DNA from: Gemmatimonadaceae bacterium | Lineage (GTDB): Bacteria > Gemmatimonadota > Gemmatimonadetes > Gemmatimonadales > Gemmatimonadaceae | DNA: 64,000 nt | Assembly (NCBI GenBank): GCA_036844565.1 | Contig: DAIUFP010000006.1 | Coordinates: 93,433-157,432 of the forward strand | Reading direction: 5' to 3' | In this document: positions 1 through 64,000 of the stretch, piece by piece | Numbering within the stretch: position 1 is the first letter of the stretch | Layout: each line of letters opens with the position of its first letter | Notes under the pieces: model-generated | What the model was told of the DNA's origin: nothing | The model's database searches: none | Seen by the model: the letters and a program-made list of their open reading frames with translations, nothing else | Program-made: the position numbers and the translations under genes

Positions 1-183
1 CCGTTCAAGACCGCCACAGTGTGGATCGACGACGCTGATGCGGTGATCCGTCAGTTCGAGGTCACGGAAACGACCGGCGTGCAGCGCCGCATCCGGCTGA
101 CCTCGTTCAAGAGCAACGTTCCCGTCGACGCCAGCGCGTTCGTATTCACGCCTCCGGCTGGCGTGAGGATAGTGGCGAGGTAG
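1..183 (+). CDS. 3' end of a LolA-like outer-membrane lipoprotein carrier/sorting protein (partial, runs off the window)
   Basis: Frame-1 translation PFKTATVWIDDADAVIRQFEVTETTGVQRRIRLTSFKSNVPVDASAFVFTPPAGVRIVAR*, with TAG at 181-183. The C-terminal pattern resembles LolA-like proteins, judged by eye only. Confidence 0.4.
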   Translation, partial: PFKTATVWIDDADAVIRQFEVTETTGVQRRIRLTSFKSNVPVDASAFVFTPPAGVRIVAR

Positions 184-187
184 TTAC

Positions 188-263
188 GGAGGATGATAGG
201 ATGATAGGAAGGTAGGATGATAGGACTGCTGAGCTTTCCTATCCTCCTATCATCCTATCTTCC
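188..263. repeat. Imperfect hairpin built from tandem GGAT/GATA short repeats
   Basis: The left arm ggaggatgataggatgataggaaggtaggatgatagga is roughly complementary to the right arm cctatcctcctatcatcctatcttcc. It lies between the stop at 183 and the start at 270. Confidence 0.5.
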
Positions 264-269
264 TGCCCC

Positions 270-500
270 ATGCGTCCCCTCACCCGCCTCCGCCGGCTGT
301 GCCTCGTGCTGCCCGAGGCACACGAAGTCGAGGCATGGGGCGCACCAACCTTCCGCGTGAAAAACAAGCTCTTCGCCATGTTCGCAGCAGCGTCAGATCA
401 TCACGGAGCGGGCAGGAATGGTGTGTGGCTAAAGGCCGCGCCCGGCAATCAACAGCTCATGGTCCGCGACGCGCCCGAGCTCCTGCTCGAGGAGTCCTGA
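270..500 (+). CDS. MmcQ/YjbR-family protein, apparently short at the C-terminus (76 aa)
   Basis: LRRLCLVLPEAHEVEAWGAPTFRVKNKLFAMF is typical of the YjbR N-terminal half. The usual C-terminal part seems to be missing. Confidence 0.55.
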   Translation: MRPLTRLRRLCLVLPEAHEVEAWGAPTFRVKNKLFAMFAAASDHHGAGRNGVWLKAAPGNQQLMVRDAPELLLEES

Positions 501-519
501 AAAAGGTTATCCCTTTTTC
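499..519. terminator. Small hairpin between convergent genes (gaaaaagg-ttatc-cctttttc)
   Basis: Perfect 8-bp stem that overlaps the stop codons of 270..500 (+) and 507..749 (-). Confidence 0.35.
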
Positions 520-749
520 TTCGTCGTGCGGGTCACATACTCACGATTTTCCTCGACGAGCTCCGTGATGTGCTTGGCGCGCATGCCCGCATCGGGACCG
601 GTATCGGCCACCGCTCCACCGAGACGAACGTCGTCTCGCAAGTGATTGGGGCCCTCGGGATCCGAGACGAGATCGTCCACATCCGCTGTACGGACCTTGA
701 AGTGTCCGTGGACGTCCCGTCCGTTGTGCGGCTTGTTGCGCTCAGACAT
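507..749 (-). CDS. Hypothetical small charged protein (80 aa)
   Basis: Open frame with non-repetitive composition that fills the gap between neighbouring genes. I recognise no family. Confidence 0.45.
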   Translation of the reverse strand: MSERNKPHNGRDVHGHFKVRTADVDDLVSDPEGPNHLRDDVRLGGAVADTGPDAGMRAKHITELVEENREYVTRTTKKKG

Positions 750-792
750 TCCTCTGCTCCATCGTTGAATGGAACAACAAGGGAGGCAAGGA

Positions 793-1251
793 CTACACCA
801 CGCGGAGGTCCTTGGCGAAAACGCCCTTGTAGCGGCTCACCTCGCTGCGCTCACGGTCCAGCTCGGGGATGTGGCGTGGCTCGAAGCCAAAGAGCCTGAA
901 GAACGCCTCATCGTTGCTCACCGCGAACAGCGTCGCGATGCCGCGTTGGCGTGCGAGTGCCTCCGTCGCGACGACGAGCGCTCGGCCCACGCCCCTTCCC
1001 TGCCCATCGTGCGACACAGCGAGCGACCGAAGCTCCGAGAGGCTCGGCGCATATTCATCGAGGTGAACACAACCGATGACGCGCCCATTCTCCTGGGCGA
1101 CGATGAAGTTGTGCGCGTTCATCGCAATGAAGTCCTCGGTCCTCGGCAACAATGTTCCGTCGCTCACGTATGCGTCGATCAGCGTTCGGATCGCCATCGC
1201 ATCCTTCGTCGTCGCGTGGCGGGTACGCACCGCATCCGTCGGGGTGATCAC
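793..1251 (-). CDS. GNAT-family N-acetyltransferase (ArgA-like short form)
   Basis: Acetyl-CoA motif SHDGQGRGVGRALV. The GTG start overlaps the upstream stop (GTGA). Confidence 0.8.
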   Translation of the reverse strand: MITPTDAVRTRHATTKDAMAIRTLIDAYVSDGTLLPRTEDFIAMNAHNFIVAQENGRVIGCVHLDEYAPSLSELRSLAVSHDGQGRGVGRALVVATEALARQRGIATLFAVSNDEAFFRLFGFEPRHIPELDRERSEVSRYKGVFAKDLRVV

Positions 1252-2831
1252 TTGCTCACTGCCACTCGTCCGAGGAGTTCCGTTGGCGTGTGAACACCGT
1301 GCAGCAGGGTCATCGCACGTTGCATGGTGGGATCCTCACGCAGGTTGCGCGCAAACTCCGCCTGCGGGCCAAAGACAAAGCGTGCCAGCTGAGAGGTCAA
1401 TGAACGATCGACGAGCCCGTTCGCCGCATCGAAGATGGTACGGTTCACGGTCACGCCCCGGGCCTGCAGGCGGCGAAAGAGATCGTCGCGCATAGCCGGC
1501 GTGACAGTGAAGTTCGTGTCGCGGACGGACTTCGCCACCTTCATCGAAAGGGCAAGGTCGACGACGGCATCCCTGAAGCGCGGCGCCTTCGCGCCAAGGG
1601 CGATCTGCAACGCCCGGTCCGACGGCGACACCACGCGCAACGCGACTTCGATGTCCGGCACGATGCCTCCGCCACCGAGCACTGTACGTCCCCCGTCCGT
1701 CTTGAACTTCGGCCGGGCGGAAGCCGTGTCCGTCTTCGGAGGCGCATCAGCGTTGTCGTCCTTCACCGGAACGCGCGGACGGTTGATGCTGCGCCCACTC
1801 GGGGTATACCAGAGCGCGGTGGTGATCTTCAACGCGCTGTTCTCGATGCGAAAGACGCGCTGCGCGCTGCCCTTTCCGTACGTGGCCGTGCCGACGAGGA
1901 CCGCGCGGTCGTGATCCTGGAGTGCACCCGCCACAATCTCGCTTGCCGACGCGGAGGAACTGTCGGTCAGAACGACGATCGGCATGTCCGGCCAGCGCTG
2001 CGGAGCGCGATCCTCAAAGGCGCGCGTCTCCGCCTCGTCACGGCCCTTCGTGGCCACGATCGCCTGCCGGCTGTCGAGAAAGAGGTCGGCCACGTCGATG
2101 CCCTGACCAAGCAACCCGCCCGGATCACTGCGAAGATCCAGGACCAGCGAGTGCGCGCCGGCGTTCCGGAGCGAATCGATGGCCATCTTCAGGTCATTCG
2201 CCGCCTCTGCGCTGAATACAGTGAGGTCGACGTATCCGACGCCGTCGCCCACGATGGACGCGTGTTGTACCGGGTTCACCGCGATGTTGCGGCGGGTGAG
2301 CGTGAAGGGCATTCGATCGGTGACGCCCGGTCGCACCACCAGCACGTGCACCGCCGTGCCAGCAGCACCGCGCAGCGATTTGAGCGCCTCATCCGTGGTG
2401 AAGCCGAGGGTCGGCTTGCCTTCGATGGAGACGATCCGATCGCCGACGAGCAGCCCGACGTCCTCCGCGGGCGATCCCGGTAGCGTGCCGATGATGGTGA
2501 CGCCACTATCGCGCACGTCCATCTGAATGCCGACGCCCGCATAGTGCCCACTCGTGCTTTCATCGAGGCGTCCGAGGCGGCGCGGATCGAGAAACACGGT
2601 GTGCGGATCGTGCAGTTCGCCGAGCGCGCCATCGATCGCGTGGCGGTACAGGATGGAATCCGCGAGCGTGTCGACATAGTCGCGACGGACGTGCTGCACC
2701 ACCTCGTCAAAGAGGTGCTTGCTGGCCGGCAGGTCGCGCCCAACGGGATGCGAACCGTGCTCGACGATCCATCCCCCCGTCACGAGCGCGCTCGAGAACA
2801 CGGCAAGCCCCAGGATGCTCCTGTTCTTCAT
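1248..2831 (-). CDS. S41-family C-terminal processing peptidase with PDZ domain
   Basis: PDZ segment GVGIQMD...GTLPGSPAEDVGLLVGDRIVSIEG and S41 core LDLRSDPGGLL / SASASEIVAGALQDHDRAVLVGTATYGKG. Start chosen at MKNRSILGLAVFSS (signal-like); the ORF extends to 2945. Confidence 0.85.
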   Translation of the reverse strand: MKNRSILGLAVFSSALVTGGWIVEHGSHPVGRDLPASKHLFDEVVQHVRRDYVDTLADSILYRHAIDGALGELHDPHTVFLDPRRLGRLDESTSGHYAGVGIQMDVRDSGVTIIGTLPGSPAEDVGLLVGDRIVSIEGKPTLGFTTDEALKSLRGAAGTAVHVLVVRPGVTDRMPFTLTRRNIAVNPVQHASIVGDGVGYVDLTVFSAEAANDLKMAIDSLRNAGAHSLVLDLRSDPGGLLGQGIDVADLFLDSRQAIVATKGRDEAETRAFEDRAPQRWPDMPIVVLTDSSSASASEIVAGALQDHDRAVLVGTATYGKGSAQRVFRIENSALKITTALWYTPSGRSINRPRVPVKDDNADAPPKTDTASARPKFKTDGGRTVLGGGGIVPDIEVALRVVSPSDRALQIALGAKAPRFRDAVVDLALSMKVAKSVRDTNFTVTPAMRDDLFRRLQARGVTVNRTIFDAANGLVDRSLTSQLARFVFGPQAEFARNLREDPTMQRAMTLLHGVHTPTELLGRVAVSK

Positions 2832-2839
2832 GCGAACGA

Positions 2840-3487
2840 TCACCGTTCGGTCACCATGGCAAGCACCCTTTGCGCGACATCGTCCTCCGTCCCCGTGGCA
2901 TCTACTGAAACTATCGGGCCGCATTCCGGGTGAGCGGCCTGCCACTCCGGCTCGGCGAAGCTCGTGAGCGCCGCGGCCACGCGCTCGTGAAAGGAATCAC
3001 CAAACGCCTCGATGCGGTCGTGCGACGACGCGCGCCCTGCGGCACGCTCGAGCCCCTGATGCACGGGATATCGCAGCAGGAGCGTGAGGTCGGGCACCAG
3101 ACTATCCGTCGCAAAGGCGTTGGCGGCGCGAATCGCCGACTCGTCGAGATGATGTCCCGCGACTTGATACGCGTACGTCGACAGGAAGAAGCGGTCGAGC
3201 AGAACGTAGTCGCCGCGTTCGAGCGCCGGACGAATCTCGCGCACCACCAACTGCGCACGCGATGCCATGAACAACAGCGCCTCAGCGCGCGGATCGATGT
3301 CGGACGCAGGATCGAGCAACAGCCGACGCACACTTGTTCCAAGCGGAGTTCCGCCCGGCTCGCGAACGCACAAGTGACCGACACCCTTCTGCGCCAGCAA
3401 AGCCGAGAGGCGCCGAAGCTGGGTCGTCTTGCCCGAGCCTTCGCCCCCCTCGAATACGATCAAGCGCCCCCGGTCGACCTGCGCCAT
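2840..3487 (-). CDS. tmk: dTMP (thymidylate) kinase
   Basis: P-loop FEGGEGSGKTTQ followed by REPGGTPLG. Confidence 0.9.
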   Translation of the reverse strand: MAQVDRGRLIVFEGGEGSGKTTQLRRLSALLAQKGVGHLCVREPGGTPLGTSVRRLLLDPASDIDPRAEALLFMASRAQLVVREIRPALERGDYVLLDRFFLSTYAYQVAGHHLDESAIRAANAFATDSLVPDLTLLLRYPVHQGLERAAGRASSHDRIEAFGDSFHERVAAALTSFAEPEWQAAHPECGPIVSVDATGTEDDVAQRVLAMVTER

Positions 3488-3493
3488 GCGACG

Positions 3494-3847
3494 TCAGCCC
3501 AGAGTGATGATGGAGCTCTGCGCGCCCTTCTCGATGCCGTCGACGATCCAATCATTCACCTTCGCCATTGTCTTGTCGAAGTTCTCCTGTGCGGAGACGA
3601 GGCGCTGGTACACCGGCTGGCCCTGTACCTGGCCGAGCAGCCCGTCGAGCTCCTTCTCCATCTCCTCCGTGGGGCGCTCGCCGCGCTGGATCATCTGCTG
3701 CGCGTTCAAGCGAAGCTGCTCCATCTGCTTCAGCAGCATGACGGCGGCCTTGTCCTCGCCCAGCGCATCGTTGGCGCGCTTCACTGCCTTGTATTCGGCG
3801 CTCTGCCCGATGAGGCGACCGAGCTCCTTTGCCTTGCCTTCGATCAT
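3494..3847 (-). CDS. YlbF/YmcA-like (UPF0342) helical protein
   Basis: MIEGKAKELGRLIGQSAEYKAVKRANDAL... with helical heptad character. GGAGG lies upstream of the ATG at 3847; the ORF extends to 3901. Confidence 0.55.
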   Translation of the reverse strand: MIEGKAKELGRLIGQSAEYKAVKRANDALGEDKAAVMLLKQMEQLRLNAQQMIQRGERPTEEMEKELDGLLGQVQGQPVYQRLVSAQENFDKTMAKVNDWIVDGIEKGAQSSIITLG

Positions 3848-3848
3848 C

Positions 3849-4733
3849 CTATTCCTCCCTTCGTCGTGCGACCACGAATCGTTCGCGGCCGGTGAGATCA
3901 AGCAAAACGCGTACGTCGACGTATGCCTCGTTCGCCCCCGCGAGCTCGGCGACCAGTGCGGCGCGCCGAACGTCTACTTCGAGTGCCAGCAGTCCGGATG
4001 GAGCGAGCAGCGGAGCCGCGTCGCGAATCAGTTGCGCCGTAACCGCCATGCCGTCGTCCCCCGCAAAGAGCGCGACGGACGGTTCCCAGTCGCGAACCGC
4101 AGCGGGCAGCGCGGCGGCCTCGCTGAACGCAATGTAGGGCGGATTGGATACGATCGCTGCGATGCCCGTCTCCGAGACTGGGCCGAGCAGCGACCCATGC
4201 CGGAGGTCGACGGATGCGCAGCAGCGATGGGCGAACTTTGCGACGTTCGCCCGAGCGACAGCCAACGCGTCGAGCGACACGTCCGTACCGATCACCTGCT
4301 CGAAGCGCCCCTCGCTCGCGAGCGCGATCGCGATCGCGCCGGATCCCGTGCCGACGTCAACCGCGATTCCGCCACGTGCACTTCGCGTCTGCTCGAGCAC
4401 GTACTCCACGAGCTGCTCCGTCTCTGGGCGCGGGATCAGCACGCGCGGGTCGACATCGAGCGTCAGGTGGCGGAACGCGGCGCGTCCCGCCGCATACTGG
4501 GTCGGCATCCCCGTGGCGCGCCGGCGTGCGGCGTCCAGCGCCGCCTCCGCGTCGGCGCTTGGCAGCGACTGCTCCGCCGAGGTGGAGGGCCAGAAGCGCG
4601 GCATGTCGTGCAACAGTGCGAGCAGCTCGCGCGCTTCGTCCTTCGACGACAGGATCTCCGCCATGCGCGTCACCGTTTCGCCGACCGTGCCCGGTGCGAT
4701 CGCCACCTCAGCCACCGAGTTGCTCTTCGACAT
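3849..4733 (-). CDS. prmC: Release-factor glutamine N5-methyltransferase
   Basis: NPPY motif (IVSNPPYI), SAM motif VDVGTGSGAIAI, and position directly downstream of prfA. The start is uncertain (4733 ATG or 4715 GTG; the ORF extends to 4775). Confidence 0.85.
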   Translation of the reverse strand: MSKSNSVAEVAIAPGTVGETVTRMAEILSSKDEARELLALLHDMPRFWPSTSAEQSLPSADAEAALDAARRRATGMPTQYAAGRAAFRHLTLDVDPRVLIPRPETEQLVEYVLEQTRSARGGIAVDVGTGSGAIAIALASEGRFEQVIGTDVSLDALAVARANVAKFAHRCCASVDLRHGSLLGPVSETGIAAIVSNPPYIAFSEAAALPAAVRDWEPSVALFAGDDGMAVTAQLIRDAAPLLAPSGLLALEVDVRRAALVAELAGANEAYVDVRVLLDLTGRERFVVARRREE

Positions 4734-5775
4734 CGGCCATTCGCAGGGCCTCGATAATCGGCTCGATGTGCCCATCCATTACGGCCGCGAGATCGTGCGT
4801 CGTGAAGCCGATGCGGTGATCGGTGATGCGGCTCTGCGGATAGTTGTACGTCCGAATCTTTGCGGATCGATCACCCGTGCCCACCTGCGATTTCCGCATC
4901 TTCGATCGCGTCGCTTCCGCTTCCGCCACGCGAAGATCGAGCAAGCGCGCGCGCAACACTTCCATCCCCTTGAGCTTGTTCTGGAGTTGCGACTTCTGGT
5001 CCTGCTGCGAGACCACCAGCCCCGTTGGCAGGTGCGTGATGCGAACCGCCGAATCGGTAGTGTTCACGCTCTGGCCGCCCGGTCCACTCGCACGGAATAC
5101 GTCGATCCGAAGATCCTTGTCCTCGATGCGGACGTCTACTTCCTCTGCCTCCGGCAGCACGGCGACGGTCGCCGCCGAGGTGTGAATGCGGCCCTGTGTT
5201 TCCGTCGCCGGAACGCGCTGCACACGGTGGACGCCGCTCTCCCAGCGCATGGCTCCGAAAGCTCCGGCGCCAGACACCTTAAAAATTGCTTCCTTCACGC
5301 CGCCGAGCGTGCCGTCGGAATGCGAGATGCTCTCGCGCTTCCAGCCGGAGCGTTCGATGAATCGTGTGTACATGCGAAAGAGATCGGCGGCGAACAGCGC
5401 GGCTTCGTCTCCGCCGGTTCCGGAGCGGATCTCGATGATGGCGTTGCGGTCGTCGAGCGGATCGTGCGGCAGCAGCGCGGGCTTGAGCTGGACCTCGAGC
5501 TGCGCGATGCGCTCCTCGAGGCTCGCGACTTCACGCGCGGCTTCTTCGGCCATTTCAGGGTCGCCAACAGCAGAAACGAGCTCGCGTGCTTCCGCGAGCT
5601 CGTTCTCCTGCCGATCGAGCTGGGCCGCCAGTTCCACTACAGGCTGGAGGCGGCGGTGCTCCCGGCCGAGCTCGGCGACTTTGGTGGAGTCGCCGAAGGT
5701 GTCGGGATTGGAAAGCAGCCGCTCGACCTCCGCCGCTCGGGCGAGTGCGTCGCCGAGCAGGTCGCGGAGGCTCAG
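4708..5775 (-). CDS. prfA: Peptide chain release factor 1
   Basis: PAT tripeptide (RVPATETQGR) and GGQ (ASGPGGQSVN). Alignment by eye to E. coli RF1 places the N-terminus near LSLRDLLGD. The only candidate start there is CTG at 5775, with aaggagag upstream. Confidence 0.88.
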   Translation of the reverse strand: MSLRDLLGDALARAAEVERLLSNPDTFGDSTKVAELGREHRRLQPVVELAAQLDRQENELAEARELVSAVGDPEMAEEAAREVASLEERIAQLEVQLKPALLPHDPLDDRNAIIEIRSGTGGDEAALFAADLFRMYTRFIERSGWKRESISHSDGTLGGVKEAIFKVSGAGAFGAMRWESGVHRVQRVPATETQGRIHTSAATVAVLPEAEEVDVRIEDKDLRIDVFRASGPGGQSVNTTDSAVRITHLPTGLVVSQQDQKSQLQNKLKGMEVLRARLLDLRVAEAEATRSKMRKSQVGTGDRSAKIRTYNYPQSRITDHRIGFTTHDLAAVMDGHIEPIIEALRMADVEEQLGG

Positions 5776-5779
5776 GGGG

Positions 5780-6022
5780 TCAGCTCTCCTTCGTCTCGCC
5801 CGCGGGTGCGGCCTTGGCGTCCGGCTTCGCCTGGTACTTCTGGCGGAAGCGCTCGACGCGACCAGCGGTATCGAGCAGGCGCTGCTTGCCGGTGTAGAAC
5901 GGGTGGCACTCGGCGCATACGTCGGTGTGGATCTCGGCGATGGTGGAGCGGGTCTCGAAGGTATTGCCGCACGCACACTTGACGACTGCGGTGGCGTACT
6001 CTGGATGGATGTCGGTCTTCAT
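5780..6022 (-). CDS. rpmE: 50S ribosomal protein L31 (Zn-ribbon type)
   Basis: MKTDIHPEY...CxC...[13 protein letters not shown]. Confidence 0.95.
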
Positions 6023-6173
6023 TTTAGCCCTGCCTGAGCGGATGGTGCAATTCTGGAATAGCTATGCAATGTAGCGGACCCCATGGGGTACGGACAAGCG
6101 CCCGTCAGTATTAATGGGTTTGTGAGGGGAAAGTTCCGAAAAACCAGCTCGGGCTCGGGCTCGCGCGGAAAAG

Positions 6174-6346
6174 GCCGAGCCAAACTCCAGACGATAGTAC
6201 CGAGTACCTGGAGTACATGAGTACGAAGTACACTACCCTTCGGAAAGAGGTTGGCGCCGGCGCAGCCCAACTTTCCAAAGGTTCAGTGGTACTCCGTACT
6301 CCGGTACTCGGGTACTCGGTACTACAAGTCTGGAGTTTGGCTCGGC
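6174..6346. repeat. 173-bp GTAC-rich imperfect inverted repeat (long hairpin, MITE/REP-like)
   Basis: Perfect 19-bp termini gccgagccaaactccagac / gtctggagtttggctcggc. The arms contain 5 and 6 GTAC motifs spaced 7-8 nt apart. The element starts 3 nt from the stop of 6349..6837 and lies upstream of rpmE. Confidence 0.8.
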
Positions 6347-6348
6347 TG

Positions 6349-6837
6349 TTAGGTGCCGATCCCCGCCACCATGGGAATTCCGACAAAGAAAACATGTCCA
6401 ACGAGCATCTCGAAGTACGCCGGTGTAAACGCTGGCAGCCTGTGCGTCATCGTCGGAATCACGACGAGCGACATCACCAGCCAGATCATGGGCCCAAAAA
6501 CGGCTGCAACCTTCAACCTCCCGTACGGCGAGTCGATCACCGCGCGCAGCCTGTACGATCGCCGAACGGCGAGCAGCAACAGCGCGGACCAGGTGAACGC
6601 CACGAGAACGTGGAGTGCCAAACCAGCGGCGACGGTGGTCATGCCGCCGTCGAGGGCCGTCTTGCCGAGTGGAACACTGGCCACGCCCTGCCACATGCGC
6701 GTCGCAGTGACGCCCCGCACGAAGACGCCGAATGTGGTCGCGAACAGACCGTCGACGATGGAGACAAGCACGCCCGCACGAATGAGCCGATGAATGGAAC
6801 TGTCCGCGCCCGCGAAGCGCAGGGTTGCTGACGACAT
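6349..6837 (-). CDS. Hypothetical polytopic membrane protein (162 aa)
   Basis: Four or five hydrophobic segments (LVSIVDGLFATTFGVFV, AAGLALHVLVAFTWSALLLLAV, VFGPMIWLVMSLVVIP, MLVGHVFFVGIPMVAGI). Confidence 0.55.
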   Translation of the reverse strand: MSSATLRFAGADSSIHRLIRAGVLVSIVDGLFATTFGVFVRGVTATRMWQGVASVPLGKTALDGGMTTVAAGLALHVLVAFTWSALLLLAVRRSYRLRAVIDSPYGRLKVAAVFGPMIWLVMSLVVIPTMTHRLPAFTPAYFEMLVGHVFFVGIPMVAGIGT

Positions 6838-7018
6838 TGGTCCTCACTGACGAGGTGGAGGGAGGCGCCTTGGAGGGAGCGGAAAAACTGCTTCGCAAGT
6901 GATGACGCCGCAACCACTTCAGAGGACGTTTCCAAAGCGGCTCACGTTTGACAGGCCCTCGGGCACCCAATACGTTTTCGGACACCTCCCTCCTCTGGTT
7001 TCCAGCGGGTCCCGCCGC

Positions 7019-7699
7019 GTGATCGCTCAGACAGCAGATTTTCTCGCCAGCGTCCCGCTCTTCCGCGGCCTGGATCACGACGAGCTCGCCAAATTCGGTG
7101 AGCTCGTCCGTGAACGTTCGTATCCCAAGGGAAGCGTCATCCTGTTTCAGGACGACCCCGGCGATTCGCTCTACATCCTTCGCACCGGCCGAGTGAAGGT
7201 CGTGCTCATTGGCGAAGATGGGCGCGAGGTCATCCTCGGCGTGCTCGAATCGGGCGCGCACTTCGGTGAGCTCGCGCTCATCGACGATCAGCCGCGATCG
7301 GCACACGTGATTGCGATGGAAGACTCGCAGCTGCTCATTCTTCGGCGTGAGGATTTCAGGCGTCGCGTCGATGCAAGTCCGAGCGTTGCATGGGCGCTGC
7401 TCTGCGAGCTGTCGCGTCGCCTCCGTCGCGCCGACGAGAAGATCGGTGGCCTCGTGTTGCTCGACGTCCCCGGCCGCATTGCCCGCCTCCTGCTCGACCT
7501 CTCCGAAGAGAGCGGCGGGCCGTCGATCGAGAAGGCCCTCACGCATCAGACCATCGCGCAGATGATCGGCGCGAGTCGCGAGACCGTGTCGCGGTCGATG
7601 AAGGAATTCCAGGACGAGGGCCTCATTCGGGTGGAGCGTCGCCGCATCTCCATCGCCGACCGCCAGCTGCTCGAGAAGCGCGCGCAGGTACGCGTGTGA
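7019..7699 (+). CDS. Crp/Fnr-family transcriptional regulator
   Basis: cNMP-binding domain (LFRGLDHDELAKF...FGELALID) and C-terminal HTH (THQTIAQMIGASRETVSRSMKEF). The start is uncertain: GTG at 7019 gives about 226 aa, and the ORF extends to 6899. Confidence 0.85.
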   Translation: MIAQTADFLASVPLFRGLDHDELAKFGELVRERSYPKGSVILFQDDPGDSLYILRTGRVKVVLIGEDGREVILGVLESGAHFGELALIDDQPRSAHVIAMEDSQLLILRREDFRRRVDASPSVAWALLCELSRRLRRADEKIGGLVLLDVPGRIARLLLDLSEESGGPSIEKALTHQTIAQMIGASRETVSRSMKEFQDEGLIRVERRRISIADRQLLEKRAQVRV

Positions 7700-7710
7700 C
7701 CAGAGTCACA
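7695..7710. promoter_or_regulatory. Perfect CRP/FNR-type palindrome TGTGA-N6-TCACA
   Basis: tgtgaccagagtcaca read directly from the sequence. It overlaps the crp-like stop codon (7697-7699) and lies about 80 nt upstream of the MBL hydrolase start. Confidence 0.5.
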
Positions 7711-7789
7711 GGTGCCGCGTGACCCGCTCCTTTGCGTTCCCAGGCCCTGAAGTGGCATACTGTCGCGTGAATGACGGGTGCTCGCGCTG

Positions 7790-8662
7790 ATGGCGCTCAC
7801 GGTTCGCTTCTGGGGAACTCGGGGGTCCATTCCGAGTCCGGGTCCGACGACGGTTCGCTACGGCGGAAATACACCCTGCCTGGAGCTGCGCACCGAAGAA
7901 GGCCGACTGATCATCCTCGACGCGGGCACCGGCATTCGCGAGTTGGGCCGCTCACTGACCGAGCGGGCACAGGGCGCGGCGATTGAAGGCGACATTTTTC
8001 TGACGCACGCGCACTGGGATCACATTCAGGGCATTCCGTTTTTCGCACCACTGTTTCGGAAAGGCAATCGCTTCACGATCTGGGGCTCGAAGTCGCTCCA
8101 GATGAGCATCGACCGAGTCGTGCGCGACCAGATGTCGCCCGTCGTCTTCCCGGTGGCATTCGAGGAGCTTCAGGCGCAGATCGATTTTCAGGAGCTGGCA
8201 GAGGAACAGCGGGCTGGCACCGGGTACCACGTTGCGGCCATGGGCGTTCGACACCCGGGTGGCGCACTGGGATACCGGTTCTGGGATGGAGAGGTTGGGC
8301 CGCGATCGCTCGTCTACGTCTCGGACAATGAACTGAGCCCGCGCGCCACGTACGAGGAGTTGCCGAACTGGCGCGAGCGGTTCGTGAAGTTTGCGAAGGG
8401 TGCGGCTGTCCTGGTGCACGACACGATGTTCACGGCACGCGAGTACGACGCGTTCGTCGGGTGGGGACATTCGACGCATGAGGATGCGGTGGAGCTGGCG
8501 CTCGACGCGGGGGTGGAGAAGCTGGTGCTGTTCCATCACCGCCCGGAGCGCAGCGACGATGAAGTGGACCAGTGCGTGTCCACCTGCAAGGCGCTGGTGG
8601 AGTCGAAGGGAGCTCGGCTAGAGGTAGTTGCCGCAGCGGAAGGTATGAGTCTGGTGATATAG
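7790..8662 (+). CDS. MBL-fold metallo-hydrolase (PhnP / class-II phosphodiesterase-like)
   Basis: VRFWGTRGSIPSPG N-terminus and the HxHxDH motif THAHWDHIQG. ATG at 7790; an upstream GTG lies at 7778. Confidence 0.8.
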   Translation: MALTVRFWGTRGSIPSPGPTTVRYGGNTPCLELRTEEGRLIILDAGTGIRELGRSLTERAQGAAIEGDIFLTHAHWDHIQGIPFFAPLFRKGNRFTIWGSKSLQMSIDRVVRDQMSPVVFPVAFEELQAQIDFQELAEEQRAGTGYHVAAMGVRHPGGALGYRFWDGEVGPRSLVYVSDNELSPRATYEELPNWRERFVKFAKGAAVLVHDTMFTAREYDAFVGWGHSTHEDAVELALDAGVEKLVLFHHRPERSDDEVDQCVSTCKALVESKGARLEVVAAAEGMSLVI

Positions 8663-8728
8663 AGCCATCTGACGGCGCGAGTGCGCCAGGGCTATAGATC
8701 GATTTCCGTACGAGTCTCGGAGGAGACC

Positions 8729-9481
8729 ATGACCCGCATTGCCCGTTTCATCTCGCTCGCTGCCGTCGTCGCCGTGGCAGCTCCCGTCGTCGCTCACGCG
8801 CAGGCCGGAAAGCCGACCGTGGCCATCCTCGCCTTCAGCAACGGCTCGTTCGGGAAGGACGCCAAGGACTACGATGGGTTGACGAAGGGCATCCCCGCGA
8901 TGCTCATCACGGACATGCAGGCGAATCCGAACATTCGCGTCATCGAGCGCGACCAAGTGCAGGCGCTCGTCGACGAGCAGAAGCTCGTGACGGGCGGACA
9001 GGTCGATCAGGCGACCGCCGTGAAGATCGGCAAGCTGCTCGGCGTGCATCACATGATCTGGGGCACCTTCATGACCGATCCGAAGGGCAACTTCCGGGTT
9101 GACGCTCGCGCAGTCAGCGTCGAGACTGGCCTCATCGAGCATGTGGAGCGCGTGGACGACAAGGCCGACAACATCATGACCAGCATCGGGACTCTGGCGA
9201 GCAAGCTGAACTCCGGCTTGAAGCTGCCCCCAATGCCAGCGGTTCGCACCGGCAGCACGGCTCCGGCAGCAGGCAGCACGGGCGCGCAGCAGGCGGGCGC
9301 ACCCACGGCAGCACCGGCAAGGCTTCCGATGCGCGTGGCCGTGATGTACGGCAAGGCGCTCGATGCGAAGGACCATGGCGAGAAGGCGAAGGCGGTGGAG
9401 TACTTCAACGCAGTGCTGAAGGACTTCCCCACCTACGAGCCGGCGATCAAGGAACGGGCGGGCCTCAGCAAGGGGACCTGA
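8729..9481 (+). CDS. Secreted CsgG/LpoB-like periplasmic protein with a C-terminal TPR-like helix pair
   Basis: Signal peptide MTRIARFISLAAVVAVAAPVVAHA and PTVAILAFSN...VIERDQVQALVDEQKL, which resembles the CsgG/HfaB family. GGAGGAG lies upstream of the ATG. Confidence 0.55.
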   Translation: MTRIARFISLAAVVAVAAPVVAHAQAGKPTVAILAFSNGSFGKDAKDYDGLTKGIPAMLITDMQANPNIRVIERDQVQALVDEQKLVTGGQVDQATAVKIGKLLGVHHMIWGTFMTDPKGNFRVDARAVSVETGLIEHVERVDDKADNIMTSIGTLASKLNSGLKLPPMPAVRTGSTAPAAGSTGAQQAGAPTAAPARLPMRVAVMYGKALDAKDHGEKAKAVEYFNAVLKDFPTYEPAIKERAGLSKGT

Positions 9482-9571
9482 TTCCGATCTGGCACTCCAA
9501 CCCGCCGGCGTCCATTCCGTGGACGTCGGCGGGTTTTTCGTCTGACACGGCCACGTGACCACGTACGCGCA

Positions 9572-11524
9572 ATGAAGCCTCTCCTCCTGACGGCAGTGGG
9601 ACGCACCATCTCCACGGGGCCCCTGGGCCGCCGCGGCGACGACGTCGAGGTGCGCCTCATCCCGACGCTGCCCACGGCGCGCTCGATCGACCTGGATCGT
9701 CCGACGGTGATCGCGCTCGATCGCGACCTGCTGGCGAGCGTGGGGGACGATCCCACACGCGTGCAGGAGCTGGCGCTCATGGTGGCGATGGTGGGGATCG
9801 GCGAAGTCGGTGAGATGGAGCCGCCGCCGGGATTTCCCGTGGATACCGTGTCGTGCTGGATCCCGGGCGATGCGCCGCTCTCGACGGTCATCGCGGCGCT
9901 CCGCGGTGCCTTCCGACACGCCGCGTCATTGCTCGCGGCGCGCACCGCGCGGCACGACGCGGCCGATCGCGCACGTGAGCTGACCGAACTGACCGCGATC
10001 GGTGTGGCGCTCTCCACGGAGCGCGATCTCCACACACTCCTGGACCTGATCCTCACGCAGGCGCGGCGGCTCACGAACGCGGACGCGGGATCGCTCTACC
10101 TCGTGGAGAAGGACGACAGCGGCGCGCCATACCGGCTGCGCTGCGCCATCGCCCAAAATCATTCGCTGCCCGGACTGCCGTTCGAGACGTTCACGGTTCC
10201 GATCAGCCACGCGAGCCTCTCGGGCTATGCGGCCGCGACCGGCGAACCGCTCGTCATTGGCGACGTGTATCTCCTCCCCGACGACAGCTCGTACAAGCAG
10301 AACCGCAGCTTCGACGACAAGGTCGGCTATCGCACGAAGTCGATGCTCGTGTTGCCCATGAAGTCGCACCGCGACGAGATCGTCGGGGTGCTGCAGCTCA
10401 TCAACCGAAAGCGGTCACCCGACGTGCGCCTCACCGCGCCCGACATCGTGGAACGCGAGGTGACCACCTTCGACGAGCGATGCGTCGAGCTCACGACGGC
10501 GCTCGCGTCGCAGGCCGCCGTCGCCATCGAGAACGGCAAGCTGTACGAGGACATCGAGCGCCTCTTCGAAGGCTTCGTGACGGCGGCGGTGACGGCGATC
10601 GAATCGCGCGACCCGACCACATCGGGACACTCGGCTCGCGTCGCGACGCTCACGGTGGGACTCGCCGAAGTGGTGGACAGGGTGAGCGACGGTGAGTTCC
10701 GCAACGTCAACTTCACGCGCGAGCAGCTTCGCGAGCTTCGCTACGCCGGCCTGCTGCACGACTTCGGCAAGGTCGGCGTGCGCGAGCAGGTGCTCGTGAA
10801 GGAGAAGAAGCTCTACCCGAGCGACCTCGAGATCATTCGCAACCGGTTCGGCTACCTCATCCAGCGCTCCGACCTGGAGTTCGAGCGCGAGCGTGCCGAC
10901 TTCGTGCTGGCGAACGGGCAGGCACGCTACACCGAAGAGCTGGCTCGTATCGCCGCTATTCGAGATGGGCGTCGAGCGGAGCTTCGACAGTTCCTTGATT
11001 CCATCGTATCCGCCAACGAGCCGACCGTATTGCCCGAGGGAAGCTTCGAGGCATTGCACGAGATCAACCGGCGGACGTTCGTCGACTTCGAGGGGCAGGA
11101 ACGACCATTGCTCGAGGACCACGAGCTGCAGTTTCTCATGATCCGCAAGGGCAATCTCGACGAAAAGGAACGTCGCGAGATCGAGTCACACGTCACGCAC
11201 ACCTACCGCTTCCTCGAGCAGATTCCATGGACGCGCGAGCTTCGGCACATCCCGCAGATCGCGTACGGGCATCACGAGAAGCTCAATGGCCGGGGATATC
11301 CGAACGCGGTTACCGCGGAGGCGATACCGGTTCAGACGCGGATGATGACGATCGCCGACATCTTCGACGCGCTCACGGCAACGGATCGTCCCTACAAGCG
11401 CGCGGTGCCGGTCGATCGTGCTATCTCCATCCTGCACATGGAAGCGAACGACGGCATGCTGGACAAGAGCCTGCTGGATGCATTCGTCGAAGCGCGTGTG
11501 TTCGACGCACTGCTCGTCCCGTAA
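9572..11524 (+). CDS. GAF-domain HD-GYP phosphohydrolase (likely c-di-GMP phosphodiesterase)
   Basis: HD motif GLLHDFGKVGV and HHEKLNGRGYP (GYP). A GAF-like region lies around LILTQARRLTNADAGSLYLV. Confidence 0.85.
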   Translation: MKPLLLTAVGRTISTGPLGRRGDDVEVRLIPTLPTARSIDLDRPTVIALDRDLLASVGDDPTRVQELALMVAMVGIGEVGEMEPPPGFPVDTVSCWIPGDAPLSTVIAALRGAFRHAASLLAARTARHDAADRARELTELTAIGVALSTERDLHTLLDLILTQARRLTNADAGSLYLVEKDDSGAPYRLRCAIAQNHSLPGLPFETFTVPISHASLSGYAAATGEPLVIGDVYLLPDDSSYKQNRSFDDKVGYRTKSMLVLPMKSHRDEIVGVLQLINRKRSPDVRLTAPDIVEREVTTFDERCVELTTALASQAAVAIENGKLYEDIERLFEGFVTAAVTAIESRDPTTSGHSARVATLTVGLAEVVDRVSDGEFRNVNFTREQLRELRYAGLLHDFGKVGVREQVLVKEKKLYPSDLEIIRNRFGYLIQRSDLEFERERADFVLANGQARYTEELARIAAIRDGRRAELRQFLDSIVSANEPTVLPEGSFEALHEINRRTFVDFEGQERPLLEDHELQFLMIRKGNLDEKERREIESHVTHTYRFLEQIPWTRELRHIPQIAYGHHEKLNGRGYPNAVTAEAIPVQTRMMTIADIFDALTATDRPYKRAVPVDRAISILHMEANDGMLDKSLLDAFVEARVFDALLVP

Positions 11525-11541
11525 CCTTCGAGCTGTGACAC

Positions 11542-12804
11542 CTAGGAGCTGAGAGTCTCGGTCGGCGCTGGCTCCTCGAAGCGCCCAAGTATGGTCGCCG
11601 AGGCCATCTGCGCTGTGCAGTGTGTGGCCGTGCGAATCATGTCGGGAATCGTATCGACGCCTAGCAGCAGCCCCACCGCGGCGACGGGCAGGCCGGCGGC
11701 GAGGAGTACGGGCACGATGACGATGATCGTTCCGCCAGGCACGCTGGGCACGGTGAACGTCGTTACGACCGTCATGAGCGCGATCGTCACCAACTGCGTA
11801 CTGCTCACCTCGACGCCGTAGAGGCGCGCCATGAACAGCACGCCGATGGGGATCATCACGGCGCTGCCGCACTTGAATATCGCCGCAGCCAGCGGAAGCC
11901 AGAACGATCGCACCGCGAGCGGAAGGTGCAGCACCTCGTCGGCCCCCTGAAGCATCGCGGGCAGCGTCACCAGCGACGAGCGCGCACTCAAGGCCACCGC
12001 CTGTCCTGGCGCACAGGCGCGCGCGAAGGTCCGCAGATCCTTGCCGCCCACGAGCCACGCCGCGAGGTACAACAGCGCCATGAACGCGAGGCACAGCACC
12101 GTCACGACGGCCACGTAGTACAACACCGCGCCCGCGGCGGCGAGACCAAGCCGCTGTGAGAGCGGGATGGTGAGCGCGAACACGCCGATGGGAGCGACGA
12201 GCATCACCCAGTGCATGATCATGAGCGACGCCTCGTACACCCCCTGCATCACGCGCAGGAGGGCCGAGCGGCCATCGTTCGAGATGCGCGTGATCGCGAG
12301 ACCGAACAACAGCGTGAATACAATGATCGGCAGCATGGCCCCATCGGCCATGGTCTTGATCGGGTTGGACGGAACGAGGTCGACGAGCCACTGGCTGAAC
12401 CCTACGATCTTCTGCGCGCCTTGAACGGCCGTCCCGCTGGACGCGGCTGCACTCGCCCGCAGCGCCGCAGAGGCGCCGGCGTCGATGGTGAGGAACGACA
12501 TCGCCATGCGGCCGACCACCGCCGAGAACGTGGCGGCGGTCGCCAGCATGAGCAGTGCGAGAGCCAGCCCGCGCGCGCCAATGCGGCCGATGCTTCGCGC
12601 ATCCGGCAGCGAGTTCACGCCGATCACGATGGACGTGACCACGAGCGGCACGACGGTCATGCGCAGTGCGTTCACCCAGATTGTGCCGAGCGGCTCGAGA
12701 TAGCCGGGAATCGCGTGGAGCGCGGGGCTGGCGGAGCTCGCGATGACCATGCCGGCTGCGAGTCCCGCCACGAGCGCCAGGAGTACTCTCGTCGTCAGGC
12801 TCAT
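11542..12804 (-). CDS. Dicarboxylate/amino acid:cation symporter (DAACS family)
   Basis: MSLTTRVLLALVAGLAAG... and the conserved TSSSA-like and VPSVPGG segments. The ATG overlaps the hyuB stop (ATGA). Confidence 0.85.
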   Translation of the reverse strand: MSLTTRVLLALVAGLAAGMVIASSASPALHAIPGYLEPLGTIWVNALRMTVVPLVVTSIVIGVNSLPDARSIGRIGARGLALALLMLATAATFSAVVGRMAMSFLTIDAGASAALRASAAASSGTAVQGAQKIVGFSQWLVDLVPSNPIKTMADGAMLPIIVFTLLFGLAITRISNDGRSALLRVMQGVYEASLMIMHWVMLVAPIGVFALTIPLSQRLGLAAAGAVLYYVAVVTVLCLAFMALLYLAAWLVGGKDLRTFARACAPGQAVALSARSSLVTLPAMLQGADEVLHLPLAVRSFWLPLAAAIFKCGSAVMIPIGVLFMARLYGVEVSSTQLVTIALMTVVTTFTVPSVPGGTIIVIVPVLLAAGLPVAAVGLLLGVDTIPDMIRTATHCTAQMASATILGRFEEPAPTETLSS

Positions 12805-14348
12805 GTCGCCAATGTGGGAGCGCCAGCGCGGCCATAGCCGCCGCCACCTGGCGTCTCGATCGTGATGACGTCGCCTTCCGTGAGCGTGACACGACACTTC
12901 GCGGGAAGCAGAACGCCGTTGAGCAGGTTGCGACCAATCTCGCCATCCGCGCCTCCAGCAACACCGCGGGGTGCATGACGCCTGCGTTCGGTGAGAAGGG
13001 TGACCGTACATGCGGTCGTCGCGCGATACGCGCGCACGATGCCATTGCCGCCGTTCTCTGCGCCGATGCCCGCGGACCCGTCGCGCAAGGCGTAGCGGTC
13101 GATGCGTAGCGGCGTCGAAAGCTCGAGTGATTCGACCGGCGTATTCAGCGTGTTGCTCATGCCAACGTGAACGCCTGATGGCCCAGGCCCACGAGAGCTT
13201 CCACCCTGTCCGCCGCCCAGCGTTTCATAGAACGTCCAGCCCGCACCGCCGAAGATGACATTGTTCATCGTCCCCTGCCCTTGCGCGGCGACGTCGACGC
13301 CGGCGTCGCCGAGTGCGGCGAGTATGGTGTCGGCGATGCGCTGCGACATCTCGACATTGCCCGCGGCGACAGCGGCCGGCCATGCGGCATTCACGGCACT
13401 GCGCTCGGGCAGCGTCAACGCGATCGCCCGTGCGATGCCATCGTTCGTGGGCACGTCGTCGTCGAGCAGGGTGCGCAACGCGAACACGGCAGCGGCGCGC
13501 GTGACGGCAGCCGGGCAGTTCACATTGCCGGCGACCTGCGGCGCGCTGCCTGTGAGGTCGAGGTGAAGTGTGCCATCCCGAATCTCCACGGCGACGACAA
13601 CGTCGATGTCGGCATCGGTCACTCCGTCGCCCTCCAGCCTGTCGTGGGCGCGGCCACGGCGCCCCTCCAGCGGAGCGAGCCTCGACCGCACGCGGCGCTC
13701 GGCGTAATCGAGTAAGGCATCACAGTCGCGCGCGAGTGCATGCGAACCTCGACGCTTCGCAAGCGCACGCCAGCCCGCAGCTCCGGCCGAGCACGCGGCG
13801 AGCTGTGCGCCCAGATCTCCGCGTCGCTCGGCCGGCGTGCGGACGTTGGCGACGATGAAGGTCAGCAGCTCCTCGTCGAGCACACCGGCGCGCACGAGTC
13901 GAATGGGCGGAATGATCAGCCCTTCCTGGACGAGCTCCGTGGCGCCCTGCGGCATGCTGCCAGGGCTCATTCCGCCGACATCGGCATGGTGCGCGCGCAC
14001 CGCCGTGTATCCGCCGATGGCTCCGTCGATCTCGACCGCTTCCACCAGCGTGAGGTCGGGAAGATGCGATCCGCCGTGATAGGGGTCGTTGAGGAGGAAT
14101 ACGTCGCCGGGTAGCGGATTGCGTGCACGGACGGCCTTCACCGACTCGGGCATCGCGCCGAGATGCACGGGTATGTGCGCAGCCTGCGCGATCATGCGTC
14201 CGCCCGCATCGAACAGCGCGGCCGATGCGTCGCGGCGCTCGCGAATGTTCGGCGAGAGTGCACTGCGAACGAGGACGGCGCCCATCTCCTCGGCAATCAT
14301 GGCAACGGCATTCGCGAGCACGGACAGCTCGAGCGCTTCGCGCGTCAT
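12801..14348 (-). CDS. hyuB: Hydantoinase B / oxoprolinase family protein
   Basis: LELSVLANAVAMIAEEMGAVLVRSALSPNIRERRD and NDPYHGGSHLPD. Confidence 0.85.
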   Translation of the reverse strand: MTREALELSVLANAVAMIAEEMGAVLVRSALSPNIRERRDASAALFDAGGRMIAQAAHIPVHLGAMPESVKAVRARNPLPGDVFLLNDPYHGGSHLPDLTLVEAVEIDGAIGGYTAVRAHHADVGGMSPGSMPQGATELVQEGLIIPPIRLVRAGVLDEELLTFIVANVRTPAERRGDLGAQLAACSAGAAGWRALAKRRGSHALARDCDALLDYAERRVRSRLAPLEGRRGRAHDRLEGDGVTDADIDVVVAVEIRDGTLHLDLTGSAPQVAGNVNCPAAVTRAAAVFALRTLLDDDVPTNDGIARAIALTLPERSAVNAAWPAAVAAGNVEMSQRIADTILAALGDAGVDVAAQGQGTMNNVIFGGAGWTFYETLGGGQGGSSRGPGPSGVHVGMSNTLNTPVESLELSTPLRIDRYALRDGSAGIGAENGGNGIVRAYRATTACTVTLLTERRRHAPRGVAGGADGEIGRNLLNGVLLPAKCRVTLTEGDVITIETPGGGGYGRAGAPTLAT

Positions 14349-14361
14349 GCGTTGCACCGCA

Positions 14362-16296
14362 TCAGGAGTCGTCCTCGACACGCGTGAGCAGCCATCCGCC
14401 GGTGACGTGTGGTGTTCCCGTCCAACCGCTCGCGATCCGCAAGGTCGCCGCTCGCAGGGCAATCACGGCGGGCCCAACGACGCGCGCCTCGAATGCTCCG
14501 CCGTCGTCGATCTTCGCAGCATCGTCCCAGTTGGACGTCGCCCTCCGCTCGAAGGCAATTGGCGTCGCAGGTCCACTCGCGACGTGACGGATGCCGATGA
14601 CTTCCACCGGCGCGGCAATCGTGAAACCGTTGCGGCGCTGATGGACCGCGTCGAAGCGGCTCGCGAGCGCTACCCCGTCGTCGTCGCGCGCGAGCGGGAT
14701 GTCGAGCTCGTGTCCCTGCCCTACGTAACGCATCCGTGCGGTCCATGAACGGGTCCATGCCGGTTCGTCGGCTACGCCTTCGGCTGCGTCGTCGAGCGCG
14801 GACGTGATGTGCTGTGCACCGAGGGTATCGACACGCGCCATGCAGCTGATCATTCGTTCGCGGCGCTCTGGCGTGATCGCCAAACCCACGGCGCTCAGGA
14901 CACCCGCATGCGGCGGAACGAAGATCGTGTCCATCCCGAGCTGCTCGGCGAGCCCGCATGCGTGAAGGGGGCCGCCTCCCCCGAACGGCACAAGCACGCA
15001 ATCGCGCGGACTCACGCCGCGCTCGACGCTCACCCGCCTGAGCGCGCGAGCCACCGCGGCGTCCGCAACCTCCACGATCGCCAACGCGACGCGTTCGGGC
15101 GACGCGCCGAGTTGCGCCGCAAGCGCGCTGATGGCGCGCTGCGCGGCTGGTGCGTCGAGCTCGACGCCGCCACTGAGGCCCGACGCGGAGATATGCCCGA
15201 GAACGACATGCGCATCGGTGACCGTTGGGGCCGTCCCGCCGCGTCCGAAGGCTGCGGGTCCTGGCTGCGCCCCCGCACTTCGGGGACCCACGCGAAGCGC
15301 TCCGCCATCATCGATCCACGCGATGCTGCCGCCTCCCGCGGAAACAGTCTCCACGAGCACGCGTGGAAGCGCGATCGGCACTCCGGCAATTCGTCCACCC
15401 GGCTCGACGAGCGGTTCTCCATCCAGAATGAGTCCGACGTCGGCGCTCGTGCCGCCGATGTCGACGGTGAGTGCGTTCGCAAAACCGGCGGCGCGAAGTA
15501 CGGCTGCTGCGCCAACAATACCACCAGCCGGACCCGAGAGCGCGAGCGATGCGGCCCCTCGAGCGGCTTGCTCCACCGTGCGCATCCCGCCGCCCGATGT
15601 CATTACGCCGGGCGCAGGGATGCCGAGCGCGATCGAACGCGCGGTAAGTTGCTCGAGGTAACGCGACACGCCTGCCCTCAAGTACGCTTCCGCAACCGTC
15701 GTCGCGGTCCGTTCGTACTCGCGTATCTCGGGGAAAACGTCCGACGAGATGACGATGTCGAGCGCGGGGAAGCGAGCATGCAGCGCATCGCGCAGGCGCC
15801 GCTCGTGTGATGGGTCGCGATACGCATGAAGCAACGAGATCGCGACGACACCGGGATCGAGTTCGCCGACGCGCGCGATGACATGTGCGATTGCATCATC
15901 GGATAGCGCGAGAACGACGCCCTCCGGCGCAATCCGCTCGCGAGCGGCGATCGTGTGATCCCGCGCCACGAGCGGCGCGGGATGGTGAAGCGACAGATCG
16001 TAAAGCGACGCGCGATCCTGTCGTGCCAAGTGGAGCACGTCCGTAAAGCCCTCGGTGGCGACGAGCGCCACCTTCGACCCTGCCCGCTCGAGCAGCATGT
16101 TCGTGGCGACGGTTGTCCCGTGGACGAAGCGCGCAATGGGAGCACCGCCGAGCAGCGCCAGGCTCGTCTCCACGCCGCTGCTCTGGTCCAGCGGTGTGCT
16201 CAACACCTTATGCGTGGTCACGCCGCCGCGAGAATCGACGGCGACCAGGTCCGTGAAGGTGCCGCCGACGTCGATGCCTATCGAAAGTGCAGTCAC
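14362..16296 (-). CDS. hyuA: Hydantoinase A / oxoprolinase family protein
   Basis: IGIDVGGTFTDLVAV N-terminus and a second ATPase motif DIGGTSADV. Confidence 0.85.
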   Translation of the reverse strand: MTALSIGIDVGGTFTDLVAVDSRGGVTTHKVLSTPLDQSSGVETSLALLGGAPIARFVHGTTVATNMLLERAGSKVALVATEGFTDVLHLARQDRASLYDLSLHHPAPLVARDHTIAARERIAPEGVVLALSDDAIAHVIARVGELDPGVVAISLLHAYRDPSHERRLRDALHARFPALDIVISSDVFPEIREYERTATTVAEAYLRAGVSRYLEQLTARSIALGIPAPGVMTSGGGMRTVEQAARGAASLALSGPAGGIVGAAAVLRAAGFANALTVDIGGTSADVGLILDGEPLVEPGGRIAGVPIALPRVLVETVSAGGGSIAWIDDGGALRVGPRSAGAQPGPAAFGRGGTAPTVTDAHVVLGHISASGLSGGVELDAPAAQRAISALAAQLGASPERVALAIVEVADAAVARALRRVSVERGVSPRDCVLVPFGGGGPLHACGLAEQLGMDTIFVPPHAGVLSAVGLAITPERRERMISCMARVDTLGAQHITSALDDAAEGVADEPAWTRSWTARMRYVGQGHELDIPLARDDDGVALASRFDAVHQRRNGFTIAAPVEVIGIRHVASGPATPIAFERRATSNWDDAAKIDDGGAFEARVVGPAVIALRAATLRIASGWTGTPHVTGGWLLTRVEDDS

Positions 16297-16457
16297 GCGT
16301 GCTGGTGAAGGGTACGGAAGGATTCACCGAGACTACGGTCCCGCTCGGCGGCTGTCGAGGGACTGGCTGAGGTACGCCGCGCGCATGTCCGCGCGCGAGG
16401 TGTGACCGCGCGCCTGCGCCTCGGGTTTGGCGGCTCGACACCACCAAACTATACACA

Positions 16458-16925
16458 ATGCGCCTTCGCCAATTGTTCGCCATGCTCGCCTGCACCCTCG
16501 CCAGCTGCCGCGAGTCGACTTCCCCGGACCTCGCGTCTCTCGTTGGCGAATGGGCCGCGGCTTCCGAAGTGAGTCGCTTTGACGGAAGCAGTTATGAGGT
16601 ATCGCTCAGCCTGCGCGAAGATCACACGTACGTCCGCAACTGGCGTTACTACGATGCATCGACGTCGCTCCGCGCCTACGTGACGACCGAGGGCACGTTC
16701 TCGCTGCGGGCCGACAGCATCTTCATGCGTCCTGTCACCGACCGGAGCTGGGACCGCGATTTCAATGGGGGTGCCGTCACGGTCACCCCTGTGAGCAGCT
16801 CCGGCGTCTACGGCCAGTCGGGTGCACGCTTCGAGGTATCCAGCGAGACCCTCGTGCTGCATTTTCTCACGTACCCCGCTGATGCCCCAGTAGAAACGTC
16901 CGAATCACTGGCGCGCCTGCATTGA
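16458..16925 (+). CDS. Hypothetical lipoprotein
   Basis: Lipobox LASC after a hydrophobic signal (MRLRQLFAMLACTLASC). Confidence 0.5.
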   Translation: MRLRQLFAMLACTLASCRESTSPDLASLVGEWAAASEVSRFDGSSYEVSLSLREDHTYVRNWRYYDASTSLRAYVTTEGTFSLRADSIFMRPVTDRSWDRDFNGGAVTVTPVSSSGVYGQSGARFEVSSETLVLHFLTYPADAPVETSESLARLH

Positions 16926-16975
16926 GTGCGCGCCCGTCGAGGTAGCGAGGACGGAGCGCTCGCGGCCGGCGACTG

Positions 16976-17728
16976 TCATTCCCAGCGAAACACCCGCGAT
17001 GAGATCGCGATGCACAGGACGAACACCACGGCGAGCGCGCCGAGGTCCGTGAGGTGCGCCATCCAGCCGTCGCCTCGCCAGATGCCCTGAAGCAGCGACG
17101 TCACGTAGGTCAGCGGCAGAAACCTGGCGACGCTGCGCAAGGCGGGCGGGAACGACGCGACGGGGGCGAAGAGTCCCGACAAGGCGATCATCGGATACCA
17201 CACCAGCGCCCCGATCGGTTGCGCGAACCTGGCAGTGGGAACGATGCTCGCGATCACGAAGCCGATGGAAAGAATGCTCACGACGCTCACGAGAAGCGCC
17301 ACGACGAAGGACGTCACGGGGACGTCGGCGCCCAGAGTGAAATAGCGCTTTCCGACGAGGATCATCGTGATCATCGTGACAGCCGTGAGGAGCAGCTTCG
17401 CCAGGACATGTGCGCTCAGGATCGTCGCGGGCCGGAGCGGCGTGGCGCGCAGGCGCTTCAGGATACCGCCCTCGCGATAGATGGACACGATCGTCACGAG
17501 CGATTGCACCGCACTGATCGCGATCAGCACCGAGACGAATACCGCGACTCCGCCCTCGCGAAAGATGCCAGTCATCGATGCGGCGGGCGCCGACAGGCCT
17601 CGTGGCGCCATCCGCTGGAGAACGAGAAACACGATGACAGGAAAGGCCACGGTGCCGATGGCGCCGAGCGGCTCGCGGGCGAAGATCTTGATCTCCAGCC
17701 ACGTGAGATTCCACAGTCCGCGCATCAT
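16976..17728 (-). CDS. ABC-2 type transporter permease
   Basis: Six hydrophobic segments. It lies directly downstream of the ABC ATPase. Confidence 0.75.
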   Translation of the reverse strand: MMRGLWNLTWLEIKIFAREPLGAIGTVAFPVIVFLVLQRMAPRGLSAPAASMTGIFREGGVAVFVSVLIAISAVQSLVTIVSIYREGGILKRLRATPLRPATILSAHVLAKLLLTAVTMITMILVGKRYFTLGADVPVTSFVVALLVSVVSILSIGFVIASIVPTARFAQPIGALVWYPMIALSGLFAPVASFPPALRSVARFLPLTYVTSLLQGIWRGDGWMAHLTDLGALAVVFVLCIAISSRVFRWE

Positions 17729-17734
17729 GGGGAG

Positions 17735-18655
17735 CTAGTCACGTATCGAGTGCCCGGTCAGCTTGAGGAAGACGTCTTCGAGCGTTGGAAGCACGGTGCG
17801 GAAGGTCGTGACATGCATGCGGTGCTCGGACAGGCAGTCGATGACCTCGCTGACGAAGTCCTCACTTTCTCCGCCGAGTGTGTAGCTGTTGCCCTGCTGC
17901 GTGAGCGACGCAAGATGCGGAATGCGGGCGAACCGTTCCGACGCGTCAGATGCATCCGTCGCGAGAATGACGTTGCGGGCCGGGCAGTGCCGGTCCACGA
18001 GATCCGACGGGCGGCCCATGTCAACGATACTTCCGTGCTCCATGATCGCGACGCGATCGCAGAGTCGCTCGGCTTCCTCCATGAGGTGCGTCGTGAGAAA
18101 CACCGTCTTGCCGCGCAACCTGATTCCGCGCACCAATTCCCAGATCGCGTGACGCGCCTGCGGGTCGAGGCCGGTCGTCAGCTCGTCGAGAAATACGACT
18201 TCGGGATCGTTGATAAGGGCGAGCGCAATGAACAGCCGCTGTTTCTGGCCTCCCGAAAGCGTCATGAACCACGCATTGCGCTTTTCGGCGAGCCCAAGCT
18301 GCTCGAGCAACTGCTCTCCCTGCGATGACGGCTTGCGATAGAGAGACGACCAGAGCTTCACCGCTTCCCAGACCTTGATGCGCTTCTGAAGTTGCGCCTG
18401 CTGGAGTTGAACCCCGATGCGCTCCTGCAGCGTGTAGACGTCGCGCACGGGATCGAGGCCGAGCACCGTGATCGCGCCGCTGTCGGGGCTGCGGATGCCC
18501 TCGACGCACTCCATCGTCGTCGTTTTGCCGGCGCCATTGGGACCGATCAAGCCGAAGATCTCGCCCTCGTGCACGTCGAGCGAGACGTCCGCCACCGCGA
18601 CGAGGGAGCCATACGTCTTGCGAACGTGCTCGAGATGGATGACGGGTTCCTTCAT
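17735..18655 (-). CDS. ABC transporter ATP-binding protein
   Basis: Walker A GPNGAGKTT, signature LSGGQKQR, Walker B VVFLDE. Confidence 0.92.
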   Translation of the reverse strand: MKEPVIHLEHVRKTYGSLVAVADVSLDVHEGEIFGLIGPNGAGKTTTMECVEGIRSPDSGAITVLGLDPVRDVYTLQERIGVQLQQAQLQKRIKVWEAVKLWSSLYRKPSSQGEQLLEQLGLAEKRNAWFMTLSGGQKQRLFIALALINDPEVVFLDELTTGLDPQARHAIWELVRGIRLRGKTVFLTTHLMEEAERLCDRVAIMEHGSIVDMGRPSDLVDRHCPARNVILATDASDASERFARIPHLASLTQQGNSYTLGGESEDFVSEVIDCLSEHRMHVTTFRTVLPTLEDVFLKLTGHSIRD

Positions 18656-20320
18656 TCAGCGGGGGCGCGGCGGAGTGCTCCGCACCGGCAGCTTGATCTT
18701 CACTCGATCGGTCGAGCTCGAGACTTTGACGACAACCTCGTCGCGAGGCTCGAGTCCATCCGAGACGCGGAGCTGGAGCGTTCCGCTGCGCGCAAGCTCA
18801 CTACAGAACCCGAACACGCCAGTCGAGGGCGTTTGGCCCTTGGCATACACATATTCCCATGGCGTGTTGAAGTCTTCTCCGGCTTCCCACCGCGCCTCGT
18901 TCACCGGGGAGTCGTCATCACGCAGCACGTTGGCGGTTACCCACGTGAAGGATGGGACAGCGCTGCACCGTTTTCGCTGAAATGCTTCGGGTGACGGCGA
19001 GATAAGGACCGCACGGATGGTACTGTCCCGCTGCGCCACAATCCGCAGCCCGGTTCCGAGCACCGTTCCAGACGCGACGACCGACGTGTCGATGACGAAG
19101 ACATCGTATGGACCGGGCAGCACATCGGGGATCTCGAGGTTGCCCTGGGCGTCGGGGCTTGCGATGTAGTCCGATTCGCCGAGGCGTACGACGACGCGAT
19201 TCGTCGGCTCGCCGTCACCCGTGACGACATGGAGCTGCACCGTACCGAGTGGCGCCTTCCAAGCGCGGCCGTCAGACCAGATGGCGCGCGCGACTTCGCC
19301 GCCGACATCGTTTCCGTTGAAAACTTGCCGGATGATCGGGTGGCGAAAGTCGCCGGAGCTGTCCAGCGTCGCGGCGGCAAGCAGCAGCACCCAGGAGTGA
19401 ATCACGACCATGCCGTTGGGCATCTCGTGAAAATGGATATGTCCGCCTGGAGTCGGCGCGTTGTAGGGAAGTCGAATACCCTCGTAGCGGAAGTCGATGT
19501 CCACAAGACGGCGCGCAACCGTGTCGATCCACACGGCGCCATCGATGTCGACACGATCCCTTCGCCGGTCCGCGGCCGAGAAGCCGAGGCCCACCTGGTG
19601 TGGACGGGCGCGATCCGCATCCACCAGGCGAAAGCAGTAGCCATTCGCAAACGAGTCGTCGAGGAGGACCTCGGCGTCTGGTCCATACAGGATTCGTGAG
19701 CCTGCGCTGTCACGCGAGAAGCCGTCACGGACAAAGGCGGCGGCGCTGCTCGCCGCCTCGAAGGACTTCTTCCTGCCCGCTACCGAGTCGATGTGCACAG
19801 TCTGGCGGTCGATGCGGTCGCTCGTGCCCTCCATGCGTCGCTCGTAGCGGAGAAGCTTCATCGTGGCAGGATTCTCCTCCGCCGCCACGATGGTCGCGAG
19901 CAGGCCGGCGCGAGCCTGTTCAAGCAAGGCGAGGGCAGATTGCGCGTCATCGCGGCGCGGACACGCCCGCGCGGCCTGCACGGTGACTTTCTCCAGCAGC
20001 GCCGGAATCGCGGTCATGACGATGTCGAACGCTTCGCCGGTCGTTACCACTATCGATAGCTCGCGCGCCCTGAAGCCCAGGCGCAGCACGCGGACCTTGC
20101 GTGCGTCCAGCGGAAGACTGATGCGGTACTGCCCGCGATCGTTGGTAATGGTGCGGCCCCGCGAGGCTCCGGCGTCGTCCATGAGTATCAGCACCGCCGA
20201 CGCAATTGGACGGCGACTCGCGCTGTCGTAAACACGGCCATGAAGATCCTGGGCCGCGGACGGAAGCGCGGTCAGGATCAGGAGCGCCGCGCGACTCGCG
20301 ACGCGAAATGGAGTGCGCAT
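18656..20320 (-). CDS. Secreted CarboxypepD_reg-like domain protein
   Basis: Signal MRTPFRVASRAALLILTALPSAAQ followed by LHGRVYDSASRRPIASAVLILMDD...TNDRGQYRI. Its stop abuts the ABC ATPase start. The ORF extends to 20617. Confidence 0.6.
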   Translation of the reverse strand: MRTPFRVASRAALLILTALPSAAQDLHGRVYDSASRRPIASAVLILMDDAGASRGRTITNDRGQYRISLPLDARKVRVLRLGFRARELSIVVTTGEAFDIVMTAIPALLEKVTVQAARACPRRDDAQSALALLEQARAGLLATIVAAEENPATMKLLRYERRMEGTSDRIDRQTVHIDSVAGRKKSFEAASSAAAFVRDGFSRDSAGSRILYGPDAEVLLDDSFANGYCFRLVDADRARPHQVGLGFSAADRRRDRVDIDGAVWIDTVARRLVDIDFRYEGIRLPYNAPTPGGHIHFHEMPNGMVVIHSWVLLLAAATLDSSGDFRHPIIRQVFNGNDVGGEVARAIWSDGRAWKAPLGTVQLHVVTGDGEPTNRVVVRLGESDYIASPDAQGNLEIPDVLPGPYDVFVIDTSVVASGTVLGTGLRIVAQRDSTIRAVLISPSPEAFQRKRCSAVPSFTWVTANVLRDDDSPVNEARWEAGEDFNTPWEYVYAKGQTPSTGVFGFCSELARSGTLQLRVSDGLEPRDEVVVKVSSSTDRVKIKLPVRSTPPRPR

Positions 20321-20415
20321 GTTCTGCAACGCCTGGCGAGATTCGCCGCGGGAAGTTGCTACATAATCCGCGTCCAGCGCGTTCGACGCCAGTCTGCGCG
20401 TTACTCGAACCCCGC

Positions 20416-21546
20416 TCAGGTCGTGAAACGGTCGACAGTGAAATGCGACAAGTCGACCTCGACGGGCAGCTCGAGGGCCAGCTGCGCGGCAGCCTCGCCG
20501 ATCGCGCTGGCGAACTTGAAGCCGTGCCCGGAGCACGCACTCACGACGACGACGCCGGGTTGTGCGCGAGGCACGCCGATCGCGAAGTCGTGGTCCGGCG
20601 TGTTGGCGTAGAGACATACCACCGACTCGACGATCGGGCCCGTAACCGCGGGAATGAATCTCGCCGCGAGCTCCTTCACGGGCTCCGTGTCGCTCGCGCG
20701 AATGGCGCGATCGACTTCATCAGGCGAGGTCGCGACTCCCTCGTGGTGGATCGCTGCCTTCACGCCGTCACCAGTGTCCGGCATGGTGTAGAAGACACGT
20801 TCGTCGCCGTGGTCGATGAGTGCGACGGGAAATCGGTCCGGCGACCTCAGGCTCGCGTCGCCCCTGCGCTCCAGCCAATGCATCGTCTGGCGCGTGACGA
20901 TGAGCGGTATATCGATGTCGAGACTCTCGAAGAGTCGCCGGTTCCATGCGCCCGCGCACAGCACCACTCGGCCGGCCTTGATCTCTCCGTGCTCACTGGT
21001 CGCGACGAATCCCGAGTCGACTCTCTGGATCTCGAGCACGCGTTCGCCCGTCCTCAGCTCCGCGCCGTGAGCCGACGCAACCTTCAGGAAGGCACGAATA
21101 CACTCCTCGGGAGCAAGCATTCCCGCGTTGCGCTCGAACACGCCTACCATCTCGTCGCTGGGTGCGAACGCCGGGAATCGCGCTGTCAGCGCATCGCGCG
21201 TGAGAACTTCGATATCGAGACCATGCTCGGCCGCGCTGCGTATCACGCCCGTCACCAGGTCGCAGCTCGGTGCACCGATGCTCAGGCCGCCCGTCTGGCG
21301 ATACAGTGTGAGACCCGACGCCCGCTCGAGCGCAGACCAGCGCGCAAACGCGCGCTGGACCAGGGGCACGTAGCTCGGATGCTCGAAGTATGCCTCGCGA
21401 ATGATGCGCGACCGGCCATGCGTCGAGCCGAGCGTATGTGGTGGCGCAAAGGCATCGACGCCGACGACTCGTGCGCCGCGGGTGGCGAGCTCGAACACGG
21501 TGGCACTGCCGACCGCACCCAGTCCGACCACGAGCACGTCGTACAT
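20416..21546 (-). CDS. solA: FAD-dependent sarcosine / N-methyltryptophan oxidase-like oxidoreductase
   Basis: Dinucleotide fold MYDVLVVGLGAVGSATVFELA and the covalent-FAD Cys context ACSGHGFKF. Confidence 0.75.
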   Translation of the reverse strand: MYDVLVVGLGAVGSATVFELATRGARVVGVDAFAPPHTLGSTHGRSRIIREAYFEHPSYVPLVQRAFARWSALERASGLTLYRQTGGLSIGAPSCDLVTGVIRSAAEHGLDIEVLTRDALTARFPAFAPSDEMVGVFERNAGMLAPEECIRAFLKVASAHGAELRTGERVLEIQRVDSGFVATSEHGEIKAGRVVLCAGAWNRRLFESLDIDIPLIVTRQTMHWLERRGDASLRSPDRFPVALIDHGDERVFYTMPDTGDGVKAAIHHEGVATSPDEVDRAIRASDTEPVKELAARFIPAVTGPIVESVVCLYANTPDHDFAIGVPRAQPGVVVVSACSGHGFKFASAIGEAAAQLALELPVEVDLSHFTVDRFTT

Positions 21547-21566
21547 GCGCTGGGCTCCGCGGTGGA

Positions 21567-22829
21567 TCAGGTAGTCGGCGTCACTCGGGTACGCGGAAGC
21601 GCGAGCGCCCACGCGAACGCGAGATGCACCGGCAGGAACAGCGCGACGATCGCCCGGTTCTCCTGCCCTCCGGGCACAACGGCCAGCACGAAAGCAATCA
21701 GGCCCAACACCGCGACAAGGGCGGCGATCATACGCGCCGCTCGCTCGTGACGTGCGCTGAGAATAGCCGCCGGAAAGAGAAACACGAGGACGAGCGAGAT
21801 CGGCGTAAGGAGAAGCAGGTTCTCGTTCCATGCCCAGAACACGTGCTTCGTCGCCGCCCACGCCAGGATGAGTATGACGCCGAGCAGTCCGCAGAGCAGC
21901 GACCACGCGCTGCCGAACAGTGCGAGCCCCCATGCCGCACTGCGCCGCGAGAGCATCATGACGCGCAGCCCCATGACAAAGGCCGCCAGGAGGATGCCGA
22001 GCAGCGCATATCGAGGCGCGAGACGAGGAGACGCGGGCGCTTCGGGCACTGGGACTGGCTCGGGCGGCAATGGGAGGACACGCTCGTCAGCGACGAGCGG
22101 CACGGCGCTGCCGTTCGGTGAGGCGATGCGAATCGTGCGCGCAGCATCGCGCAGTCGCATGGGAATGAAAAACGACTGCCATTCGGTGAGCGGCACGTCG
22201 GCGGGGCGGCCGAGTGCGATGTCGATGCCGGCCTGCACCGGTTGGTCGCCTGCGGTGAGACGCACGCTCTCGCGCCGGTACGAGAGCGCGGTGGTGACGG
22301 AATCCGTTGCGCGACGGATCGCGCCACCGAGCACGCCGTCAAGCGCATCGCGAAGTCGCGTGGAGCAGTTGTCCGCGAAGTAGTCGTAGCGATAGAAACG
22401 GTTCTCGGGCCGCTCGTTCCACTGCACGAGATCGCGGAGCTTCCGTACCTGCTCGGGCGTCAGGTTCAACCGCTGAAGCGTAATCGGCCTTCCGCGTCTC
22501 TGCTCGGAGGCGATCAGCGCCTGCGCATCGACGGCCCCCATCCAATACTTCGTATCACCCGTCAGGAAACGAAGGAGGAATCCCGGCTCATTGAAGCTGA
22601 AGAGTCCCCAGTGATACGCGGCATCCTGCATGGTGACCGGATCGTGAAACCAGAGCGCATTGTGCCCGAATCGCTCGAACACTTCGCCACCCGAGCCGAA
22701 GGTGACGAGCGTGACGGTGACGTCGTTCGGGGCCGCGGGGGAGACCGGAGACGGCGCGATCTGCGCCATCACTGAGCTCACACCGCACATCGAAACAAGC
22801 AGCGCAACCACCAGACGACGAAACCTCAC
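21567..22829 (-). CDS. DUF4105 (Lnb N-terminal-like) protein with a C-terminal membrane domain
   Basis: Signal peptide, FGSGGEVFERFGHNALWFHDP, then several TM segments. Confidence 0.6.
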   Translation of the reverse strand: MRFRRLVVALLVSMCGVSSVMAQIAPSPVSPAAPNDVTVTLVTFGSGGEVFERFGHNALWFHDPVTMQDAAYHWGLFSFNEPGFLLRFLTGDTKYWMGAVDAQALIASEQRRGRPITLQRLNLTPEQVRKLRDLVQWNERPENRFYRYDYFADNCSTRLRDALDGVLGGAIRRATDSVTTALSYRRESVRLTAGDQPVQAGIDIALGRPADVPLTEWQSFFIPMRLRDAARTIRIASPNGSAVPLVADERVLPLPPEPVPVPEAPASPRLAPRYALLGILLAAFVMGLRVMMLSRRSAAWGLALFGSAWSLLCGLLGVILILAWAATKHVFWAWNENLLLLTPISLVLVFLFPAAILSARHERAARMIAALVAVLGLIAFVLAVVPGGQENRAIVALFLPVHLAFAWALALPRTRVTPTT

Positions 22830-23830
22830 AGCTTGATCTCGCGCCCTTCGTCCGCGGACTTGTAGATCGCCTCGACGATGCGATGCAACATGATCTGGTC
22901 AGTCGGCGCCTCATACTCCGACTCGCCCGCGATCACCGACACGAAGTGCGCCAGCTCTGCACGATACGACTGGATGAATGCACTCTCGCGCGCGGCTGCA
23001 CCGCGCGGGGAGACGTCCGTCGGACGACCGTGGAGCTCCTTCACGACACGCAATGGCGCCAGGCGGGTGCTGCCGCGCGTGGAGAGCGTCTCGAACCACC
23101 AGCGCTCCTCTTCCCCCACGTACGAGGCGGACACGTCGAAGTTGAACAGGACACCGGACGCGCACTTGAGCTGCACGATCATCGCCTCCTCGACCGCGTT
23201 CTTTCCCGTTCCGCGCTCCATGCTGGCCGTCACGCGTTCAGGCACGGGATTGTCGCTGAGCCAGAGTGCAAGATCGAGCAGCGGAAGACCGTAGTCGAAG
23301 AACGCACCGCCGCCCGCCTCGATGCGCCGGCTCCGCCATCCGTGCTCCGCGCGCTTGTGGTGGTACGCACCAGCGCGAATGCCCGTGAGCTTGCCCAGCT
23401 CGCTGCCTCGGAGAAATCCTGCGAGCGCCTGCACATCGCTGCGAAAGCGATGGTTGTTCGCCACGAGCACCTTGCGGCCCGCACGCGCCGCGGCGTTCAC
23501 GATCCGCTCCACGCCCTTGGCCGTCAGCGACAGCGGACGTTCCACGAGCACGTCGATCCCCGCCGCAATGGCGCTCAGGACGTGCGGCTCATGGAGGTGA
23601 TTGGGCGTCGCGAACACAACCGCCTGCACGCCCTCCGCCTCGAGCAGGTCACTGATATCGGTATAGACATCAGGTATGTCGAACCGATCCGCGAGCGAGC
23701 GGGCCTTGGGCCGATCGTTGTCGCAGATGGCGACGAGCTTCGCACCGCGCATCTTGGCCAGGACCGGCAGGTGCGTGAGCTGCGCGATCGCGCCGGCACC
23801 CACCATTGCAATGCGCACAGGTTCCGTCAT
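22826..23830 (-). CDS. Gfo/Idh/MocA-family oxidoreductase
   Basis: IAMVGAGAIAQLTHLPVL Rossmann N-terminus and ERPLSLT. Confidence 0.85.
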   Translation of the reverse strand: MTEPVRIAMVGAGAIAQLTHLPVLAKMRGAKLVAICDNDRPKARSLADRFDIPDVYTDISDLLEAEGVQAVVFATPNHLHEPHVLSAIAAGIDVLVERPLSLTAKGVERIVNAAARAGRKVLVANNHRFRSDVQALAGFLRGSELGKLTGIRAGAYHHKRAEHGWRSRRIEAGGGAFFDYGLPLLDLALWLSDNPVPERVTASMERGTGKNAVEEAMIVQLKCASGVLFNFDVSASYVGEEERWWFETLSTRGSTRLAPLRVVKELHGRPTDVSPRGAAARESAFIQSYRAELAHFVSVIAGESEYEAPTDQIMLHRIVEAIYKSADEGREIKL

Positions 23831-23882
23831 CGATCAACTCTCCGGATTGGTACGACTCAGACTCGCACAGCCATCCGCGCGG

Positions 23883-25172
23883 TCACTCGATCGTTCCGAC
23901 AGTGGTGCCGGGATAGTACGTCCGCAGGATCGTGCGGAAATCCTGCCCCGCACGCGCACGCCCGATCGCGCCTGCCTGACACATGCCAACGCCATGCCCG
24001 TTACCGCCACCGCGGAGCGTCAGACTTTCCACGCCATCGCGTCCCGTGTTCGCGTCGACGGAAAAATAGGTGCTGTACAGTATCTCGCCACCGGGAAGCC
24101 GGAGCGCCGACCGCATCTCGTTCCCCCTGAGAGACAGCGTACGCCGATCAGTTTCAACCTCGAGCGTCGCCACTCGGCCGGCGGGTGTTACCTCGGTGAC
24201 GCGCACGGCACGCACGCTGCCGACCGGCCCCCCGTTCGGCAAACCCGCCACATAGCGTGCGACTGACTCCCGCAGCGCCTCGCGCCCATAGGTGCGGGTC
24301 CACCGGAATCGCGGGGCGCCATCGCAATAGAAACGCGTCGTGCCGGGAATCTGGTCGCTCACGCGCTTCAAGTACGGCTCCGCCCCGGTACGCCACACGT
24401 CCTGCGGTTCCGCCGTGCTCCCGCCGCACGTCGAGAAATACGGCGCATTCACGACCTGGCCGCCATAGAGCAGCACGAGTCCCGATGTGGTCTCCACCGC
24501 GATGTTGCCCACGCGCGTCTCGACGCCGGCGCCGCCGTACACCTGATCGGCCACCGTGGCGCGAAGGTCGAAAAGCCTGTTGCCCGATTCGATGTGCGTC
24601 ACGGCGTAGCTGCGGGCCGTCACCGCCTGCGCTTCGACCGCCGCGGCATCCGAAACGGCCGAGGTTCCGATCTCCAGCGGAACCACGCCCTTCACGTAGT
24701 CGTCCATGTTGAGCCGGTTGACGACCGTGAGTCCCTGCGGCGTCGCGGTGATCACCAGCTCGCCACGATAGCGCCTCGTGCCGAATGCGATCTGGCCGTC
24801 GCTGTCGGATGGTCGCGCGATCACGGTGCGCTCACGAGCGCTCACGGGACGCGAATCTTCGCGCATCGCACGCACGACGCCGCCTTCGCGCTCGAGCACC
24901 CAGCGCTCACCGGGCTGTGTGAGTGCAACTGCTGACCGTCCATCTTCCGCGAACAGCTGCCAGGCTCCGACAGAAGTAAGCCGCACCTGCTCGACATTTT
25001 CCGCGAGTGCAACTCGCACCGTGCGCGCCGATGCGCCGCGTCGCTCGTGCGCTGCCGTCGTTCCCGGCGGGGAGGCCCCAGGCGTCCGCGTCGCAGCCGC
25101 CGCCGAACAGGCAACCGCGGCAACCGCCAGCAGCGCCAGTCCCTTCATCCCTGCTTGCCTGCTGCGTTTCAT
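23883..25172 (-). CDS. SpoIID/LytB domain protein
   Basis: MDDYVKGVVPLEIG...EAQAVTARSYAV...FSTCGGSTAE. Start chosen at MKRSRQAGMKGLALLAV; the ORF extends to 25583. Confidence 0.8.
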   Translation of the reverse strand: MKRSRQAGMKGLALLAVAAVACSAAAATRTPGASPPGTTAAHERRGASARTVRVALAENVEQVRLTSVGAWQLFAEDGRSAVALTQPGERWVLEREGGVVRAMREDSRPVSARERTVIARPSDSDGQIAFGTRRYRGELVITATPQGLTVVNRLNMDDYVKGVVPLEIGTSAVSDAAAVEAQAVTARSYAVTHIESGNRLFDLRATVADQVYGGAGVETRVGNIAVETTSGLVLLYGGQVVNAPYFSTCGGSTAEPQDVWRTGAEPYLKRVSDQIPGTTRFYCDGAPRFRWTRTYGREALRESVARYVAGLPNGGPVGSVRAVRVTEVTPAGRVATLEVETDRRTLSLRGNEMRSALRLPGGEILYSTYFSVDANTGRDGVESLTLRGGGNGHGVGMCQAGAIGRARAGQDFRTILRTYYPGTTVGTIE

Positions 25173-25257
25173 CCAGCTGAAGCGGGAGGCAAAGGACGTG
25201 GAAGCCGCGATCACGGGTTGCAACGATTCAGGCGGGCGCCGCCTCAACCCTCGCCTC

Positions 25258-26568
25258 TCACCGCGCGGCGCCGAGCGCGTCATCAAGCCGCTCGAGTGTG
25301 AGCGCGATCTCCTCGTCTCCATGGGCCGCCGAAACGAAACCTGCCTCGAAGGCCGAAGGCGCGAGATAGACGCCACGATCGAGCGCGGCATGGAAGAAAC
25401 GGCGAAACAGCTCGACATCCGCCGCGCGCGCATCCGCGTACGACCGCACCGGCTCGGCGCGAAAGAAAAAGCCGAACATCGAACCCGCACTGTCGGCTGT
25501 AAACGGTACACCACGCCGCGCGGCGATGTGGCGGAGTCCTTCCACAAGAGCGCGGGTTCGCTGCGCAATCGACGCATGCACATCAGGCGTAAGCGCGGTT
25601 AGCGTTGCGATTCCGGCGGCCATCGCCAACGGATTCCCCGACAGCGTGCCCGCCTGGTACATCGGGCCGCTCGGCGCAACGAGCTCCATGAGGTCGCGAC
25701 GTCCGCCATACGCCGCAACGGGCAAGCCGCCACCGATCACCTTGCCCAGTGTCGTCAGGTCAGGAGTGATGTCGAAGTACTCGGCGGCGCCACCCGGGGC
25801 CACGCGGAACCCAGTCATCACTTCGTCGAAGACGAGCAATGCGCCATGTTGCGTTGCAAGGCGGCGGAGTGAGGGAAGGAACGCCGCGTCTGGCGCGATA
25901 AAGCCGGCGTTGCCCACAATCGGCTCGACGAAGATCGCGGCGATGCGGTCGCCATGCTGCGTCATGATCGCTTCAGTAGCGGCAATGTCGTTGAACGGCG
26001 CCGTCAACGTCAGCGCAGCCAGCGCGTCCGGCACGCCCGGAGAATTGGGCAACCCCAGCGTGGCGACGCCGGATCCGGCGCGCACCAGGAAGCTGTCGCC
26101 GTGGCCATGGTAGCAGCCGTCGAACTTAAGCAGCAAGTCACGGCCGGTGGCGGCGCGCGCAAGTCGCAGCGCGCTCATCGTGGCTTCTGTACCGCTCGAC
26201 ACGAATCGCATCATCTCGACATGTGGCATGCGCTGCTGCACCAACTCGGCAAGCGAGATCTCCAGCTCAGTCGGAATGCCAAAGCTCGTCCCATGTGCCA
26301 TCGCATCGCTGAGCGCGTCGAGCACGACCGGCGCCGCGTGACCCAGCACGAGCGGTCCCCAGGAGAGTACGTAGTCGATGTACTCGTTGTCGTCTACATC
26401 CCAGATGCGAGCGCCTTGTCCACGCGCGACAACGAACGGCTCCCCACCGACACCGCTGAACGCGCGCACCGGCGAATTCACGCCGCCGGGAAACAGCTCG
26501 CGTGCGCGCGCCATCAAGCTCGCGGAGCGCACCGTGGGCCGCCCGGCCGCCGCGAGTCCCGGTGTCAT
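25258..26568 (-). CDS. hemL: Glutamate-1-semialdehyde 2,1-aminomutase
   Basis: FPGGVNSPVRAF, FDEVMTGFR and LGKVIGGGLP. The ATG overlaps the rimO stop (ATGA). Confidence 0.92.
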   Translation of the reverse strand: MTPGLAAAGRPTVRSASLMARARELFPGGVNSPVRAFSGVGGEPFVVARGQGARIWDVDDNEYIDYVLSWGPLVLGHAAPVVLDALSDAMAHGTSFGIPTELEISLAELVQQRMPHVEMMRFVSSGTEATMSALRLARAATGRDLLLKFDGCYHGHGDSFLVRAGSGVATLGLPNSPGVPDALAALTLTAPFNDIAATEAIMTQHGDRIAAIFVEPIVGNAGFIAPDAAFLPSLRRLATQHGALLVFDEVMTGFRVAPGGAAEYFDITPDLTTLGKVIGGGLPVAAYGGRRDLMELVAPSGPMYQAGTLSGNPLAMAAGIATLTALTPDVHASIAQRTRALVEGLRHIAARRGVPFTADSAGSMFGFFFRAEPVRSYADARAADVELFRRFFHAALDRGVYLAPSAFEAGFVSAAHGDEEIALTLERLDDALGAAR

Positions 26569-27947
26569 CGGCCGAAGCTCCCGATGGATGTCGACAGCAT
26601 CGGCAGCGAGCGGGCGCGCTTCGGCGGCGCACCAGGAGCATCGACGACTCGCAGCAGCGTCGCCGTAAAGTCGACGTCGTCCTCGACGCCTTCGATCACC
26701 GCATCGATGATCGTGCCCGGCACCAGATCCTCTGCACCCTGCACGAACGCGATGCCATCGACGTCATCCGCCTGCCAGACGGTGCGCCCCTGCGCCTCAC
26801 CATCCACCACGCGATCGATCATCGCCCTTGCCGTGCGACCGATGAACCGCTCGTATCGCTCCGCCGTGATCTGGCGCTGGAGCTCCATGAGCCGCTCCAG
26901 CCGCTGCCGCTTCACCGACTCCGGAACATCGTCCACCATCTCGGCGGCCTTCGTCCCTTCCTGTGGCGAGTAGGTGAAGGCTCCCACGCGCTCGAACTGC
27001 GTTTCCTCGACGAAGGCCATGAGCTGCGCGAAGTCGTCGTCCGTCTCGCCGGGAAATCCGACGATGCACGTGGTGCGAATGGCGAGATCGGGAACGACCT
27101 CGCGCACCTTCTGCACGCGATCGCGGATCGTGCGCTGGCGCTCCGGCCGCCGCATGCGCGCGAGCACCGCGTCGGACGCGTGCTGCATCGGCATGTCGAG
27201 GTACGGCAGGATACGTGGCTGGCTCGCCATCACCTCGAGCAGCCGCGGCGTGATGCCGGACGAATAGAGGTACAGCATGCGCAGCCACGGAATCGACGTC
27301 TCCTTCACGAGCGCCTCGAGCAACTCGGGCAGCGAGAAGCCGTCGCGACGATCGCGGCCATAGTGCGCGAGATCTTGCGCGACGAGATTCACTTCGCGTG
27401 CGCCCTGCGCCTCGAGGAGCTGCGCCTCGCGAATGACCTCGTCCAGTGCGAAGGAGCGATGCTTCCCACGCATGAGCGGAATGGCGCAGAACGCGCAGCC
27501 GTGGTCGCAGCCTTCGCTGACCTTCAAGTAGCGGATGTGCGGCGCATCGCCGGTGAAGAGTCGAACACCCGGATGAATCGCTGGCACGTCGTCGATCAAG
27601 CCGCGCGCCTCGAGCTCGGGTAGCAGGCGGTCCATCTCGGACGAGCCGAGGAAGAGATCGACCTCGGGAAGTGCTTCCTCGAGCTCGCCCTTGTGACGCT
27701 GCACCATGCAACCCACGGCGACGACTGCCTTGCACGCCCCGGCTGTCTTGTAGTCGCCCGCCTGGATGATGGCGTCGAGCGACTCCTTCTTGGCGGCATC
27801 GATGAAGCCGCACGTGTTGATGACGATCACCTCGGCCTGGGCGAGGTCGTCCGTGTACTCGGCTCCGCGGTCCGCGAGCTGTGCGAGATAGCGTTCGCTG
27901 TCGACGGTATTCTTGTCGCAGCCGAGGGTGATGAAGCCGAGTTTCAT
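26565..27947 (-). CDS. rimO: Ribosomal protein S12 methylthiotransferase
   Basis: FITLGCDKNTVDSE and the radical-SAM segment CDHGCAFCAIP, plus a C-terminal TRAM-like region. Confidence 0.9.
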   Translation of the reverse strand: MKLGFITLGCDKNTVDSERYLAQLADRGAEYTDDLAQAEVIVINTCGFIDAAKKESLDAIIQAGDYKTAGACKAVVAVGCMVQRHKGELEEALPEVDLFLGSSEMDRLLPELEARGLIDDVPAIHPGVRLFTGDAPHIRYLKVSEGCDHGCAFCAIPLMRGKHRSFALDEVIREAQLLEAQGAREVNLVAQDLAHYGRDRRDGFSLPELLEALVKETSIPWLRMLYLYSSGITPRLLEVMASQPRILPYLDMPMQHASDAVLARMRRPERQRTIRDRVQKVREVVPDLAIRTTCIVGFPGETDDDFAQLMAFVEETQFERVGAFTYSPQEGTKAAEMVDDVPESVKRQRLERLMELQRQITAERYERFIGRTARAMIDRVVDGEAQGRTVWQADDVDGIAFVQGAEDLVPGTIIDAVIEGVEDDVDFTATLLRVVDAPGAPPKRARSLPMLSTSIGSFGR

Positions 27948-28086
27948 GCGTCGCGAAGGGCGTGGCGACCGACGCCTGAGGCTCGGCCGAGTCGTGGCGA
28001 AAGGTTCGTAAATATAGTCCTGTCTGGGACTTACGCATAGCGATAGCCGCTCGTTTACCGCCCGCTGAGCTCACTCCCTTGCGTTG

Positions 28087-28111
28087 AAGAACTTTGCATT
28101 ATAAAGTTCTT
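28087..28111. promoter_or_regulatory. AT-rich 9-bp inverted repeat AAGAACTTT-N7-AAAGTTCTT in the rimO / membrane-protein divergent intergenic region
   Basis: Read directly from the sequence. It ends 4 nt before the ATG at 28115. Confidence 0.25.
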
Positions 28112-28114
28112 TCC

Positions 28115-29761
28115 ATGCGCATATCACCTTCGTTCGCAGCTGATCCCGCGACCGCCCACGAGTCCACCCGCGCGGAAGCCATCGCACGCATCGCTCCCCG
28201 AGCCCTCGGGCATGCGCTGATGGCAGGAATTGCCGCAGACCTGCTCCTTCGCGAAGGGCCGTTCAGCATCGGATTTCCGGTCTGGATCGCCATCGCCGCA
28301 CTTACGTTGACCTCGTTGTCGTGGCGCGCGCGCCGCGACATACCGACGGAGGCGGCGGCGTGGCTCTTCGTCGCGCTGATCTCCGCCAGTGGGCTCGCGT
28401 GGCGCGATTCGGGGATGCTCCAGTTTTTCGACCTCCTCGCGACCGCGGGCGCACTCGGCATGACCGCGATCGCGCTCGGCAATCAGAAGGCAGGACTTCT
28501 GGCCGAGCAGTTCCGAGAGACGATCTGGGCGGGGCTGGCGTCGATTCGCATGATTGCGCGCGGCTTCGTTCCCAATCTTGGCGAGGCAATCCGCGAAGCG
28601 AAGGAACAGCCAGCATGGGAATCACGGAGTCGTCGCGCGCTTCGCTCGGGGCTGCTCGCGATCGGCGTCCTCGTGGTCTTCGGCTCCCTGCTTCGCGGAG
28701 CCGATCCCATTTTCGCGAGCCTCGTCCAGATTCCGGACTTCGATCTGGGCGACTTCATTGGCCACCTTTTCGTTGCCGGATTGTTTGCGTGGCTGGTTAG
28801 CGGGTGGGCCAATGCAGCGCTCGGATCCACCGTCGCATCGGCGCGCGCTCCACACCGGTTGCCGTTGTCGCTCAGCGTACAGGACCTCTCAGCATCGCTC
28901 GGCGTTCTCAACGTGTTGTTCGCAACCTTCATGGTCGCGCAACTCGGATGGTTATTCGGAGGCGAGAGCTTCCTGCGAGCGCGGACGGGTCTCACTGCCG
29001 CGGAGTATGCGCGCCACGGCTTCTTCGAGATGGTCTGGGTAGTCGTGCTCGTGGTGCCGCTCCTTGTCTTCACCAGGGCTGCGCTAACGCCAGGGCGTGA
29101 GGCGGCTCGCCGTCACACACTTCTCTCCCTGCCCCTTCTCGCGCTGCTGGCCGGCATCATCGTGTCAGCGGCCGGGCGCATGCGACTCTACGTGCACTTT
29201 TACGGACTGACGATCGACCGCTTCTACCCACTCGTGCTCATGGCATGGCTGATCGCCGTGCTTGTATGGCTCGCGCTCACGGTGCTTCGCGATCGTGGGC
29301 GATCGTTCATCGCTGGAGTAGCGGTGTCGGCGTTCGCCGTTCTAGTCGCTCTGAACGTCTCGGCGCCCGACGAGATCGTTGCGCGCTTCAACGAAGGGCG
29401 GACGCACAATGGGGTCGAGCCAGTCGGCGCCGACGTGCGACACATGAGTGAGCTCAGCGGCGAAGCCGTAGAGGTTGCACTCCGAGCCACACTGGCTGCG
29501 CCGCGAGCGACGGCTGGATCACGTGCCCGGACGGACGAAGACGGCGCCCGTTGCGACGCGTCGAGCAACCTGCTGCGACGATGGGGGCCGTCATCCTCGG
29601 CCGCGGAACGCAGTGAAGCGGATGCCGCCTGGAGACATTGGAACGTCGGCGAGCAACGTGCGGTGCGCGCCGTGACGGCGCATACCGTTGCGCTGCTCAA
29701 GGTGCGGAACGCCACCTGTGCAAAGGTGACGGGTTCCGAGCGCGCGATCGCCTCCCATTAG
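28115..29761 (+). CDS. Large polytopic membrane protein (DUF4153/DUF4173-like)
   Basis: More than 10 hydrophobic segments. The family call is by recollection only. A TTG lies at 28094 and an ATG at 28115. Confidence 0.5.
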   Translation: MRISPSFAADPATAHESTRAEAIARIAPRALGHALMAGIAADLLLREGPFSIGFPVWIAIAALTLTSLSWRARRDIPTEAAAWLFVALISASGLAWRDSGMLQFFDLLATAGALGMTAIALGNQKAGLLAEQFRETIWAGLASIRMIARGFVPNLGEAIREAKEQPAWESRSRRALRSGLLAIGVLVVFGSLLRGADPIFASLVQIPDFDLGDFIGHLFVAGLFAWLVSGWANAALGSTVASARAPHRLPLSLSVQDLSASLGVLNVLFATFMVAQLGWLFGGESFLRARTGLTAAEYARHGFFEMVWVVVLVVPLLVFTRAALTPGREAARRHTLLSLPLLALLAGIIVSAAGRMRLYVHFYGLTIDRFYPLVLMAWLIAVLVWLALTVLRDRGRSFIAGVAVSAFAVLVALNVSAPDEIVARFNEGRTHNGVEPVGADVRHMSELSGEAVEVALRATLAAPRATAGSRARTDEDGARCDASSNLLRRWGPSSSAAERSEADAAWRHWNVGEQRAVRAVTAHTVALLKVRNATCAKVTGSERAIASH

Positions 29762-29879
29762 GTCAGGCGCCGGCGAGCGGCGCAGTCGTCGAGCTGTCGC
29801 ACGCGATGGGTGCGATGACAGTGACGCTCGACAGGATCAGCGCAGCACGATGCATGACACGTGCGTAAGGTGTTCTCGA

Positions 29880-30380
29880 CTAGCGGTAATTCCCGAACTG
29901 GAGCTGCACCCCGAAGTCCTTCGACTTGAGCAATGCGATGGCCTCCTGCAGATCGTCGCGCGACGGTCCGGTGATCCGCACCTGTTCTCCCTGGATCGAC
30001 GCCTGCACCTTCTTCAGCTTCGCGTCCTTGATCGCCGCCGCAACTTTCTTCGCGGTCTCGGGATCCAGCTCCATCTTGAGCTTGACGTCGCGCCGCACGG
30101 TGTCGCCAGCGGCCTGCTTGATCTCGCCGATGTCGAGATTCTTCACCGGCACGCCACGCTTGATCAGCTTCGTCTGCACGATGTCGAACAGCGCAGTCAT
30201 CTGGAAATCGCTGTCCGCCACGAGTGCGATCAGGTTCTCCGCGCGTTTGAAGTCGATCGTCGCCTTCGACCCCTTGAAGTCGTAGCGCTGAACGACCTCC
30301 TTCTGCGCTTGGTTGATGGCGTTGTCGACTTCCTGGAGATCAACTCCAGTGGTCACGTCAAAACTGCAAGTTGCGGCCAT
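29880..30380 (-). CDS. yajQ: YajQ-family nucleotide (c-di-GMP) binding protein
   Basis: SFDVTTGVDLQEVDNAINQAQKEVVQRYDFKGSKATIDF... over its full length (166 aa). Confidence 0.9.
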   Translation of the reverse strand: MAATCSFDVTTGVDLQEVDNAINQAQKEVVQRYDFKGSKATIDFKRAENLIALVADSDFQMTALFDIVQTKLIKRGVPVKNLDIGEIKQAAGDTVRRDVKLKMELDPETAKKVAAAIKDAKLKKVQASIQGEQVRITGPSRDDLQEAIALLKSKDFGVQLQFGNYR

Positions 30381-30679
30381 CTGTCGATTGTTTTGCGGTG
30401 GAATATTGCGCGCGGCTGCTATGTCGCGGCTCGTTTTGCACTTATGGCACTGACCTCGCCCCGACCCAGACTAATTGCTGGTGCCGAGCATCCCCAAAGT
30501 TAGGCCTATTTCACCATCTCGGCGTGGATCGCCACGACAACTGCAATGATGCGTGGTTTCATCCGTGCTCTTCTACGCGTATTTGCGGCGACTAGATGGG
30601 GAGAAATGAGCCGCCAGACCATGGCCCGTTTGCCAAGGCTTGGCCTATCGTCTCAGTAGATTCGGTATATATTCGGCTC

Positions 30680-31441
30680 ATGTCGCAGCGCACTGGAATC
30701 GAGTGGACCGATACAACTTGGAATCCGGTCACGGGCTGCACTCAGGTAAGTGACGGCTGTGATAACTGCTACGCCTTGACGCTATCCCACCGACTCCTAA
30801 GCGCGCACTACACTCGCCGGCGCCCCGCTCGTAACACGCCGACGAACCGTCGCGATCCCTTCGCAGTCAGGCTTTGGCCAGAGCGCCTAGGTGAACCTGC
30901 TCACTGGCGCCAACCACGGCGCGTCTTCGTCAACAGCATGGGCGATTTGTTTCATGTCGATGTTCCCGAGACATTCGTTCGCGAAATCTTCGAGACGATG
31001 CTTCATGAAGACCGCCACATCTACCAAGTACTGACAAAGCGCCCCGCACGCCTTGCACGCTTCGTAAAGCGCAACGCCGATTTGTTCGGAGATGCTACCG
31101 TGCCCCCGCACATCTGGGTGGGAACTTCCATCGAGAACTCTGAAACCGCTTTTCGCGCTGACCATCTGCGCAATGTCGCGGCGAGTGTGCGCTTCCTGTC
31201 ATGCGAGCCGCTGCTCGGTCCAGTGCGTCTGAACCTCGACGGACTGCATTGGGTCATCGCTGGCGGCGAAAGCGGTCACCACTACCGTGAACTCGACCTC
31301 GACTGGGTCAGGATGATTCGCGACGACTGTGAGCGTGCAGAAGTCCCGTTCTTTTTCAAGCAGGTGGGCGGGCGGACGCCCAAGGCCGGGGGACGAACCT
31401 TAGACGAGAGAACATGGAGCCAGTATCCCGCTATGCGGTAA
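30680..31441 (+). CDS. DUF5131 / phage Gp37-Gp68 family three-Cys-motif protein
   Basis: MSQRTGIEWTDTTWNPVTGCTQVSDGCDNCYA, SCEPLLGPV and VIAGGESG. The ORF extends to 30596. Confidence 0.85.
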   Translation: MSQRTGIEWTDTTWNPVTGCTQVSDGCDNCYALTLSHRLLSAHYTRRRPARNTPTNRRDPFAVRLWPERLGEPAHWRQPRRVFVNSMGDLFHVDVPETFVREIFETMLHEDRHIYQVLTKRPARLARFVKRNADLFGDATVPPHIWVGTSIENSETAFRADHLRNVAASVRFLSCEPLLGPVRLNLDGLHWVIAGGESGHHYRELDLDWVRMIRDDCERAEVPFFFKQVGGRTPKAGGRTLDERTWSQYPAMR

Positions 31442-32274
31442 GTGATGCTCCGAGGCGAGTGGAACCCGACGGCCTCTACGTTCCGACGATCAAACCGCAC
31501 TCCCTAGACAAGATCCACCTGCATAACCGTTATGCTCGCATAATGGCCACCGCCATGCGAGACAGGTGGGAGAGGCGGGCGTATGTCGGCCTGTACTCCG
31601 GAGCCGGGTACGCGAAGCTCGACAAGACCGAGGAGATCTACGAAACCTCCGCGCTGGCTGTGTTTCGACAGCCGGACCTGTTCACGGATTATGTCTTCGT
31701 AGACCGCAATCCCCTTTGCACGTCCGCGCTCAACTCCCGTATATCCCGCATCTCGCCGACAGCGAACTGCTCCGTCCTCTCGGGGGACGTCAACGCGTCG
31801 ATTGACAAGGTTCTCGCGAAGCTCCCTATGCACTCGCGCACTCAGAAGGTTCTGACCTTCTGCTTCGTCGATCCTTTCGATCTGAAGCTTCAATTCGAGA
31901 CCGTCAGGCTACTTGCGGAACGCCGAGTGGATTTTTTGATCCTCTTGGCACTTGGCTTCGATGCCAGACGCAACATCGTACGCTACTATCGCGATCTCGA
32001 TGACCGCACCATCGGCGACCTGATCGATGATCCGCAGTGGCGAGATGCATACAAGGCGTCCGGAGAGAAGCGGATCGTCCACTTCATGCTTCGGAAGTTC
32101 GATGAACAGATGCGGTCGCTTGGCTATCTCTCGGCGGCGGGGGACGAGCACCCGATCAAGAAGGGCGGCGTGCTGCTATACCACCTCGTCTTCTACAGTC
32201 GCTCCGAGCTGGCGAAGAAATTTTGGCGCGACACCTGTCTGGGAATTACGAAGCAGCCTAGTCTGTTCGACTGA
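31414..32274 (+). CDS. tcmP: Three-Cys-motif partner protein TcmP-like
   Basis: KPHSLDKIHLHNRYARIM...YVGLYSGAGY...YVFVDRNP matches my recollection of TIGR04474. It is adjacent to DUF5131 and overlaps it by 28 nt. Confidence 0.65.
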   Translation: MEPVSRYAVSDAPRRVEPDGLYVPTIKPHSLDKIHLHNRYARIMATAMRDRWERRAYVGLYSGAGYAKLDKTEEIYETSALAVFRQPDLFTDYVFVDRNPLCTSALNSRISRISPTANCSVLSGDVNASIDKVLAKLPMHSRTQKVLTFCFVDPFDLKLQFETVRLLAERRVDFLILLALGFDARRNIVRYYRDLDDRTIGDLIDDPQWRDAYKASGEKRIVHFMLRKFDEQMRSLGYLSAAGDEHPIKKGGVLLYHLVFYSRSELAKKFWRDTCLGITKQPSLFD

Positions 32275-32372
32275 GCCCACCGTCGCCTTTTCTGCCTCCA
32301 AATCCGGGCTGAAAGCTGCAAGGATCCCGGGGCGCGGAAGGTGCGACGAGGGACTCGTGATGTTCGGCGTCG

Positions 32373-32693
32373 CTAGGCGGCACTCGGAGAGAACGCGTCC
32401 CGGGCGTAAGCACCAAATTCGGCGTTGTTGCTCGCGACGTGCAGGTGAGCGTGACCGAACTTCGCCATGAGGGCCAGCGGCTCGAAGTCGCGCAACGCCC
32501 ACATAATGGTCTTCGGTTCGAAGTCCTCGATAGTCGTCTCGGCGATCCAAAGCGTGAAGTGACGCCGATCACCATTGTAGCGCCAGCCGAAGAAGTCGTG
32601 GTCGAACTGTTCGTGGGCGCTGTGAACCGCGAGTCCATGCGATGAAAACCACTCGCGAACAGCGGCGTCCATTTCGGTAGACGGAACACCCAT
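32373..32693 (-). CDS. Hypothetical protein (106 aa), islet cargo
   Basis: Clean ORF 23 nt downstream of 32717..33301 with natural-looking composition. I recognise no family. Confidence 0.5.
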   Translation of the reverse strand: MGVPSTEMDAAVREWFSSHGLAVHSAHEQFDHDFFGWRYNGDRRHFTLWIAETTIEDFEPKTIMWALRDFEPLALMAKFGHAHLHVASNNAEFGAYARDAFSPSAA

Positions 32694-32716
32694 AAATGTG
32701 CCCCACTTTCGCCGTG

Positions 32717-33301
32717 TCAGGCCGTGGCTGGTGGATCTTGCTCAAGCACGTGCTGGACGATGCGCCCCAGATGCAGGATGAAATGCACCACCTGCGCCAC
32801 GAGCAAGTGCAATGCATAGACGAACATCGCACCGAACTTCTCGATTTCGCGATACTTGGCTTTATACGTTGAGTCTTGGTGAAACGTCCCCCCATAAAGC
32901 CAGATTTCGAATATCTCACGGGGCCCGACAGTCGTGCCTTCGAAGTCCCCGTGCAATCCAAATTGGTACTGCTTCCCGTTTAGAAAGTCATTATAGGCCT
33001 TTCGCGTCTCGGCCACTGCGACGCGCAGCTCTTCGTCTCCTACCTGGTGCAAGGTGTTGCACACCTTTCCGAAATTGGTGGACTCGTCGTTCATGTAGGC
33101 GAGCCGTACCGACATCGCCAGCGAGCGGAAGGCCTCAGTGTCGAACAGTTCAAAGCTTTGATCAAACTCACCTTCTTCTGAGACGCTTGCATTCATCGAC
33201 AGTCCTTTCCCTTCAGCTACAATCGAAGCCTGCCTGATCTGGTCTACGACGTCAACGAACGCGGTGAGTTGTTCACGGTCGCGATGTGCTAGTTCCGACA
33301 T
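32717..33301 (-). CDS. Hypothetical protein (194 aa), islet cargo
   Basis: Clean ORF with mixed charged and hydrophobic composition. I recognise no family. Confidence 0.55.
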   Translation of the reverse strand: MSELAHRDREQLTAFVDVVDQIRQASIVAEGKGLSMNASVSEEGEFDQSFELFDTEAFRSLAMSVRLAYMNDESTNFGKVCNTLHQVGDEELRVAVAETRKAYNDFLNGKQYQFGLHGDFEGTTVGPREIFEIWLYGGTFHQDSTYKAKYREIEKFGAMFVYALHLLVAQVVHFILHLGRIVQHVLEQDPPATA

Positions 33302-33361
33302 GAGGCAGAGTATCCGACGCCTAGTGCGTGGTTCAGTGACTTCTCAATCCGCCCAAGGGCA

Positions 33362-33476
33362 CCCTTGAAATCGGAGCGTACGGTTGAACGACCTCCTTCT
33401 GTGCTTGGTTGATGGCGTTATCGACTTCCTGGAGGTCGACGCCCGTGGTGACGTCGAATGAAGCGGTGGTAGCCAT
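33362..33476 (-). pseudogene. yajQ: Displaced native 5' stub of yajQ
   Basis: It translates as MATTASFDVTTGVDLQEVDNAINQAQKEVVQ and then loses frame through a ~5-nt insertion relative to 30271-30287. The DFKG remnant is readable in another frame. Confidence 0.8.
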
Positions 33477-33540
33477 GGTGCGCGTGATCTCGAGTTCCGA
33501 ATGGGTTTGCGAACGCTGTAAGCTATCGCGCCCGTGCCGC

Positions 33541-34506
33541 TCAGCGCGAACCTTTACGAATGATCAGCCCGATCGACGTCGCCGCATAGCGACCCTGCCG
33601 CTTCCGGAGGTGCCGGTCGGGCGTATACGGCCGCTCGTCGACGAACCAGTCGAGCGGGTGGTTTCCAATCGTGAGGTCCAACGGCTCGACGTCGTGGCCC
33701 AACGCGCGGAGCCGCCGCACGAGCTCCTCGATATCCGCACGACGGAACATGACGGTCCGCCCCTTCGTCACCGTCGACGCATTCGACGTCAGGTTGAACT
33801 CCGTGGTGTGAACGCCCACACCACCGGGCACGAGACAATCCATCTGCCGCAACACGAACTGCATCCCGAGCTCGATCGATCCGCAGTGCTCGAACGAGCA
33901 CGAAGACCAGGTAAAGTCGAATCCGGTCAGGTCGCCCGGGATGTGGTTCATGTCGACCGGCCGGAAACTCACCCGCTCCTTGAACAGCCCCGGATCGCAG
34001 AGCCTCCGCCGATTCAAGACGTCGACAGTGCTCGACCATTCGCCACTCTCCGCCCATCCCGCCGCTCGGCTGTCCGTGGCCGCGAGGTCGGTCGCCACGA
34101 TGGTGCAGCCGCGTGCGGCGAAGTACGACGGCAGCGCTTCCTGCCCGACCGCGAAGCCGAGTCCTCGCCTTCCCGCCGAGAGACATTCACGCTCGTACAG
34201 CGCCTGTATGAGATAGCCGAACTCCCATTGCTTGCGATGAAAGCGCCACGTCTCGTCAATCTCTGCAAGCCAGTAACGAAAGGCAGGCGAATCCAGCTGC
34301 TCCGCTGTGCATAGACACGAGACGAGATGCGCGGTGGACTCGACAGAGGGTGCACCGGGATAGGTGAGTCGTGCGCCAACGTGCGTCTGCGCCGGTGTCG
34401 CATACAACGTTGTATCATCTGGCCGAAGGACTTCCGGGCGAATCTTCGGCAGCGGCCGAAACGTGCGGCGAAGGGCAAGCCACGCATCGTTGACCGACAC
34501 GATCAA
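33541..34506 (-). CDS. Class I SAM-dependent methyltransferase
   Basis: GLGFAVGQEALPSYFAARGCTIVATDL and FDFTWSSCSFEH...LVPGGVGVHT. Confidence 0.7.
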   Translation of the reverse strand: MIVSVNDAWLALRRTFRPLPKIRPEVLRPDDTTLYATPAQTHVGARLTYPGAPSVESTAHLVSCLCTAEQLDSPAFRYWLAEIDETWRFHRKQWEFGYLIQALYERECLSAGRRGLGFAVGQEALPSYFAARGCTIVATDLAATDSRAAGWAESGEWSSTVDVLNRRRLCDPGLFKERVSFRPVDMNHIPGDLTGFDFTWSSCSFEHCGSIELGMQFVLRQMDCLVPGGVGVHTTEFNLTSNASTVTKGRTVMFRRADIEELVRRLRALGHDVEPLDLTIGNHPLDWFVDERPYTPDRHLRKRQGRYAATSIGLIIRKGSR

Positions 34507-35297
34507 CAGCCCCGGTTGGAGGGCTGGTGCCCCGCCCGCATGAACACGAGCGACGTCTTCGCCACATGGCGCAGCGGAAATTCCTTCGCGAGCATGTTGA
34601 GCGTGCGAAATACCCCAGGGCTCCGGCTTGGTCCCCGATAGTCATGCCAGAAGATGAGCCCTCCTGGCTTGACCATGCGCAGCGCTTTCCGGCTGTCGCT
34701 CTCCACGTACGACGCCGCGTGCGCACCGTCGATGAAGATGAGGTCGCACTGGCCGACGTACGGCGACTCGTCGAATGTCTTGCTGTCGGCGAAGAGCTGC
34801 GTGACGCGGTCCTCCACGGCCGTGCCCTGGTAGTAGAACGAGTTGAACGCCGATTCCTTGAGCGCCGCGAGTCGATCGCCGCGCGCATCTCCCGCACCGT
34901 TGACGTACGTCGACCGCTGATCCGGCGGCAGCGTCAACGTGATGACCTCGGCGTTGTCCGGTGCATTGCGCGCCAGCAGATACGTCGTCTTGCCGGTGCA
35001 CGTCCCGAACTCGAATATGCACGTCGATTTCTTCGCGACGGCGCTGAGCACCCACGTCTCGAAGTCGCCGATTCCACCGAGGACGTTGAGCTCGGGAAGA
35101 AAGATCGTTTCCGCCGCCACCGGTGGTCCGAGATCGCCCGGCATGAGCGACGGGTCAACATCACCCGCTGCCACCTTCTGGATCGGCCACGAGCGCAGCA
35201 GCCCGGTCTGTTCGAACTTCGCGCGGTAGTGTCGCAGCTGCCAGAGTGCGGCGACCAGCAGAATGGCGAGCACGATCGCGAGCGACGTGCCAGTCAC
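34503..35297 (-). CDS. Membrane-anchored class I SAM-dependent O-methyltransferase (Methyltransf_24-like)
   Basis: N-terminal TM segment, FEFGTCTGKTTYLLA and LIFIDGAHAASYV...GGLIFWHDY. The GTG start overlaps the sigma-factor stop (GTGA). Confidence 0.7.
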   Translation of the reverse strand: MTGTSLAIVLAILLVAALWQLRHYRAKFEQTGLLRSWPIQKVAAGDVDPSLMPGDLGPPVAAETIFLPELNVLGGIGDFETWVLSAVAKKSTCIFEFGTCTGKTTYLLARNAPDNAEVITLTLPPDQRSTYVNGAGDARGDRLAALKESAFNSFYYQGTAVEDRVTQLFADSKTFDESPYVGQCDLIFIDGAHAASYVESDSRKALRMVKPGGLIFWHDYRGPSRSPGVFRTLNMLAKEFPLRHVAKTSLVFMRAGHQPSNRGC

Positions 35298-36154
35298 CCC
35301 AGGTAACTCTCCAGCGCCCTGGCTCGCGATACGTGACGCAGTCGCGACAACGCTTTCTCCTTGATCTGTCGCACACGCTCACGCGTGATGCCCAGCAGCG
35401 CGCCGATCTGCTCGAGGGTCATCGGCTCTTCGCCATTGCCCAGGCCAAAATACAGGCGCAGGATCTTCGACTCGCGCTCCTTCAGGTGTGCCAGCGCTTC
35501 CTCGATCGACTCCGTGAGCGCCTTCTCGAAGGTGAGCTCGTCGGGCGTGGGATTCATGTTATCCGGCAGGTAGTCGAGCAGCCGGTTGTCTTCACCGGGC
35601 GTCATCGGCGCATCGAGCGAGAGGTGCGTCTGCGAGATCGACATCGTCTTCGCGACTTCCTCTTCCGTGATGTCCATCCCCTCGGCGATCTCCGCATGCG
35701 TCGCCTCGCGCCCCAATTCCTGGAGCAGGAAGCTGGCGCGCTTTCCTATTCGGTGTAGAGTCCCAGCCCGATTCAGCGGGACGCGGACGATGCGACTTTG
35801 CTCGGCCAGCGCCTGGAGGATCGCCTGGCGGATCCACCAGACCGCATAGGAGATGAACTTGATTCCCTTCGTCTCGTCGAACTTGTGCGCCGCCCTGATC
35901 AGCCCGAGGTTGCCCTCGTTGATCAGGTCCGAGAGCGAGACGCCCTGGTTCTGGTACTTCTTGGCGACGCTGACGACGAAGCGAAGGTTCGAGCGCACGA
36001 GCTTGTCGAGCGCCTCCTGGTCTCCGACCCGGATCTTCTGCGCAAGGGCGACCTCATCTTCCCGCGTGATGAGCGGGTAGATGCTGATGTCGCGCAGGTA
36101 CTGGTCCAGCGATCCCTCTTCGAACGACGACTTCTTGTTCGGAGTGGTAGCCAT
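35294..36154 (-). CDS. rpoD: RpoD/SigA-type sigma-70 factor (short, 286 aa)
   Basis: Region 2 NLRFVVSVAKKYQNQGVSLSDLINEGNLGLIRAAHKFD and YAVWWIRQAI, plus the region 4 HTH TLEQIGALLGITRERVRQIKEKAL. The ORF extends to 36268. Confidence 0.9.
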   Translation of the reverse strand: MATTPNKKSSFEEGSLDQYLRDISIYPLITREDEVALAQKIRVGDQEALDKLVRSNLRFVVSVAKKYQNQGVSLSDLINEGNLGLIRAAHKFDETKGIKFISYAVWWIRQAILQALAEQSRIVRVPLNRAGTLHRIGKRASFLLQELGREATHAEIAEGMDITEEEVAKTMSISQTHLSLDAPMTPGEDNRLLDYLPDNMNPTPDELTFEKALTESIEEALAHLKERESKILRLYFGLGNGEEPMTLEQIGALLGITRERVRQIKEKALSRLRHVSRARALESYLG

Positions 36155-36257
36155 GCTGCGATTCCGGGGAACGGCGGCCCGCCGCACGTGGGGGGACGTG
36201 ATAGCGGCGGGAGAAAGCTCTACGACCGGCGGCGGTCGATTGGGCGGTAACGCAAAG

Positions 36258-37040
36258 TCAATGCACACGCTCGCCGAGGCGCATCCATCGGACGTGCGTC
36301 AGCCAGGCGAATTCGTCAGTTGAGTCGGGGGCGAAGCTGAAGTATACGACCTCGGGACGTCCGCGGAGCAGCGAATCGGGAACGAAGCCCCAATAGCGGC
36401 TGTCGAGGGAGTTGTCGCGGTTGTCACCAAGCACGAAATACCGTCCACCAGGGACGACCAAGGGGCCCCAGTTGTTTCGCGATGGGTGATACGTCACGGC
36501 CGCGTTCGCCGACCGCACCAGAAAATCGCTCTGCCACCGGAACTCTTCCCACACCGGATCCGCCTCGGGATCCGTGTGCGAGACGTACGGCTCGGCGAGG
36601 GCGATGCCGTTGCGGATGAGCACCGCGTCGCGCATCGCGAGCGTGTCACCCGGCAACCCGACGAGCCGCTTCACGAAGTTCTTGGTGCGATCCTTCGGCC
36701 ACTCGAACACGATGACGTCGCCGCGGTGCGGCTGGCGCAGTGCCGGAAGACGTCGGCCGGTCATCGGAATCTCGGCGCCGTAAACGACCTTGTTCACCAG
36801 CAGGAAGTCGCCGACGAGCAGCGTGTGCTCCATGCTCCCGCTGGGAATCTTGAACGCTTCGACGATGAACGTGCGCAGTACGAAGAAGAGCGTTACCGAG
36901 ACCGTAAAGATCTTCGCCCACTCCCAGAAGAAACCGAAGCTCGCGCGTCGCCTGTTGACGTGCTGCAACGCCTCGAGCTTGCGCTCCGGCGTGATGGAGC
37001 GCGGCGGAAGGATCGAATCCGTCACTTCAGGCATGGCCAC
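36258..37040 (-). CDS. lepB: Signal peptidase I
   Basis: IPSGSMEHTLLVGDFLLVNK and GDNRDNSLDSRYWGFVP. Confidence 0.9.
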   Translation of the reverse strand: MAMPEVTDSILPPRSITPERKLEALQHVNRRRASFGFFWEWAKIFTVSVTLFFVLRTFIVEAFKIPSGSMEHTLLVGDFLLVNKVVYGAEIPMTGRRLPALRQPHRGDVIVFEWPKDRTKNFVKRLVGLPGDTLAMRDAVLIRNGIALAEPYVSHTDPEADPVWEEFRWQSDFLVRSANAAVTYHPSRNNWGPLVVPGGRYFVLGDNRDNSLDSRYWGFVPDSLLRGRPEVVYFSFAPDSTDEFAWLTHVRWMRLGERVH

Positions 37041-37088
37041 CCTGCAATTAAGTCCGCTCCCCTGTGCGCAGCAAGCGCGCTCGCGGCG

Positions 37089-38591
37089 TCAGTCCGGCGT
37101 ACCGAGGTAGTTGTCGATCTGCGCGCGCTGAAGGGCGCCGGAGAAGTCGCAGTAGCCCACCTTCGTCTCCGAGTAGAACTCGTAGACCTCCCAGCCGCCC
37201 TCACGGTGTCCATTCCCCGTCTGCTTTACTCCCCCGAACGGCAGGTGTGCCTCGGCGCCGATGGTCGGCGCGTTGATGTAGGTGATGCCGTTGTCGAGCT
37301 GCTCGAAGGCGCGGAAGGCGAGGTTCACGTCGCGAGTGTAGAGCGACGAGGAAAGCCCGTACTTCACGCCGTTGTTGACGCGGAACGCCTCGTCGGCGTC
37401 CTCCACGCGGACCACGCTGAGGACGGGGCCGAAGATCTCCTCCTGCTCGATGCGCATCCCCTGATCCACGCGCGCGAAGATCGTGGGCTCGAAGAAGAAG
37501 CCGTGCTCGTACTTTCCGCCCTCCGGCGAGCGACCGCCACAGAGAAGGTCCGCACCATCGCTCTGACCAATGTCGATGTACCGCTCGACCTTCTTGCGCG
37601 ACGTCTCGTGGATCAGCGGCCCCACATCCGTGCCCTTCTTGCGGCCATCGCCGAGCTTCATGTCGCGGGCGCGGTCGACGAGGCGGCCGAGGAAATTGTC
37701 GTGGATGCCCTTCTGGAGGATGAGGCGACTGGTCGCGGTACAGCGTTGGCCGGTCGTGCCGAAGGCGCCCCAGAGGATGCCGTCGAGCGCGAGGTCGAGG
37801 TCCGCGTCGTCCATCACGATCATTGCGTTCTTGCCGCCCATCTCGAGCGACAGCCGCTTGTGCATGCGCCCGCAGGTTTCGCCGACGAGGCTTCCCGTCG
37901 CCGTCGAACCCGTAAACGAGACGACTGCCACATCCGGATGCTCGACGATCGGCGCGCCGACGTCCTTGCCGAGTCCGTGCACCAACTGAATCACCTCGGG
38001 GGGCAGCCCGGCTTCGAGCATGATCTCGACCAGCGTGTGACCCGTGTGCGGCACATCCTCGCTCGGCTTGAAGACGCACGCGTTCCCGCAGACGAGCGCC
38101 GGAAACATCTTCCAGGTCGGGATCGCCAGCGGGAAGTTGAACGGCGCGATGATGCCCGCCACGCCGATGGGCCGACGGAAGCTCATCGCCCACTTGTTCG
38201 CCATCTCGCTCGGGACGGTGCGCCCCGAGAGCTGCCTGCCCATCGTCGCCGCGTAGTACGCCGTGTCGATGCCTTCCTGCACGTCGCCGCGCGTCTCGGT
38301 GAGCGGCTTGCCCATCTCGCGCGTCATGGCGTCCGCGACTTCCTCCTTCCGCTGCGTCAGCAGGTCACCCACGCGTCGCAGCACGTCGCCGCGGGCCGGC
38401 GCTGGCGTCGCCCGCCACTGCGCGAATCCGCGCTTGGCCGACTGGACCGCGGCATCGACGTCGAGATGGTTCGAGAGCGGAAACTGGCCGATCAGGTCGC
38501 GCGTGTCGGCGGGGTTGCGATTCTCGAAATACGCCCCGGACTCCGGCGCGGTCCACTGGCCGGCGATGAAATTCTGGAAGGTCTTGGTCAT
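37089..38591 (-). CDS. NAD(P)-dependent aldehyde dehydrogenase
   Basis: FTGSTATG, LEMGGKNA and the catalytic Cys context GQRCTA. Confidence 0.9.
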   Translation of the reverse strand: MTKTFQNFIAGQWTAPESGAYFENRNPADTRDLIGQFPLSNHLDVDAAVQSAKRGFAQWRATPAPARGDVLRRVGDLLTQRKEEVADAMTREMGKPLTETRGDVQEGIDTAYYAATMGRQLSGRTVPSEMANKWAMSFRRPIGVAGIIAPFNFPLAIPTWKMFPALVCGNACVFKPSEDVPHTGHTLVEIMLEAGLPPEVIQLVHGLGKDVGAPIVEHPDVAVVSFTGSTATGSLVGETCGRMHKRLSLEMGGKNAMIVMDDADLDLALDGILWGAFGTTGQRCTATSRLILQKGIHDNFLGRLVDRARDMKLGDGRKKGTDVGPLIHETSRKKVERYIDIGQSDGADLLCGGRSPEGGKYEHGFFFEPTIFARVDQGMRIEQEEIFGPVLSVVRVEDADEAFRVNNGVKYGLSSSLYTRDVNLAFRAFEQLDNGITYINAPTIGAEAHLPFGGVKQTGNGHREGGWEVYEFYSETKVGYCDFSGALQRAQIDNYLGTPD

Positions 38592-38781
38592 GCCTTGAAG
38601 CTAAATGGGAGACGGCCGCCGTCGCACTCCGGAGGGCGAAACCCAAGGCGGCGGACGATCAGGCGGTGCTGGCCTCCGTTTCGAAAACGCGAGCCCCGAC
38701 CGAAGCTCTGAAGCACGTTCCTATCGTCAGATCTTCTGATGGTTCCGCGCCGACCACGCGACCCACACCTTTCCCGAGCCC

Positions 38782-39789
38782 ATGCGTCCTCCGTCGTCCG
38801 ACAACATCGCCGCGGCGATGTCCGTCATCGATCCGATCTTCCTGCACACGCCACTGCTGCGTGGCAGCTCGCTCGACCGCGCCGTGGACGCCGAGCTTTT
38901 CTGCAAGGTCGAGACGCTGAATCCTATCCGTTCCTTCAAGGGACGCGGCACGGAGCTTCTGGTCGCACACCTGCGCGACGCGCGGCCGCTCGTGTGCGCG
39001 TCCGCGGGGAATTTCGGACAGGGGCTCGCGCGCGCGGCCGCACGTCGCGGACGGAGTGTGGTCGTGTTCGCCGCACGCCGCGCCAACCCGCTGAAGGTCG
39101 AGGCAATGCGCGCACTCGGTGCCGAGGTGCGCCTTACGGGCACCGACTTCGATGCGGCGAAGGAAGCGTCGCGACGATTCGCCGCCTCGTCCGATTCGTA
39201 CTACGTGGAGGACGGCGCGCTGCCCGAGATCGCCGAAGGCGCGGGAACGATCGCGCTCGAAATCAGCGAAGCCGAGGTATCGCCGGAGGTCGTTCTGCTT
39301 CCGTTGGGCAACGGCGCGCTGGCGACCGGAATCGGGACGTGGTGCCGACACGCCGAGCCCAATGCGCGTGTCGTGGGAGTTGTCGCCGCGAGCGCACCGT
39401 CGATGCGCCTGTCGTTCGTTGCACGGGCGCCAATCGCAACGGATAAGGCGGAGACGATCGCCGATGGCATTGCCGTGCGCGAGCCGGTCCCGTATGCGGT
39501 CGAGTGCATGCGCAACACCATCGACGAGGTCGTGTCCGTCAGCGAGAAGTCGATCGTGCGCGCCATACGGTTGGTGCACGGCCACCTTGGACTCGTGATC
39601 GAGCCAGCGGGGGTTGTCGGCTTGGCGGCGTTGCTCGAGGATCCGTCGCGGTGGAGGGGGGCGCGGGTGGCCATTCCCCTCTGTGGCGGAAATGTCACCC
39701 AGGCGGATGCCCGGCAGTGGCTTTGTGGTACGTCACCAAGGCGACGGCCGAGCGGAGAACAACGGCAAGCCCACACTCCAGACTCGTAG
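38782..39789 (+). CDS. PLP-dependent threonine/serine dehydratase-family enzyme
   Basis: LNPIRSFKGRG (PLP lysine) and SAGNFGQG. The last ~15 codons run into the repeat at 39746-39845. Confidence 0.8.
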   Translation: MRPPSSDNIAAAMSVIDPIFLHTPLLRGSSLDRAVDAELFCKVETLNPIRSFKGRGTELLVAHLRDARPLVCASAGNFGQGLARAAARRGRSVVVFAARRANPLKVEAMRALGAEVRLTGTDFDAAKEASRRFAASSDSYYVEDGALPEIAEGAGTIALEISEAEVSPEVVLLPLGNGALATGIGTWCRHAEPNARVVGVVAASAPSMRLSFVARAPIATDKAETIADGIAVREPVPYAVECMRNTIDEVVSVSEKSIVRAIRLVHGHLGLVIEPAGVVGLAALLEDPSRWRGARVAIPLCGGNVTQADARQWLCGTSPRRRPSGEQRQAHTPDS

Positions 39790-39845
39790 TACCGAGTACT
39801 TCAGTACACGAAGTACGAAGGAGCACTGAACCTTTGGAAGGTTCC
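39746..39845. repeat. Single-arm copy of the GTAC-rich repeat seen at 6174-6346
   Basis: actccagactcgtagtaccgagtacttcagtacacgaagtacgaaggagcactgaacctttggaaggttcc aligns to the reverse complement of 6268-6346. It contains the 7-bp palindrome gaacctt-tgg-aaggttc. Confidence 0.65.
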
Positions 39846-39872
39846 TGATCGCGATGAATGGCCACGAGGCGC

Positions 39873-40007
39873 TCACCGCCATAGTAGTCCGGTGTCTATC
39901 AGCGATCGTATGCCATCGGTGGCCTTCGGAACGGCGACAGACGCCGCTGCGCAAGCGACGCACGTCGCCAACACGACAAGAGCCAGCCCTTTGGCCGTAA
40001 AGCGCAT
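39873..40007 (-). CDS. Possible 44-aa lipoprotein
   Basis: MRFTAKGLALVVLATCVAC... with a lipobox-like LATC. It is very short and unsupported otherwise. Confidence 0.2.
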   Translation of the reverse strand: MRFTAKGLALVVLATCVACAAASVAVPKATDGIRSLIDTGLLWR

Positions 40008-40035
40008 TACTCCGTTGCCAGTGGCGCGCGCGACT

Positions 40036-40530
40036 TCATGGCGCCGGCCGAACCGGCGCGCCGACAATGGGCGTCGCCGTCGGCGTCGTCGTCGCGGTGC
40101 AGACCCATCCCGCCCGTGCCGCATCAGTCTTTGCGTAGCCGCTGCGCGGAAGGATCTCCATGGCGCCGAGCGCGATACCCCAGATCACGAGGAGGAGCGA
40201 GAGCACGTGCGCTCGCGCCGTACGATGGCGCCACGTCCACACGCTGCTCCAAAGGCCGGCAACGGTGACGCCACCAACCGCGACGAGGTATCCCGCCAAA
40301 CCGACGCCGCATCGCGACGGATAAGGCCAGAACAGGATGCCCACGGCCAGCGCCGTCGCGAGCGCGAGCCGCAACAGAGCGGGCCACGTACGCGTCGACA
40401 CGCGCTCCGCCGCCACGGCTGCCTTCGCGGCGGGCGCCGCCGACTTGGCGGGCGCTGGAATGAGCGCCGAATCGGAAATCGACTCCAGCTGCTTGTCGAT
40501 CTTCTTGAGCTCCGCGTCCCAATCAGTCAT
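40036..40530 (-). CDS. Hypothetical membrane protein
   Basis: MTDWDAELKKIDKQLE followed by 4 TM segments. It starts 5 nt after the regulator stop. Confidence 0.5.
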   Translation of the reverse strand: MTDWDAELKKIDKQLESISDSALIPAPAKSAAPAAKAAVAAERVSTRTWPALLRLALATALAVGILFWPYPSRCGVGLAGYLVAVGGVTVAGLWSSVWTWRHRTARAHVLSLLLVIWGIALGAMEILPRSGYAKTDAARAGWVCTATTTPTATPIVGAPVRPAP

Positions 40531-40537
40531 GTGCGCC

Positions 40538-41959
40538 TCAACCGTCGTCTTCGTCGTCAGGGCCAAGTGCACCGGCGGACACCACTCCCGCCCCGCCTTC
40601 CCTGCTCAAGGCATAACGCTCGATCTTCTTGTAGAGATTCGATCGCGGCATTTCCAGCGCGCGCGCGGTCTCGCTGACGTTCCAGTCGAACGCCCGCAAC
40701 TTCGCCAGCAGATACGTCCGCTCGGCGGCATGCTTGAATTCATCGAAGGTCGCGACCTCCAGCAGTGATCCCAGTCCGCCGGATGTGGCATCATTGCGAC
40801 GGCCCGCCAGCCGATCGACATCATCCGCCGTGACCCGGTTGCCCACAGAGAGAATGAGCAAGCGTTCGATCGTGTTGCGGAGCTCGCGCACGTTGCCCGG
40901 CCAGTCGAGATGCTGGAGCTTCTGCACCGCGTCGTCTCCGATCGCGCGCGGCGCGAGGCCGCCAGCCGTCGTCAGCTGCGCCACGAAGTGCCCGATGAGC
41001 GAGGGAATGTCCTCACGTCGCTCACGCAGTGGCGGCACGTGAATCGGAACGACATTGAGCCGGTAATAGAGATCCTCGCGAAACCGTCCCGCGGTGATCT
41101 CCTCCTCGACGACCTTGTTCGTCGCCGCGAGAACGCGGACGTCGACCTTTACCGGCTTTGCTCCACCAATGCGGGTAACCACACCATCCTGAAGCACACG
41201 CAGCACCTTGGCCTGCGCGGCGAGACTCATGTCGCCGATCTCGTCGAGAAAGAGCGTGCCGCCATCCGCCTGCTCGAACTTGCCCGCACGATCGGCAACG
41301 GCCCCCGTGAATGAACCCTTCATGTGTCCGAAAAGCTCGCTCTCGATGAGCTCACCGGGAATCGCCGCGCAATTCACTTCGACGAACGGCCCTTTCGCCC
41401 GCGCCGATTGCGTGTGCACTGCGCGCGCGACGAGTTCCTTCCCGGTTCCGTTCTCACCTGTGATGAGCACCCGCGCCGGCGTCTTCGCCACGAGCGCGAT
41501 CTTCTCAGTCACCGCTCGAATTCCGTATGAGCCTCCTACAATTTCGAAGCGCGAGTGCACCGTGTCGCGCAATCGCTCGTTCTCCTCCTGGAGATCGAGG
41601 TGCGACAGCGCATTGCGCAGCGTCACGAGAATGCGATCGGTGTCGAGCGGCTTCTCGAGAATGTCGTACGCGCCGTGCTGCGTGGCCTCGACCGCGGTCT
41701 GGATGGTCGCATGGCCGCTGATCATCACGACGACCGCATTCGGGTCCTGCTCGCGGAGCTTCCGCAACGCCTCCAAGCCGTCGATGCCGGCCATCTTCAC
41801 GTCCATGAAGACGAGATGCGGACGGAACTTCGCATACTCCGAGAGGCCGTCCACGGCGTTCGCGGCCGTGTGCACCTCGTACCCCTCGAACTCGAGGAGC
41901 TGGCCGAGTGCGGCGCGGATCCCCTGTTCGTCGTCGACGATGAGGATCTTGCGGATCAC
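40538..41959 (-). CDS. Sigma-54-dependent response regulator (NtrC family)
   Basis: REC domain (ILIVDDE...MDVKMAG), AAA+ with GENGTGKE and GAFTGA-like GSFTGA, and a C-terminal Fis HTH. Confidence 0.92.
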   Translation of the reverse strand: MIRKILIVDDEQGIRAALGQLLEFEGYEVHTAANAVDGLSEYAKFRPHLVFMDVKMAGIDGLEALRKLREQDPNAVVVMISGHATIQTAVEATQHGAYDILEKPLDTDRILVTLRNALSHLDLQEENERLRDTVHSRFEIVGGSYGIRAVTEKIALVAKTPARVLITGENGTGKELVARAVHTQSARAKGPFVEVNCAAIPGELIESELFGHMKGSFTGAVADRAGKFEQADGGTLFLDEIGDMSLAAQAKVLRVLQDGVVTRIGGAKPVKVDVRVLAATNKVVEEEITAGRFREDLYYRLNVVPIHVPPLRERREDIPSLIGHFVAQLTTAGGLAPRAIGDDAVQKLQHLDWPGNVRELRNTIERLLILSVGNRVTADDVDRLAGRRNDATSGGLGSLLEVATFDEFKHAAERTYLLAKLRAFDWNVSETARALEMPRSNLYKKIERYALSREGGAGVVSAGALGPDDEDDG

Positions 41960-42615
41960 GGCGTCGCGCCCGTCGTCTTGTAGATCGTCACCTTGCCGTT
42001 CGCGATGCGAACGTCGGCGAGGCTCTTCGGCGTGGGAACCGGCAGCGCATCGGCGGCAATCCCTTCGGGGCGATTCCCCCGCGAGATCTGCTGCACCAAC
42101 CGCGGAATCGCACCACTCGGCACCTTGAAGTCGCGAATCTTGAGCTCGCGCACCTGAAACTCGCTGAGACCCGGGCGCACGACGCGGAAGCCGCCGCCGA
42201 TCGTGATCTTCTCGCGGTCGTTCAGCAGGCCACCGAGCGGACCAAGCGCGCCCGTGCCGGCGAGGTCCTTCATTGGGACGATCGCGCTGACGTAGAGCGC
42301 ATCGCCGATGACGGCCGCCTGCACGCTGTCGGACGACGACGGCAGCGTCTTCCCGACTGTCTGGAAGACATATGATCCGATCTCGGCCGCTGTGAGATTC
42401 GCGAATACCGGACCGCCCGGCGACTGCATCGCCTCGATGGCGCGCTTGCCCCTCTCACCCGCGGCCGGCGAGAGCGGTTGCCACACCGGCGTCGCTGCCA
42501 CTGTCGACGTCGGCGCGCCGGGGACCTTCGACATCCACTTGTCGCGCGTGATCCACCCCACGAGAGCGGCAATGGCCAACACCATGAGACATCCAATGCG
42601 TGCGATACATCCCAT
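41956..42615 (-). CDS. Hypothetical membrane-anchored protein
   Basis: N-terminal TM segment IGCLMVLAIAALVGWI. The gene overlaps the regulator start by 4 nt. Confidence 0.5.
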   Translation of the reverse strand: MGCIARIGCLMVLAIAALVGWITRDKWMSKVPGAPTSTVAATPVWQPLSPAAGERGKRAIEAMQSPGGPVFANLTAAEIGSYVFQTVGKTLPSSSDSVQAAVIGDALYVSAIVPMKDLAGTGALGPLGGLLNDREKITIGGGFRVVRPGLSEFQVRELKIRDFKVPSGAIPRLVQQISRGNRPEGIAADALPVPTPKSLADVRIANGKVTIYKTTGATP

Positions 42616-42618
42616 CGG

Positions 42619-43194
42619 TCAGCGCCCTCCCAGTGTCGCCGCGTGCATGCGGCGGTAGCGCGCGCCGGTTGGCGCGAGTGTGCTCTCGAACAACGTCATT
42701 TCAGCGACGTCCACGACTGCGCTGAAGTCTACCTTCCGCGCCGCGCGCGCGAGACGGCGAATGCGATCCACTTCAAGCACCGTTTTCACTCGCGCCAAGG
42801 TGATGTGCGGACGGAACGCACGGCCCTCGATCTCGAACCCGAGCCCCTCGGCGCCGAGCTCCAGATCGTGCTGCAGTAGCTCGAGCCGCGGGTCCGGTTC
42901 TACACCGAGCCACACTACACGTGCCCGGCGGAAGTTCGGAAAGGCGCCGACGCGTGAAAGGTGAATCGAAAATGGCCGGTGCGCACGCGTGACCTCGCCC
43001 AGCATCTGCACGAGGCTGTCAGCTCGTTCCTGCGGCACGTCGCCAAGAAATTTCAGCGTGAGGTGGCGATTGATCGCTTCGGTCCAGGAATATTCCGGCA
43101 CTTCGGCGCGGAGCGGTGCGACCACGAGGTCGAGCTCCTGGAGAACGGGCGGCGGAAGCTCGATCGCCACGAACATGCGATGCGGTGCGCTCAC
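42619..43194 (-). CDS. thpR: RNA 2',3'-cyclic phosphodiesterase (2H family)
   Basis: Two HxT/S motifs: HLTLKFLG and HITLAR. Confidence 0.85.
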   Translation of the reverse strand: MSAPHRMFVAIELPPPVLQELDLVVAPLRAEVPEYSWTEAINRHLTLKFLGDVPQERADSLVQMLGEVTRAHRPFSIHLSRVGAFPNFRRARVVWLGVEPDPRLELLQHDLELGAEGLGFEIEGRAFRPHITLARVKTVLEVDRIRRLARAARKVDFSAVVDVAEMTLFESTLAPTGARYRRMHAATLGGR

Positions 43195-43222
43195 GCCGTC
43201 CGCTCGACGCGACTCCGTCGCG

Positions 43223-43456
43223 CTAACCAGCGAGGCCGTCGCGCAGCTCCACCGCGACGTGCGAGAAGCCGTGCTCCCGCGCCAGCGCGAGCGTTGCGCG
43301 GCGAACTTCGAGATCGGTCAGCGCCGTCATCGTCGCACGATCCGCAATCAGCACCGCCAGACCAGCCCTCGGCTCCACGCGGCACACGAGGCCGCGCTCG
43401 GCGAGGGCTTGCTCGAAGGCGGACGGCTCGGCCGCCGATTCGCGGCGGATGCTCAC
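43223..43456 (-). CDS. Possible small protein (77 aa) translationally coupled to larE
   Basis: The GTG at 43456 overlaps the larE stop (GTGA). The frame stays open to 43223. I recognise no family. Confidence 0.3.
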   Translation of the reverse strand: MSIRRESAAEPSAFEQALAERGLVCRVEPRAGLAVLIADRATMTALTDLEVRRATLALAREHGFSHVAVELRDGLAG

Positions 43457-44316
43457 GTGGTGCCCACCCCGTGAAGCACGTTCAGCGAGCCCGAGCGGAA
43501 TCCGCGGACGTCGATTGCGACACGCGCGAAACCTGCGCCGAGTACTGCCGCGCGAAGATCGGCGAACTTCGCGGGCCGAATCCACGCCGCAAGTGATTCC
43601 TGCGACAGCTCCACGCGTGCGAGGTCGTCGTGATACCGGACGCGAAGGTCGTCACCGATGCCGAGGGCCCGAAGCGATCGCTCGGCCTGCTCGATCTGGC
43701 TGAGGCGCTCGGAGGTCACGCCCGTGCCGTACGGAAGTCGGGACGACAAGCACGGCGACGACGGCTGCGACCAAGTCGGGATGCCACGAGCACGAGAGCA
43801 CTCGCGGATCTCGGCCTTCGTAAAGCCCATATCGGCCAGCGGACTGGCGACCTCGTGCTCATGTGCCGCCTGCGCTCCGGGCCGATGATCGGACAAGTCG
43901 TCGGCGTTCGTCCCATCGGCGACGACGGCAAACCCTCGCGCACGCGCGAGCGGCACGAGCTTCGACCAAAGCTCGGTTTTGCAGAAGTAGCAGCGATTCG
44001 ACGGATTGGCCGCATAGCGCGGGTCGTTCAGCTCGTCGGTGTCGAGCTCCAGCACCGAAATGTCGAATGACGTTGCCACGTCCCGCGCGGCGGCCCACTG
44101 CGCCGCAGGATACGAAGCACTGCGGCCAATGATGGCGAGGACATTCTCGGCGCCGAGCACATCGCGGGCAACGACGGCCAGAAAGGCGGAATCGACGCCA
44201 CCGCTGTAGCCGATCGCAATGCGCCCGCACTGGCGCAGCCACGCGGCGAGCGACGCTTCCTTGCGGGCGGCGGCGTCGGCGATTTCGGCCGTCGGAGTTA
44301 GGGTGTCCTGCATCAT
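43453..44316 (-). CDS. larE: PP-loop ATP-dependent sulfur transferase LarE family
   Basis: PP-loop GYSGGVDSAFLA, NPSNRCYFCK and CLSSRLPYG. Confidence 0.8.
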   Translation of the reverse strand: MMQDTLTPTAEIADAAARKEASLAAWLRQCGRIAIGYSGGVDSAFLAVVARDVLGAENVLAIIGRSASYPAAQWAAARDVATSFDISVLELDTDELNDPRYAANPSNRCYFCKTELWSKLVPLARARGFAVVADGTNADDLSDHRPGAQAAHEHEVASPLADMGFTKAEIRECSRARGIPTWSQPSSPCLSSRLPYGTGVTSERLSQIEQAERSLRALGIGDDLRVRYHDDLARVELSQESLAAWIRPAKFADLRAAVLGAGFARVAIDVRGFRSGSLNVLHGVGTT

Positions 44317-44438
44317 CGTAAACTATCCGTCGATCGCGTTGGAATGCAGTCGCTCGATCGTACGTAGTGTGCCGTCGGCTCCAAGAGTTCCCGCCGCACA
44401 CAACGCACAGGCGCGCCTAGGGTCTTGCGCTTGATCCA

Positions 44439-44843
44439 TCATGGCGAAAGCAGACGCAAGGTCGGAAAATGCGCCCGATATCGCGACGCGTCACGCGTAA
44501 GAAGCGCCGCACCGCGAATGGCTGCGTGCGCTCCGATGTAGAAATCAGGTAATGGCGACCGCCGCACCCCGCCACCTTTCCGATAGCGCAGGAAGGATTT
44601 GCCCGCGAGAAACCCTGCCTCCCAAGGCAGCGGCTCGCGACGGAACAGGTCCGTCGGCAGTGCCTCCTCGAGCTCCTCGATGCGCGCGAAGCGCACCGAG
44701 ACCTCCGCGTAGATGATCGGATTGATCATCAGCACGGACGTCTCGGCGTATTCCTCCAGCGCCGACGACGACCAGTCGAACCACACCGGATCTTCGGTAA
44801 GGACATCGAGCAAAACGTTGCTGTCGACCAGGACATCCGCCAT
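44439..44843 (-). CDS. vapC: Type II toxin VapC (PIN domain)
   Basis: VLVDSNVLLDVL... with PIN acidic residues. It overlaps vapB by 1 nt. Confidence 0.85.
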   Translation of the reverse strand: MADVLVDSNVLLDVLTEDPVWFDWSSSALEEYAETSVLMINPIIYAEVSVRFARIEELEEALPTDLFRREPLPWEAGFLAGKSFLRYRKGGGVRRSPLPDFYIGAHAAIRGAALLTRDASRYRAHFPTLRLLSP

Positions 44844-45085
44844 CAGCGCGCGCCCGCTGGCGCGTCGCGCGTGAGCGCAAGAATCTCGTCCGTCGTCATG
44901 CGCACGCTGCCTCGACCGCGCATGTGCTGCACGAGCGCGCGTCCGCGGCGCGTCCCGCCGCCCGCCTTGGTCAGGATCGCGGTGTTGCCGCGAATGGTGA
45001 ACTCGACCTCCGTGTGCGGCAGGAGCCCCAACCGCTCTCGAACCTCGAGCGGAATCGTGACCTGCCCTTTTGTGGTGATCCGCAT
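44843..45085 (-). CDS. vapB: AbrB/SpoVT-type antitoxin VapB
   Basis: MRITTKGQVTIPLEVRERLGL. GGAGG lies 5 nt upstream of the ATG at 45085. Confidence 0.8.
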   Translation of the reverse strand: MRITTKGQVTIPLEVRERLGLLPHTEVEFTIRGNTAILTKAGGGTRRGRALVQHMRGRGSVRMTTDEILALTRDAPAGAR

Positions 45086-45174
45086 ACCAACCTCCATAGT
45101 ATTACTCTGATAAGTAATACTATCGGAGATCTCGCCTTCCCGCAAGCGCGTCCAGCAGTTGCAGGCAGCGTAGT

Positions 45175-45665
45175 TCACATACTCACGCGTCCATCAAATC
45201 GGTACAAGCCCACCAGCGCCTCAGCCACATGAACGGACCCGATCGTAGCGTTTTGTTCAAGATCGGCAATGGTTCTCGCCACACGCAACACGCGGTGAAA
45301 CGCACGCGCCGAGAGATGAAGACGCTCTCCAGCACTGGCCAGCAGTTCGCGCGCACGCGATTCGCGTGCTCCGTGCGCCTCGAGCCAGCGCCCCGGTGCA
45401 CGTGCGTTGCACGTATCGTCGCTGGAGTAGCGCGCGCGTTGTCGAGTGCGGGCGAGCTGCACGCGTTCGCGAACGGCCGGTGACCCTTCGCCGGTGCAGC
45501 GCTCCGAAAGTTTCGACAACGCGACCGCTGGGACGTGCACGTGGAGATCGATGCGATCGGCGAGAGGGCCCGACAGCCGGCCGCGATACTTCGCGACCTC
45601 CGCTGCGGCGCACACACACGGATGGGAGACGTCGCCCAGGTGACCGCATGGACAGGGGTTTGCGA
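45175..45665 (-). pseudogene. comM: Displaced comM 3' fragment (Mg-chelatase C-terminal domain only), probably the original chromosomal 3' end
   Basis: NPCPCGHLGDVSHPCVCAAAEVAKYRGRLSGPLADRIDLHV...RVLRVARTIADLEQNATIGSVHVAEAL parallels the last ~165 aa of the intact comM. It starts abruptly at the NPCxCG motif. Confidence 0.85.
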
Positions 45666-46080
45666 TACCCCTACCCTGGCCTTTGCTAAACCCAAGCGCC
45701 ACTATCCTTTAGCCCTCCTTACACTAGGCGATCATCTGCTGAAAAGAAGACTCGATTTGGGACATACTCGGAAGTTTGCTGCAAGCCTGATCGGTGTTGA
45801 TCCGGAGTCCCTGAAGAACTGGGAGGACGCGAGGACCGAGCCGGCAGTCGGGTTTTTCCCTCGCCTGATCTCCTATCTGGGCTACAATCCGTTGCCGGAG
45901 GCGGAAAACAGAGGGAGCCAAATTCGGCGAGAACGGATCAGCCGCGGCCTTTCCCGGAAGGCGCTTGCTGACTCAGTAGGAGTTGATGAAGGGACAGTTA
46001 AACGAATGGAGGAAGACGTCAAGGGAATGGCAAGGCGCGCGATTCGCGCAATTTGCCATGAACTCGATGTCGAGATGTAG
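45622..46080 (+). CDS. Double-HTH XRE-family regulator at the island end (copy 1)
   Basis: Two HTH units: LGDHLLKRRLDLGHTRKFAASLIGVDPESLKNWEDARTEP and IRRERISRGLSRKALADSVGVDEGTVKRME. The nearest in-frame ATG (45622) lies inside the comM relic, so the start is uncertain. Confidence 0.6.
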   Translation: MGDVAQVTAWTGVCDTPTLAFAKPKRHYPLALLTLGDHLLKRRLDLGHTRKFAASLIGVDPESLKNWEDARTEPAVGFFPRLISYLGYNPLPEAENRGSQIRRERISRGLSRKALADSVGVDEGTVKRMEEDVKGMARRAIRAICHELDVEM

Positions 46081-46097
46081 AGAAACAAATGCACTCA

Positions 46098-46135
46098 GGG
46101 CCGACGACCACTCCAATGTCGTCGGCTCTTCTTTT
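46098..46135 (+). terminator. Rho-independent terminator after XRE copy 1
   Basis: gggccgacgac-loop-gtcgtcggc followed by tcttctttt. Confidence 0.65.
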
Positions 46136-47040
46136 GTCCGGAACTGCGTTCGAAGGATGACGCCGCGATGACGTCTTCGGATATCCTGCTCCCATGATTC
46201 CGACCAAGCCTGTGTCACTCGGCGCGCGACTCGATTGGCTCATCGGTCAAACCGGCCTAGTGAAATCCTCCAGACCAGTAAACGTCGCGCGTGACCTTCG
46301 GCTCTCGCCGCCGAACCATTGCCAGCGCCCAGTTGGTTGAGCGAGCGCGGCGATCCGGACGGACGCATAGCAGAGCGGCTCAAGCTCTACTCCTCGGGAT
46401 GGGATATTAATAATGCCGAACGGTTGGCTACGCATGGTACTGACAGCAGAGGAACTGTTCTGCCTTGCGTTTGGCCCAGACTTCCGTGAATAGGCGCTTG
46501 GTCATGAAGGAAAGTCGTCCCAGCACTCCTCACATTCAAGCTGTCTCCATTGATCAGCAGCCGAATCAACCCAGTCGGCGAGGACCTGACCGAAGACCTA
46601 GGCAGGGACCAAGTGTTGTGCGCTGGACGTGTCATATGGCGTGGGGAAGCTCCCCGTGTGCATGACGTTGAGCCCCAAGCGCTAAATGAACCGGCCGGCC
46701 GCGGAGAGGAGCGCACAGTGGTGCCTGAGTGTCGTGACCTGCTGAGGCGAAGGCCTTGTTGGCTGAGATTCATGCAGTGGAAGGCGTGTCTTGGTACAGC
46801 TCCCTGAACCTTGCACCGCACCTCATGACGGTTGTGCTTCGAATCTCTGCGCATGGTACGGTGCTGGACCGGTTGGCCGACGCCTGGATGAGCGACAGCT
46901 GGTCCGCATGGAGCCGAAGGTCGTCCGGTCGCGTAAATGGCGTGGCACACTCGACGGAAGCGCAACGGGGGACGCGGGCGGTGGCCTGACGTGACGGGAG
47001 CGGAGGGGTCATCACCGCGCCGTACTGGTCCGACGTTGTA

Positions 47041-49521
47041 TCACACAGAAAGGAGGGCCTCCTCCAGACGCTTCGTGGGAGCCGCTCGAACCACGGAGAG
47101 TACCATGGCGCCCAGCGACTCGGACGTGAACGGCTTCAAGAGAATGTGCGGTACGGCGTGTGTCGTGGCCACCAGTGTCAGCGTATCGTCGATGTACCCG
47201 GACATGAACACGAACGGCACCCCGGGAAACCGTGCTCCCACGTGGCGCGCCACTTCCGCCCCACCCCCCTTCGGCATCACCACATCCGTGAGCACCAGAT
47301 GCAGCGCGTCGATCGTGGCGCAGACAGCAACTGCCTGCACAGGATCTGCCGCCTCGATGACGTCGAACCCGAGGGCGCGAATGATCCGTGCAGCGACGGC
47401 ACGCACCTGCGGCTCGTCCTCCACGAGCAGCACAGCGCCTCGCGCCTGCATCCACCGGTCGCTTGGCGCCGTGGGCTGCGCCTCCGATCGCGCCGCGAAA
47501 GGCGCCTCGTGAGCGAGAAGCGGAAGGTACAGGGATACCGTTGTCCCTGCTCCCGGCGCGCTATCAATCGCGACGTAGCCGCCCGATTGCTTGACGAAGC
47601 CGAATACCATGGAGAGGCCCAATCCGGTTCCTCTGCCCACGCCTTTCGTGGTGAAGAACGGCTCGAAGGCATGCCGCACCGTGTCTTCATCCATTCCGAC
47701 GCCGGAATCGCGCACGCTGATGCAGCAATGTTCCCCCTCGCGCGATCCGGCGTGTGCCGCGACGAAGTGGTTGTCCAGGCGCACTTCGGCCACTTCGATG
47801 TGCAACGGCCCACCGTCCGGCATCGCATCTTTCGCGTTCACGGCGAGATTGATGATCGCCTGCTCGAGTTGCGCCGAATCGACGAGCACGGCATGCCCTT
47901 GGGTGGCCGGCACGGCGATGCTCATGCTGATGCTCTCACCCACCAGTCGCCGCAACAGCGAGCCGAGGCCACTCACGATCGCCCCCGCGTCGTTCAACGT
48001 TGGCTCAAGGACCTGCCGTCTGCTGAAGGCGAGCAGCTGTTTCGTCAGCTCAGCTCCGCGGAGCGCCGCGTGCCGAATCTCCACGAGATCCGCCCGCGCG
48101 CCGTCCGACTCATGCAGTGACTCAAGGGCGAACTCCGACGACACGAGAATCACGGAGAGCAGATTATTGAAGTCATGCGCGACGCCTCCTGCCAGGCGCC
48201 CTATCGCCTCCATTTTCTGTACCTGCCGGAATTCCGTCTCGAGGCGGCGCCGATCCGTGATGTCGAGCATGAACCCGTGCAGCTCGACGAGCTCGTGGTG
48301 GGCGCCGTACGATGCAACGACGTTTGCCTGCACGTGAACGGAGCTTCCGTCAACGCGTCGTAGTTCCAGCTCCAGACCAACGAGGCGCCCGCGCTCCGCG
48401 AGCTGTTCGATCATCGACACATGAACCGCGGCGTCGGGAAAAAGCGACGCGGTCGTCTTCGCGCACGCGTGGTGAATGGACGCATAGCCGAACAACGCCA
48501 CGTATTGCTCGTTGCAGGCGAGCAGCCGCCCATTGGGGGTGGACACAAAATTCGCCGCCGGGCTTTCCGCGAAGATGTGCGCGTAGCGCGACTCGCTCAC
48601 TTCCAGTTCCTGGGTCTGACTCGTGACTCGTCGGCGCAGGGTGAATATCCACGCTGCGACCATGGCGATGAGGACGACGATCACCAGTCCCGAGAACAGC
48701 ACTCCCAGCTTCTGGCGCACTGTCAATCCCAGGACTCTTACGTCCGACGGCAGGCGAGGCAGGAGCATATAGACCGGCACGCCGGCAAAATCCTTTCGCA
48801 GGCTGACGACCCCTGTGACGATCAGATGGTCGCCTTCACTAAACGGTCGAAGATCCACGACGGGTTGCCCGTACGCGTCCTCGAAGAGCGTGATTGCCTC
48901 TGGAGCAGCGGTCCCTTTGTGTGCTCTCGTCGTGCGATCGTCGCGCTCTGAAATCAACCCGAGACTTGGATCTCCCATGGACATCCACGGTTTCTTAACC
49001 TTCGCGCGCAACACCACGAGGTCGCCGATGTGCGCCGGCACGTCGCCGAACGCAATCGGCAGAGGTGCTGGCGAGCGACGGGGGCCCGGGACGACGCGAA
49101 CTCGGGCATCGTATAACTCCGGCATGCCGCGATACGTAGTCGCCACTCCTGTCGCCTCAATACTGTCACCGACGGAGAGCGCCGTGTTCCCGTTCCGATT
49201 AAACAGAAGGCGTCCGCCGGCGGGCGTTTGCACATACACCCGCAAGGCCGCGCTCGAGAGCGTTCCGGTGCCGATGGTGACGCGCCCGGCAATGGATACG
49301 GTGTCGGCTGTGGAGATGTCTTGAGCCGGTTGGCGGACGGCAGCGCGCTGTGCAGACGAGCCAGCCGGCGGTGAACCCGGACGCTGAGCGGAGGCGATTT
49401 GCACCATGAACGCGAGCAGCGCTAGACAACGGCATGAGGCCGCGCTGCCGATCTGGATGAGCAAGGTTTTGTCCAATGCCTGGTGATGAGCACGTCGGCG
49501 TCGACCACTCGCTGGTGGCAT
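47041..49521 (-). CDS. Hybrid sensor histidine kinase / response regulator
   Basis: Periplasmic region and TM segment, PAS-like region, HisKA (GGVAHDFNNLL), HATPase (GRGTGLGLSMV) and a C-terminal REC domain. The ORF extends to 49599. Confidence 0.85.
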   Translation of the reverse strand: MPPASGRRRRAHHQALDKTLLIQIGSAASCRCLALLAFMVQIASAQRPGSPPAGSSAQRAAVRQPAQDISTADTVSIAGRVTIGTGTLSSAALRVYVQTPAGGRLLFNRNGNTALSVGDSIEATGVATTYRGMPELYDARVRVVPGPRRSPAPLPIAFGDVPAHIGDLVVLRAKVKKPWMSMGDPSLGLISERDDRTTRAHKGTAAPEAITLFEDAYGQPVVDLRPFSEGDHLIVTGVVSLRKDFAGVPVYMLLPRLPSDVRVLGLTVRQKLGVLFSGLVIVVLIAMVAAWIFTLRRRVTSQTQELEVSESRYAHIFAESPAANFVSTPNGRLLACNEQYVALFGYASIHHACAKTTASLFPDAAVHVSMIEQLAERGRLVGLELELRRVDGSSVHVQANVVASYGAHHELVELHGFMLDITDRRRLETEFRQVQKMEAIGRLAGGVAHDFNNLLSVILVSSEFALESLHESDGARADLVEIRHAALRGAELTKQLLAFSRRQVLEPTLNDAGAIVSGLGSLLRRLVGESISMSIAVPATQGHAVLVDSAQLEQAIINLAVNAKDAMPDGGPLHIEVAEVRLDNHFVAAHAGSREGEHCCISVRDSGVGMDEDTVRHAFEPFFTTKGVGRGTGLGLSMVFGFVKQSGGYVAIDSAPGAGTTVSLYLPLLAHEAPFAARSEAQPTAPSDRWMQARGAVLLVEDEPQVRAVAARIIRALGFDVIEAADPVQAVAVCATIDALHLVLTDVVMPKGGGAEVARHVGARFPGVPFVFMSGYIDDTLTLVATTHAVPHILLKPFTSESLGAMVLSVVRAAPTKRLEEALLSV

Positions 49522-49879
49522 TCGCTGCAACCTTCGAGTATCGACCACCTGTCTGCAAGAGTTGAGGCACCTTTGCGTGACAACCCCACTTGCCCGCATA
49601 TTCCGTGAGTTATCGATTGATCAGGAGGCTACCGAATCCGTGCTGGGAGCCTTTACCATTGTTACTGTGTGCGGTAACGCGCGGTGCGTCTGTGTCAAAA
49701 CTCACTGAGCCACGAGTAAAGGCGCACGGCATGTAACCGCGTTCGCTGACACACGCGCACAAAATGATCGTATGAGAGATCACGCTTAGCGTCGTTCACC
49801 CGCCATGAACCAATTGCAAAATCCCATCGGCGGCGTGATGACCGATCCATCCATCGCGTGGCGATATCTAGTTTTCACG

Positions 49880-50050
49880 CACTCTCGACGCGCTGGCGCA
49901 TAGCTGCTGGCGCATCACCTGGCGCGCGCGACGCCAGACTCGCAAGTGCAATGGCCGGAACGTAAACATGAAGGTCAATCTGCTCAGCGAGCGGGCCCGA
50001 AAGCCGACCGCGATACTTCACAATCCCTCCGCCGCAGCACACTTGGGCCG
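49880..50050 (-). pseudogene. comM: Short third comM relic
   Basis: IVKYRGRLSGPLAEQIDLHVYVPAIALASLASRAPGDAPAAMRQRVE matches only the first ~50 aa of the repeated comM 3' unit. Confidence 0.6.
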
Positions 50051-50189
50051 TCCCTGGCTCGATATTGGGCGAGGCTAGGGGTCGGAGCATGCGCGATATT
50101 TCCCTGTCGCCGTATCGAGTATGCGCGCCATCTGCGTCGCTGACTTCGCCCAACTACGGCGGCCGCTCACGATTTGCATGCGCTGTCTC

Positions 50190-50697
50190 TCACGGCCGTG
50201 TCGGGACGGCGTCGCACTGCTCTTCAACCCGTGGGCGATAACCCAGCGCCTCCGCCACGTGATCGGACCCAATCGTGGCGCTCTGCTCCAAATCAGCAAT
50301 GGTTCTCGCCACGCGCAAGACTCGGTGGTACGCGCGCGCCGATAGACGGAGGCGTTCCCCAGCACCGGTAAGCAGACCGCGCGCGGACGACTCAAGCTCG
50401 CCGTGAATCTCCAGCCAGCGTCCCGGTGCGCGTGCGTTGCAGGCGCTTCCGCCGGAGTACCGTGCGCGCTGCCGAACGCGTGCGAGCTGCACGCGTTCGC
50501 GAATGATCGCAGACTCTTCCCCGGTGCAGCACTGCGAGAGTTTCGCCAGTGCAACCGGCGGCACATGAACGTGCAGATCGATGCGATCCGCCATTGGCCC
50601 CGAGAGCCGAGACCTATACTTCACGATCTCGGCTGCCGCGCACACACATGGCCGCGAGGGGTCTCCGAGATACCCACAGATGCAGGGGTGTGATACC
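50190..50697 (-). pseudogene. comM: Displaced comM 3' fragment (copy 2)
   Basis: HPCICGYLGDPSRPCVCAAAEIVKYRSRLSGPMADRIDLHV...HVAEALGYRPRV. I counted 18 differences in about 134 aligned aa against intact comM. Confidence 0.85.
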
Positions 50698-51178
50698 TTT
50701 TTGCGATACCCCTACCCTGACCTTTCCTAAACCCAAGCGCCACTATCCTTTAGCCCTACTTGCACTGGGCGATCACTTGCTGAAAAGAAGGCTCGACTTG
50801 GGGCAAACTCGGAAGTTTGCAGCAAGCTTGATCGGCGTTGATCCGGAGTCCCTGAAGAACTGGGAGGGCGGAAAGACCGAGCCGGCAGTTGGGTTCTACC
50901 CTCGCCTGATCTCCTATCTTGGCTACAATCCGTTGCCGGAGGCAGAGAGCAGAGGCCAGCGAATTCGTAGGAAGCGGGTCAGCCGCGGTATGTCCCGGAA
51001 GGCGGCTGCTGACGCCGCAGGTGTTGACGAAGCGACGATCAAACGAATGGAGGAAGACGTAAAGGGAATGGCCAACCGCGCTGTACGCGCGATTTGTCGG
51101 CTCCTTGATGTCGAGATGTTACGATGCTACGAAGGCCGGCGATCAAAAATGATCGTCGGCCTTTTCTCGTTGACTTGA
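50648..51178 (+). CDS. Double-HTH XRE-family regulator at the island end (copy 2)
   Basis: Near-identical to copy 1 from CDTPTL onward. The natural stop after LDVEM is lost, so the frame reads through the terminator. The start is uncertain. Confidence 0.55.
   Translation: MAARGLRDTHRCRGVIPFCDTPTLTFPKPKRHYPLALLALGDHLLKRRLDLGQTRKFAASLIGVDPESLKNWEGGKTEPAVGFYPRLISYLGYNPLPEAESRGQRIRRKRVSRGMSRKAAADAAGVDEATIKRMEEDVKGMANRAVRAICRLLDVEMLRCYEGRRSKMIVGLFSLT
51134..51170 (+). terminator. Rho-independent terminator after XRE copy 2
   Basis: ggccggcgatc-aaaaat-gatcgtcggcc followed by ttttctcgtt. Confidence 0.6.
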
Positions 51179-51383
51179 CCATGGTACCCATCGCTACTGC
51201 ACGCCTCCCTCGAAATGAAAAGGCAGCATCAAGCGGGAATAGTCGTCCCATAACACCTCCCAAACGTACGTTCTCTATTGGCCAATGACGATCCCGCCCA
51301 GGTCCGCGAAGACCTGCCTGAAGACCTGGCCAACGACCCGGGGTGGGAACCCTCGAATCAAACGCTTATGTACACATCCGCGT

Positions 51384-52457
51384 TCACGGCGACGGCTTGA
51401 ACACCCGGAGTATGGGACGCCCGCTCACATTCTCGAGCGGGAGATATACGAAATGCGTACGAGGATCGACAGCCACGGTGTGCGCGTGCGGGATGCGCAG
51501 TTCACCGACTCCACGCAGCGTGGTGCCGTCGAGCCAGAACGCAGAGAGCGCCCCTGACTCCGCAGCCACGTACAGCCGGCGCCATGTGGCATCCCATGCG
51601 AGCACGTCCGGACCGTCGGGAAGCTTGAGCGTCTGGATGGTCTTCATGCTGCGGAGATCGACGACCTGCAGGACAGCGTTTCCCTCGCTCGTGATGAACG
51701 CAAGCCGTCCCTCCTCGTCGAACGTGAAGCCATGCGGGCCATCGGATCCCGGCAGAGCGTAGCGCTGCACGATCCGTTCGCTCACAGGATCGATTGCGAC
51801 CATCTGGTTCTTCGTCTGCACGGCAACCAGGATGCAGTGCGACACCGAGTCGTACTGCGTGTTGCCGGCCTCGCCGCCAAGCGGGATAGTCGAGCGCTTC
51901 GCGCCCGTCTTCGCGTCGATCACCACGTCCGCGTCGCCTCTCTCATCCGATACAAATACCTTGTCAACCTCGGGCGCGAACGCGATACCGTCCGGAAACA
52001 CGATGTCGCCGACGCGTGAGGTGACCTTGAGCGTCCGGTCGTCGATGATCGCCACTTCGTGCGCGCCGGCGGCTGACACGTACACCTGGTGATGCGAGGG
52101 AACAGCCCGAACGCCGGTGGCGCGCGGCAGATCCATGATCTCGGTGACGACCTTGCTGCTGTCCGCATCGAAGACGATCATACGCCCGGCGTTCATGTGA
52201 TTCATGTAAATCCGGCCGGTCGCGGGGTCGACGCTCTGATAGTCGAACCGGTTGGCTGGTCCGGGGAGCGACACTTCCCGTACGAGTGTGAGCTCTGGCT
52301 TAGGAGCCGATTGCTGCGCGCGTGCCGTCGCGCGCCAGGAGGTGGGCGTCATCGACGCCGCCACGGCATAGCACGCTGGCGCAGCGGATTGTGCCACGGC
52401 GACAAGCGGCAGCAGGCAACAACCGACGATCGATGAGGCAGTGCGGTAGCGCGTCAT
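51384..52457 (-). CDS. YncE-like / YVTN beta-propeller repeat protein, secreted
   Basis: Signal peptide and repeated ...V.V.D..T.KV... blades. Confidence 0.7.
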   Translation of the reverse strand: MTRYRTASSIVGCCLLPLVAVAQSAAPACYAVAASMTPTSWRATARAQQSAPKPELTLVREVSLPGPANRFDYQSVDPATGRIYMNHMNAGRMIVFDADSSKVVTEIMDLPRATGVRAVPSHHQVYVSAAGAHEVAIIDDRTLKVTSRVGDIVFPDGIAFAPEVDKVFVSDERGDADVVIDAKTGAKRSTIPLGGEAGNTQYDSVSHCILVAVQTKNQMVAIDPVSERIVQRYALPGSDGPHGFTFDEEGRLAFITSEGNAVLQVVDLRSMKTIQTLKLPDGPDVLAWDATWRRLYVAAESGALSAFWLDGTTLRGVGELRIPHAHTVAVDPRTHFVYLPLENVSGRPILRVFKPSP

Positions 52458-53107
52458 GGTTCGAGGGGGCTTGCGGTGAGGTCATCAAACAGTGTGTACG
52501 AGTCGGCTTTCGTCCACACGCCGACCTTCCCCGGCGCCGTGAACCGCGAGTCGTGCGCGTCCATCAGCTTCTTTCCGTTGAAATACACGTCGATGTGGTC
52601 GCCTCGCATGTCGGCACGGAGGGAGTGCCAAACGCCAGACGGGACCTTCACAGCGACGCACTTCGCCTCGACTCGACGACCGTTTTGCACGTAATACCAG
52701 CAGACGTTGTCTTCGAGGGCATTCGCTCGTGTGAGGTAGTAGTTGTTCTCGTCCACGTATCGCCAGACGATGCCGCACGCACGATCGACGCGGCCGCCGA
52801 CCGGTTTGCAGCGGACCGAAACGCTGACGTCGCCGAACGACGGCGAGTTCGCCGCCGCAACGGGAAAGCGGTAGTCGGTGCCATCACTGTCCTCCTGCGC
52901 GAGCACATTCGGTCCGCTCGGCGCGTCTGCGACTGCGCGTACCACCCAGTGGCCGGTGCGACCAGATCCGGTGCGACCGAGTGAGAATCCCGGTGGAGCA
53001 GTTCCCGCGGCGGCGCTGTCAAAATTCCAGGTCTTTGGCGCTTGGTCGACGCCAAATGAAAGAGCGGCAACACAAAGCCAGATTGGCGACAGTGGGACGG
53101 ATCTCAT
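52454..53107 (-). CDS. Secreted LamG / DUF1080-like (concanavalin-like) domain protein
   Basis: W.F...G..P.GF..., CGIVWRYVDENNYYLTRANALEDN and GKVGVWTKADSYTLFDDL. Confidence 0.55.
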   Translation of the reverse strand: MRSVPLSPIWLCVAALSFGVDQAPKTWNFDSAAAGTAPPGFSLGRTGSGRTGHWVVRAVADAPSGPNVLAQEDSDGTDYRFPVAAANSPSFGDVSVSVRCKPVGGRVDRACGIVWRYVDENNYYLTRANALEDNVCWYYVQNGRRVEAKCVAVKVPSGVWHSLRADMRGDHIDVYFNGKKLMDAHDSRFTAPGKVGVWTKADSYTLFDDLTASPLEP

Positions 53108-53123
53108 AGCGGCTCTCCGACGC

Positions 53124-54303
53124 TCAAGTGGCGACGACCTTCACGAGAACTCCAACAACTCCTGAGGACAGGATCAACACTGGCTCAGAGATCTTCTTCG
53201 CGAAGAGCACCAAGCAGAGCGCGACTCCAAAGATGCTCCATGTTGCAACATCGATTAGCGCTCTGCGTCCGAGCACAAAGACGGCACCGGCGATTGCGCC
53301 GGTGGCCGCCGCGGTCACACCGTCGATGAAGGCGCGCAGCCGCCGGTTCGCGGCCAGTCGGTGAAACCGCCGCGCAACGAATACGACGACGACGTAAACC
53401 GGGAGAAAGACCCCGATCGCAGCAGCACATGCGCCGAGCGGTCCTGCGACAAGATATCCAATGAACGCCACGCTGATGACGACCGGCCCCGGCGTGATCA
53501 TCGAGACGGCGACCGCGTCAAGGAATTGACGCTCGTTCAACCAACGCATTTCCTGCACGACGCCACCGTGCAGAAATGGCACGATCGCGAGGCCAGAGCC
53601 GAACACGACTGCCCCCGCCTTCGCGAAATATCCGGCGATGTTGAAAACGGTGCGACCTTGCGCCTCGCCATGAACACCGGTCAGAAGCCAGGGAGGCATC
53701 GCGAGCGAAAGGGCTGTCGTGAGACCGAAGCGCGAAGATTCGCGAACGGCAAGCGTGAGGAGGCCGCAAACGGCGATGAGCCACACGATTTCCGCTTGCG
53801 TCAACGCCGTAACAAACGCGTTGATCGCCACGATGGCCCAGAGCAGACGATCGTGGCCGACTGTCTTGCGGATGAGCCGAGAGGCGCTGAAGCCAATGAT
53901 CGCGATCACGGCCGCGCCGATTCCGTAGAAGGCACCGCGCATCCAGGGTAGTCCGCCGAACCGCAGGTATGCAGCGGACAACGCGAGCACCATCACGAAC
54001 GAAGGGCCGATGAATGCGGCACCCACCACCGTTGCGCCTATGAGTCCCGCGCGTACCCAGCCGAGATAGATCGCGAGCTGAGCCGCGAGCGGGCCCCGGG
54101 GCAAGCTGCGCGAGCGCCAGTCCCTCCTTGTACTCGGCGGGGGTGAACCAATGTCGCTCTTCCTGAAGATCGCGGCGCATGCGCTCCACGAGCACGACCG
54201 GACCGCCGAAGCCGACAGTCCCCAACCAGAGGAAGTAATGCAGTAACCTGCGAAGCGTCGCCGCCGTGTGCGGCGCGCCGTCGTCCGCGGTGGAGTCGGC
54301 CAC
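53124..54303 (-). pseudogene. chrA: Chromate transporter ChrA with a +1 frameshift
   Basis: The N-terminal 60 aa (LHYFLWLGTVGFGGPVVLVERMRRD...LALAQLAPGP) are in one frame. The remainder (LAAQLAIYLGWVRAGL...) is in another. The break lies in the ccccggggccc run near 54100-54110. Confidence 0.75.
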
Positions 54304-55385
54304 TACTTGCGCGCCGCGCCGCCGAATGCGCCGTAGAGGACGTCAAAGAGCGCGTTCCCGTCCTCGATGCGATCCTCATCCCTCTCTCGGAGCGCGACGA
54401 TGCCAAGGATCAGTCGCGCAAGACCAGGTGCCTCCTCACGCCGAAATTTGGCGTCCTTACAATCGACGTCATGCACAATCTCCGCAATTTGCCGCAACGC
54501 GCTGTCATCGGGAACGAAGGTCGAGACGAGAATCTCGAAGGTGCAGGATTCGCCAACATGCGTATACTCAGCTTCGAACATATCGAACCGGAGCTCACCA
54601 TCGCGATGTGCATGCCGGACCGGATCGACAAATCGCAATCTCGGGCGCCGATCGACGAACCGACGAATGAGCCACGCGCTCGCAATGCGATCGACGTGCA
54701 CGTCGCGGCGCGTGACCCAGGTCGCTCCTACGACTGGACGAGTCGAGGAGCGCTTCGGCGCATCCTGTTCACGGCGGCGCAACTCGTGCTGAATCACGGA
54801 GAGCATTTCGCCAGTTGCGCTTTGCTCTGACGCGCCAAAGAAATCAATAGCGCTCGCCACCTCGAACCGCCGTCGCAACTTGGCGAGCTCATGCTCCAAT
54901 CTACGAGGCGTTCCGGACGGTGTCGGATCGGACTTCACGCGGCCCCTTTTGCGTTCAGGCTGTCGCGCGATCTTGAGCAGCGAGCGCGCGTCCGCGCCGA
55001 TCACGCGATACTCCTCGTTTCGAGCCGCGTCGAAGCGGGCGCGCACCGCGTCATCGGTCAGACCTTCGCCGACAAGGGATGCGTCTGACACGAAGGCCTC
55101 ACCACCACCCTCCTCGATCTCGCGCACGACCCATTGGAGGTCTTCGAGCGACTCCGCGATCGGTGGGAGCACGTACACGCTGTTCTTGATGGCGACCGCA
55201 CCGATGCGTTGAAGGCGTCGCCCGATCTTGACGCGAAGATAGTCGGGCTTTGGCGGGATCTGGTGAATGAGCAACAACCAGCGCAGCGCAGTAGATGAGT
55301 GCGCCGCCGGTCCGGTTTTCTGTTGAGGCAGCTTTCGGTGCGATCGCTTGCTTGCGACGGGCGAGGTCTTGGCCATGTATATCAC
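54303..55385 (-). CDS. chrB: Chromate resistance protein ChrB
   Basis: WLLLIHQIPPKPDYLRVKIGRRLQRIGAVAIKNSVYVLP and a C-terminal ChrB-C-like domain. It lies next to chrA. Confidence 0.8.
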   Translation of the reverse strand: MIYMAKTSPVASKRSHRKLPQQKTGPAAHSSTALRWLLLIHQIPPKPDYLRVKIGRRLQRIGAVAIKNSVYVLPPIAESLEDLQWVVREIEEGGGEAFVSDASLVGEGLTDDAVRARFDAARNEEYRVIGADARSLLKIARQPERKRGRVKSDPTPSGTPRRLEHELAKLRRRFEVASAIDFFGASEQSATGEMLSVIQHELRRREQDAPKRSSTRPVVGATWVTRRDVHVDRIASAWLIRRFVDRRPRLRFVDPVRHAHRDGELRFDMFEAEYTHVGESCTFEILVSTFVPDDSALRQIAEIVHDVDCKDAKFRREEAPGLARLILGIVALRERDEDRIEDGNALFDVLYGAFGGAARK

Positions 55386-55574
55386 AACTGTATCGTCAGA
55401 CTAAGCCAAGATCAATCCCTGAAACCATGGGCAGAGCCGGGCCATTTCGACCCGTCCATCCGGGGAGCCACTAGACACAACATCACAAGTGAACCATCAT
55501 TCAGGCTTGTCGCAGGGGCAGCGCAGTGCGCCGCTCCAAAGTGTCCCTCAATCATCGACTGCTCGGAGACAACG

Positions 55575-56090
55575 ATGCGCACCATGTCATGGATGGTCCG
55601 AGGCGCCGTATTCGGCGCGCTACTGGTATCCGGCACTCCGGTCCTGGGTCAGGAGTCGGCAAAGGCGCAGACCAAACTTGCAACCGCGCTACGCGGCAAA
55701 CACATCGCGCTGGCAACTGGCATTGAGACGGCGGCGGCCAACGGCAAACCTATTTCGGCGAAGTACGAGTACGAAGGTGGGAAGCTGTCGCTATCGGTGT
55801 ACACCGAAAAGAGCGGACAATTTTCGGAGGTGGTTGTAAACCACCACACCGGCAAGGTAGAGAAGACCGAGAAGATCACTGAAGGCGACGACCTCAAGGC
55901 AGCTCAGTCGCAGAGCGCCGCCGCAGCGCAAGCCAAGTCGTCGCTCGCTTCCGCACTGTCAAAGGCCCTCTCCGCGAACAAGGGATACAGCGGGGTGAGT
56001 GCAACGGCGACACTCAAGAACGGCCAGCCAACCGCCGAGATCACGCTGATCAAGGGATCGGAGTTCAAGATGGTTACGGAACCGTTCTGA
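55575..56090 (+). CDS. Secreted PepSY-domain protein
   Basis: Signal peptide and two PepSY-like units (...GKPISAKYEYEGGKLSLSVYT..., ...ATLKNGQPTAEITLIKG). Confidence 0.6.
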   Translation: MRTMSWMVRGAVFGALLVSGTPVLGQESAKAQTKLATALRGKHIALATGIETAAANGKPISAKYEYEGGKLSLSVYTEKSGQFSEVVVNHHTGKVEKTEKITEGDDLKAAQSQSAAAAQAKSSLASALSKALSANKGYSGVSATATLKNGQPTAEITLIKGSEFKMVTEPF

Positions 56091-56369
56091 AAGGCCACGC
56101 ATGGAAGGCGTGCGCTGCCGCGGTAGGCGTCTTTCTTCCGGTCTACGTCGTTGGCGTGTTTGTCGCGCGGTGGTTTCTTCGACTGGCCAATCGCGATGTC
56201 CACGACGCGCGGTTTACGGCGCCCGGAAGAGTCGGCGTATGGACAAAGGCGGATTCGCATACGCTGTTCGATGATCTCACGGCCGCCCCTCTTAAACCAT
56301 GATCCGCTACTACGTTGTCTCCACGATCGCCCCGTAACTCGTCCGCAGCCCAGTCACTCGAGGTGTACC

Positions 56370-57251
56370 ATGATGTCGATGTCCCGCTACCTTCTCGCCG
56401 CATTGCTGACCGTCGTATCGCCGTGCGCGTCCAACGCGCAGTCCAACCTCGGCGCCGCGTGGGACTCGGTCGGCCGTGTCCTGCAGGCACCGGGCACGCT
56501 CACCGGAGACTACCGTCGCTACAACTTGCCGCGGCGCGACATCACGCTGCACATGGGTGACGTGACCGTGGCGCCGTCGCTGGCGTTGGGCGCCTGGGCC
56601 GGCTTTGGCGGAACGCCCCCGGACGCCATGATGATGGGCGATCTCGTGCTGACCAACGCCGAGCTCAAGCCCGTTCTGGCGGAGTTCGTGCGCCAGCGAC
56701 TCGACGTGACCGCGATCCACAATCATCTCAGCGGGGAAGAGCCGCGAATCACCTACGTCCACTTCCACGGCCAAGGCCGCGCGATCGACCTTGCCACGCG
56801 CCTCGACCATGTCCTCGCCCTCACGGCGACGCCACGCCCAGTCGCCGCCTCCGCGCCGAGCCCAGTGACGATCGACACGGCGGCGGTTTTCCGTGCATTG
56901 GGCGTGTCCGGGAAGGCACAGGGTGGCGTCGCGCAGCTCTCTTTTATCCTAGTGCCGGGGCGCGTGACGATGCACGGGCGCACACTTGTGCCGGCACTCG
57001 GCTACGGCAGCCCGGTCAACGTCCAAATGGTTGACTCGTCGCGCGCCGTCGCAACAGGCGACTTCGCGGTGTTAGGTACAAAGGTCCGCGGCGTGCTCGA
57101 CGCATTGGCGACGCATGGCATCCTCGCCACCGCGCTCCATAGCCACCTGATCGGCGAGCAGCCCTCGCTCTACTACATCCACTTCTGGGCCGATGGCGGA
57201 CTCACCGACCTGCTGCGCGGGCTTCGCGCCGCGATCGACGCCGCGCGCTGA
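56370..57251 (+). CDS. DUF1259 (LppY/LpqO-like) secreted protein
   Basis: Two repeats with GDLVLTNAELKPVLAEFVRQRLDVTAIHNHL and GDFAVLGTKVRGVLDALATHGILATALHSHL. Confidence 0.7.
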   Translation: MMSMSRYLLAALLTVVSPCASNAQSNLGAAWDSVGRVLQAPGTLTGDYRRYNLPRRDITLHMGDVTVAPSLALGAWAGFGGTPPDAMMMGDLVLTNAELKPVLAEFVRQRLDVTAIHNHLSGEEPRITYVHFHGQGRAIDLATRLDHVLALTATPRPVAASAPSPVTIDTAAVFRALGVSGKAQGGVAQLSFILVPGRVTMHGRTLVPALGYGSPVNVQMVDSSRAVATGDFAVLGTKVRGVLDALATHGILATALHSHLIGEQPSLYYIHFWADGGLTDLLRGLRAAIDAAR

Positions 57252-57407
57252 GCCACCTGGCGCGGGGAGATCTTCTACCAGCGCTGACTGAGGTTTGCCC
57301 CTGGCATACGCTTGAGGAGAGTCCATACGTGCCACTTGGGGGCTCGCAGCGTGCAGATGGCATTCTCCACAGACCGGGGGGATCTCGGCGAAATGTCAAA
57401 CACCCGA

Positions 57408-58372
57408 TCACGCCCTCGACGCGCGTGCGCGCGCCACGACATACGATCCGAACACCAGCACACCCGCGAGCGCCTGCGCCACCAAGGTCTCCACCGTGGG
57501 AAACACGGAGAACCAGAGTCCAACCCAGGACGGCGTCCATCGAGAGAGTCCAGGCACCACAGTCGTGGGAATCCAATGCGCAAGCTGCATCTCCTGCGCT
57601 TCTTCCCCAACTATGACGAGCAGCACGACGCCGAGCAGGACGCCCGTGGTGATCAGCATCTTCCTGTATGGCAGCCGGTGTTGGCCCACGAAGGTAAGCA
57701 CGCCGACGATCGCGGTGAGCGCGGCTCCGAGCAATACTCCGCCAAACACGACTCTACCGCCGAGTTGAAGGCGGTAGCTCTGAAGAAAGAGCACTACCTC
57801 GAACCCCTCCCGGTACAAAGAGGTGAACCCTAGCAAGGCGAGCCCCAATGCGACGCGACTACGCACTCGACCGTGGTCGTTCGCGTGAGCAAACGGCGCT
57901 TTCGCCGCGTGTGAAAGCCGATCCAGCCGGTCCAATAGACTTTGTGAAAGAACCAATTCATCACGACCAGCAGGACGATCACGGCGAGCAAGCCGGTTGC
58001 GGCTTGGACCGCCAGCGCCGGGACGCTCTGCCCCAACTCCTCGACCACGCTGACGACGAGAAACCACGTGGCGATCGACGCGACCAATCCCGCGATAGCG
58101 CCGGCTGTGACCGGACGGCGATGCACGCGCTGCTCACCGGTCATGCTCGCCGTGATCGCCGCGAGCACGAGAATGCATTCGAGTCCCTCGCGAAACACGA
58201 GAACGCCGACGTCAACGACTGCGACGCGGCCTCTCGCATGCGTCGCGATGGGATCGGGCGCCCCGTGCGCGGTGAGGCCGGCAAAAATGAGCGCCGCGAT
58301 GACTGCGCCCGCCGCGGCGATCGTTGCTGCGATGATGAGGATACGGACGACCCGCCAGTCGCGTGTTGCCAT
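57408..58372 (-). pseudogene. FTR1/EfeU-family iron permease split by a frameshift
   Basis: The first REGLE motif (VFREGLECILV) is in ORF 57830..58417. The second (YREGFEVVLF) is in ORF 57408..58067, in another frame. The junction is near 57860-57930. Confidence 0.7.
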
Positions 58373-58413
58373 CGTGGCTAGCGGATCAGACGATCCTGGC
58401 GAGGCAGAATGAA

Positions 58414-60618
58414 TCACCAGAACGACGCACGTACTCCGAGATAGAGGCTGCGACCCATCCCGGGTAGAATGCCGGGGCCCGGATACTCAGGGGTGCGCTT
58501 CGTGAAGTATCGCCTATCCGTCAGGTTGTTGATGCCGAAGGTCAGTTGCCGGTCACCGGCGAGCCGAAGCGCGAACGACCAGTCGAGCACCGTGTATGCC
58601 GGGATCAGGCCGCCAGCTGCGTCCTCGGTGGGTTGTACACTGTTGTTGGCGTCGCCGAATGATTCCGACGTTTGGCTCACCTGGAGCGTGTTCGAGAATC
58701 GGCCGACGGCGTACGTCGCGCCGAACCGCGACAGCACACGCGGGGCCCCCTCGACGCGGTTGCCCTTGAACTCGCCAGTCACGTAGCGGGCGTCGACGAA
58801 ACCAAACGACGAGAAGAGATCGAGCGACCCAGCGCGGGTCGGCAATCCGAGGAGCGGGAACGGATCGAGCTCGAGATAGCTCTCTACGCCACGGTGCTCG
58901 CTCGATCCGATGTTGCCGACTTCGACGAACTCACCCGACGCATCGGTTCCCGTACGCGTCCCTATCCGATCGCCGTACCACAGATAGAACGCGCCCACAT
59001 CGAACTTGAATACATCCCCAGCCGTACCGCGCCAACCCAGGTCGGCGTTGCCGCCGCGCGATGAGTGAAGGTCGGGGCTGATACGAGCGATGCTGCCGAA
59101 CGGAGTGAATGACGAGTACAGGATCGGCCGATACGCTTGTGACACGTTCGCGTACAGCTCGGTCGACAAGCCGGTGATGTAGCTTACGCCGACGCCCGCC
59201 AACGGGTAGGCGTAGCTGCGTGGCGTGAACGACGCCGTCGCGTCGCTGTACCCACTGATGGTCGAGCGCACCGATTCCAGCCGTATGCCCGGCACCACGC
59301 TGAGGCGATCGGTCAGGTGAATGAGCTCTTCGGCGAACCCGGCCACGTTCGACGTGCCGAGCCGCAGCGCGGTCTCCCACGTGCCTTCGGTCAGGTTCAG
59401 GTCGAAATTGTCGCCGACGGATCCGGTGCCGCCCTCGAAGCGGCGCGCAGAGACATTGGAGAGCCTGATGCCCGTGGACAGCGTCGCCCGATGCGCATCC
59501 AGCGCGTGGTCGACCCGCAGGCGCGACTCGAGCGTGAGGGTCTTGAACGTTTCGTTTTCGACCTCTCGGGGAATCTGCTGGCCCGTCTCGGGATCGATGA
59601 CGTCAGGCGAGCCCGGGCCGCCGTCTTCGTTTCGCCACACCAGCGCGCGCGAGCCGTCGACATACGACAGTGTGTTCTCGAACCGTACCGAGCGGGAGAA
59701 GTCGTACTGGGCGCGGAGCGCCGCGACATTCCATGGGCTGCTGAGCCAGTTCCTGGAGCGGAACGATGCGCGCGGGTCGGCGACGAATGCGGAATCATCG
59801 AGACCGCCGGCCATGTGAATACGATTGCGGAACACGGTGTACTCGCCGCTGATCGTCAACCGTGACGACGGGCGATATGTCACGCGTCCGAATGCGGCGA
59901 GCTGCCGGAAATCAGAATTCGGACGCCACCCATCCTCACGCCGGCCATGCACGAACCCGTAGTAGGTCCACTTGTCGGTCCCACCGGCGACCGTGTTGAA
60001 CGAGTTGACCAACCCAAAGCTCCCGCCGCTGAGCGCCGACGTGAAGCGAGGCGCCGTGTTCGGTTGACCATCGCGAATGACGTAGTCGATCACGCCGCCG
60101 AACTGCGGACCGAACGCCAGCGACGCGGCACCGCGCACGACGTCGATGCGCTCGAGCGCTTCCGACGGCGGCGTGTAGTACGTCTCGGGATAGCCGAACA
60201 GGTCCGCCGCGATGTTGACACCGTTCTGGCGGACGTTCATCTCCACCGACTGCGTCGGATCGAGCCCGCGGAACGCGACGCCGTTGGACGGGAAACCGGC
60301 GCCCTCGGTCTCCGAGAAGTGCGCGCCGGGAATGCGGCCGAGGATCTGGCGCTCGACATCCTGCGCGACATTTGCGCGGAGCGAATCCATGACGATCACC
60401 TCGGTCTTCTTGCCGGCGAAGATGGCATTCTGCTGAATGGCCGGTAGATGTCCAATGACGTGGAGCGGTCGGCTTGCGGTCACCACGATCGCCGGAAGCG
60501 CCGCGGTGTCGCGCCGGAACGTGGTGTCTGGTTGTTGGGCTGGTGTGAGGCGCGCGCCGATCGCCAGAAACGCGGCGGCGACAGTGGCTGTTGTACGGAT
60601 CAAGTTGCAGTTCGGCAT
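58414..60618 (-). CDS. TonB-dependent receptor
   Basis: Signal peptide, plug (IVVTASRP...GAHFSETEGAGFPSNGVAFRGLD), beta-barrel repeats and C-terminal ...YLGVRASFW. The ORF extends to 61152. Confidence 0.9.
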   Translation of the reverse strand: MPNCNLIRTTATVAAAFLAIGARLTPAQQPDTTFRRDTAALPAIVVTASRPLHVIGHLPAIQQNAIFAGKKTEVIVMDSLRANVAQDVERQILGRIPGAHFSETEGAGFPSNGVAFRGLDPTQSVEMNVRQNGVNIAADLFGYPETYYTPPSEALERIDVVRGAASLAFGPQFGGVIDYVIRDGQPNTAPRFTSALSGGSFGLVNSFNTVAGGTDKWTYYGFVHGRREDGWRPNSDFRQLAAFGRVTYRPSSRLTISGEYTVFRNRIHMAGGLDDSAFVADPRASFRSRNWLSSPWNVAALRAQYDFSRSVRFENTLSYVDGSRALVWRNEDGGPGSPDVIDPETGQQIPREVENETFKTLTLESRLRVDHALDAHRATLSTGIRLSNVSARRFEGGTGSVGDNFDLNLTEGTWETALRLGTSNVAGFAEELIHLTDRLSVVPGIRLESVRSTISGYSDATASFTPRSYAYPLAGVGVSYITGLSTELYANVSQAYRPILYSSFTPFGSIARISPDLHSSRGGNADLGWRGTAGDVFKFDVGAFYLWYGDRIGTRTGTDASGEFVEVGNIGSSEHRGVESYLELDPFPLLGLPTRAGSLDLFSSFGFVDARYVTGEFKGNRVEGAPRVLSRFGATYAVGRFSNTLQVSQTSESFGDANNSVQPTEDAAGGLIPAYTVLDWSFALRLAGDRQLTFGINNLTDRRYFTKRTPEYPGPGILPGMGRSLYLGVRASFW

Positions 60619-60742
60619 GAGATCGACGGGAAGCGCCCTGAACAGGCGAGAAGGCCTTGGGAGCCACGGACAAACATTCCCGCCCAAGGCCCGGTTGGTG
60701 TGCGAATGATGCCCGACCTCCGCCTGCGCCGCACTTCGGCAA

Positions 60743-61561
60743 TTGTACCGAGTCCGGGCCCGGCCTCCAAGCCAATCCCCGACCAATTGTGCGGTGAACA
60801 CCACTTTACGGGTGAATCCCGATAGTATATATCGGATTAACCCTATCGGACCGATCCCGGTCATTGACGACCCTCGAGCCCTCGACGTGGACGACGCAAC
60901 CGACACCAGCGCACGCGAGATCACGTTCACCAGGCCTTCGGGCTTGGCGAACGAGGTCTCAATCCTCGTCGTCGCCGAGCACGCGCTCGTCCGTGCGGGC
61001 CTGCGGGCGGTGCTGGATAGTACCTCTGGGTTAGTGGTCGTGGCCGAGGCAGCGGACATCGGTTCGGCTGCGCGGGTTGCCACGCGCGTTCGTCCCGACG
61101 CGATCTTGCTCGACGCGCCGCCGGCCGACAGCGGCGCGCAATCGGCGCTCATCGCGTTACGGCGCGCCGTTCCGGAGAGCTGCGTGCTGTGTCTTGCGCG
61201 GACGACTCCGCATGGCTTCGGCGAGCCTCAGTGCGTGTCGCCCGAGACCGGCATCGCGGAATTCTGCTCGGCGCTGGGATCGATGCTCGGCGATCGATGT
61301 GGGGCCTGCCTGCTGCGACCGCAATGCCCCGTGCAGAGCATCGCAGTGGCTCTCAGCCGCCGCGAGCGACAGGTCGCGGTGCGCGTCGCACGCGGGATGT
61401 CGAGCAAACAGATCGCCGCGGCGCTCGGGATCAAGCTCCGAACGGTGAACACATACCGCGAAGCGTTGGCGCGCAAGATTGGTGCGTCGTCGCCGGCCGT
61501 GGTGACGCGGTATGTGCTCGAGCACGGGCTGAACTCGCTCGTCGAAGATCTCATTCGGTAA
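60743..61561 (+). CDS. LuxR/NarL-type response regulator with an atypical Cys-rich linker
   Basis: REC-like ILVVAEHALVRAGL...AILLDAPP and the LuxR HTH LSRRERQVAVRVARGMSSKQIAAALGIKLRTVNTYR. The true start is probably internal (GTG 60887 or TTG 60944). Confidence 0.7.
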   Translation: MYRVRARPPSQSPTNCAVNTTLRVNPDSIYRINPIGPIPVIDDPRALDVDDATDTSAREITFTRPSGLANEVSILVVAEHALVRAGLRAVLDSTSGLVVVAEAADIGSAARVATRVRPDAILLDAPPADSGAQSALIALRRAVPESCVLCLARTTPHGFGEPQCVSPETGIAEFCSALGSMLGDRCGACLLRPQCPVQSIAVALSRRERQVAVRVARGMSSKQIAAALGIKLRTVNTYREALARKIGASSPAVVTRYVLEHGLNSLVEDLIR

Positions 61562-61741
61562 GAAGCGTTTGCATCGCATCGGTTGTGTGCCTCCCCCGCA
61601 AACCATTGGCACGCACGTGCGCCGCGAGGCCACTGATAACAGGTAAGGCGCCGAGCGAACGGATGGACCTCTCCGTGTCTCAGCGTGACACGAGATAGGA
61701 GCCGCCAGATTCGCTGCATCCTTGCAGTTGACTGCGATCTG

Positions 61742-63286
61742 TCACGCGCCTGTCCGGCTGCCGCCATCGTGCTCCGCCACTCGCGGGCGATAGCCGAGCG
61801 CCTCAGCTACATGAGCGGACCCAATCGTGTTGCTCTGCTCCAGATCGGCAATGGTTCTCGCTACCCGTAACACTCGGTGATACGCGCGCGCCGATAGATG
61901 TAGGCGTTCTCCAGCGCTGGTGAGCAGCCCACGCGCGAAGGATTCGAGTTCACCGTGCACCTCGAGCCAGCGCCCTGGTGCGCGTGCGTTGCAAGCACCG
62001 TCGTTGGAGTAGCGTGCGCGTTGTCGAGCGCGCGCGAGCTGTACGCGCTCCCGAATGGCCGCTGACCCATCCCCAGTGCAGCGCTGCGAGAGCCTTGCCA
62101 GCGCGACCGGTGGGACGTTGACGTGCAAGTCGATGCGGTCAGCGAGAGGGCCGCTGAGGCGCGCACGATATTTCACGATCTCCGCTGTCGCACAGGTGCA
62201 CGCTTTTGTCGGATCGCCAGCGTGTCCGCAGAGACACGGGTTCATCGCCGCCGCGAGCGCGAATCGCGCCGGGAAGCGCAGCGAAGCCGACGCCCGCGCA
62301 ATCGTGACGTGTCCATCTTCCATCGGCTGCCGGAGCGATTCGAGCACCGAGCGCGGGAACTCCAGCAGTTCATCGAGGAACAGCACCCCGTGATGTGCAA
62401 GACTCACTTCTCCAGGCCGAGGCGACGATCCACCCCCGACGAGACCGGGCGTGGAGACGGAGTGGTGCGGCGCACGAAAGGGGCGCCGAGTCACCGCGCC
62501 CGCGGCCGGATCGAGCATGCCGGCGACCGAGTGAATGGCGGTCACTTCGATCGCTTCGGCATCGGTGAGCGCGGGGAGGATGGTCGGTAGGCGGCGAGCG
62601 AGCATCGTCTTGCCTGCGCCGGGCGGCCCCACGAGGAGCAGCCCATGACTTCCCGCGGCGGCGATCGCGAGCGCGCGTTTCGCACCCTCCTGCCCGGCGA
62701 CGTCCGACAGGTCGAGCAGATCATCCACTCGCGCACGCTCGGCACTCACACGTGGCTCGGGAAGCTTTCCGCGCTTGATCCATATAACGAGCTCTCCAAG
62801 TGTCGACGGCGCAGCGAGGCGCAGCCCACGAACCAATGCCGCCTCTCTCACGTTGGAAGGTGGCAGGATCAAGGTGGTTTCACCGCCACGTGCGCTCGCA
62901 GCCACCTGTCGCGCAATCGAGAGCGCGCCCCGCACCGGGCGAATCGACCCATCGAGTCCGAGCTCGCCCACTGCGACGCAGCGTTCGACCGACTCCGCCG
63001 GGATCACACCCGTGCCGACGAGTACGCCGAGTGCGATGGGCAGATCGAACCCGGTTCCCTCTTTACGTCTATCCGCTGGCGCAAGGTTTACAGTTATTCG
63101 TCGCGGCGGTACCGTGAACCCCGCATTGATCAACGCAGCCCCGACCCGCTCGCGACTTTCCTTCACGGCACTCGCGGCGAGACCGACGATGAACCATTGC
63201 GGGAGGCCGAGCGCGACGTCGACCTCAACGGTGACGTCGTAGGCGTCGATTCCAAGGACCGCGGCGGAGCGAATGGCTGCAAGCAT
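61742..63286 (-). CDS. comM: YifB/ComM-family Mg-chelatase-like AAA+ ATPase (intact)
   Basis: N-terminal Lon-like domain, Walker A GPPGAGKTM, VLFLDEL and the C-terminal Mg_chelatase_C region. Confidence 0.9.
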   Translation of the reverse strand: MLAAIRSAAVLGIDAYDVTVEVDVALGLPQWFIVGLAASAVKESRERVGAALINAGFTVPPRRITVNLAPADRRKEGTGFDLPIALGVLVGTGVIPAESVERCVAVGELGLDGSIRPVRGALSIARQVAASARGGETTLILPPSNVREAALVRGLRLAAPSTLGELVIWIKRGKLPEPRVSAERARVDDLLDLSDVAGQEGAKRALAIAAAGSHGLLLVGPPGAGKTMLARRLPTILPALTDAEAIEVTAIHSVAGMLDPAAGAVTRRPFRAPHHSVSTPGLVGGGSSPRPGEVSLAHHGVLFLDELLEFPRSVLESLRQPMEDGHVTIARASASLRFPARFALAAAMNPCLCGHAGDPTKACTCATAEIVKYRARLSGPLADRIDLHVNVPPVALARLSQRCTGDGSAAIRERVQLARARQRARYSNDGACNARAPGRWLEVHGELESFARGLLTSAGERLHLSARAYHRVLRVARTIADLEQSNTIGSAHVAEALGYRPRVAEHDGGSRTGA

Positions 63287-63369
63287 GGCGACAACGTGTC
63301 ACGCGCCTGCTCGCACTCCGCCATCATTCCAGCGCGCATGGCATCAATGTCGCGCGCCGTCCTCAGTTG

Positions 63370-63936
63370 CTACGGCAGCCAAGTCGTCAGCGAAGCCGCC
63401 GGCTTACGTTCTTTCGCCGCGGGGACGACCATCGGCTCACCGACGTTGATTACCGCGACAATCCGCTCGCCTTCCCCCACGCCGACCGCGGCGCACGCGG
63501 CCGGATCCTGCATCACTGCGCCCGTCTTGATGTGGGTACCGAGACCCAGTGCGACGGCGGCGATCGAGATGTTCTGGATCGCCATCATCGTCGCGGACAG
63601 GTCTTCCTCACGGATTTCGGGATTCGCGTCTTCCGCCACCGCGACCGCGATCATCAGCGGAAGCGCCATGTGCTCGTCGGCGACCTTGTTCCGCATCGTG
63701 TCCGCGGCGGCGGCATCTTCGATCTTCTTCGCCTTGCGGTTCCCCAACGCGAGCCCGTATGCGCGTCGCGCCTCGGGGCCCATCACGTAGAAGCGCCACG
63801 GCTGCGTGAGCCGATGGTTCGGAGCGGTGATGGCTGCATCGAGTAGCGTCTCGATCTCCGCGCGCGACACCTCGCGCGGGTTGAACTGGCGGATTGAACG
63901 ACGCCCATGAAGAGCGTCAAGTGCGGTGGTGGTCAT
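63370..63936 (-). CDS. Nitroreductase-family protein
   Basis: RRSIRQFNPREVSRAEIETLLDAAITAPNHRLTQPWRF. Confidence 0.85.
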   Translation of the reverse strand: MTTTALDALHGRRSIRQFNPREVSRAEIETLLDAAITAPNHRLTQPWRFYVMGPEARRAYGLALGNRKAKKIEDAAAADTMRNKVADEHMALPLMIAVAVAEDANPEIREEDLSATMMAIQNISIAAVALGLGTHIKTGAVMQDPAACAAVGVGEGERIVAVINVGEPMVVPAAKERKPAASLTTWLP

Positions 63937-64000
63937 GCAGCGCATGGTAGGCCGTCGGTCGCACCCGCGCCAGTCGCGTACGCGATCGACTCGGCGCGAG

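Follow-up and report, generated by a model that had tools for sequence, protein, structure and literature searches.

In the window (the whole 64-kb stretch of DNA analysed here, from a soil Gemmatimonadaceae bacterium), the 5' end of yajQ occurs twice, and the two copies enclose an islet of four genes. The features of the locus are as follows.

29880-30380, minus strand: yajQ, intact, 166 aa, YajQ/DUF520 cyclic-di-GMP-binding family (PF04461, 7.9e-61; NF003819, 2.4e-59)
30289-30335, minus strand: right copy of the core (exchange region), gene nt 46-92, near-identical to the left copy at 33385-33431
30336-30380, minus strand: replacement yajQ 5' end, element-borne, codons 1-15, MAATCSFDVTTGVDL; 16 of its 45 nt differ from the stub
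30381-30679, no strand assigned: element-borne, between the divergent yajQ and DUF5131 and upstream of both; unrelated to native upstream regions
30680-31441, plus strand: DUF5131 (phage Gp37/Gp68 family, three-Cys radical-SAM-like; PF07505, 7.2e-88; PDC-M41B, 1.7e-88; phrog_2045, 4.2e-88)
31414-32274, plus strand: TcmP (three-Cys-motif partner protein), class I SAM-methyltransferase-like fold (TIGR04474, 4e-28; PDC-M41A, 9e-17)
32373-32693, minus strand: p106, orphan, 106 aa, no family in Pfam, NCBIfam, PADLOC or PHROGs
32717-33301, minus strand: p194, rare family; mainly helical, its C-terminal helix long and hydrophobic
33362-33384, minus strand: tail, element-derived, a degenerate copy of yajQ nt 93-113 with its frame broken by the 5-nt insertion ACCGT
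33385-33476, minus strand: stub, the displaced native yajQ 5' end, codons 1-31, within a 47-aa ORF spanning 33333-33476
33477-33540, minus strand: native yajQ upstream spacer, homologous to the 64-nt MT321-yajQ spacer at the empty site of L138

A duplicated yajQ 5' end brackets the islet

An earlier note, made from the sequence alone, had described an intact yajQ with a second copy of about its first 31 codons some 3 kb away on the same strand. The profile matches listed above confirm the gene, and a repeat search recovered the copy, pairing 30281-30362 with 33377-33458 (82 nt, 87%, spacing 3096) and 30271-30287 with 33362-33378. The duplicated 5' end measures 113 nt, its copies lie 3,096 nt apart, and blastn within the locus gives E = 3e-20. 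A codon-by-codon comparison of the two 93-nt segments shows 19 mismatches, of which 16 lie in nt 1-45 and three in nt 46-93 (one at nt 93 itself). These are exactly the counts of the earlier hand alignment, with three mismatches far from the ATG. The weaker homology that had been traced to 30271/33362 is also present, and the frame-breaking insertion in the distal copy sits after nt 92. Upstream of the two ATGs the sequences are unrelated, as had been stated.

The duplication is not an assembly artefact, an objection raised beforehand: the identical structure recurs at 99.9-100% identity in four further contigs (ENA, JGI and Logan assemblies), which represent one strain and not independent insertion events. 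Nowhere else in the window does composition deviate as much as in the islet (30381-33361). The lower GC noticed by eye amounts to 0.576 against 0.646 for the rest of the window (z = -4.1), below all other stretches of the same size (minimum 0.606), and the tetranucleotide distance is 0.34 (mean 0.18, maximum 0.245).

The gene start is foreign and the native start is displaced

The intact yajQ is a mosaic, in which nt 1-45 are element-derived and the remainder is native. Its first 45 nt show 14-18 mismatches to each native relative (13-18 in the block-wise mismatch profile against relatives), and no native 5' end among 80 genome loci resembles them (best 34/45 nt). After nt 45, each 45-nt block has 2-5 mismatches to L138, L005 and L006. 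Compared with the native start MATTASF, the replacement changes two residues; all other changes are synonymous and AT-richer. The stub, in contrast, has two mismatches to L138 in its first 45 nt and eight in total (eight synonymous, no non-synonymous), and the ten nt by which it differs from L005 and L006 are all synonymous. This substantiates the proposal that the gene carries a foreign start and that its native 5' end was moved away. The stub begins with MATTASF, as in the island-free sisters, and in L001, L003 and L004 its 47-aa ORF is called as a gene, labelled 'YajQ (weak)'. Both core copies carry the lineage-specific variants A72 and T90.

The ~60 nt that adjoin the yajQ ATG (30381-30440) are conserved between islet versions, and presumably contain the replacement promoter. 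A sigma-70 consensus scan of 30381-30679 gave no promoter match. The spacer at 33477-33540, presumed to be the native yajQ promoter, now faces the stub and p194-p106 and may drive these two genes.

Empty sites and islet relatives in Gemmatimonadaceae

An empty site had been predicted to place yajQ directly beside the methyltransferase. This arrangement was found in three close relatives, L005, L006 and L138, which have the order LepB-Sigma-MT264-MT321-yajQ, a single yajQ 5' end and YajQ proteins 97-99% identical to that of the window. Between species, the sigma-yajQ interval is hypervariable (2 to 6,890 nt). No second yajQ 5' copy and no larger element at yajQ were found in 80 species-level genomes.

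Relatives of the islet occupy the same yajQ position in at least four other Gemmatimonadaceae lineages, which answers the earlier question of whether other copies also sit at yajQ. In L139-L143 the order is sigma-stub-TcmP-DUF5131-1.2 kb-yajQ, with TcmP 92% identical, and L144, L146-L148 and L149 also have the DUF5131-TcmP pair at this site. The start MAATCSF and the upstream block are common to the window, L139 and L144, and L147 has the variant MSTTCSF. Only one other lineage, L139, has kept a stub. Its tail has the identical ACCGT insertion and end point as in the window, and homology between native genes and its stub ends exactly at nt 92. This stub reads MAQTASF, and the sigma-yajQ spacer around it is native, with homology to the corresponding spacers of L009, L016 and L018. 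In each lineage, the switch from native to element sequence in the stub and the reverse switch in the gene occur at about the same position. The foreign segment covers nt 1-45 in the window and L144, and nt 1-90 in L139.

Several versions have been altered. The stub and tail are gone from L144 and L149, and in L139 p106 is missing and p194 breaks off at about codon 17. Secondary insertions, of 1.2 kb and 8 kb, separate DUF5131 from the promoter block. L149 shows no duplication: its pair is flanked by sigma and a yajQ of native type. The islets diverge from one another by 13.5-19%, and in a LepB+Sigma tree the islet-bearing lineages are interspersed with islet-free ones. The relatives at the same site, the shared start and tail and the lineage-native, undecayed stubs identify a mobile islet family that has entered several related species separately and recently, each time by a single reciprocal exchange.

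Cargo genes

Whether the four genes travel together had been put as a question. DUF5131 and TcmP do, as the only gene content present in every yajQ-site version, but p194 and p106 do not. As L139 retains the start of p194, p194 appears to be ancestral to the element. DUF5131-TcmP is an obligate two-gene module in 45/45 metagenome loci, often alone amid housekeeping genes. The most likely start of DUF5131 is 30680 (MSQRTGIEW, the start seen in homologues), not the ORF start 30596; the DUF5131 translation contains the three-Cys stretch CTQVSDGCDNC and matches TIGR04471 weakly. TcmP models as an RlmJ-like methyltransferase (AlphaFold pLDDT 90.7; best PDB matches RlmJ, E 5e-6, TM about 0.5), and its D153-P154-F155 is invariant in 60 homologues. 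The most likely role of the pair is nucleic-acid modification or defence.

The cargo had been called uncharacterised, which fits the orphans p106 and p194 but not the pair, which corresponds to the PADLOC candidate PDC-M41. Among 5.8 billion proteins, p106 has only two non-self relatives, both in unrelated contexts, and p194 has 12, which adjoin AbiE, BrnT/A, AAA_15 ATPase, MmeI, Mrr and IS elements. More distant homologues of both were found singly elsewhere. The p194 model (AlphaFold pLDDT 90.7) has no match in the PDB (best E 0.19).

Proposed mechanism of insertion

Pfam, NCBIfam, PADLOC and PHROGs gave no match to an integrase or transposase for any of the four islet genes, in agreement with the earlier note. 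Likewise, no recombinase was found in any yajQ-site islet version or among the scanned ORFs of the window (most of the long ORFs). We propose that the islet is a 3,096-bp integrative element, of a family specific to the yajQ 5' end in Gemmatimonadaceae. Its free form would hold a ~113-nt mimic of the yajQ start, consisting of ~60 nt upstream (the promoter), recoded codons 1-15 of equal function, a ~47-nt core similar to the target and the frame-broken tail. The whole element would enter by a single reciprocal (Campbell-type) crossover between this mimic and the yajQ of the chromosome. The host promoter and first 31 codons would stay behind as a stub pointing into p194-p106, and a working yajQ would be rebuilt from the element's promoter and start. 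As the islet brings its own gene start and upstream region, yajQ stays intact, and as the element itself rebuilds the working gene, insertion would come without cost to the host. The islet would encode cargo only, and the cell must perform the exchange.

We tentatively and slightly favour joining by host homology-dependent recombination across the mimic over an unlinked site-specific recombinase, at a confidence just short of even. The varying length of the foreign segment, the near-identical window core copies with their shared lineage-specific variants, the lack of a recombinase in the islet versions and scanned ORFs, and the lack of a larger element or second yajQ 5' copy in the 80 genomes are all consistent with this reading. 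Against it, the homology is short and diverged (~65% in nt 1-45, an indel in the tail), and RecA-type exchange would be very inefficient. L139 has no long identical block near its apparent crossover, which a sequence-specific enzyme fits better. The atypical nt 46-90 of its yajQ could also be lineage-specific sequence, in which case all crossovers could fall near nt 45-57, as from a site-specific enzyme. The analysis found neither a circular form nor a transfer vehicle, nor an excised site in the same strain, and the replacement N-terminus is conserved at the protein level between lineages, like that of the integrase-driven SXT and dusA elements (PMC8409611).

It is quite possible, if somewhat less than an even prospect, that a trans-acting site-specific recombinase encoded elsewhere (a helper-element integrase or a host enzyme) inserts and excises the islet, which would then be a CIME/IMEX-type hitchhiker reduced to an attachment site and cargo. 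The intact attL/attR-like direct repeats with integration genes absent would fit this, as would the L139 junction, which lacks long identity. CIMEs are by definition att-flanked elements minus integration and transfer genes (PMC6323972), and replacement of promoter and N-terminus is the design of integrase-driven elements at prfC and dusA (PMC8409611). Two further islands of the window likewise lack a recombinase and lie between duplicated comM 3' ends, and duplicated gene ends also enclose other DUF5131-TcmP islets. However, the 80 related species have neither a helper element nor a second 5' copy at yajQ, the scanned window ORFs include no recombinase, the apparent crossover position varies by lineage, and a 113-nt mimic is far longer than an integrase requires. 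In MAGs, which come in fragments and tend to lack mobile DNA, a helper element could have escaped notice. As the crossovers seem to differ by lineage, we regard host homologous recombination and an unlinked recombinase as about equally likely.

It is improbable that the copies are what remains of larger elements with an integrase (prophages, ICEs or IMEs), from which internal deletion removed the integrase but spared the selected cargo and both att sites. Deletions within the element do occur, in L139, L144 and L149, and the secondary insertions would also fit. However, both stub-bearing versions share both ends (tail and p194 start; DUF5131 and promoter block) with no integrase remnant between them, and genome, metagenome, viral, phage and plasmid collections contain no large version. 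Both stubs are also essentially undecayed, which means that the integrase would have to be lost immediately and independently after each insertion.

A shade more doubtful still is mobility of the DUF5131-TcmP pair itself, by a new non-canonical mechanism that targets gene ends. The universal presence of this obligate module at yajQ would agree with it, as would two unrelated pair-bearing islets with no recombinase-sized ORF, one in L092/L091 bracketed by the duplicated 3' end of a neighbouring methylase gene (58-84 nt, 77-79%, E 7e-11) and one in L100 bracketed by that of a neighbouring peptidase S9 gene (37 nt, 84%, E 3e-6). However, neither the confident methyltransferase-fold model of TcmP nor the radical-SAM-like DUF5131 resembles any nuclease or recombinase, most pair loci with adequate flanks lack a bracketing repeat, the L149 pair has none, and selection for useful cargo explains the retention of the pair.

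Least likely of all is a single ancient insertion with vertical inheritance, repeated precise losses and no recent mobility: islets and flanks do diverge similarly (window-L144 81% vs 83%; L139-L144 81% vs 83-85%) and the carriers all belong to a single clade of roughly a dozen species, but a neutral stub should be heavily decayed, whereas that of the window differs from the functional L138 gene at synonymous sites only and shows MATT, a state that arose within its own subclade, that of L139 is 96-97.5% identical to native L015/L018 (81-nt alignment, nt 12-92), and at least 3-4 precise losses would be needed in a small tree with the stub kept in 0/80 species.

Comparison with known systems

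Phage 21 and e14 are prophage elements with an integrase that target the 3' end of icd in E. coli. As in the islet, their replacement gene end is mostly synonymous and the native end is left as a pseudo-fragment, whereas the islet targets a 5' end and no integrase was found in it. The minimal mobile elements of Neisseria are cassettes swapped between conserved flanking genes by homologous recombination. They resemble the islet, under the host-recombination reading, as recombinase-free cassettes in a hypervariable interval (here sigma-yajQ), but use a double crossover and leave no duplicated flank, in contrast to the partial duplication and replacement gene start seen here.

The cargo pair corresponds to PDC-M41/PDC-M30 of PADLOC (DUF5131 + TcmP) in its model matches (1.7e-88 and 9e-17) and in the adjacent, co-oriented genes. 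In the present locus the pair is conserved cargo in an islet with a specific insertion site and not part of a larger defence island. We found no published function for PDC-M41/PDC-M30, a candidate system only.

CIMEs and the islet both have intact attL/attR-like repeats and cargo but no integration or transfer genes (PMC6323972). A CIME originates from a related ICE with the same att site, which also mobilises it, whereas no such element was found at yajQ in 80 related species.

The description of a promoter-swapping, recombinase-less insertion is supported, but the swap itself is a known strategy, as SXT (prfC) and dusA elements replace promoter and 5' end on insertion (PMC8409611). The unusual feature of the islet is its missing recombinase. 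SXT/R391 ICEs at prfC, dusA elements (e.g., IMEVchUSA3) and the islet all insert in the first tens of codons of a housekeeping gene, supply a new promoter and a similar N-terminus so that the gene stays expressed (as we infer for the islet), and move the native 5' end to the other junction, with direct repeats at the flanks (PMC8409611). SXT/R391 and dusA elements are 20-100 kb long and carry a tyrosine integrase, a directionality factor and transfer or mobilisation functions, none of which the 3.1-kb islet has. Their core is short and fixed, whereas the islet has a 113-nt mimic with apparently variable exchange points.

Partial duplication of yajQ around an islet of distinct composition

The islet lies at the start of yajQ, where the repeat search and a codon-wise comparison agree with the earlier note that the gene is intact and has a second 5′ copy on the same strand. 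The two features are:

29880–30380, minus strand: intact yajQ, 166 aa, with PF04461 and NF003819 matches
33362–33476, minus strand (same as yajQ): second copy of the yajQ 5′ end, from the repeat search

The repeat search found a pair of 82 nt with 87% identity at a spacing of 3096, extended by 17 nt. A codon-wise alignment of the 93-nt segments gives exactly the 19 mismatches that had been counted by hand, 16 of them in nt 1–45 of the gene and three in nt 46–93. Homology ends at gene nt 113, interrupted on the way by the frame-breaking insertion already noticed in the distal copy, which is the 5-nt ACCGT after nt 92. The partial duplication comprises 113 nt, and the direct repeats that flank the islet derive from the target gene. 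The sequences that precede the two ATGs bear no relation to each other, again as first reported. The enclosed 2,981 nt have a GC content of 0.576 versus 0.646 elsewhere (z = −4.1), below every window of the same size, and tetranucleotide deviation across the 64 kb peaks in the islet, so both checks mark as extreme what had been seen as a lower-GC region. Terminal inverted repeats, which had not been visible by eye, amounted in the repeat search to short pairs at chance level. No RNA genes, including tRNA genes, were detected at the islet junctions, and a promoter and terminator scan gave no informative signal. The same structure recurs in four other assemblies at 99.9–100% identity, which rules out an assembly artefact; these assemblies represent one strain and not independent events. 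Samples with this strain include ERZ27248627, JGI 3300013772, JGI 3300001538 and SRR1586279.

Unoccupied sites in close relatives

A YajQ scan of species-level genomes yielded 80 loci (L005–L084), labelled nearly all as Gemmatimonadaceae, Gemmatimonadales or Gemmatimonadota. The ancestral gene order is LepB-Sigma-YajQ-RimO. In the window, two methyltransferase-like genes, MT321 and MT264 (33541–35297), are themselves a lineage-specific insertion between the sigma gene and yajQ; MT321 has no Pfam or NCBIfam match. Besides the window, only L005, L006 and L138 carry these two genes, and their YajQ proteins are 99%, 98% and 97% identical to that of the window, respectively. The islet is absent from all three, and their only yajQ, which has a native start, adjoins MT321. 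This is the empty site, with yajQ beside the methyltransferase, that the earlier note had predicted. The 64-nt spacer between MT321 and yajQ in L138 is homologous to window positions 33477–33540.

Comparison with these relatives separates native from foreign sequence. Over the first 45 nt, the displaced start of yajQ (the stub) differs from L138 at two positions and the working gene at 14, in line with the proposal that the intact gene carries a foreign 5′ end. Nucleotides 1–45 of the working gene differ at 11–18 positions from each native relative compared, and from nt 46 onwards the gene is native-like, with 2–5 mismatches per 45 nt to L138, L005 and L006. Its upstream region is foreign too, and the open reading frame stays intact at 166 aa. 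The islet appears, from these alignments, to supply yajQ with a new upstream region and a new 5′ coding sequence and to keep the gene intact. The 31 codons of the stub have eight differences from L138 and ten each from L005 and L006, and every one is synonymous. This indicates that the stub diverged while it was still the working gene, and it has scarcely altered since its displacement. Duplication in situ followed by divergence is ruled out, as it is the functional copy, not the pseudogene, that departs from all relatives; the exclusively synonymous differences between the stub and L138 also oppose it.

Across the 80 loci, the spacers flanking yajQ are hypervariable (2–6,890 nt between sigma and yajQ, 4–7,229 nt between yajQ and rimO) and a DUF4153 gene is confined to a subset. 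This makes the locus a general hot spot for gene gain. A second match to yajQ in L020, 16 nt long, is due to chance: it falls within a protease gene whose product has the same SFDVT peptide.

Related islets at yajQ in other lineages

Close relatives of TcmP, at 81–92% identity, were found with DUF5131 as a pair in the same sigma–yajQ interval and in the same orientation. Other copies of the islet thus also sit at yajQ in further lineages, a point that the earlier note had raised for checking. Their arrangements are as follows:

L139–L143 (L139, GCA_964438255.1): sigma, 316 nt, stub, TcmP, DUF5131, 1.2 kb, yajQ
L144: sigma, TcmP, DUF5131, about 8 kb, yajQ; without a stub
L146–L148: yajQ, DUF5131, TcmP
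L149: sigma, TcmP, DUF5131, native-type yajQ; without a stub

In L146 (2828–3487, P0032 lineage), a DUF4153 gene follows TcmP and replaces the stub and sigma, which suggests a rearranged locus.

The window, L139 and L144 have in common the foreign start, ATGGCCGCAACTTGCAG... (MAATCSF), together with about 60 nt of the sequence before it; L147 combines a variant start (MSTTCSF) with the same upstream block. The tail motif of the islet reads CAACCGTAC...TTTCAA.GGTGC. The stubs of the window and L139 have the same degenerate tail, which carries the ACCGT insertion in both and ends at the same point. In L139, a remnant of p194 (its first ~17 codons) is joined to the TcmP flank. This implies that the ancestral element contained p194, and presumably p106, and that L139 lost them by deletion. 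For distant homologues, joint travel of the four islet genes is ruled out, as relatives of p194 and p106 are solitary.

The stub of the window begins MATTASF, as do L138, L005 and L006. That of L139 begins MAQTASF, is 96–97.5% identical to native L015 and L018 (81-nt alignment, nt 12–92), and sits in a spacer homologous to the native sigma–yajQ spacers of L009, L016 and L018; the native-gene homology ends exactly at nt 92. The 5′ part of each stub is native to its own lineage. Nucleotide divergence among the islets is 13.5–19%, and species without the islet branch among the carriers in a LepB and Sigma tree. The diverged islets together with the undecayed, lineage-native stubs indicate separate and fairly recent insertions and make one ancient insertion far less probable.

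Genes carried by the islet

DUF5131 matches PF07505 (7.2e-88), contains a C-x7-C-x2-C stretch and has a weak radical-SAM family match. TcmP matches TIGR04474 (4e-28) and no Pfam methyltransferase. Its model is confident (pLDDT 90.7) and, in the structure search, came closest to the 23S rRNA m6A methyltransferase RlmJ and other class I methyltransferases, the RlmJ fold being matched at E 5e-6 with a TM of only about 0.5. An invariant D-P-F motif, which we take to occupy the place of DPPY in RlmJ-type enzymes, is accompanied by a conserved glycine-rich G-x-G-x-A stretch. The two genes lie on one strand with a 28-nt overlap. Of 45 metagenome loci with the pair, 40 lie on contigs that extend into the adjoining gene, and in all 40 the two genes are adjacent. 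Either gene may come first, and none of the loci has yajQ, p106 or p194. Often the pair is isolated amid housekeeping genes. Our literature search found no functional study of DUF5131–TcmP, including any of phage protection by PDC-M41, a PADLOC candidate system that the two proteins match (PDC-M41B 1.7e-88, PDC-M41A 9e-17). Judged from these family and fold matches, the pair is most likely a nucleic-acid modification or defence module.

A PDB sequence search with all four islet proteins returned nothing. p194 (32717–33301) has 12 relatives among 5.8 billion proteins, which adjoin AbiE, BrnT/A, an AAA_15 ATPase, MmeI, Mrr or IS elements (L085–L090). Since its confident fold model had no match in the PDB, we assign it no function; it may act on its own in defence or as an accessory gene. 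p106 has two relatives, each in an unrelated context. The native upstream spacer and a 47-aa stub ORF (33333–33476) lie 31 nt upstream of p194–p106 (32373–33301) on the same strand, an arrangement by which the islet may borrow the host yajQ promoter for its own genes.

Geometry and mechanism of insertion

In the window, the switch from native to element sequence in the stub and that from element to native sequence in the gene share one short interval, at about nt 42–57; in L139 both lie near nt 90–92. Coinciding switch points are expected from one reciprocal exchange with a circular molecule, whereas a linear fragment would enter by two independent crossovers, the second of which could fall at any point along the ~450 nt of yajQ or outside the gene. 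We are confident that these loci hold members of one family of mobile, self-compensating islets, which enter the start of yajQ through a single reciprocal exchange.

The foreign segment covers nt 1–45 in the window and L144 and nt 1–90 in L139, where part of it may be lineage-specific. This part of the L139 gene (nt 46–90, at 7909–7953) differs from every other sequence at 9–15 of 45 nt and alters three conserved residues (ALNQAAKEVSQ), and the rest of the gene is ordinary; either the element contributed this part or the exchange site underwent a local burst of change. In the former case the exchange point is unfixed, which favours a homology-dependent process; were the stretch instead peculiar to the lineage, exchange at a fixed point near nt 45–57 would be possible. 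The two core copies of the window (nt 46–92) are nearly identical and have two variants in common that are missing from all three sister species. This fits heteroduplex repair in a homologous exchange, or later conversion. No empty-site allele of the same strain was present among the 15 cluster members listed (of 40; the cluster has 113).

No recombinase or transposase family matched the four islet genes in Pfam, NCBIfam, PADLOC or PHROGs, nor did these four HMM libraries return a tyrosine or serine integrase or a directionality factor, which upholds the earlier observation that none was visible. The two islet fold models, of TcmP and p194, comprise one methyltransferase fold and one unmatched helical fold. 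A recombinase or transposase match was also lacking for the further two genes present in L139, an XRE-type HTH gene and a 189-aa orphan, and none for a recombinase was found among 50 ORFs of the window (most of the long ones, with Pfam) or among the called genes of contigs L001 and L002 in precomputed annotation. The exchange may be performed by host homology-dependent recombination across the 113-nt mimic of the yajQ start that the element carries. We slightly favour this reading, as no recombinase or helper element was found, the mimic is long and the exchange point seems to vary. A site-specific recombinase encoded at an unlinked locus is only somewhat less likely; in its favour are the shortness and divergence of the homology, the junction in L139 and the likeness of the islet to prfC and dusA elements.

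We think it improbable that the islets are remnants of larger integrase-bearing elements. Neither a larger element nor a second yajQ 5′ copy was seen at the site in any of the 80 related species, whose genomes are fragmentary MAGs. The tail and the foreign start had no match in viral contigs, TcmP of this clade was absent from viral contigs (profile search) and phage genomes, and a plasmid search with TcmP gave two distant matches only. As a weak negative result, no integrase was found near the pair in the top 25 of 107 matched families (119 neighbour ORFs), where the neighbours were mostly housekeeping genes. There is likewise little chance that the DUF5131–TcmP pair itself encodes mobility. 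One ancient insertion with losses afterwards is the least credible account, given the lineage-native stubs.

Duplicated gene ends at other islets

Two unrelated islets with the pair are also bracketed by a duplicated end of a neighbouring gene and contain no recombinase-sized ORF. In the first (L092, 3444–5409; L091, 409–2267), the pair directly follows a DNA-methylase-like gene, a 3′ segment of which forms a direct repeat (58–84 nt, 77–79%, E 7e-11), and TcmP is about 50% identical to that of the window. In L091, methylase fragments lie on both sides of the pair and the upstream gene differs. The second, a 4.6-kb islet in L100 with TcmP–DUF5131, an antitoxin-like gene and a PIN gene, has a 37-nt repeat (8728–8764 and 13365–13401; 84%, E 3e-6), one copy of which is the 3′ end of a peptidase S9 gene. 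Most other pair loci have no bracketing repeats, and we regard the pattern as a lead, not a rule.

The window itself holds further duplicated gene ends, at comM (45156–63286 as a whole):

61742–63286, minus strand: intact comM, Mg-chelatase-like
45193–45660 and 50220–50690: extra copies of the comM 3′ end, ~470 nt
49878–50060: small comM fragment

The 3′ copies bound two tandem islands of lower GC (45.66–50.19 kb and 50.69–61.74 kb), in which no recombinase was found and which have a 300-nt module in common (87% identity). Island A carries an HTH gene, a 192-aa orphan and a hybrid histidine kinase. Island B carries an HTH gene, a beta-propeller protein, the chromate resistance genes chrA and chrB (53124–55385), PepSY, DUF1529, FTR1 and a TonB receptor. 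A PIN/MazE-like toxin–antitoxin pair (44439–45178) adjoins the first comM fragment. In L139 and L144, comM lies near a NAD-synthase gene with one small ORF between them. Positions 51384–52457 were considered as the N-terminal half of a split comM and rejected, as they encode the beta-propeller protein; the region consists of tandem duplicated comM 3′ ends, not of a split comM.

It is conceivable, but unlikely, that DUF5131–TcmP islets form an unrecognised class of mobile element that inserts at gene ends, carries a replacement end and needs no canonical recombinase, either through a new insertion chemistry provided by the pair or through host recombination at the gene-end mimic. The yajQ 5′ end, the methylase 3′ end and the peptidase S9 3′ end fit as three unrelated targets of such a class, and the recombinase-less comM islands would be further examples of the gene-end strategy if the class is real.

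Comparison with known systems

Like SXT-prfC and dusA-IE elements, the islet has target-derived direct repeats (attL/attR, spacing 3096), has an unoccupied target in close relatives (L005, L006 and L138), and brings a new upstream region and 5′ coding sequence. Unlike them, no integrase or directionality factor was found in it. With CIMEs it shares intact attL and attR and the lack of integration or transfer genes; a CIME is mobilised by a related ICE or IME at the same att, and none was found at yajQ in the 80 loci from fragmentary MAGs. Minimal mobile element cassettes similarly place alternative inserts between conserved flanking genes, as seen over the 80 loci, but they enter by double crossover without duplication of the flanks, whereas the islet has a partial duplication and coinciding switch points.

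The likeness to PDC-M41 lies in the matches of the pair to its A and B models and in the adjacency of the genes. DUF5131–TcmP gains a clear natural context as a self-contained, horizontally moving two-gene module, which makes testing for nucleic-acid modification or phage defence straightforward. If host recombination across the 113-nt mimic suffices, small islands could move without integrase or transposase markers, and such islands would be systematically missed by island-finding software. To the features of known systems the islet adds its long gene-end mimic, its several separate insertions without a recognisable recombinase or helper, and its uncharacterised radical-SAM-like and methyltransferase-like cargo. 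To our knowledge, only large integrase-carrying elements have been described that enter the start of a gene and bring a replacement for it; here, the same trick occurs in a 3-kb recombinase-less element that entered several species separately.

Follow-up and report, generated by a model that had tools for sequence, protein, structure and literature searches.

Islands that replace the 3' end of comM and the 5' end of yajQ without encoding a recombinase

Staphylococcal SCCmec elements are inserted by large serine recombinases (LSRs; CcrAB and CcrC) at the 3' end of rlmH (orfX) without destroying the gene, and SCC cassettes stack in tandem, many of them (the ccr-less pseudo-SCC elements) relying on the recombinase of a neighbor. 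Acinetobacter comM is the target of Tn7-like transposons of the AbaR/Tn6022 type, which encode Tns proteins, generate a 5-bp duplication, and inactivate the gene. SXT/R391 elements insert into the 5' end of prfC, with SXT supplying a replacement 5' end and promoter, and mycobacteriophages such as BPs display integration-dependent immunity, their attP lying within the repressor coding sequence. In Wolbachia phage WO, the LSR of sr1WO integrates into a magnesium chelatase gene, and HTH_XRE genes lie at the 3' end, beside a gene fragment, with the recombinase at the other end of the prophage (Bordenstein and Bordenstein 2022, PMC9203015). The dusA-specific islands are reported to have their integrase gene within the 5' end of dusA (PMC4482086).

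The window (the whole 64-kb stretch of DNA that was analyzed) contains two unrelated insertions (Table 1). At comM, two tandem islands and the remnant of a third have replaced the last ~165 codons, and at yajQ, an islet of 3.1 kb has replaced the first ~38 codons. The preliminary description had reported these gene-end replacements and the lack of a recombinase in either island, and both hold; its coordinates 30271 and 62240 are the two crossover points. BLASTN recovers the gene-end copies at both loci, which are the sole diverged direct repeats in a self-BLAST of the whole window. Pfam searches of every large ORF and of the ORFs in the gaps of both islands detected neither a serine or tyrosine recombinase nor a gene of the DDE, HUH, or Tn7 type, tblastn with LSR cores yielded no match in the window, and neither tRNA genes nor Rfam families are present in it.

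Table 1. Coordinates of features at the yajQ and comM insertions (positions within the window)
Feature	Position	Strand	Basis or remark
yajQ, intact, DUF520, 166 aa	29880-30380	-	Pfam PF04461, E 8e-61
Replacement yajQ 5' end, islet-borne, codons 1 to ~38	30266-30380	-	Homology limits
DUF5131 (Gp37/Gp68) protein, islet cargo	30596-31441	+	Pfam PF07505, E 7e-88
TcmP (three-Cys-motif partner protein), islet cargo	31414-32274	+	NCBIfam TIGR04474
194-aa protein, islet cargo	32717-33301	-	No profile match
Palindrome CAAGGG-TG-CCCTTG, perfect 6-2-6	33354-33367	.	Read from sequence
Displaced original yajQ 5' fragment	33362-33476	-	Sequence comparison
comM 3' fragment A, most distal copy	45175-45660	-	tblastn q349-497
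XRE_A, double-HTH terminal gene of island A	45622-46080	+	Pfam HTH_3/HTH_31; alignment
PAS-histidine kinase-receiver hybrid, island A cargo	47041-49599	-	Pfam
Degenerate comM piece, residues ~358-411, 2-nt indel	49899-50060	-	~90-160 nt
comM 3' fragment B	50190-50690	-	Open frame, 151 codons
XRE_B, terminal gene of island B	50690-51178	+	Pfam, alignment
Island B cargo	51384-61561	.	Pfam; gene calls of source contig
comM, intact, 514 aa, ChlI + Mg_chelatase + Mg_chelatase_C	61742-63286	-	Pfam
Replacement comM 3' end, brought by island B, part of intact gene	61742-62242	-	
attB-equivalent site in intact comM	62225-62245	-	Compared with attL, attP, and attR sequences (L133, L137, L150, L153, L160, L144, L147, L046)

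The comM islands resemble SCC elements in inserting at a 3' end while sparing the gene, in stacking in tandem, and in occurring without a recombinase; they are analogous to ccr-less SCC elements at rlmH, although mobilization in trans is here a proposal. They differ from SCC in the length of the gene end carried (~480 nt, against a few codons), in the XRE gene that caps every one of them and that is a homologue of the recombinase's own C-terminal domain, and in forming a family that spans many phyla. Phage WO shares with them a comM/yifB-type target gene and terminal XRE genes and, as is proposed for them, is inserted by an LSR; this recombinase is 28% identical (E 4e-33) to the core of LSRs that bear an XRE module (LSR-XRE proteins). 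However, the chelatase gene stays split after insertion of WO, a full prophage, whereas the window units contain no recombinase or phage genes and have comM restored. Unlike AbaR/Tn6022, with which they have the target gene in common, the islands show no Tns proteins, 5-bp duplication, or comM inactivation. The yajQ islet is similar to the dusA islands and to SXT at prfC in targeting a housekeeping gene at its 5' end, and to SXT in supplying a replacement 5' end and promoter, but dusA islands and SXT/R391 have a tyrosine integrase beside the junction, and Pfam, NCBIfam, and PADLOC found none in the islet.

Each comM island terminates in a gene for a 143-aa double-HTH protein (XRE) whose start abuts the displaced comM fragment. 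In the intact gene, the replacement end is ~480 to 500 nt long and starts at codon N349 of NPCLCGH; the left boundary of this foreign end falls at codon ~350, and the site that corresponds to the attB of comM-specific serine recombinases in other genomes reads ATG AAC CCG TGT CTC TGC GG (M-N-P-C-L-C-G). The ~500-nt end recurs as fragments A and B, with BLASTN identities among the copies of 78.6%, 80.3%, and 79.1% (E 1e-98 to 0). Fragment A, which in comparisons across genomes most resembles the distal fragment of related locus L001 (71% nucleotide identity; others, 61 to 68%), is probably the native end, pushed out by the first insertion. Fragment B, whose dN/dS relative to other copies is 0.10 to 0.16, is an earlier working comM end that arrived with island A and was pushed aside when island B entered, and the degenerate comM piece is the remnant of a further cassette. 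The XRE_A junction is 13 nt short, so that the canonical start and the residues IPF are lost; XRE_B has a GTG start that shares 1 nt with codon 349 of fragment B, and loss of its stop has added 19 aa. The cargo of island B comprises a beta-propeller protein, a lectin-like protein, chrB-chrA (chrA frameshifted), PepSY, DUF1259, FTR1 (frameshifted), a TonB-dependent receptor, and a LuxR-type regulator. Units in the window measure 4.5 to 11 kb, and those in relatives measure 1 to 5 kb.

The comM islands are members of a widespread and apparently undescribed family of recombinase-less "passenger" cassettes with variable cargo. XRE-comM junctions number 55 (2 in the window and 53 at related loci from at least 10 phyla), with hosts among the Gemmatimonadota, Acidobacteriota, Verrucomicrobiota, Nitrospirota, Binatia, Elusimicrobia, Ignavibacteria, and others. 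In every case, the XRE start is divergent from, and abuts, a comM fragment that begins at residue 347 to 359 (~349 to 352, NPCPCG). All 8 complete cassettes with both ends in view are devoid of a recombinase; their cargo is a peptidase S41, a TetR-NmrA-GAPDH set, a ParE toxin, an MntR-like set, or XRE alone, and that of L078 also includes one IS200-like Y1 transposase gene, which does not recur and has no relation to the comM junction. XRE alone is constant across cassettes. Minimal units, with a comM end and XRE and nothing else, occur at L053 and L059, and arrays of two to four units, each with its own XRE and a diverged open gene end, occur in many phyla.

The carried comM ends have dN/dS values of 0.08 to 0.21 at saturated dS (0.8 to 2.9), which marks them as former working gene ends. 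The XRE genes are also under purifying selection (omega, 0.15 to 0.22), and their dS between the window and L001, L003, and L005 is 0.40 to 0.66, compared with 0.83 to 1.51 for four chromosomal genes and 1.2 to 2.9 for the adjoining comM ends. By this measure, the XRE module is mobile. Module and gene end differ in history, so that a cassette cannot be regarded as one simple unit whose parts are stably inherited together.

The XRE module is also the C-terminal domain of LSR-XRE proteins, a large family of 680 to 730 aa, which have Resolvase, Recombinase, and Zn_ribbon_recom domains and whose best NCBIfam matches are CcrB and CcrC. Homologues with E values below 1e-20 number 1,311, and more than 100 proteins have the module fused to a complete serine recombinase. 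XRE_B aligns over its whole length with an LSR-XRE C terminus (33% identity over 145 aa, E 1e-22), other stand-alone XREs are 40 to 61% identical to fused ones, and for several of them, fused XREs are as close as the stand-alone XREs of other lineages. At least 15 other contigs have LSR elements at the identical comM codons, and at 14 loci the distance between an LSR-XRE gene and a comM 5' part is 0.3 to 7 kb, the 5' part breaking off at residue 354 to 373 (mostly 354 to 360). The preliminary description had named a recombinase at the equivalent position in other genomes as evidence against an exotic lifestyle, and LSRs, many with XRE, are essentially that.

The LSR attL at comM reads ...AAYCCGTGCCC/ATTCRTAWGACAAATG (the slash marks the joint). 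Free attP sites are present at L144, L153, and L160, and L147 holds an integrated XRE-less LSR. In XRE-less LSRs, attP is situated inside the recombinase gene, among its last ~25 codons, and this tail is replaced upon integration (L144 versus L147), which recalls BPs in that attP is inside a coding sequence, but the gene cut is the recombinase rather than a repressor. The position of the stand-alone XREs suggests a similar attP placement in LSR-XRE genes, which integration would split. The signature GCAC-N3-TGCCC/GTGCGG occurs at an LSR attR (L046), at an XRE junction (L069), and in free attP sites; the window junctions match GCAC-N3-TGCCC only loosely. LSR remnants lie within XRE-cassette arrays at L004, L013, L014, and L046. 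No intact element with both an LSR and a replacement comM 3' end was found, and all LSR insertions observed split comM.

The most probable account as a whole, held with some confidence, is that the comM cassettes are nonautonomous and served in trans by comM-specific LSRs and that the yajQ islet is an unrelated cassette moved by a recombinase in trans. This favors the first of the two options originally offered, a trans-acting recombinase (with an LSR as candidate for comM only), over the second, homologous single crossover. A cassette composed of a replacement comM 3' end, cargo, and the XRE gene would enter at comM codons ~349 to 352 by site-specific recombination. Its own 3' end would be joined to the resident 5' part, leaving comM intact, and the earlier 3' end would be shoved downstream to abut the start of the cassette's XRE gene, this side of the junction being the putative element-type (P) arm. 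XRE is homologous to the C-terminal DNA-binding module of comM-specific LSRs but stands free, and the acting LSR could be specified by another part of the genome or by a coresident or visiting element. Nothing ties the mechanism to the helicase function of ComM, which the preliminary description had mentioned; comM appears to be a target only. The window cassettes may now be immobile because 13 nt are lost at one junction, one XRE stop is lost, and two cargo genes are frameshifted.

This same decay would be expected under a rival that we regard as unlikely but the best of the alternatives, in which the islands are fossils that no longer move. In this view, comM would once have been split by an LSR-XRE element, leaving XRE beside the 3' part, and imported DNA would later have mended comM and removed the recombinase end, with cargo, XRE, and the old fragment staying behind. 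Repair could have proceeded by transformation (one homologous and one illegitimate joint) or by deletion within arrays. Such a history is difficult to reconcile with multiunit arrays in many phyla, each unit having its own XRE and open end, with minimal units, or with an XRE that is under purifying selection and younger than host genes; moreover, homologous repair would not place the left boundary of the foreign end at codon ~350. It does accommodate the LSR relics that adjoin comM fragments at L004 and L046 and the failure to find an autonomous element with a gene end. The cassette boundaries also look like one attB-type and one attR-type site; canonical LSRs are not known to recombine such a combination, which weighs against an LSR acting in trans as well.

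A further, quite improbable reading makes the cassettes autonomous in a new way: the XRE protein would itself accomplish exchange between two similar sites, either unaided or through a housekeeping recombinase that it recruits, in the way that XafT brings in XerCD for IMEX elements. XRE is the sole gene common to all cassettes and the only one in minimal units, its start codon is always at the crossover, and one dyad layout, GGCN-N9-TGCC, describes the inner ~20 bp both at the cassette junction and at the comM site. The protein, however, is made up of a pair of ordinary XRE HTH domains and lacks a catalytic motif, its faint NCBIfam match to the VC1465/XafT family (22 bits; cutoff, 70) is far under threshold and reflects generic HTH similarity, and the site is GC-rich coding sequence, unlike dif. 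Covalent linkage of the module to a complete serine recombinase offers a simpler source of catalysis.

RecA-dependent integration, by single crossover, of a DNA circle that bears the comM end (~480 nt) or the yajQ end (~115 nt), with no site-specific recombinase, would account for islands without recombinases and predicts the same gross layout of intact gene and displaced copy, but is very improbable: the comM copies are only 75 to 80% identical, with longest identical runs of 18 to 22 nt and no local identity peak, they diverged to saturated dS under purifying selection before meeting, the fragment boundary is at the same codon in 55 junctions, and the yajQ homology is limited to ~115 nt at 83 to 87% identity. 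Parallel homologous pairing also cannot produce the wrong-orientation joint of L043, in which the comM 5' part runs into XRE, or the joints of comM 5' relics to XRE at acidobacterial loci. The fixed junction, ~20% divergence, dN/dS, short identical runs, and wrong-orientation joint therefore argue for site-specific rather than homologous recombination.

The yajQ islet is a cassette unrelated to those at comM that entered at codon ~38 and supplied a new promoter and 5' end, the DNA upstream of this end (30381 to 30595) belonging to the islet. The displaced fragment comprises the first ~115 nt of the gene with the ATG kept (83.5 to 87% DNA identity, E 1.9e-22; 30 of 33 aa, E 1.7e-12) and is a pseudogene piece because of a 5-nt insertion; this indel also blurs the exact crossover point. 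Homology between the two copies spans the ATG through TTCAAGGG, with none beyond, and stops sharply, exactly at the palindrome, which is a candidate crossover site. A crossover at a perfect palindrome makes a site-specific recombinase acting in trans the likeliest agent. A palindrome of this kind could also occur by chance (roughly 1% locally). The DUF5131 protein matches PADLOC candidate defense system PDC-M41B (E 2e-88), and TcmP, which scores 99 bits against NCBIfam TIGR04474 (cutoff, 53), matches PDC-M41A; the two constitute a candidate defense pair (PDC-M41). The 194-aa protein has no match in Pfam, NCBIfam, or PADLOC, and its 12 homologues, none of which has a yajQ fragment nearby, are located in defense islands (AbiE, MmeI, AAA_15).

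The gene-end replacements proposed in the preliminary description stand: within this high-GC window (~65% G+C), the ends of comM and yajQ recur as diverged, displaced copies, and both target genes are intact (see the table). The last ~500 nucleotides (nt) of comM, from codon N349 of the motif NPCLCGH, are present in two further downstream copies in the same orientation, with pairwise identities of 79 to 80%. Each full comM fragment faces, head-to-head, a gene for a protein of ~143 amino acids (aa) with two XRE-type HTH domains (XRE_A and XRE_B, the terminal genes of islands A and B). In the direction of comM, the order is the comM 5′ part, its new 3′ end, 10.5 kb of cargo, XRE_B, the former 3′ end, a stub of a further fragment, a histidine kinase gene, XRE_A, the oldest 3′ end, and the chromosome, so that the array comprises two units and a stub. 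By Pfam, the cargo of island A is a PAS-kinase-receiver hybrid, and that of island B encodes a beta-propeller protein, a lectin-like protein, chrB, a frameshifted chrA, PepSY, DUF1259, a frameshifted FTR1, a TonB-dependent receptor, and a LuxR regulator.

Features of the comM and yajQ insertions in the window, and comM cassettes in related loci (L numbers) fetched from other genomes and metagenomes
Feature	Position	Orientation	Details
Intact yajQ	29880-30380	minus	
Displaced yajQ 5′ copy	33362-33476		first ~115 nt, ATG kept
comM 3′ fragment A	45175-45660	same as comM	oldest 3′ end
XRE_A	about 45622-46080	head-to-head with fragment A	
Degenerate comM piece	49899-50060		~160 nt
comM 3′ fragment B	50190-50690	same as comM	former 3′ end
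XRE_B	50690-51178		GTG start shares one base with codon 349 of fragment B
Intact comM	61742-63286	minus	514 aa
L001 cassette			peptidase S41; 2.4 kb
L048 cassette			TetR, NmrA, and GAPDH
L053 cassette			ParE toxin pair; 0.8 kb
L059 cassette			XRE alone
L078 cassette			larger cargo including an IS200-like Y1 transposase, a one-off gene absent from every other cassette seen

Several features of the window cassettes suggest decay. The XRE_A junction (45655-45670) is missing 13 nt (AAAGGTATCACAC) that are found in XRE_B and in loci L001 and L003, a loss that deprives XRE_A of its usual start codon and of the "IPF" residues. In XRE_B, the stop codon is gone (51119-51178), which extends the protein 19 aa beyond the length of its relatives, and the chrA (53124-54303) and FTR1 iron permease (57408-58417) genes of island B each occupy two overlapping frames, reflecting either frameshifts or sequencing errors. 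With a 13-nt loss, a lost stop, and two frameshifted cargo genes, the window cassettes look worn and may no longer be active.

The comM protein of the window matched its source contig alone when sought in other contexts, and the nearest labelled relatives of the window are Gemmatimonadota MAGs. Metagenomes yielded 60 close homologues of the XRE protein; scanning its alignment against one genome per GTDB species returned 170 relatives, and 79 loci were fetched. These loci contain 53 further XRE-comM junctions (55 including the two in the window), in each of which the start of the XRE gene abuts a comM fragment extending from residue 347-359 to the gene end. The hosts include Gemmatimonadota, Acidobacteriota, Verrucomicrobiota, Nitrospirota, Binatia, Deltaproteobacteria, Elusimicrobia, Ignavibacteria, Eisenbacteria, and BRC1, among others. 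Where an intact comM and a junction are both in view, the units are small and carry only cargo. Arrays of two to four comM fragments are common (tandem arrays also occur in L029, L031, L046, L049, L053, L060, L073, and L080), and the cassettes in them have att-type boundaries at the very locus that relatives with a recombinase use.

Some loci depart from this arrangement. In L001 (12137-12256) and in the window (the degenerate piece), a full comM end is closely followed by a short additional comM 3′ relic, which suggests that deletions fuse neighboring cassettes and so accumulate cargo. Several XRE genes per locus are present in L015 (1065, 7972), L020 (14982, 19361), and L034 (3412, 5949), each following a ~45-nt relic that resembles the 5′ side of comM ("ARFMLTAT..HPC") and is oriented like the XRE gene, a junction type unlike those of the window. 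In L043 (4200-4480), comM residues 1-353 run straight into an XRE gene in the same orientation, disrupting comM, and in L040 (9531-15199) an intact comM is inverted relative to the junction of XRE and fragment; the two look like orientation variants of one recombination. In L004 / kudW-VVE, the XRE junction is followed by light- and UV-related cargo (a MerR-B12 regulator, fasciclin, UvdE, and TspO), a block that Opitutae MAGs have in two distinct chromosomal settings.

The preliminary description also held that the islands contain no recombinase, and the searches bear this out: no Resolvase or Recombinase domain was detected by Pfam among all large and gap open reading frames (ORFs) of the islands, which hold only cargo, and the cores of large serine recombinases (LSRs) gave zero tblastn matches to the window. 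No tRNA gene or Rfam family was found in the window.

The XRE module does, in several Bryobacteraceae and Solibacter loci, form the C-terminal domain of proteins of 680 to 730 aa, which are LSRs because they contain Resolvase, Recombinase, and Zn_ribbon_recom domains. At E < 1e-20, these LSR-XRE proteins have 1311 homologues, and among the 120 matches listed more than 100 have both parts; their best NCBIfam matches are CcrB and CcrC. XRE_B aligns over its full length with the LSR-XRE C terminus (33% identity, E 1e-22), and other free XREs are 40 to 61% identical to fused ones, several being as close to them as to the free XREs of other lineages. The architecture is also present in the cultured Paenibacillus phages Harrison and Paisley. 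The Harrison integrase (L188; NC_028746, 27358-29445) is an LSR with a C-terminal double HTH, and the Harrison/Paisley integrase, 35% identical to LSR-XRE over 93% of its length, provides a tractable model for this architecture.

Scanning the LSR-XRE alignment against metagenomes and viral contigs yielded about 100 further loci, in 14 of which the LSR-XRE gene lies 0.3 to 7 kb from, and convergent with, a comM 5′ part that ends at residue 354-373 (mostly 354-360). The LSR attL junctions end at comM codons 351-352 in L133, L137, and L150, reading ATGAAYCCGTGCCC directly followed by ATTCRTAWGACAAATG, and at codon 353 in L147; free attP sites with the same right arm as these attL sites occur in L153 and L160. 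A related LSR without the XRE has a near-perfect palindromic attP (TCAATTGATACATGCACGGG-CA-CCCGTGCAGATATCAATTG) within its last ~25 codons (L144, L148, L161, and L163), and in L147 this LSR is integrated against the comM 5′ part, with the 10-nt core GCACGGGCAC in common. From the attL and attP sequences and the L147 integration, therefore, comM codons 349-354 (NPCPCG) are the attB of a diverse LSR family. In every LSR insertion seen, comM is split.

The sequence GCAC-N3-TGCCC followed by GTGCGG, a candidate hybrid of an element-type arm and the shared core, is common to the junction of an LSR with a comM 3′ end in L046, the two free attP sites (L153 and L160), and the XRE-comM junction of L069. 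The window junctions start at comM codon 349 (..TCA CAC CCC TGC ATC TGT GG and ..GCA AAC CCC TGT CCA TGC GG) and are similar, not identical, to this signature. Within XRE-cassette arrays, L004, L013, and L014 have an N-terminal LSR stub next to a truncated comM fragment, and in L046 a comM fragment is joined to a C-terminal LSR stub. No intact element combining an LSR with a replacement comM end turned up among 190 loci, the region upstream of the L046 relic included. A type-B LSR-XRE element with an XRE junction as its far end was considered and rejected, the free attP in L153 having a different arm.

The "Resolvase" ORF of L004 and the protein P0057, which stand beside distant XRE homologues, were first taken for a split recombinase, a view that was abandoned. 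The L004 ORF is a ~40-aa relic of an LSR N terminus that runs into the antisense strand of the truncated comM fragment. In P0057 (a 994-nt contig), the ~95 first residues of a small resolvase/invertase-type serine recombinase lead directly into the start of an XRE gene, and this may be an XRE-capped insertion in another target gene.

In L093 to L097 (e.g., L094 8193-11420), the 3′ part of the LSR-XRE gene occurs a second time ~0.8 kb downstream of the intact gene. This displaced copy spans LSR residue ~510 to "TVGDH" and gives way to unrelated sequence that includes a C-terminal fragment of a tyrosine recombinase; here the recombinase gene has itself been the target of a gene-end replacement. 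In L084 (2359-4428, P0167) and L100 (P0115), a break after "IGDHIR" or inside the first HTH joins the LSR-XRE gene to unrelated sequence (a DUF2177 membrane protein), a hint that the GDHIR codons are a second hotspot of breakage.

The divergence of the comM ends predates their present arrangement. The three copies in the window and those of their relatives have dN/dS ratios of 0.08 to 0.21 at dS values of 0.8 to 2.9, and nearly all fragments are open frames, indicating that they diverged while functional in different lineages and not after local duplication. The best cross-genome match of fragment A is the distal fragment of L001 (71% nt identity, compared with 74% for the comM 5′ parts), which fits a putative origin of distal fragments as native comM ends. 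The XRE genes are under purifying selection (omega, 0.15 to 0.22), and their dS between the window, L001, L003, and L005 is only 0.40 to 0.66, as opposed to 0.83 to 1.51 for four chromosomal genes compared between the window and L001. XRE_A and XRE_B are as distant from each other as from the XREs of other genomes, and these differences together indicate that the XRE module moved between hosts. Its history is unlike that of the comM ends on either side; transfer of an XRE with its adjacent fragment as one block inserted downstream of comM was rejected on this ground (dS of 0.4 to 0.7 versus 1.2 to 2.9). ComM identity between the window and L001 falls from 87 to 97% over residues 196 to 346 to 47 to 77% from about residue 350, a drop that is consistent with a swap at the junction and is supportive rather than decisive, since the C-terminal region also has a higher intrinsic variability.

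In our best reading, the comM islands are non-autonomous and possibly decaying, and belong to a family of cassettes associated with serine recombinases. The preliminary description had offered, as an alternative to a recombinase acting in trans, homologous single crossover through the carried gene end, a lifestyle for which we find no support and which, judging from the sequences, is unlikely at comM. The junction boundary is fixed across phyla in all 55 junctions, and the comM copies are 75 to 80% identical, with longest identical runs of 18 to 22 nt and no local identity peak; the long near-identical homology and variable crossover points of Campbell-type integration were not seen among them. 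The joint in L043, and those in several acidobacterial arrays in which short relics of the comM 5′ type precede XRE genes, also argue against homologous recombination because parallel homologous pairing cannot produce them. As to other mechanisms, no dif-like site of the IMEX/XerCD kind is present, the site being GC-rich comM coding sequence (CCGTGCCCGTGC), the XRE matches the XafT family at only 22 bits against a cut-off of 70, and Pfam detected no Tn7-type TnsA, TnsB, or TnsC genes in the islands.

As read from sequence, the cassette boundaries would be an attB-like site in the intact comM and an attR-like site at the XRE junction, to our knowledge not a productive pair in the textbook LSR scheme. 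One tentative reading, which we consider rather doubtful, is that the XRE-capped units are cross-phylum satellite cassettes that retain only the detachable DNA-binding module of an LSR, the attachment site of the parent LSR lying inside its own gene. The free XRE would then either guide an incoming recombinase core to the cassette junction, resulting in a reversible swap of comM 3′ ends by an attB-type × attR-type reaction (we know of no such reaction for LSRs), or occupy the comM site and shield it from disruptive insertion of LSR phages. Satellite cassettes would thus be selfish hitch-hikers or an immunity device that benefits the host. If the comM islands are rightly read as serine-recombinase-associated cassettes, then across many little-studied phyla of soil and fresh water comM is a conserved landing site, both for diverse serine recombinases and for recombinase-less cassettes, far more numerous, that ferry cargo and leave comM functional; no new recombination-independent lifestyle need then be invoked. 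The cargo seen includes metal resistance, regulators, toxin-antitoxin pairs, and defense genes.

In staphylococci, serine recombinases insert SCC cassettes at the 3′ end of rlmH, where arrays build up, and cassettes without ccr depend on the recombinase of a neighbor; by analogy, SCC would be the closest functional parallel of the comM cassettes. With their att-type boundaries and tandem arrays, the comM cassettes resemble the pseudo-SCC and CIME kinds of recombinase-less cassettes, which are served in trans. The comM-specific LSR elements use the same attB codons (~349-354) and likewise have a terminal XRE-type gene related to the recombinase, but the window islands are without an LSR of their own. 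Unlike AbaR/Tn6022, Tn7-like insertions that have Tns genes, make a short target duplication, and disrupt comM, the window islands have no Tns domains and leave comM intact. Closest in target and layout is the sr1WO group of Wolbachia phage WO, whose serine recombinase integrates in the magnesium chelatase gene and whose prophage has HTH_XRE genes at its far end (PMC9203015). This was the only case encountered in the literature on comM with integrases or serine recombinases, and no published description of the XRE-comM cassette family was found in open-access text. New in the comM cassettes are the length of the restoring gene end, an XRE cap with homology to the tail of the recombinase itself, the lack of a recombinase, and the cross-phylum spread. 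For annotation, island boundaries have a simple marker in the head-to-head pair of XRE gene and comM 3′ fragment, and the LSR-XRE enzymes are candidate integration tools for biotechnology because their attB is protein constrained and near-universal in bacteria and their attP sites are readable.

At yajQ, the opposite gene end is replaced. The islet brings its own promoter and 5′ coding end and displaces the old end, as do islands of the dusA and prfC types, but in those a tyrosine integrase lies beside the restored 5′ end, whereas at this position in the islet there is a DUF5131 gene and no Phage_integrase match. The DNA between the two yajQ copies (3.1 kb) has a lower G+C content (0.58). Homology extends from the ATG to TTCAAGGG and then ends abruptly, at which point the displaced copy, which has a 5-nt insertion, forms a perfect palindrome (CAAGGG-TG-CCCTTG). 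At 115 nt and 83 to 87% identity, this homology is a poor RecA substrate, and a junction so sharp and symmetric suggests that a site-specific enzyme acted in trans. A search for the palindrome among the fetched loci returned nothing informative.

The islet encodes DUF5131, TcmP (confirmed by NCBIfam), and a 194-aa orphan; the first two constitute the candidate defense pair PDC-M41 of PADLOC. The 194-aa protein, whose gene adjoins the displaced yajQ copy, was considered as an XRE equivalent or mobility gene and rejected: it is cargo, because its homologues sit in defense islands, among AbiE, MmeI, Mrr, and AAA_15, without yajQ pieces. The islet is an orphan defense cassette.

Self-BLAST of the window returned no diverged direct repeats besides the comM and yajQ copies. 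Two pairs of diverged inverted repeats are present, at 6269-6340 and 39771-39843 (85% identity over 73 nt) and at 53352-53432 and 56108-56188 (80% over 81 nt).

Follow-up and report, generated by a model that had tools for sequence, protein, structure and literature searches.

Probable tandem accretion of integrase-less islands at the comM gene of a Gemmatimonadaceae bacterium

The 17 kb lying between comM and vapBC in the 64,000-nucleotide stretch of Gemmatimonadaceae DNA analysed here (the window) are, on balance, best explained as a stack of integrase-less islands, on which a serine recombinase probably acts in trans. The stack would hold at least two islands, and probably three. Two or more tandem units with att-like repeats are marked by the comM junction, a junction between an XRE gene and a displaced comM 3' end (XRE2 and relic 2), a short comM fragment, and a further junction of the same kind (XRE1 and relic 1). 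The original prediction that such elements arrived one after another is supported by empty sites in relatives, by an identity break at the Asn-Pro-Cys (NPC) codons of comM, by the dN/dS among the comM copies and by the two states of a related element in loci L043 and L041.

A mosaic comM gene and its displaced 3' ends

The comM gene is open and full length in the window (61742–63286, minus strand; 514 amino acids; Pfam ChlI, Mg_chelatase and Mg_chelatase_C). Upstream it is flanked by a nitroreductase gene (63370–63945, minus strand), and the far chromosomal flank of the array consists of vapB (MazE-like) and vapC (PIN), identified with Pfam at 44439–45178 on the minus strand. Comparison of the comM-vapBC interval across relatives, as the original prediction had proposed, revealed the empty state in four loci (L131–L134) with the order nitroreductase-comM-vapB, syntenic with both flanks of the window. 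Three of them, L132–L134, additionally carry the vapC, NAD-synthase-like and LigT genes of the window's flanks, with the stop of comM and the start of vapB overlapping in L132 and L134.

Against the nearest relative, L131, the window shows 100% identity across the nitroreductase gene and along comM to ...ATGAACCCGTGTC / ...AACCCGTGTC, and 61–74% beyond this point; taken by parts, comM is 98.3% identical to L131 in its 5' part and 68.6% in its 3' part. Within the otherwise identical 5' sequence there is a 100-nt patch at 86% identity to L131. Because identity breaks sharply after ...ATGAACCCGTGTC, the exchange point is placed at 62233–62241 (minus strand), at the codons Asn-Pro-Cys (A-ACCCGTGTC), with the upstream bound given by the point where the relics begin to resemble comM and the downstream bound by the last position of 100% identity to L131. 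The exchange is confined to 9 nt, and the similarity between the element-side and comM-side arms extends over only ~13 nt. The gene thus reads as a mosaic, with a native 5' part down to the NPC codons and a 3' part apparently supplied by island A, whose surrogate comM segment (61742–62239, minus strand; 165 codons from the Pro codon) is the present working end. A recombination tract ending at a pre-existing heterology would yield an equally sharp break.

Further copies of the comM 3' end lie downstream, at the positions where they had first been noticed. Relic 2 (50190–50690, minus strand) reads HPCICGY... to a stop, in an open frame preceded by a stop codon, and relic 1 (45175–45660, minus strand) reads NPCPCGH... 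to a stop that abuts vapB, in the position of an original end. Both start at the same (N/H)PCxCG codons and remain open to the stop, over 165 and 160 codons from Pro respectively, and their C-termini diverge after HVAEAL, as initially noticed. Over 140 codons, relic 2 shares 82% of its amino acids with comM and relic 1 shares 77%, close to the initial counts of differences. At the nucleotide level, the segment 50218–50642 of relic 2 is 78.6% identical to comM over 425 nt without gaps, and the segment 45215–45614 of relic 1 about 81%; relic 1 also matches Mg_chelatase_C in Pfam (E=9e-28). A third, short comM 3' fragment of 54 codons (49878–50039, minus strand; about residues 367–420; tblastn E=1e-8) is also found in the contigs L036 and L037. 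The initial division was into two islands, A and B, but the short fragment points to three or more events, one of the units having been lost almost completely.

Pairwise, the three copies of the comM 3' end are 75–77% identical in nucleotides, and their differences are mostly synonymous (dN/dS 0.10–0.18, dS 0.8–1.3); they are therefore not in-situ duplicates, and their codon changes point to divergence under purifying selection. The repeat runs ~470 nt beyond each relic into a divergent XRE gene, and this XRE side is better conserved (about 79–90% by segment, between the two units) than the relic part (about 75–79%).

None of the three copies matches the native 3' end of L131. Among L131, L132 and L134, comM is conserved to an equal degree in its 5' and 3' parts (0.84/0.83, 0.78/0.77 and 0.77/0.76), whereas the window 3' copies lag behind when compared with these loci (0.62–0.69, against 0.77–0.98 for the 5' part). 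Relic 1 had been taken for the original comM end; its position is right, but it does not qualify as the end native to this lineage, because only ~66% of its nucleotides match the native end of the otherwise near-identical L131, and identity to L131 in the vapB flank is only 88%, against 100% for the upstream flank. As all three copies are unlike that native end and the vapB flank is diverged as well, the whole array may have come by homologous exchange instead of being built in situ, perhaps imported as one block.

The repeats are not an assembly artefact. The contig L036, from another JGI sample, is 100% identical to the window over 47430–61178, which covers the kinase of island B, the short fragment, relic 2, XRE2 and island A, while L004 is 99.98% identical over 35622–49756. 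Short-read assemblies of the same population break near the repeats, L004 ending at 49756 and L037 starting at 49659.

XRE genes at the junctions and related serine recombinases

Cargo differs in kind between the islands. Island A (cargo at 51179–61741; Pfam scans and the gene calls of L036 and L037) encodes a YncE-like beta-propeller, a 3-keto-disaccharide-hydrolase-like protein, ChrA (split in two frames), ChrB, a PepSY protein, DUF1529/DUF1259, an FTR1-like protein (also split in two frames), a TonB-dependent receptor and a LuxR-type regulator. Island B (cargo at 46081–49874; Pfam and composition profile, with the layout repeated in L004) carries a hybrid histidine kinase (47041–49599, minus strand) next to about 1 kb of lower G+C with no recognisable gene (46081–47040). 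Across loci, the only parts that islands have in common are the XRE gene and the comM 3' copy. Among the island ORFs scanned with Pfam, none has an integrase or a transposase domain, a recombinase profile had no match anywhere in the 64-kb window, no tyrosine recombinase was found near comM, and no Rfam family matched across 43000–64000.

The XRE genes lie at the distal ends of the islands, on the plus strand: XRE2 at 50690–51178 for island A and XRE1 at 45661–46080 for island B. Both encode double helix-turn-helix proteins, with two HTH stretches in each (HTH_3/HTH_31, E=1e-11 to 1e-14; in XRE2, HTH_31 and HTH_3 both match two stretches). The GTG start of XRE2 overlaps the first relic 2 codon by 1 nt, and its first ~66 nt constitute the conserved element-side junction arm. 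At the XRE1 junction, an 11-nt deletion took the usual start codon and part of this arm. In general, the XRE start lies at most 12 nt from the junction and the protein has ~143 amino acids; selection on the gene is purifying (dN/dS ~0.2), and synonymous changes are less frequent in its first 22 codons. Stand-alone XRE proteins form a large family (150 cluster representatives at E<=1e-30), and as free-standing proteins they could regulate the island or bind the site.

A search of other genomes for the predicted combination of an XRE gene and a comM 3' unit recovered the XRE-relic junction in 36 loci from five phyla (Gemmatimonadota, Verrucomicrobiota, Acidobacteriota, Pseudomonadota and Bacteroidota), with the relic always starting at comM residue ~347–353. 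The junction arm, ...GGCAAAAAGGCAACG.../TGYCC, is conserved at the nucleotide level across all five. In the locus L006, the relic and the resident 3' end encode almost the same protein, yet are only 81% identical in nucleotides. XRE genes sharing the N-terminal motif also adjoin other gene fragments, namely a P450 3' end and, weakly, an Nth-like one. No serine recombinase was found in the 36 loci within the fetched DNA (up to 10 kb per side).

The XRE proteins are homologous, at 40–48% identity, to the C-terminal ~155 residues (residues ~526–682) of ~680-aa large serine recombinases, and the LPxxHV motif at the XRE start is also present in the recombinase counterpart region. The early statement that the islands lack an integrase is borne out by Pfam and profile searches, but it has to be read together with this homology to a site-tied recombinase family. 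Recombinases with XRE as their C-terminal domain were found in 38 related loci and carry Resolvase, Recombinase and Zn_ribbon_recom domains plus two HTH_3 stretches. At least nine distinct recombinase loci have comM sequence in the fetched DNA, mostly in one orientation, and family members occupy the same comM codon in Acidobacteria (L043, L087 and L117); in L087 and L117 the elements truncate comM at NPCPC. For the window's organism we found no recombinase element of the comM-codon family, and all full-length fusions that could be placed taxonomically belong to Acidobacteria, whereas the window is from Gemmatimonadota. The single and double states anticipated for an accreting element were found in this family: in L043 a recombinase element is joined to intact comM, in L041 the same element has been pushed back behind another island, and the two loci are 99.6% identical up to the NPC codon, diverging after it.

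Proposed mechanism and alternatives

Taken globally, the data lead to a model in which the islands would have entered successively, by site-specific recombination inside the Asn-Pro-Cys codons of comM. The comM-side end of each island would be a surrogate for the last ~165 codons, fused in frame to the resident 5' part so that comM is kept whole, and the far end would be the XRE gene, whose first codons also serve as the element's own arm of the recombination site. With every new arrival, the previous 3' end would be displaced and left as an open, headless relic beside the XRE gene of the incoming island. Judging by association, cutting and joining would be performed in trans by a large serine recombinase of the family tied to this codon, whose gene would lie in another part of the genome or on a second element in the same host. 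Because the surrogate 3' end is similar to the native one, integration would presumably recreate a usable target at comM; new islands would therefore always enter next to comM. A point against the model is that for large serine integrases the permitted reaction is attP x attB, and repeated entry into a hybrid site would require a surrogate arm able to replace the native arm. Having lost 11 nt at the XRE1 junction, island B is probably locked in place.

A less likely account, although one with some weight, is that homologous recombination assembled or spread the array. One ancient site-specific event would have made the architecture of comM and the XRE-relic junction, and transformation with RecA-dependent recombination would then account for the gain, stacking and exchange of islands, with the comM 5' part as one homology arm and a relic or the vapBC flank as the other; stacks would form when a relic paired out of register with the working 3' end. 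Such a scheme needs no dedicated recombinase today, in keeping with the lack of one in every island; the common relic start would simply be inherited; the patch in the comM 5' part looks like a conversion tract; and the drop from the upstream to the downstream flank relative to L131, together with 3' copies that are all foreign, fits large-block import. However, copies as diverged as these are a poor substrate for homologous recombination. Moreover, a junction arm conserved in nucleotides in five phyla, and XRE genes beside P450 and (weakly) Nth-like fragments, argue for an active site-specific system with several specificities, and the recombinase family is physically tied to the NPC codon.

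It is also improbable that the islands arrived as complete serine-recombinase elements and later lost the first ~525 recombinase codons, the XRE gene being the stub that was left. This would account for the correspondence of XRE with recombinase residues ~526–682, including the motif at its start, and partial recombinase genes do occur (L024, L083/L084 and L099), but the same end codon and a new start codon would have been needed independently in five phyla, and a recombinase remnant was seen in 0 of the 36 loci. Stand-alone XRE proteins instead form a large family whose N-terminus is conserved and on which selection is purifying, and in L043, the one element with that end mapped, the intact recombinase gene lies ~3.9 kb from the comM-side junction. 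Least probable is that the comM 3' region was duplicated in tandem in situ and then diverged, or that the repeats are an assembly artefact: direct repeats in one orientation could in principle arise by duplication, and short-read assemblies did break near them, but this reading is contradicted by the high dS and low dN/dS, by the unrelated cargo between the copies, by the relatives with empty sites and by L036, an independent contig that crosses the relic 2 junctions at 100% identity.

Relation to known accretion systems

Integrons combine a fixed insertion point with recombinase-less cassettes that have one site each, the newest lying nearest and the enzyme acting in trans. The islands at comM resemble them, by analogy, in logic only: they are multi-gene units with their own promoters, there is no IntI tyrosine recombinase and there are no attC hairpin sites, the junctions being coding sequence and not attC-like as judged from their sequences. 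A further parallel is given by phage 21 and e14 in the icd gene of E. coli, single elements with their own tyrosine integrase that bring ~165 bp of substitute 3' sequence; there too the diverged 3' copy of the element takes over as the functional end, and the original comes to lie on the far side. Stacks of integrase-less units are not known at icd. In staphylococci, SCCmec and the ccr-less pseudo-SCC form composite islands at rlmH (orfX) that are moved by the CcrAB serine recombinases. Serine recombinases are involved, as presumably at comM, and, as there, the 3' end of a conserved gene is targeted, cassettes stack partly without a recombinase and the target gene stays intact, but SCC enters the last few codons with ~15-bp repeats, and has no long surrogate segment and no junction XRE or XRE-tailed recombinase.

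SCC and CcrAB are discussed together with the Dehalococcoides ssrA islands, which use the serine recombinase DsiB and a 20 bp repeat and of which 16 carry their own six-gene integration module (PMC3146451). Here too, several islands follow in tandem behind a single-copy essential gene and a repeat of that gene's 3' end delimits every island, with a serine recombinase involved, as is presumed at comM, and an att site overlapping a coding region at the island edge; the target, however, is an RNA gene (PMC3146451). The comM gene itself is a recurrent landing site in Acinetobacter, where AbaR/Tn6022-type Tn7-like transposons and other elements insert (PMC11014353, PMC11472951). The AbaR transposons carry Tns genes and interrupt and inactivate comM (PMC11014353, PMC11472951), whereas here comM is rebuilt and intact, and Pfam detected no TnsABC/TniQ transposition genes in the scanned ORFs.

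Tandem accretion with cis-mobilizable elements (CIMEs) is known from ICESt1/ICESt3 of Streptococcus thermophilus (PMC5704250). Like the islands at comM, CIMEs have att sites but no integration genes and are arranged in tandem where a target gene ends; a newcomer enters an att site of the resident, and mobilisation needs the integrase of another element (PMC5704250), as would be the case at comM. CIMEs are described as decayed ICEs or IMEs that depend on tyrosine integrases and short direct repeats (PMC5704250), whereas the islands described here have a conserved, selected XRE gene at the junction and a ~500-nt surrogate end, the associated enzyme is a serine recombinase, and the integrase-less form is the usual one across phyla. 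An integrase-less stack of this kind would thus be a variant form of known tandem accretion.

Displaced comM 3' ends and the exchange point

The intact comM gene of the window (61742-63286, minus strand) encodes a 514-residue protein with the Pfam domains ChlI, Mg_chelatase and Mg_chelatase_C, and its 3' part is repeated downstream in the same orientation. Relic 2 (50190-50690, minus) aligns with comM 61770-62194 over 50218-50642 at 78.6% identity (425 nt, ungapped), and relic 1 (45175-45660, minus) matches comM at ~81% nucleotide identity over 45215-45614. Both long copies start at the (N/H)-P-C-x-C-G codons and keep an open frame as far as a stop; counted from Pro, this gives 165 codons in relic 2 and 160 in relic 1. 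The original prediction had described the positions, common NPCxCG start and open frames of these repeats, and comparison with comM bears out its account. Directly after the relic 2 stop sits a 54-residue comM piece (49878-50039), a position that points to a third unit, reduced by deletion. At L001, a comparison locus, a 40-residue comM C-terminal mini-relic (12137-12256) lies just past an intact comM; by analogy with the short fragment of the window, it is taken as a sign of deleted units there as well.

Contigs carrying close comM homologues present the order nitroreductase-comM-vapB(MazE)-vapC(PIN)-NAD-synthase-like-LigT, that is, the flanks of the window minus the intervening 17 kb, so that comparing the comM-vapBC interval across relatives, as had been proposed, uncovers the empty state. 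In two of these relatives (L132 and L134) the comM stop overlaps the vapB start, and comM protein identity to that of the window is 86% for L132 and L133 and 84% for L134. The contig of the nearest relative, L131 (DAITQC010000044.1), stops 186 nt beyond comM, already within vapB.

The original prediction had named two circumstances that would speak against it, repeats that collapse on reassembly and duplication in situ, and both are excluded. The contig L036, which comes from a separate JGI sample, matches the window at 100% identity over 47430-61178, a span that takes in both relic 2 junctions, and L004 matches it at 99.98% over 35622-49756; these independent contigs reproduce the arrangement, which is no assembly artefact. 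The three comM 3' copies of the window show a dN/dS of 0.10-0.18 at a dS of 0.8-1.3, so nearly all of their divergence arose under purifying selection, which presumably acted on each copy while it served as a working gene end. These values rule out a recent duplication followed by decay, and the empty sites in relatives argue in the same direction. The same reading holds in L006 (Gemmatimonadales), where a relic and the adjacent ORF6N gene encode proteins nearly identical to those of the resident comM 3' end and its own ORF6N gene, at 81% nucleotide identity.

The breakpoint can be placed narrowly. Across the nitroreductase gene and into comM up to ...GCGGCGATGAACCCGTGTC, L131 matches the window at 100% identity, and past that point at only 61-74%, while the likeness of the relics to comM begins at (A)CCCNTG; together, these limits confine the exchange to 9 nt (62233-62241), within the exchange-site sequence ACCCGTGTC. 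In pairwise nucleotide comparisons among L131, L132 and L134, comM is as well conserved in its 3' part as in its 5' part (5'/3' identity 0.84/0.83, 0.78/0.77 and 0.77/0.76), whereas the 5' part of the window's comM is 0.98 identical to L131 and its three 3' copies only 0.62-0.69. The proposal that relic 1 (45175-45665 in the original prediction) is the native end of this lineage fits its position but finds no support, as relic 1, at 0.66 to the L131-type native end, is no closer to it than the other copies. We also considered, from the first ~12 residues, that alleles of the 3' cassette shuttle between working and relic positions across contigs; this idea was dropped because over 140 codons the three window copies are nearest to each other (75-77% mutual nucleotide identity, against 61-71% to any copy elsewhere).

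A double helix-turn-helix gene set on the junction

At each long relic the repeat does not stop at the junction but runs on into a divergent gene, whose product has two helix-turn-helix domains of the XRE type: XRE2 (50690-51178) at relic 2 and XRE1 (~45661-46080) at relic 1. Between the two units the XRE segment is more conserved (~79-90% nucleotide identity, depending on the segment) than the relic segment (~75-79%). The start codon of XRE2 shares one base with the first relic codon, while in XRE1 the usual start has been lost through a deletion of 11 nt at its junction. The protein of relatives usually has 143 amino acids and begins MIPFCDTPTL.... The XRE-side junction arm is kept at the nucleotide level across phyla (...GGCAAAAAGGCAACG-N6-, then the junction and TGYCC) and encodes the N-terminal motif (A)LPFC(H/D); it contains ...GGCAAAAAGG..., and it resembles the comM-side arm (GGCGATGAAYCCN) over ~13 nt. 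Within Gemmatimonadota, synonymous changes are sparser in the first 22 codons of XRE than in the remainder (e.g. 2/17.8 sites against 32.8/82.3), a pattern that fits a second constraint on that DNA.

To learn how widespread this architecture is, other genomes were searched for the XRE plus comM 3' signature, as the original prediction had suggested. Searches seeded with an XRE alignment yielded 31 genome loci and 80 metagenome loci, some loci from exact-protein look-ups were added, and classes were set by what stands left of the XRE match. At 36 loci the XRE gene abuts an opposite-strand comM 3' relic starting at comM residue ~347-353; at 38 a longer recombinase ORF ends in XRE as its C-terminal domain; 30 have neither to the left, and at 16 the contig end is too near for classing. 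Named hosts of the XRE-relic loci are Gemmatimonadales, Opitutae, Terracidiphilus, Bryobacterales, Burkholderiales and Bacteroidetes, spanning five phyla. In L019, a complete Bryobacterales chromosome, large ORFs (794-4979), one of them resembling a phage terminase large subunit by eye, lie just past the comM relic; a prophage may belong to the same stack.

The cargo differs from locus to locus and is unrelated; in a Pfam scan of 51 island-side proteins, comM was the sole recurrent family among the 25 families listed. Where an intact comM is on the contig, the island between XRE and comM can be tiny, made up of one S41 peptidase gene in L001 and of 3.9 kb in L006. In island A of the window, a chromate transporter (ChrA) and an FTR1-like iron permease (53124-54303 and 57408-58417) are each split across two overlapping frames. 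L037 calls FTR1 as two genes, and both L036 and L037 call ChrA only as a 326-residue part; since these contigs are 100% identical to the window, the split lies in the sequence, and for each the choice lies between a pseudogene and a true gene in two parts. In island B, the ~1 kb between XRE1 and a histidine kinase gene (46081-47040) has a lower G+C (0.57-0.58), matches no Rfam family, contains no ORF that any Pfam domain matches, and may be a decayed gene.

The XRE gene is also found beside fragments of other genes. In L009 (Longimicrobiaceae, 7435-7785), the neighbour of an XRE gene with this N-terminal motif is the final ~100 codons of a cytochrome P450 gene (Pfam p450, 359-454 of 462), and in L018 (9801-10031) it is, by a weak match, an endonuclease-III-like C-terminus. 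These fragments suggest that the design exists with other target genes, in what seem to be sister systems, the Nth-like case being less certain than the P450.

Large serine recombinases with the same tail

The longer ORFs are ~680-residue large serine recombinases (Pfam Resolvase, Recombinase, Zn_ribbon_recom and two HTH_3 stretches), of a family with more than 770 members at E<=1e-20 whose source-named members are mostly Bryobacteraceae and Solibacter. Stand-alone XRE proteins match recombinase residues ~526-682 at 40-48% identity (tblastn E=1e-19 to 1e-40), including an LPxxHV motif at the start. As an observation on their own, several proteins that match the XRE profile are long arrays of the double helix-turn-helix module, such as P0160 (4162 residues, 21 XRE-profile matches) and others of 700-1000 residues with 7-11 matches.

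Physically, these enzymes are linked to the NPC codon of comM as well. Recombinase P0090 is present on contigs from several samples: in L043 the order recombinase-Fic-PRiA4-78aa is followed by an intact comM, while in L041 the same genes are followed by the comM 3' part only, a decayed XRE-like reading frame and unrelated genes. The two loci are 99.6% identical up to the NPC codon and divergent from there, and form a before-and-after pair in which a recombinase-bearing element was displaced by a later island. In the Acidobacteria loci L087 (14602-15690) and L117 (7310-7641), recombinase elements cut comM after ...NPCPC, with a common element arm (AGACATYAACT...) next to it, and bring no replacement comM end; the cargo beside the truncated comM includes proteins of 971 and 1142 residues. 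At least 9 distinct recombinase loci have comM sequence nearby, mostly in one relative orientation. The exceptions are L013 (3897-7233) and L107 (5634-7748), where a 5'-truncated recombinase gene stands head-to-head with the comM start and not downstream.

Other contexts were also seen. The recombinase-Fic module recurs in L040, but there melibiase and rhamnosidase genes take the place of comM behind it, so this module occurs in more than one context; 2-3 kb to the left of the P0090 gene, L040-L044 carry a type I-C CRISPR-Cas operon (Cas3, Cas5d, Csd1, Cas7, Cas4, Cas1). An IMG/VR viral contig with a recombinase (L130, 13491-13559) contains a ~45-nt mimic of comM ...FMLVAAMNPCP outside any comM gene, which may be the element's own recombination site, and a similar short mimic lies next to the junction in L041.

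The islands themselves lack the enzyme. When the six-frame ORFs of every locus were scanned with a profile built on the first 540 residues of the recombinase, neither the window nor any XRE-relic locus gave a match; this upholds the earlier remark that no integrase is visible, and on this ground a recombinase hidden among the island genes of relatives was rejected. Four viral contigs hold the recombinase-fused form only, with no free XRE-only element among them, and neither an excised island form nor an enzyme was found for the window's organism. We also entertained a recombinase gene spanning the element's site and split by integration into a catalytic part at the comM side and an XRE part at the far side. 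It was rejected because the comM-side end is a surrogate comM 3' copy on the other strand, because the genes beside the truncated comM in L087 and L117 are unrelated and on the comM strand, and because the fusion gene is intact within the integrated L043 element. Recombinase residues 467-525 weakly resemble the antisense of relic 2; we attribute this not to homology but to a conserved comM motif whose antisense frame is open.

A proposed cassette platform at comM

These loci are unlikely to stem from complete recombinase elements that each decayed on its own to an XRE stub, given that the stand-alone XRE has a conserved start and a dN/dS of ~0.2 and forms a large family (150 cluster representatives at E<=1e-30). 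Homologous exchange could build and spread such arrays once the architecture is in place, and it best explains the contrast between the flanks: the vapB flank is 88% identical to L131 (L131 11548-11734, window 44983-45178) and the upstream flank 100%. The whole array with its flank could have been imported through homologous exchange, the upstream region could have been recently replaced as far as homology reaches, or L131 could be a chimeric contig of a metagenome-assembled genome. Within the comM 5' part, a single 100-nt patch of L131 (10487-10587) falls to 86%; this patch and the vapB flank could be recombination tracts or, again, mark a chimeric contig. What homologous exchange leaves unexplained is that the junction arm is conserved in nucleotide sequence from phylum to phylum, that there are other target genes and that recombinases are associated with the site.

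We propose instead that each island is a unit without an integrase, with the XRE-side arm at one end and a surrogate comM 3' segment at the other, and that an XRE-tailed serine recombinase would recombine such units in trans with the comM NPC codons. With comM sequence as the surrogate arm, the product at comM would again be target-like and the far-end product again element-site-like; with the target recreated there, it would follow that newcomers always come in beside comM. Single units or several together could also be excised, leaving an intact comM each time with the next relic as its end, and a third unit shrunk by deletion would leave the fragment at 49878-50039. The 11-nt deletion in the XRE1 junction arm leads to the prediction that island B is now fixed.

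In its full form, which we regard as possible if rather unlikely, this reading sees in comM an integron-like cassette platform served by a trans-acting large serine recombinase, with the NPCxCG codons as its fixed point of insertion. The cassette would be a single-site circle, with the XRE gene 5' end as one arm and the surrogate comM 3' end as the other; the mimic arm would recreate the sites, allowing cassettes to enter repeatedly and to leave one at a time or several together, with no need of a directionality factor. Each relic would serve as a spare comM end, and the free XRE, a detached DNA-binding tail of the recombinase, would control or guide the reaction. The P450 and, less surely, the Nth-like fragments at the same junction suggest a cassette design retargeted to other genes.

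Tandem accretion at a gene 3' end, with integrase-less units moved by the integrase of a relative, is established, as in SCC composites, and substitute 3' ends are known from phages in icd. Such accretion is also documented for streptococcal ICEs and their CIMEs (PMC5704250) and for the islands at ssrA in Dehalococcoides, where the serine recombinase is DsiB (PMC3146451). Tn7-like islands, resistance islands among them, are known to insert into comM and inactivate it (PMC11014353, PMC11472951), whereas here comM is rebuilt each time; IMEs with a site-specific serine recombinase are said to disrupt their insertion targets (PMC5704250), in contrast to the ~500-nt surrogate end seen here. In the literature searched, by a search not specific to XRE-tailed recombinases, no paper describes a serine recombinase that targets comM. 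Nor does one describe the combination of a serine recombinase family with a double-XRE tail on the comM NPCxCG codons, a ~500-nt surrogate end and a widespread island class whose sole constant gene is a free copy of the recombinase tail, set exactly on the junction.

The free XRE at the junction resembles the C-terminal tail domain found in a serine recombinase family, and this link singles out a concrete, testable candidate for both enzyme and sites; if this recombinase works on a ~60-bp stretch of a gene conserved in most bacteria, it could be of interest as a broad-host integration tool. Islands without their own recombinase would be missed by tools that seek an integrase beside a repeat. 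The 3' mosaicism makes comM unreliable for phylogeny or strain typing past codon ~348. Taken globally, the design is found in at least five phyla of mostly uncultured soil bacteria, in islands that carry adaptive cargo such as chromate resistance, iron uptake, sensor kinases and peptidases.
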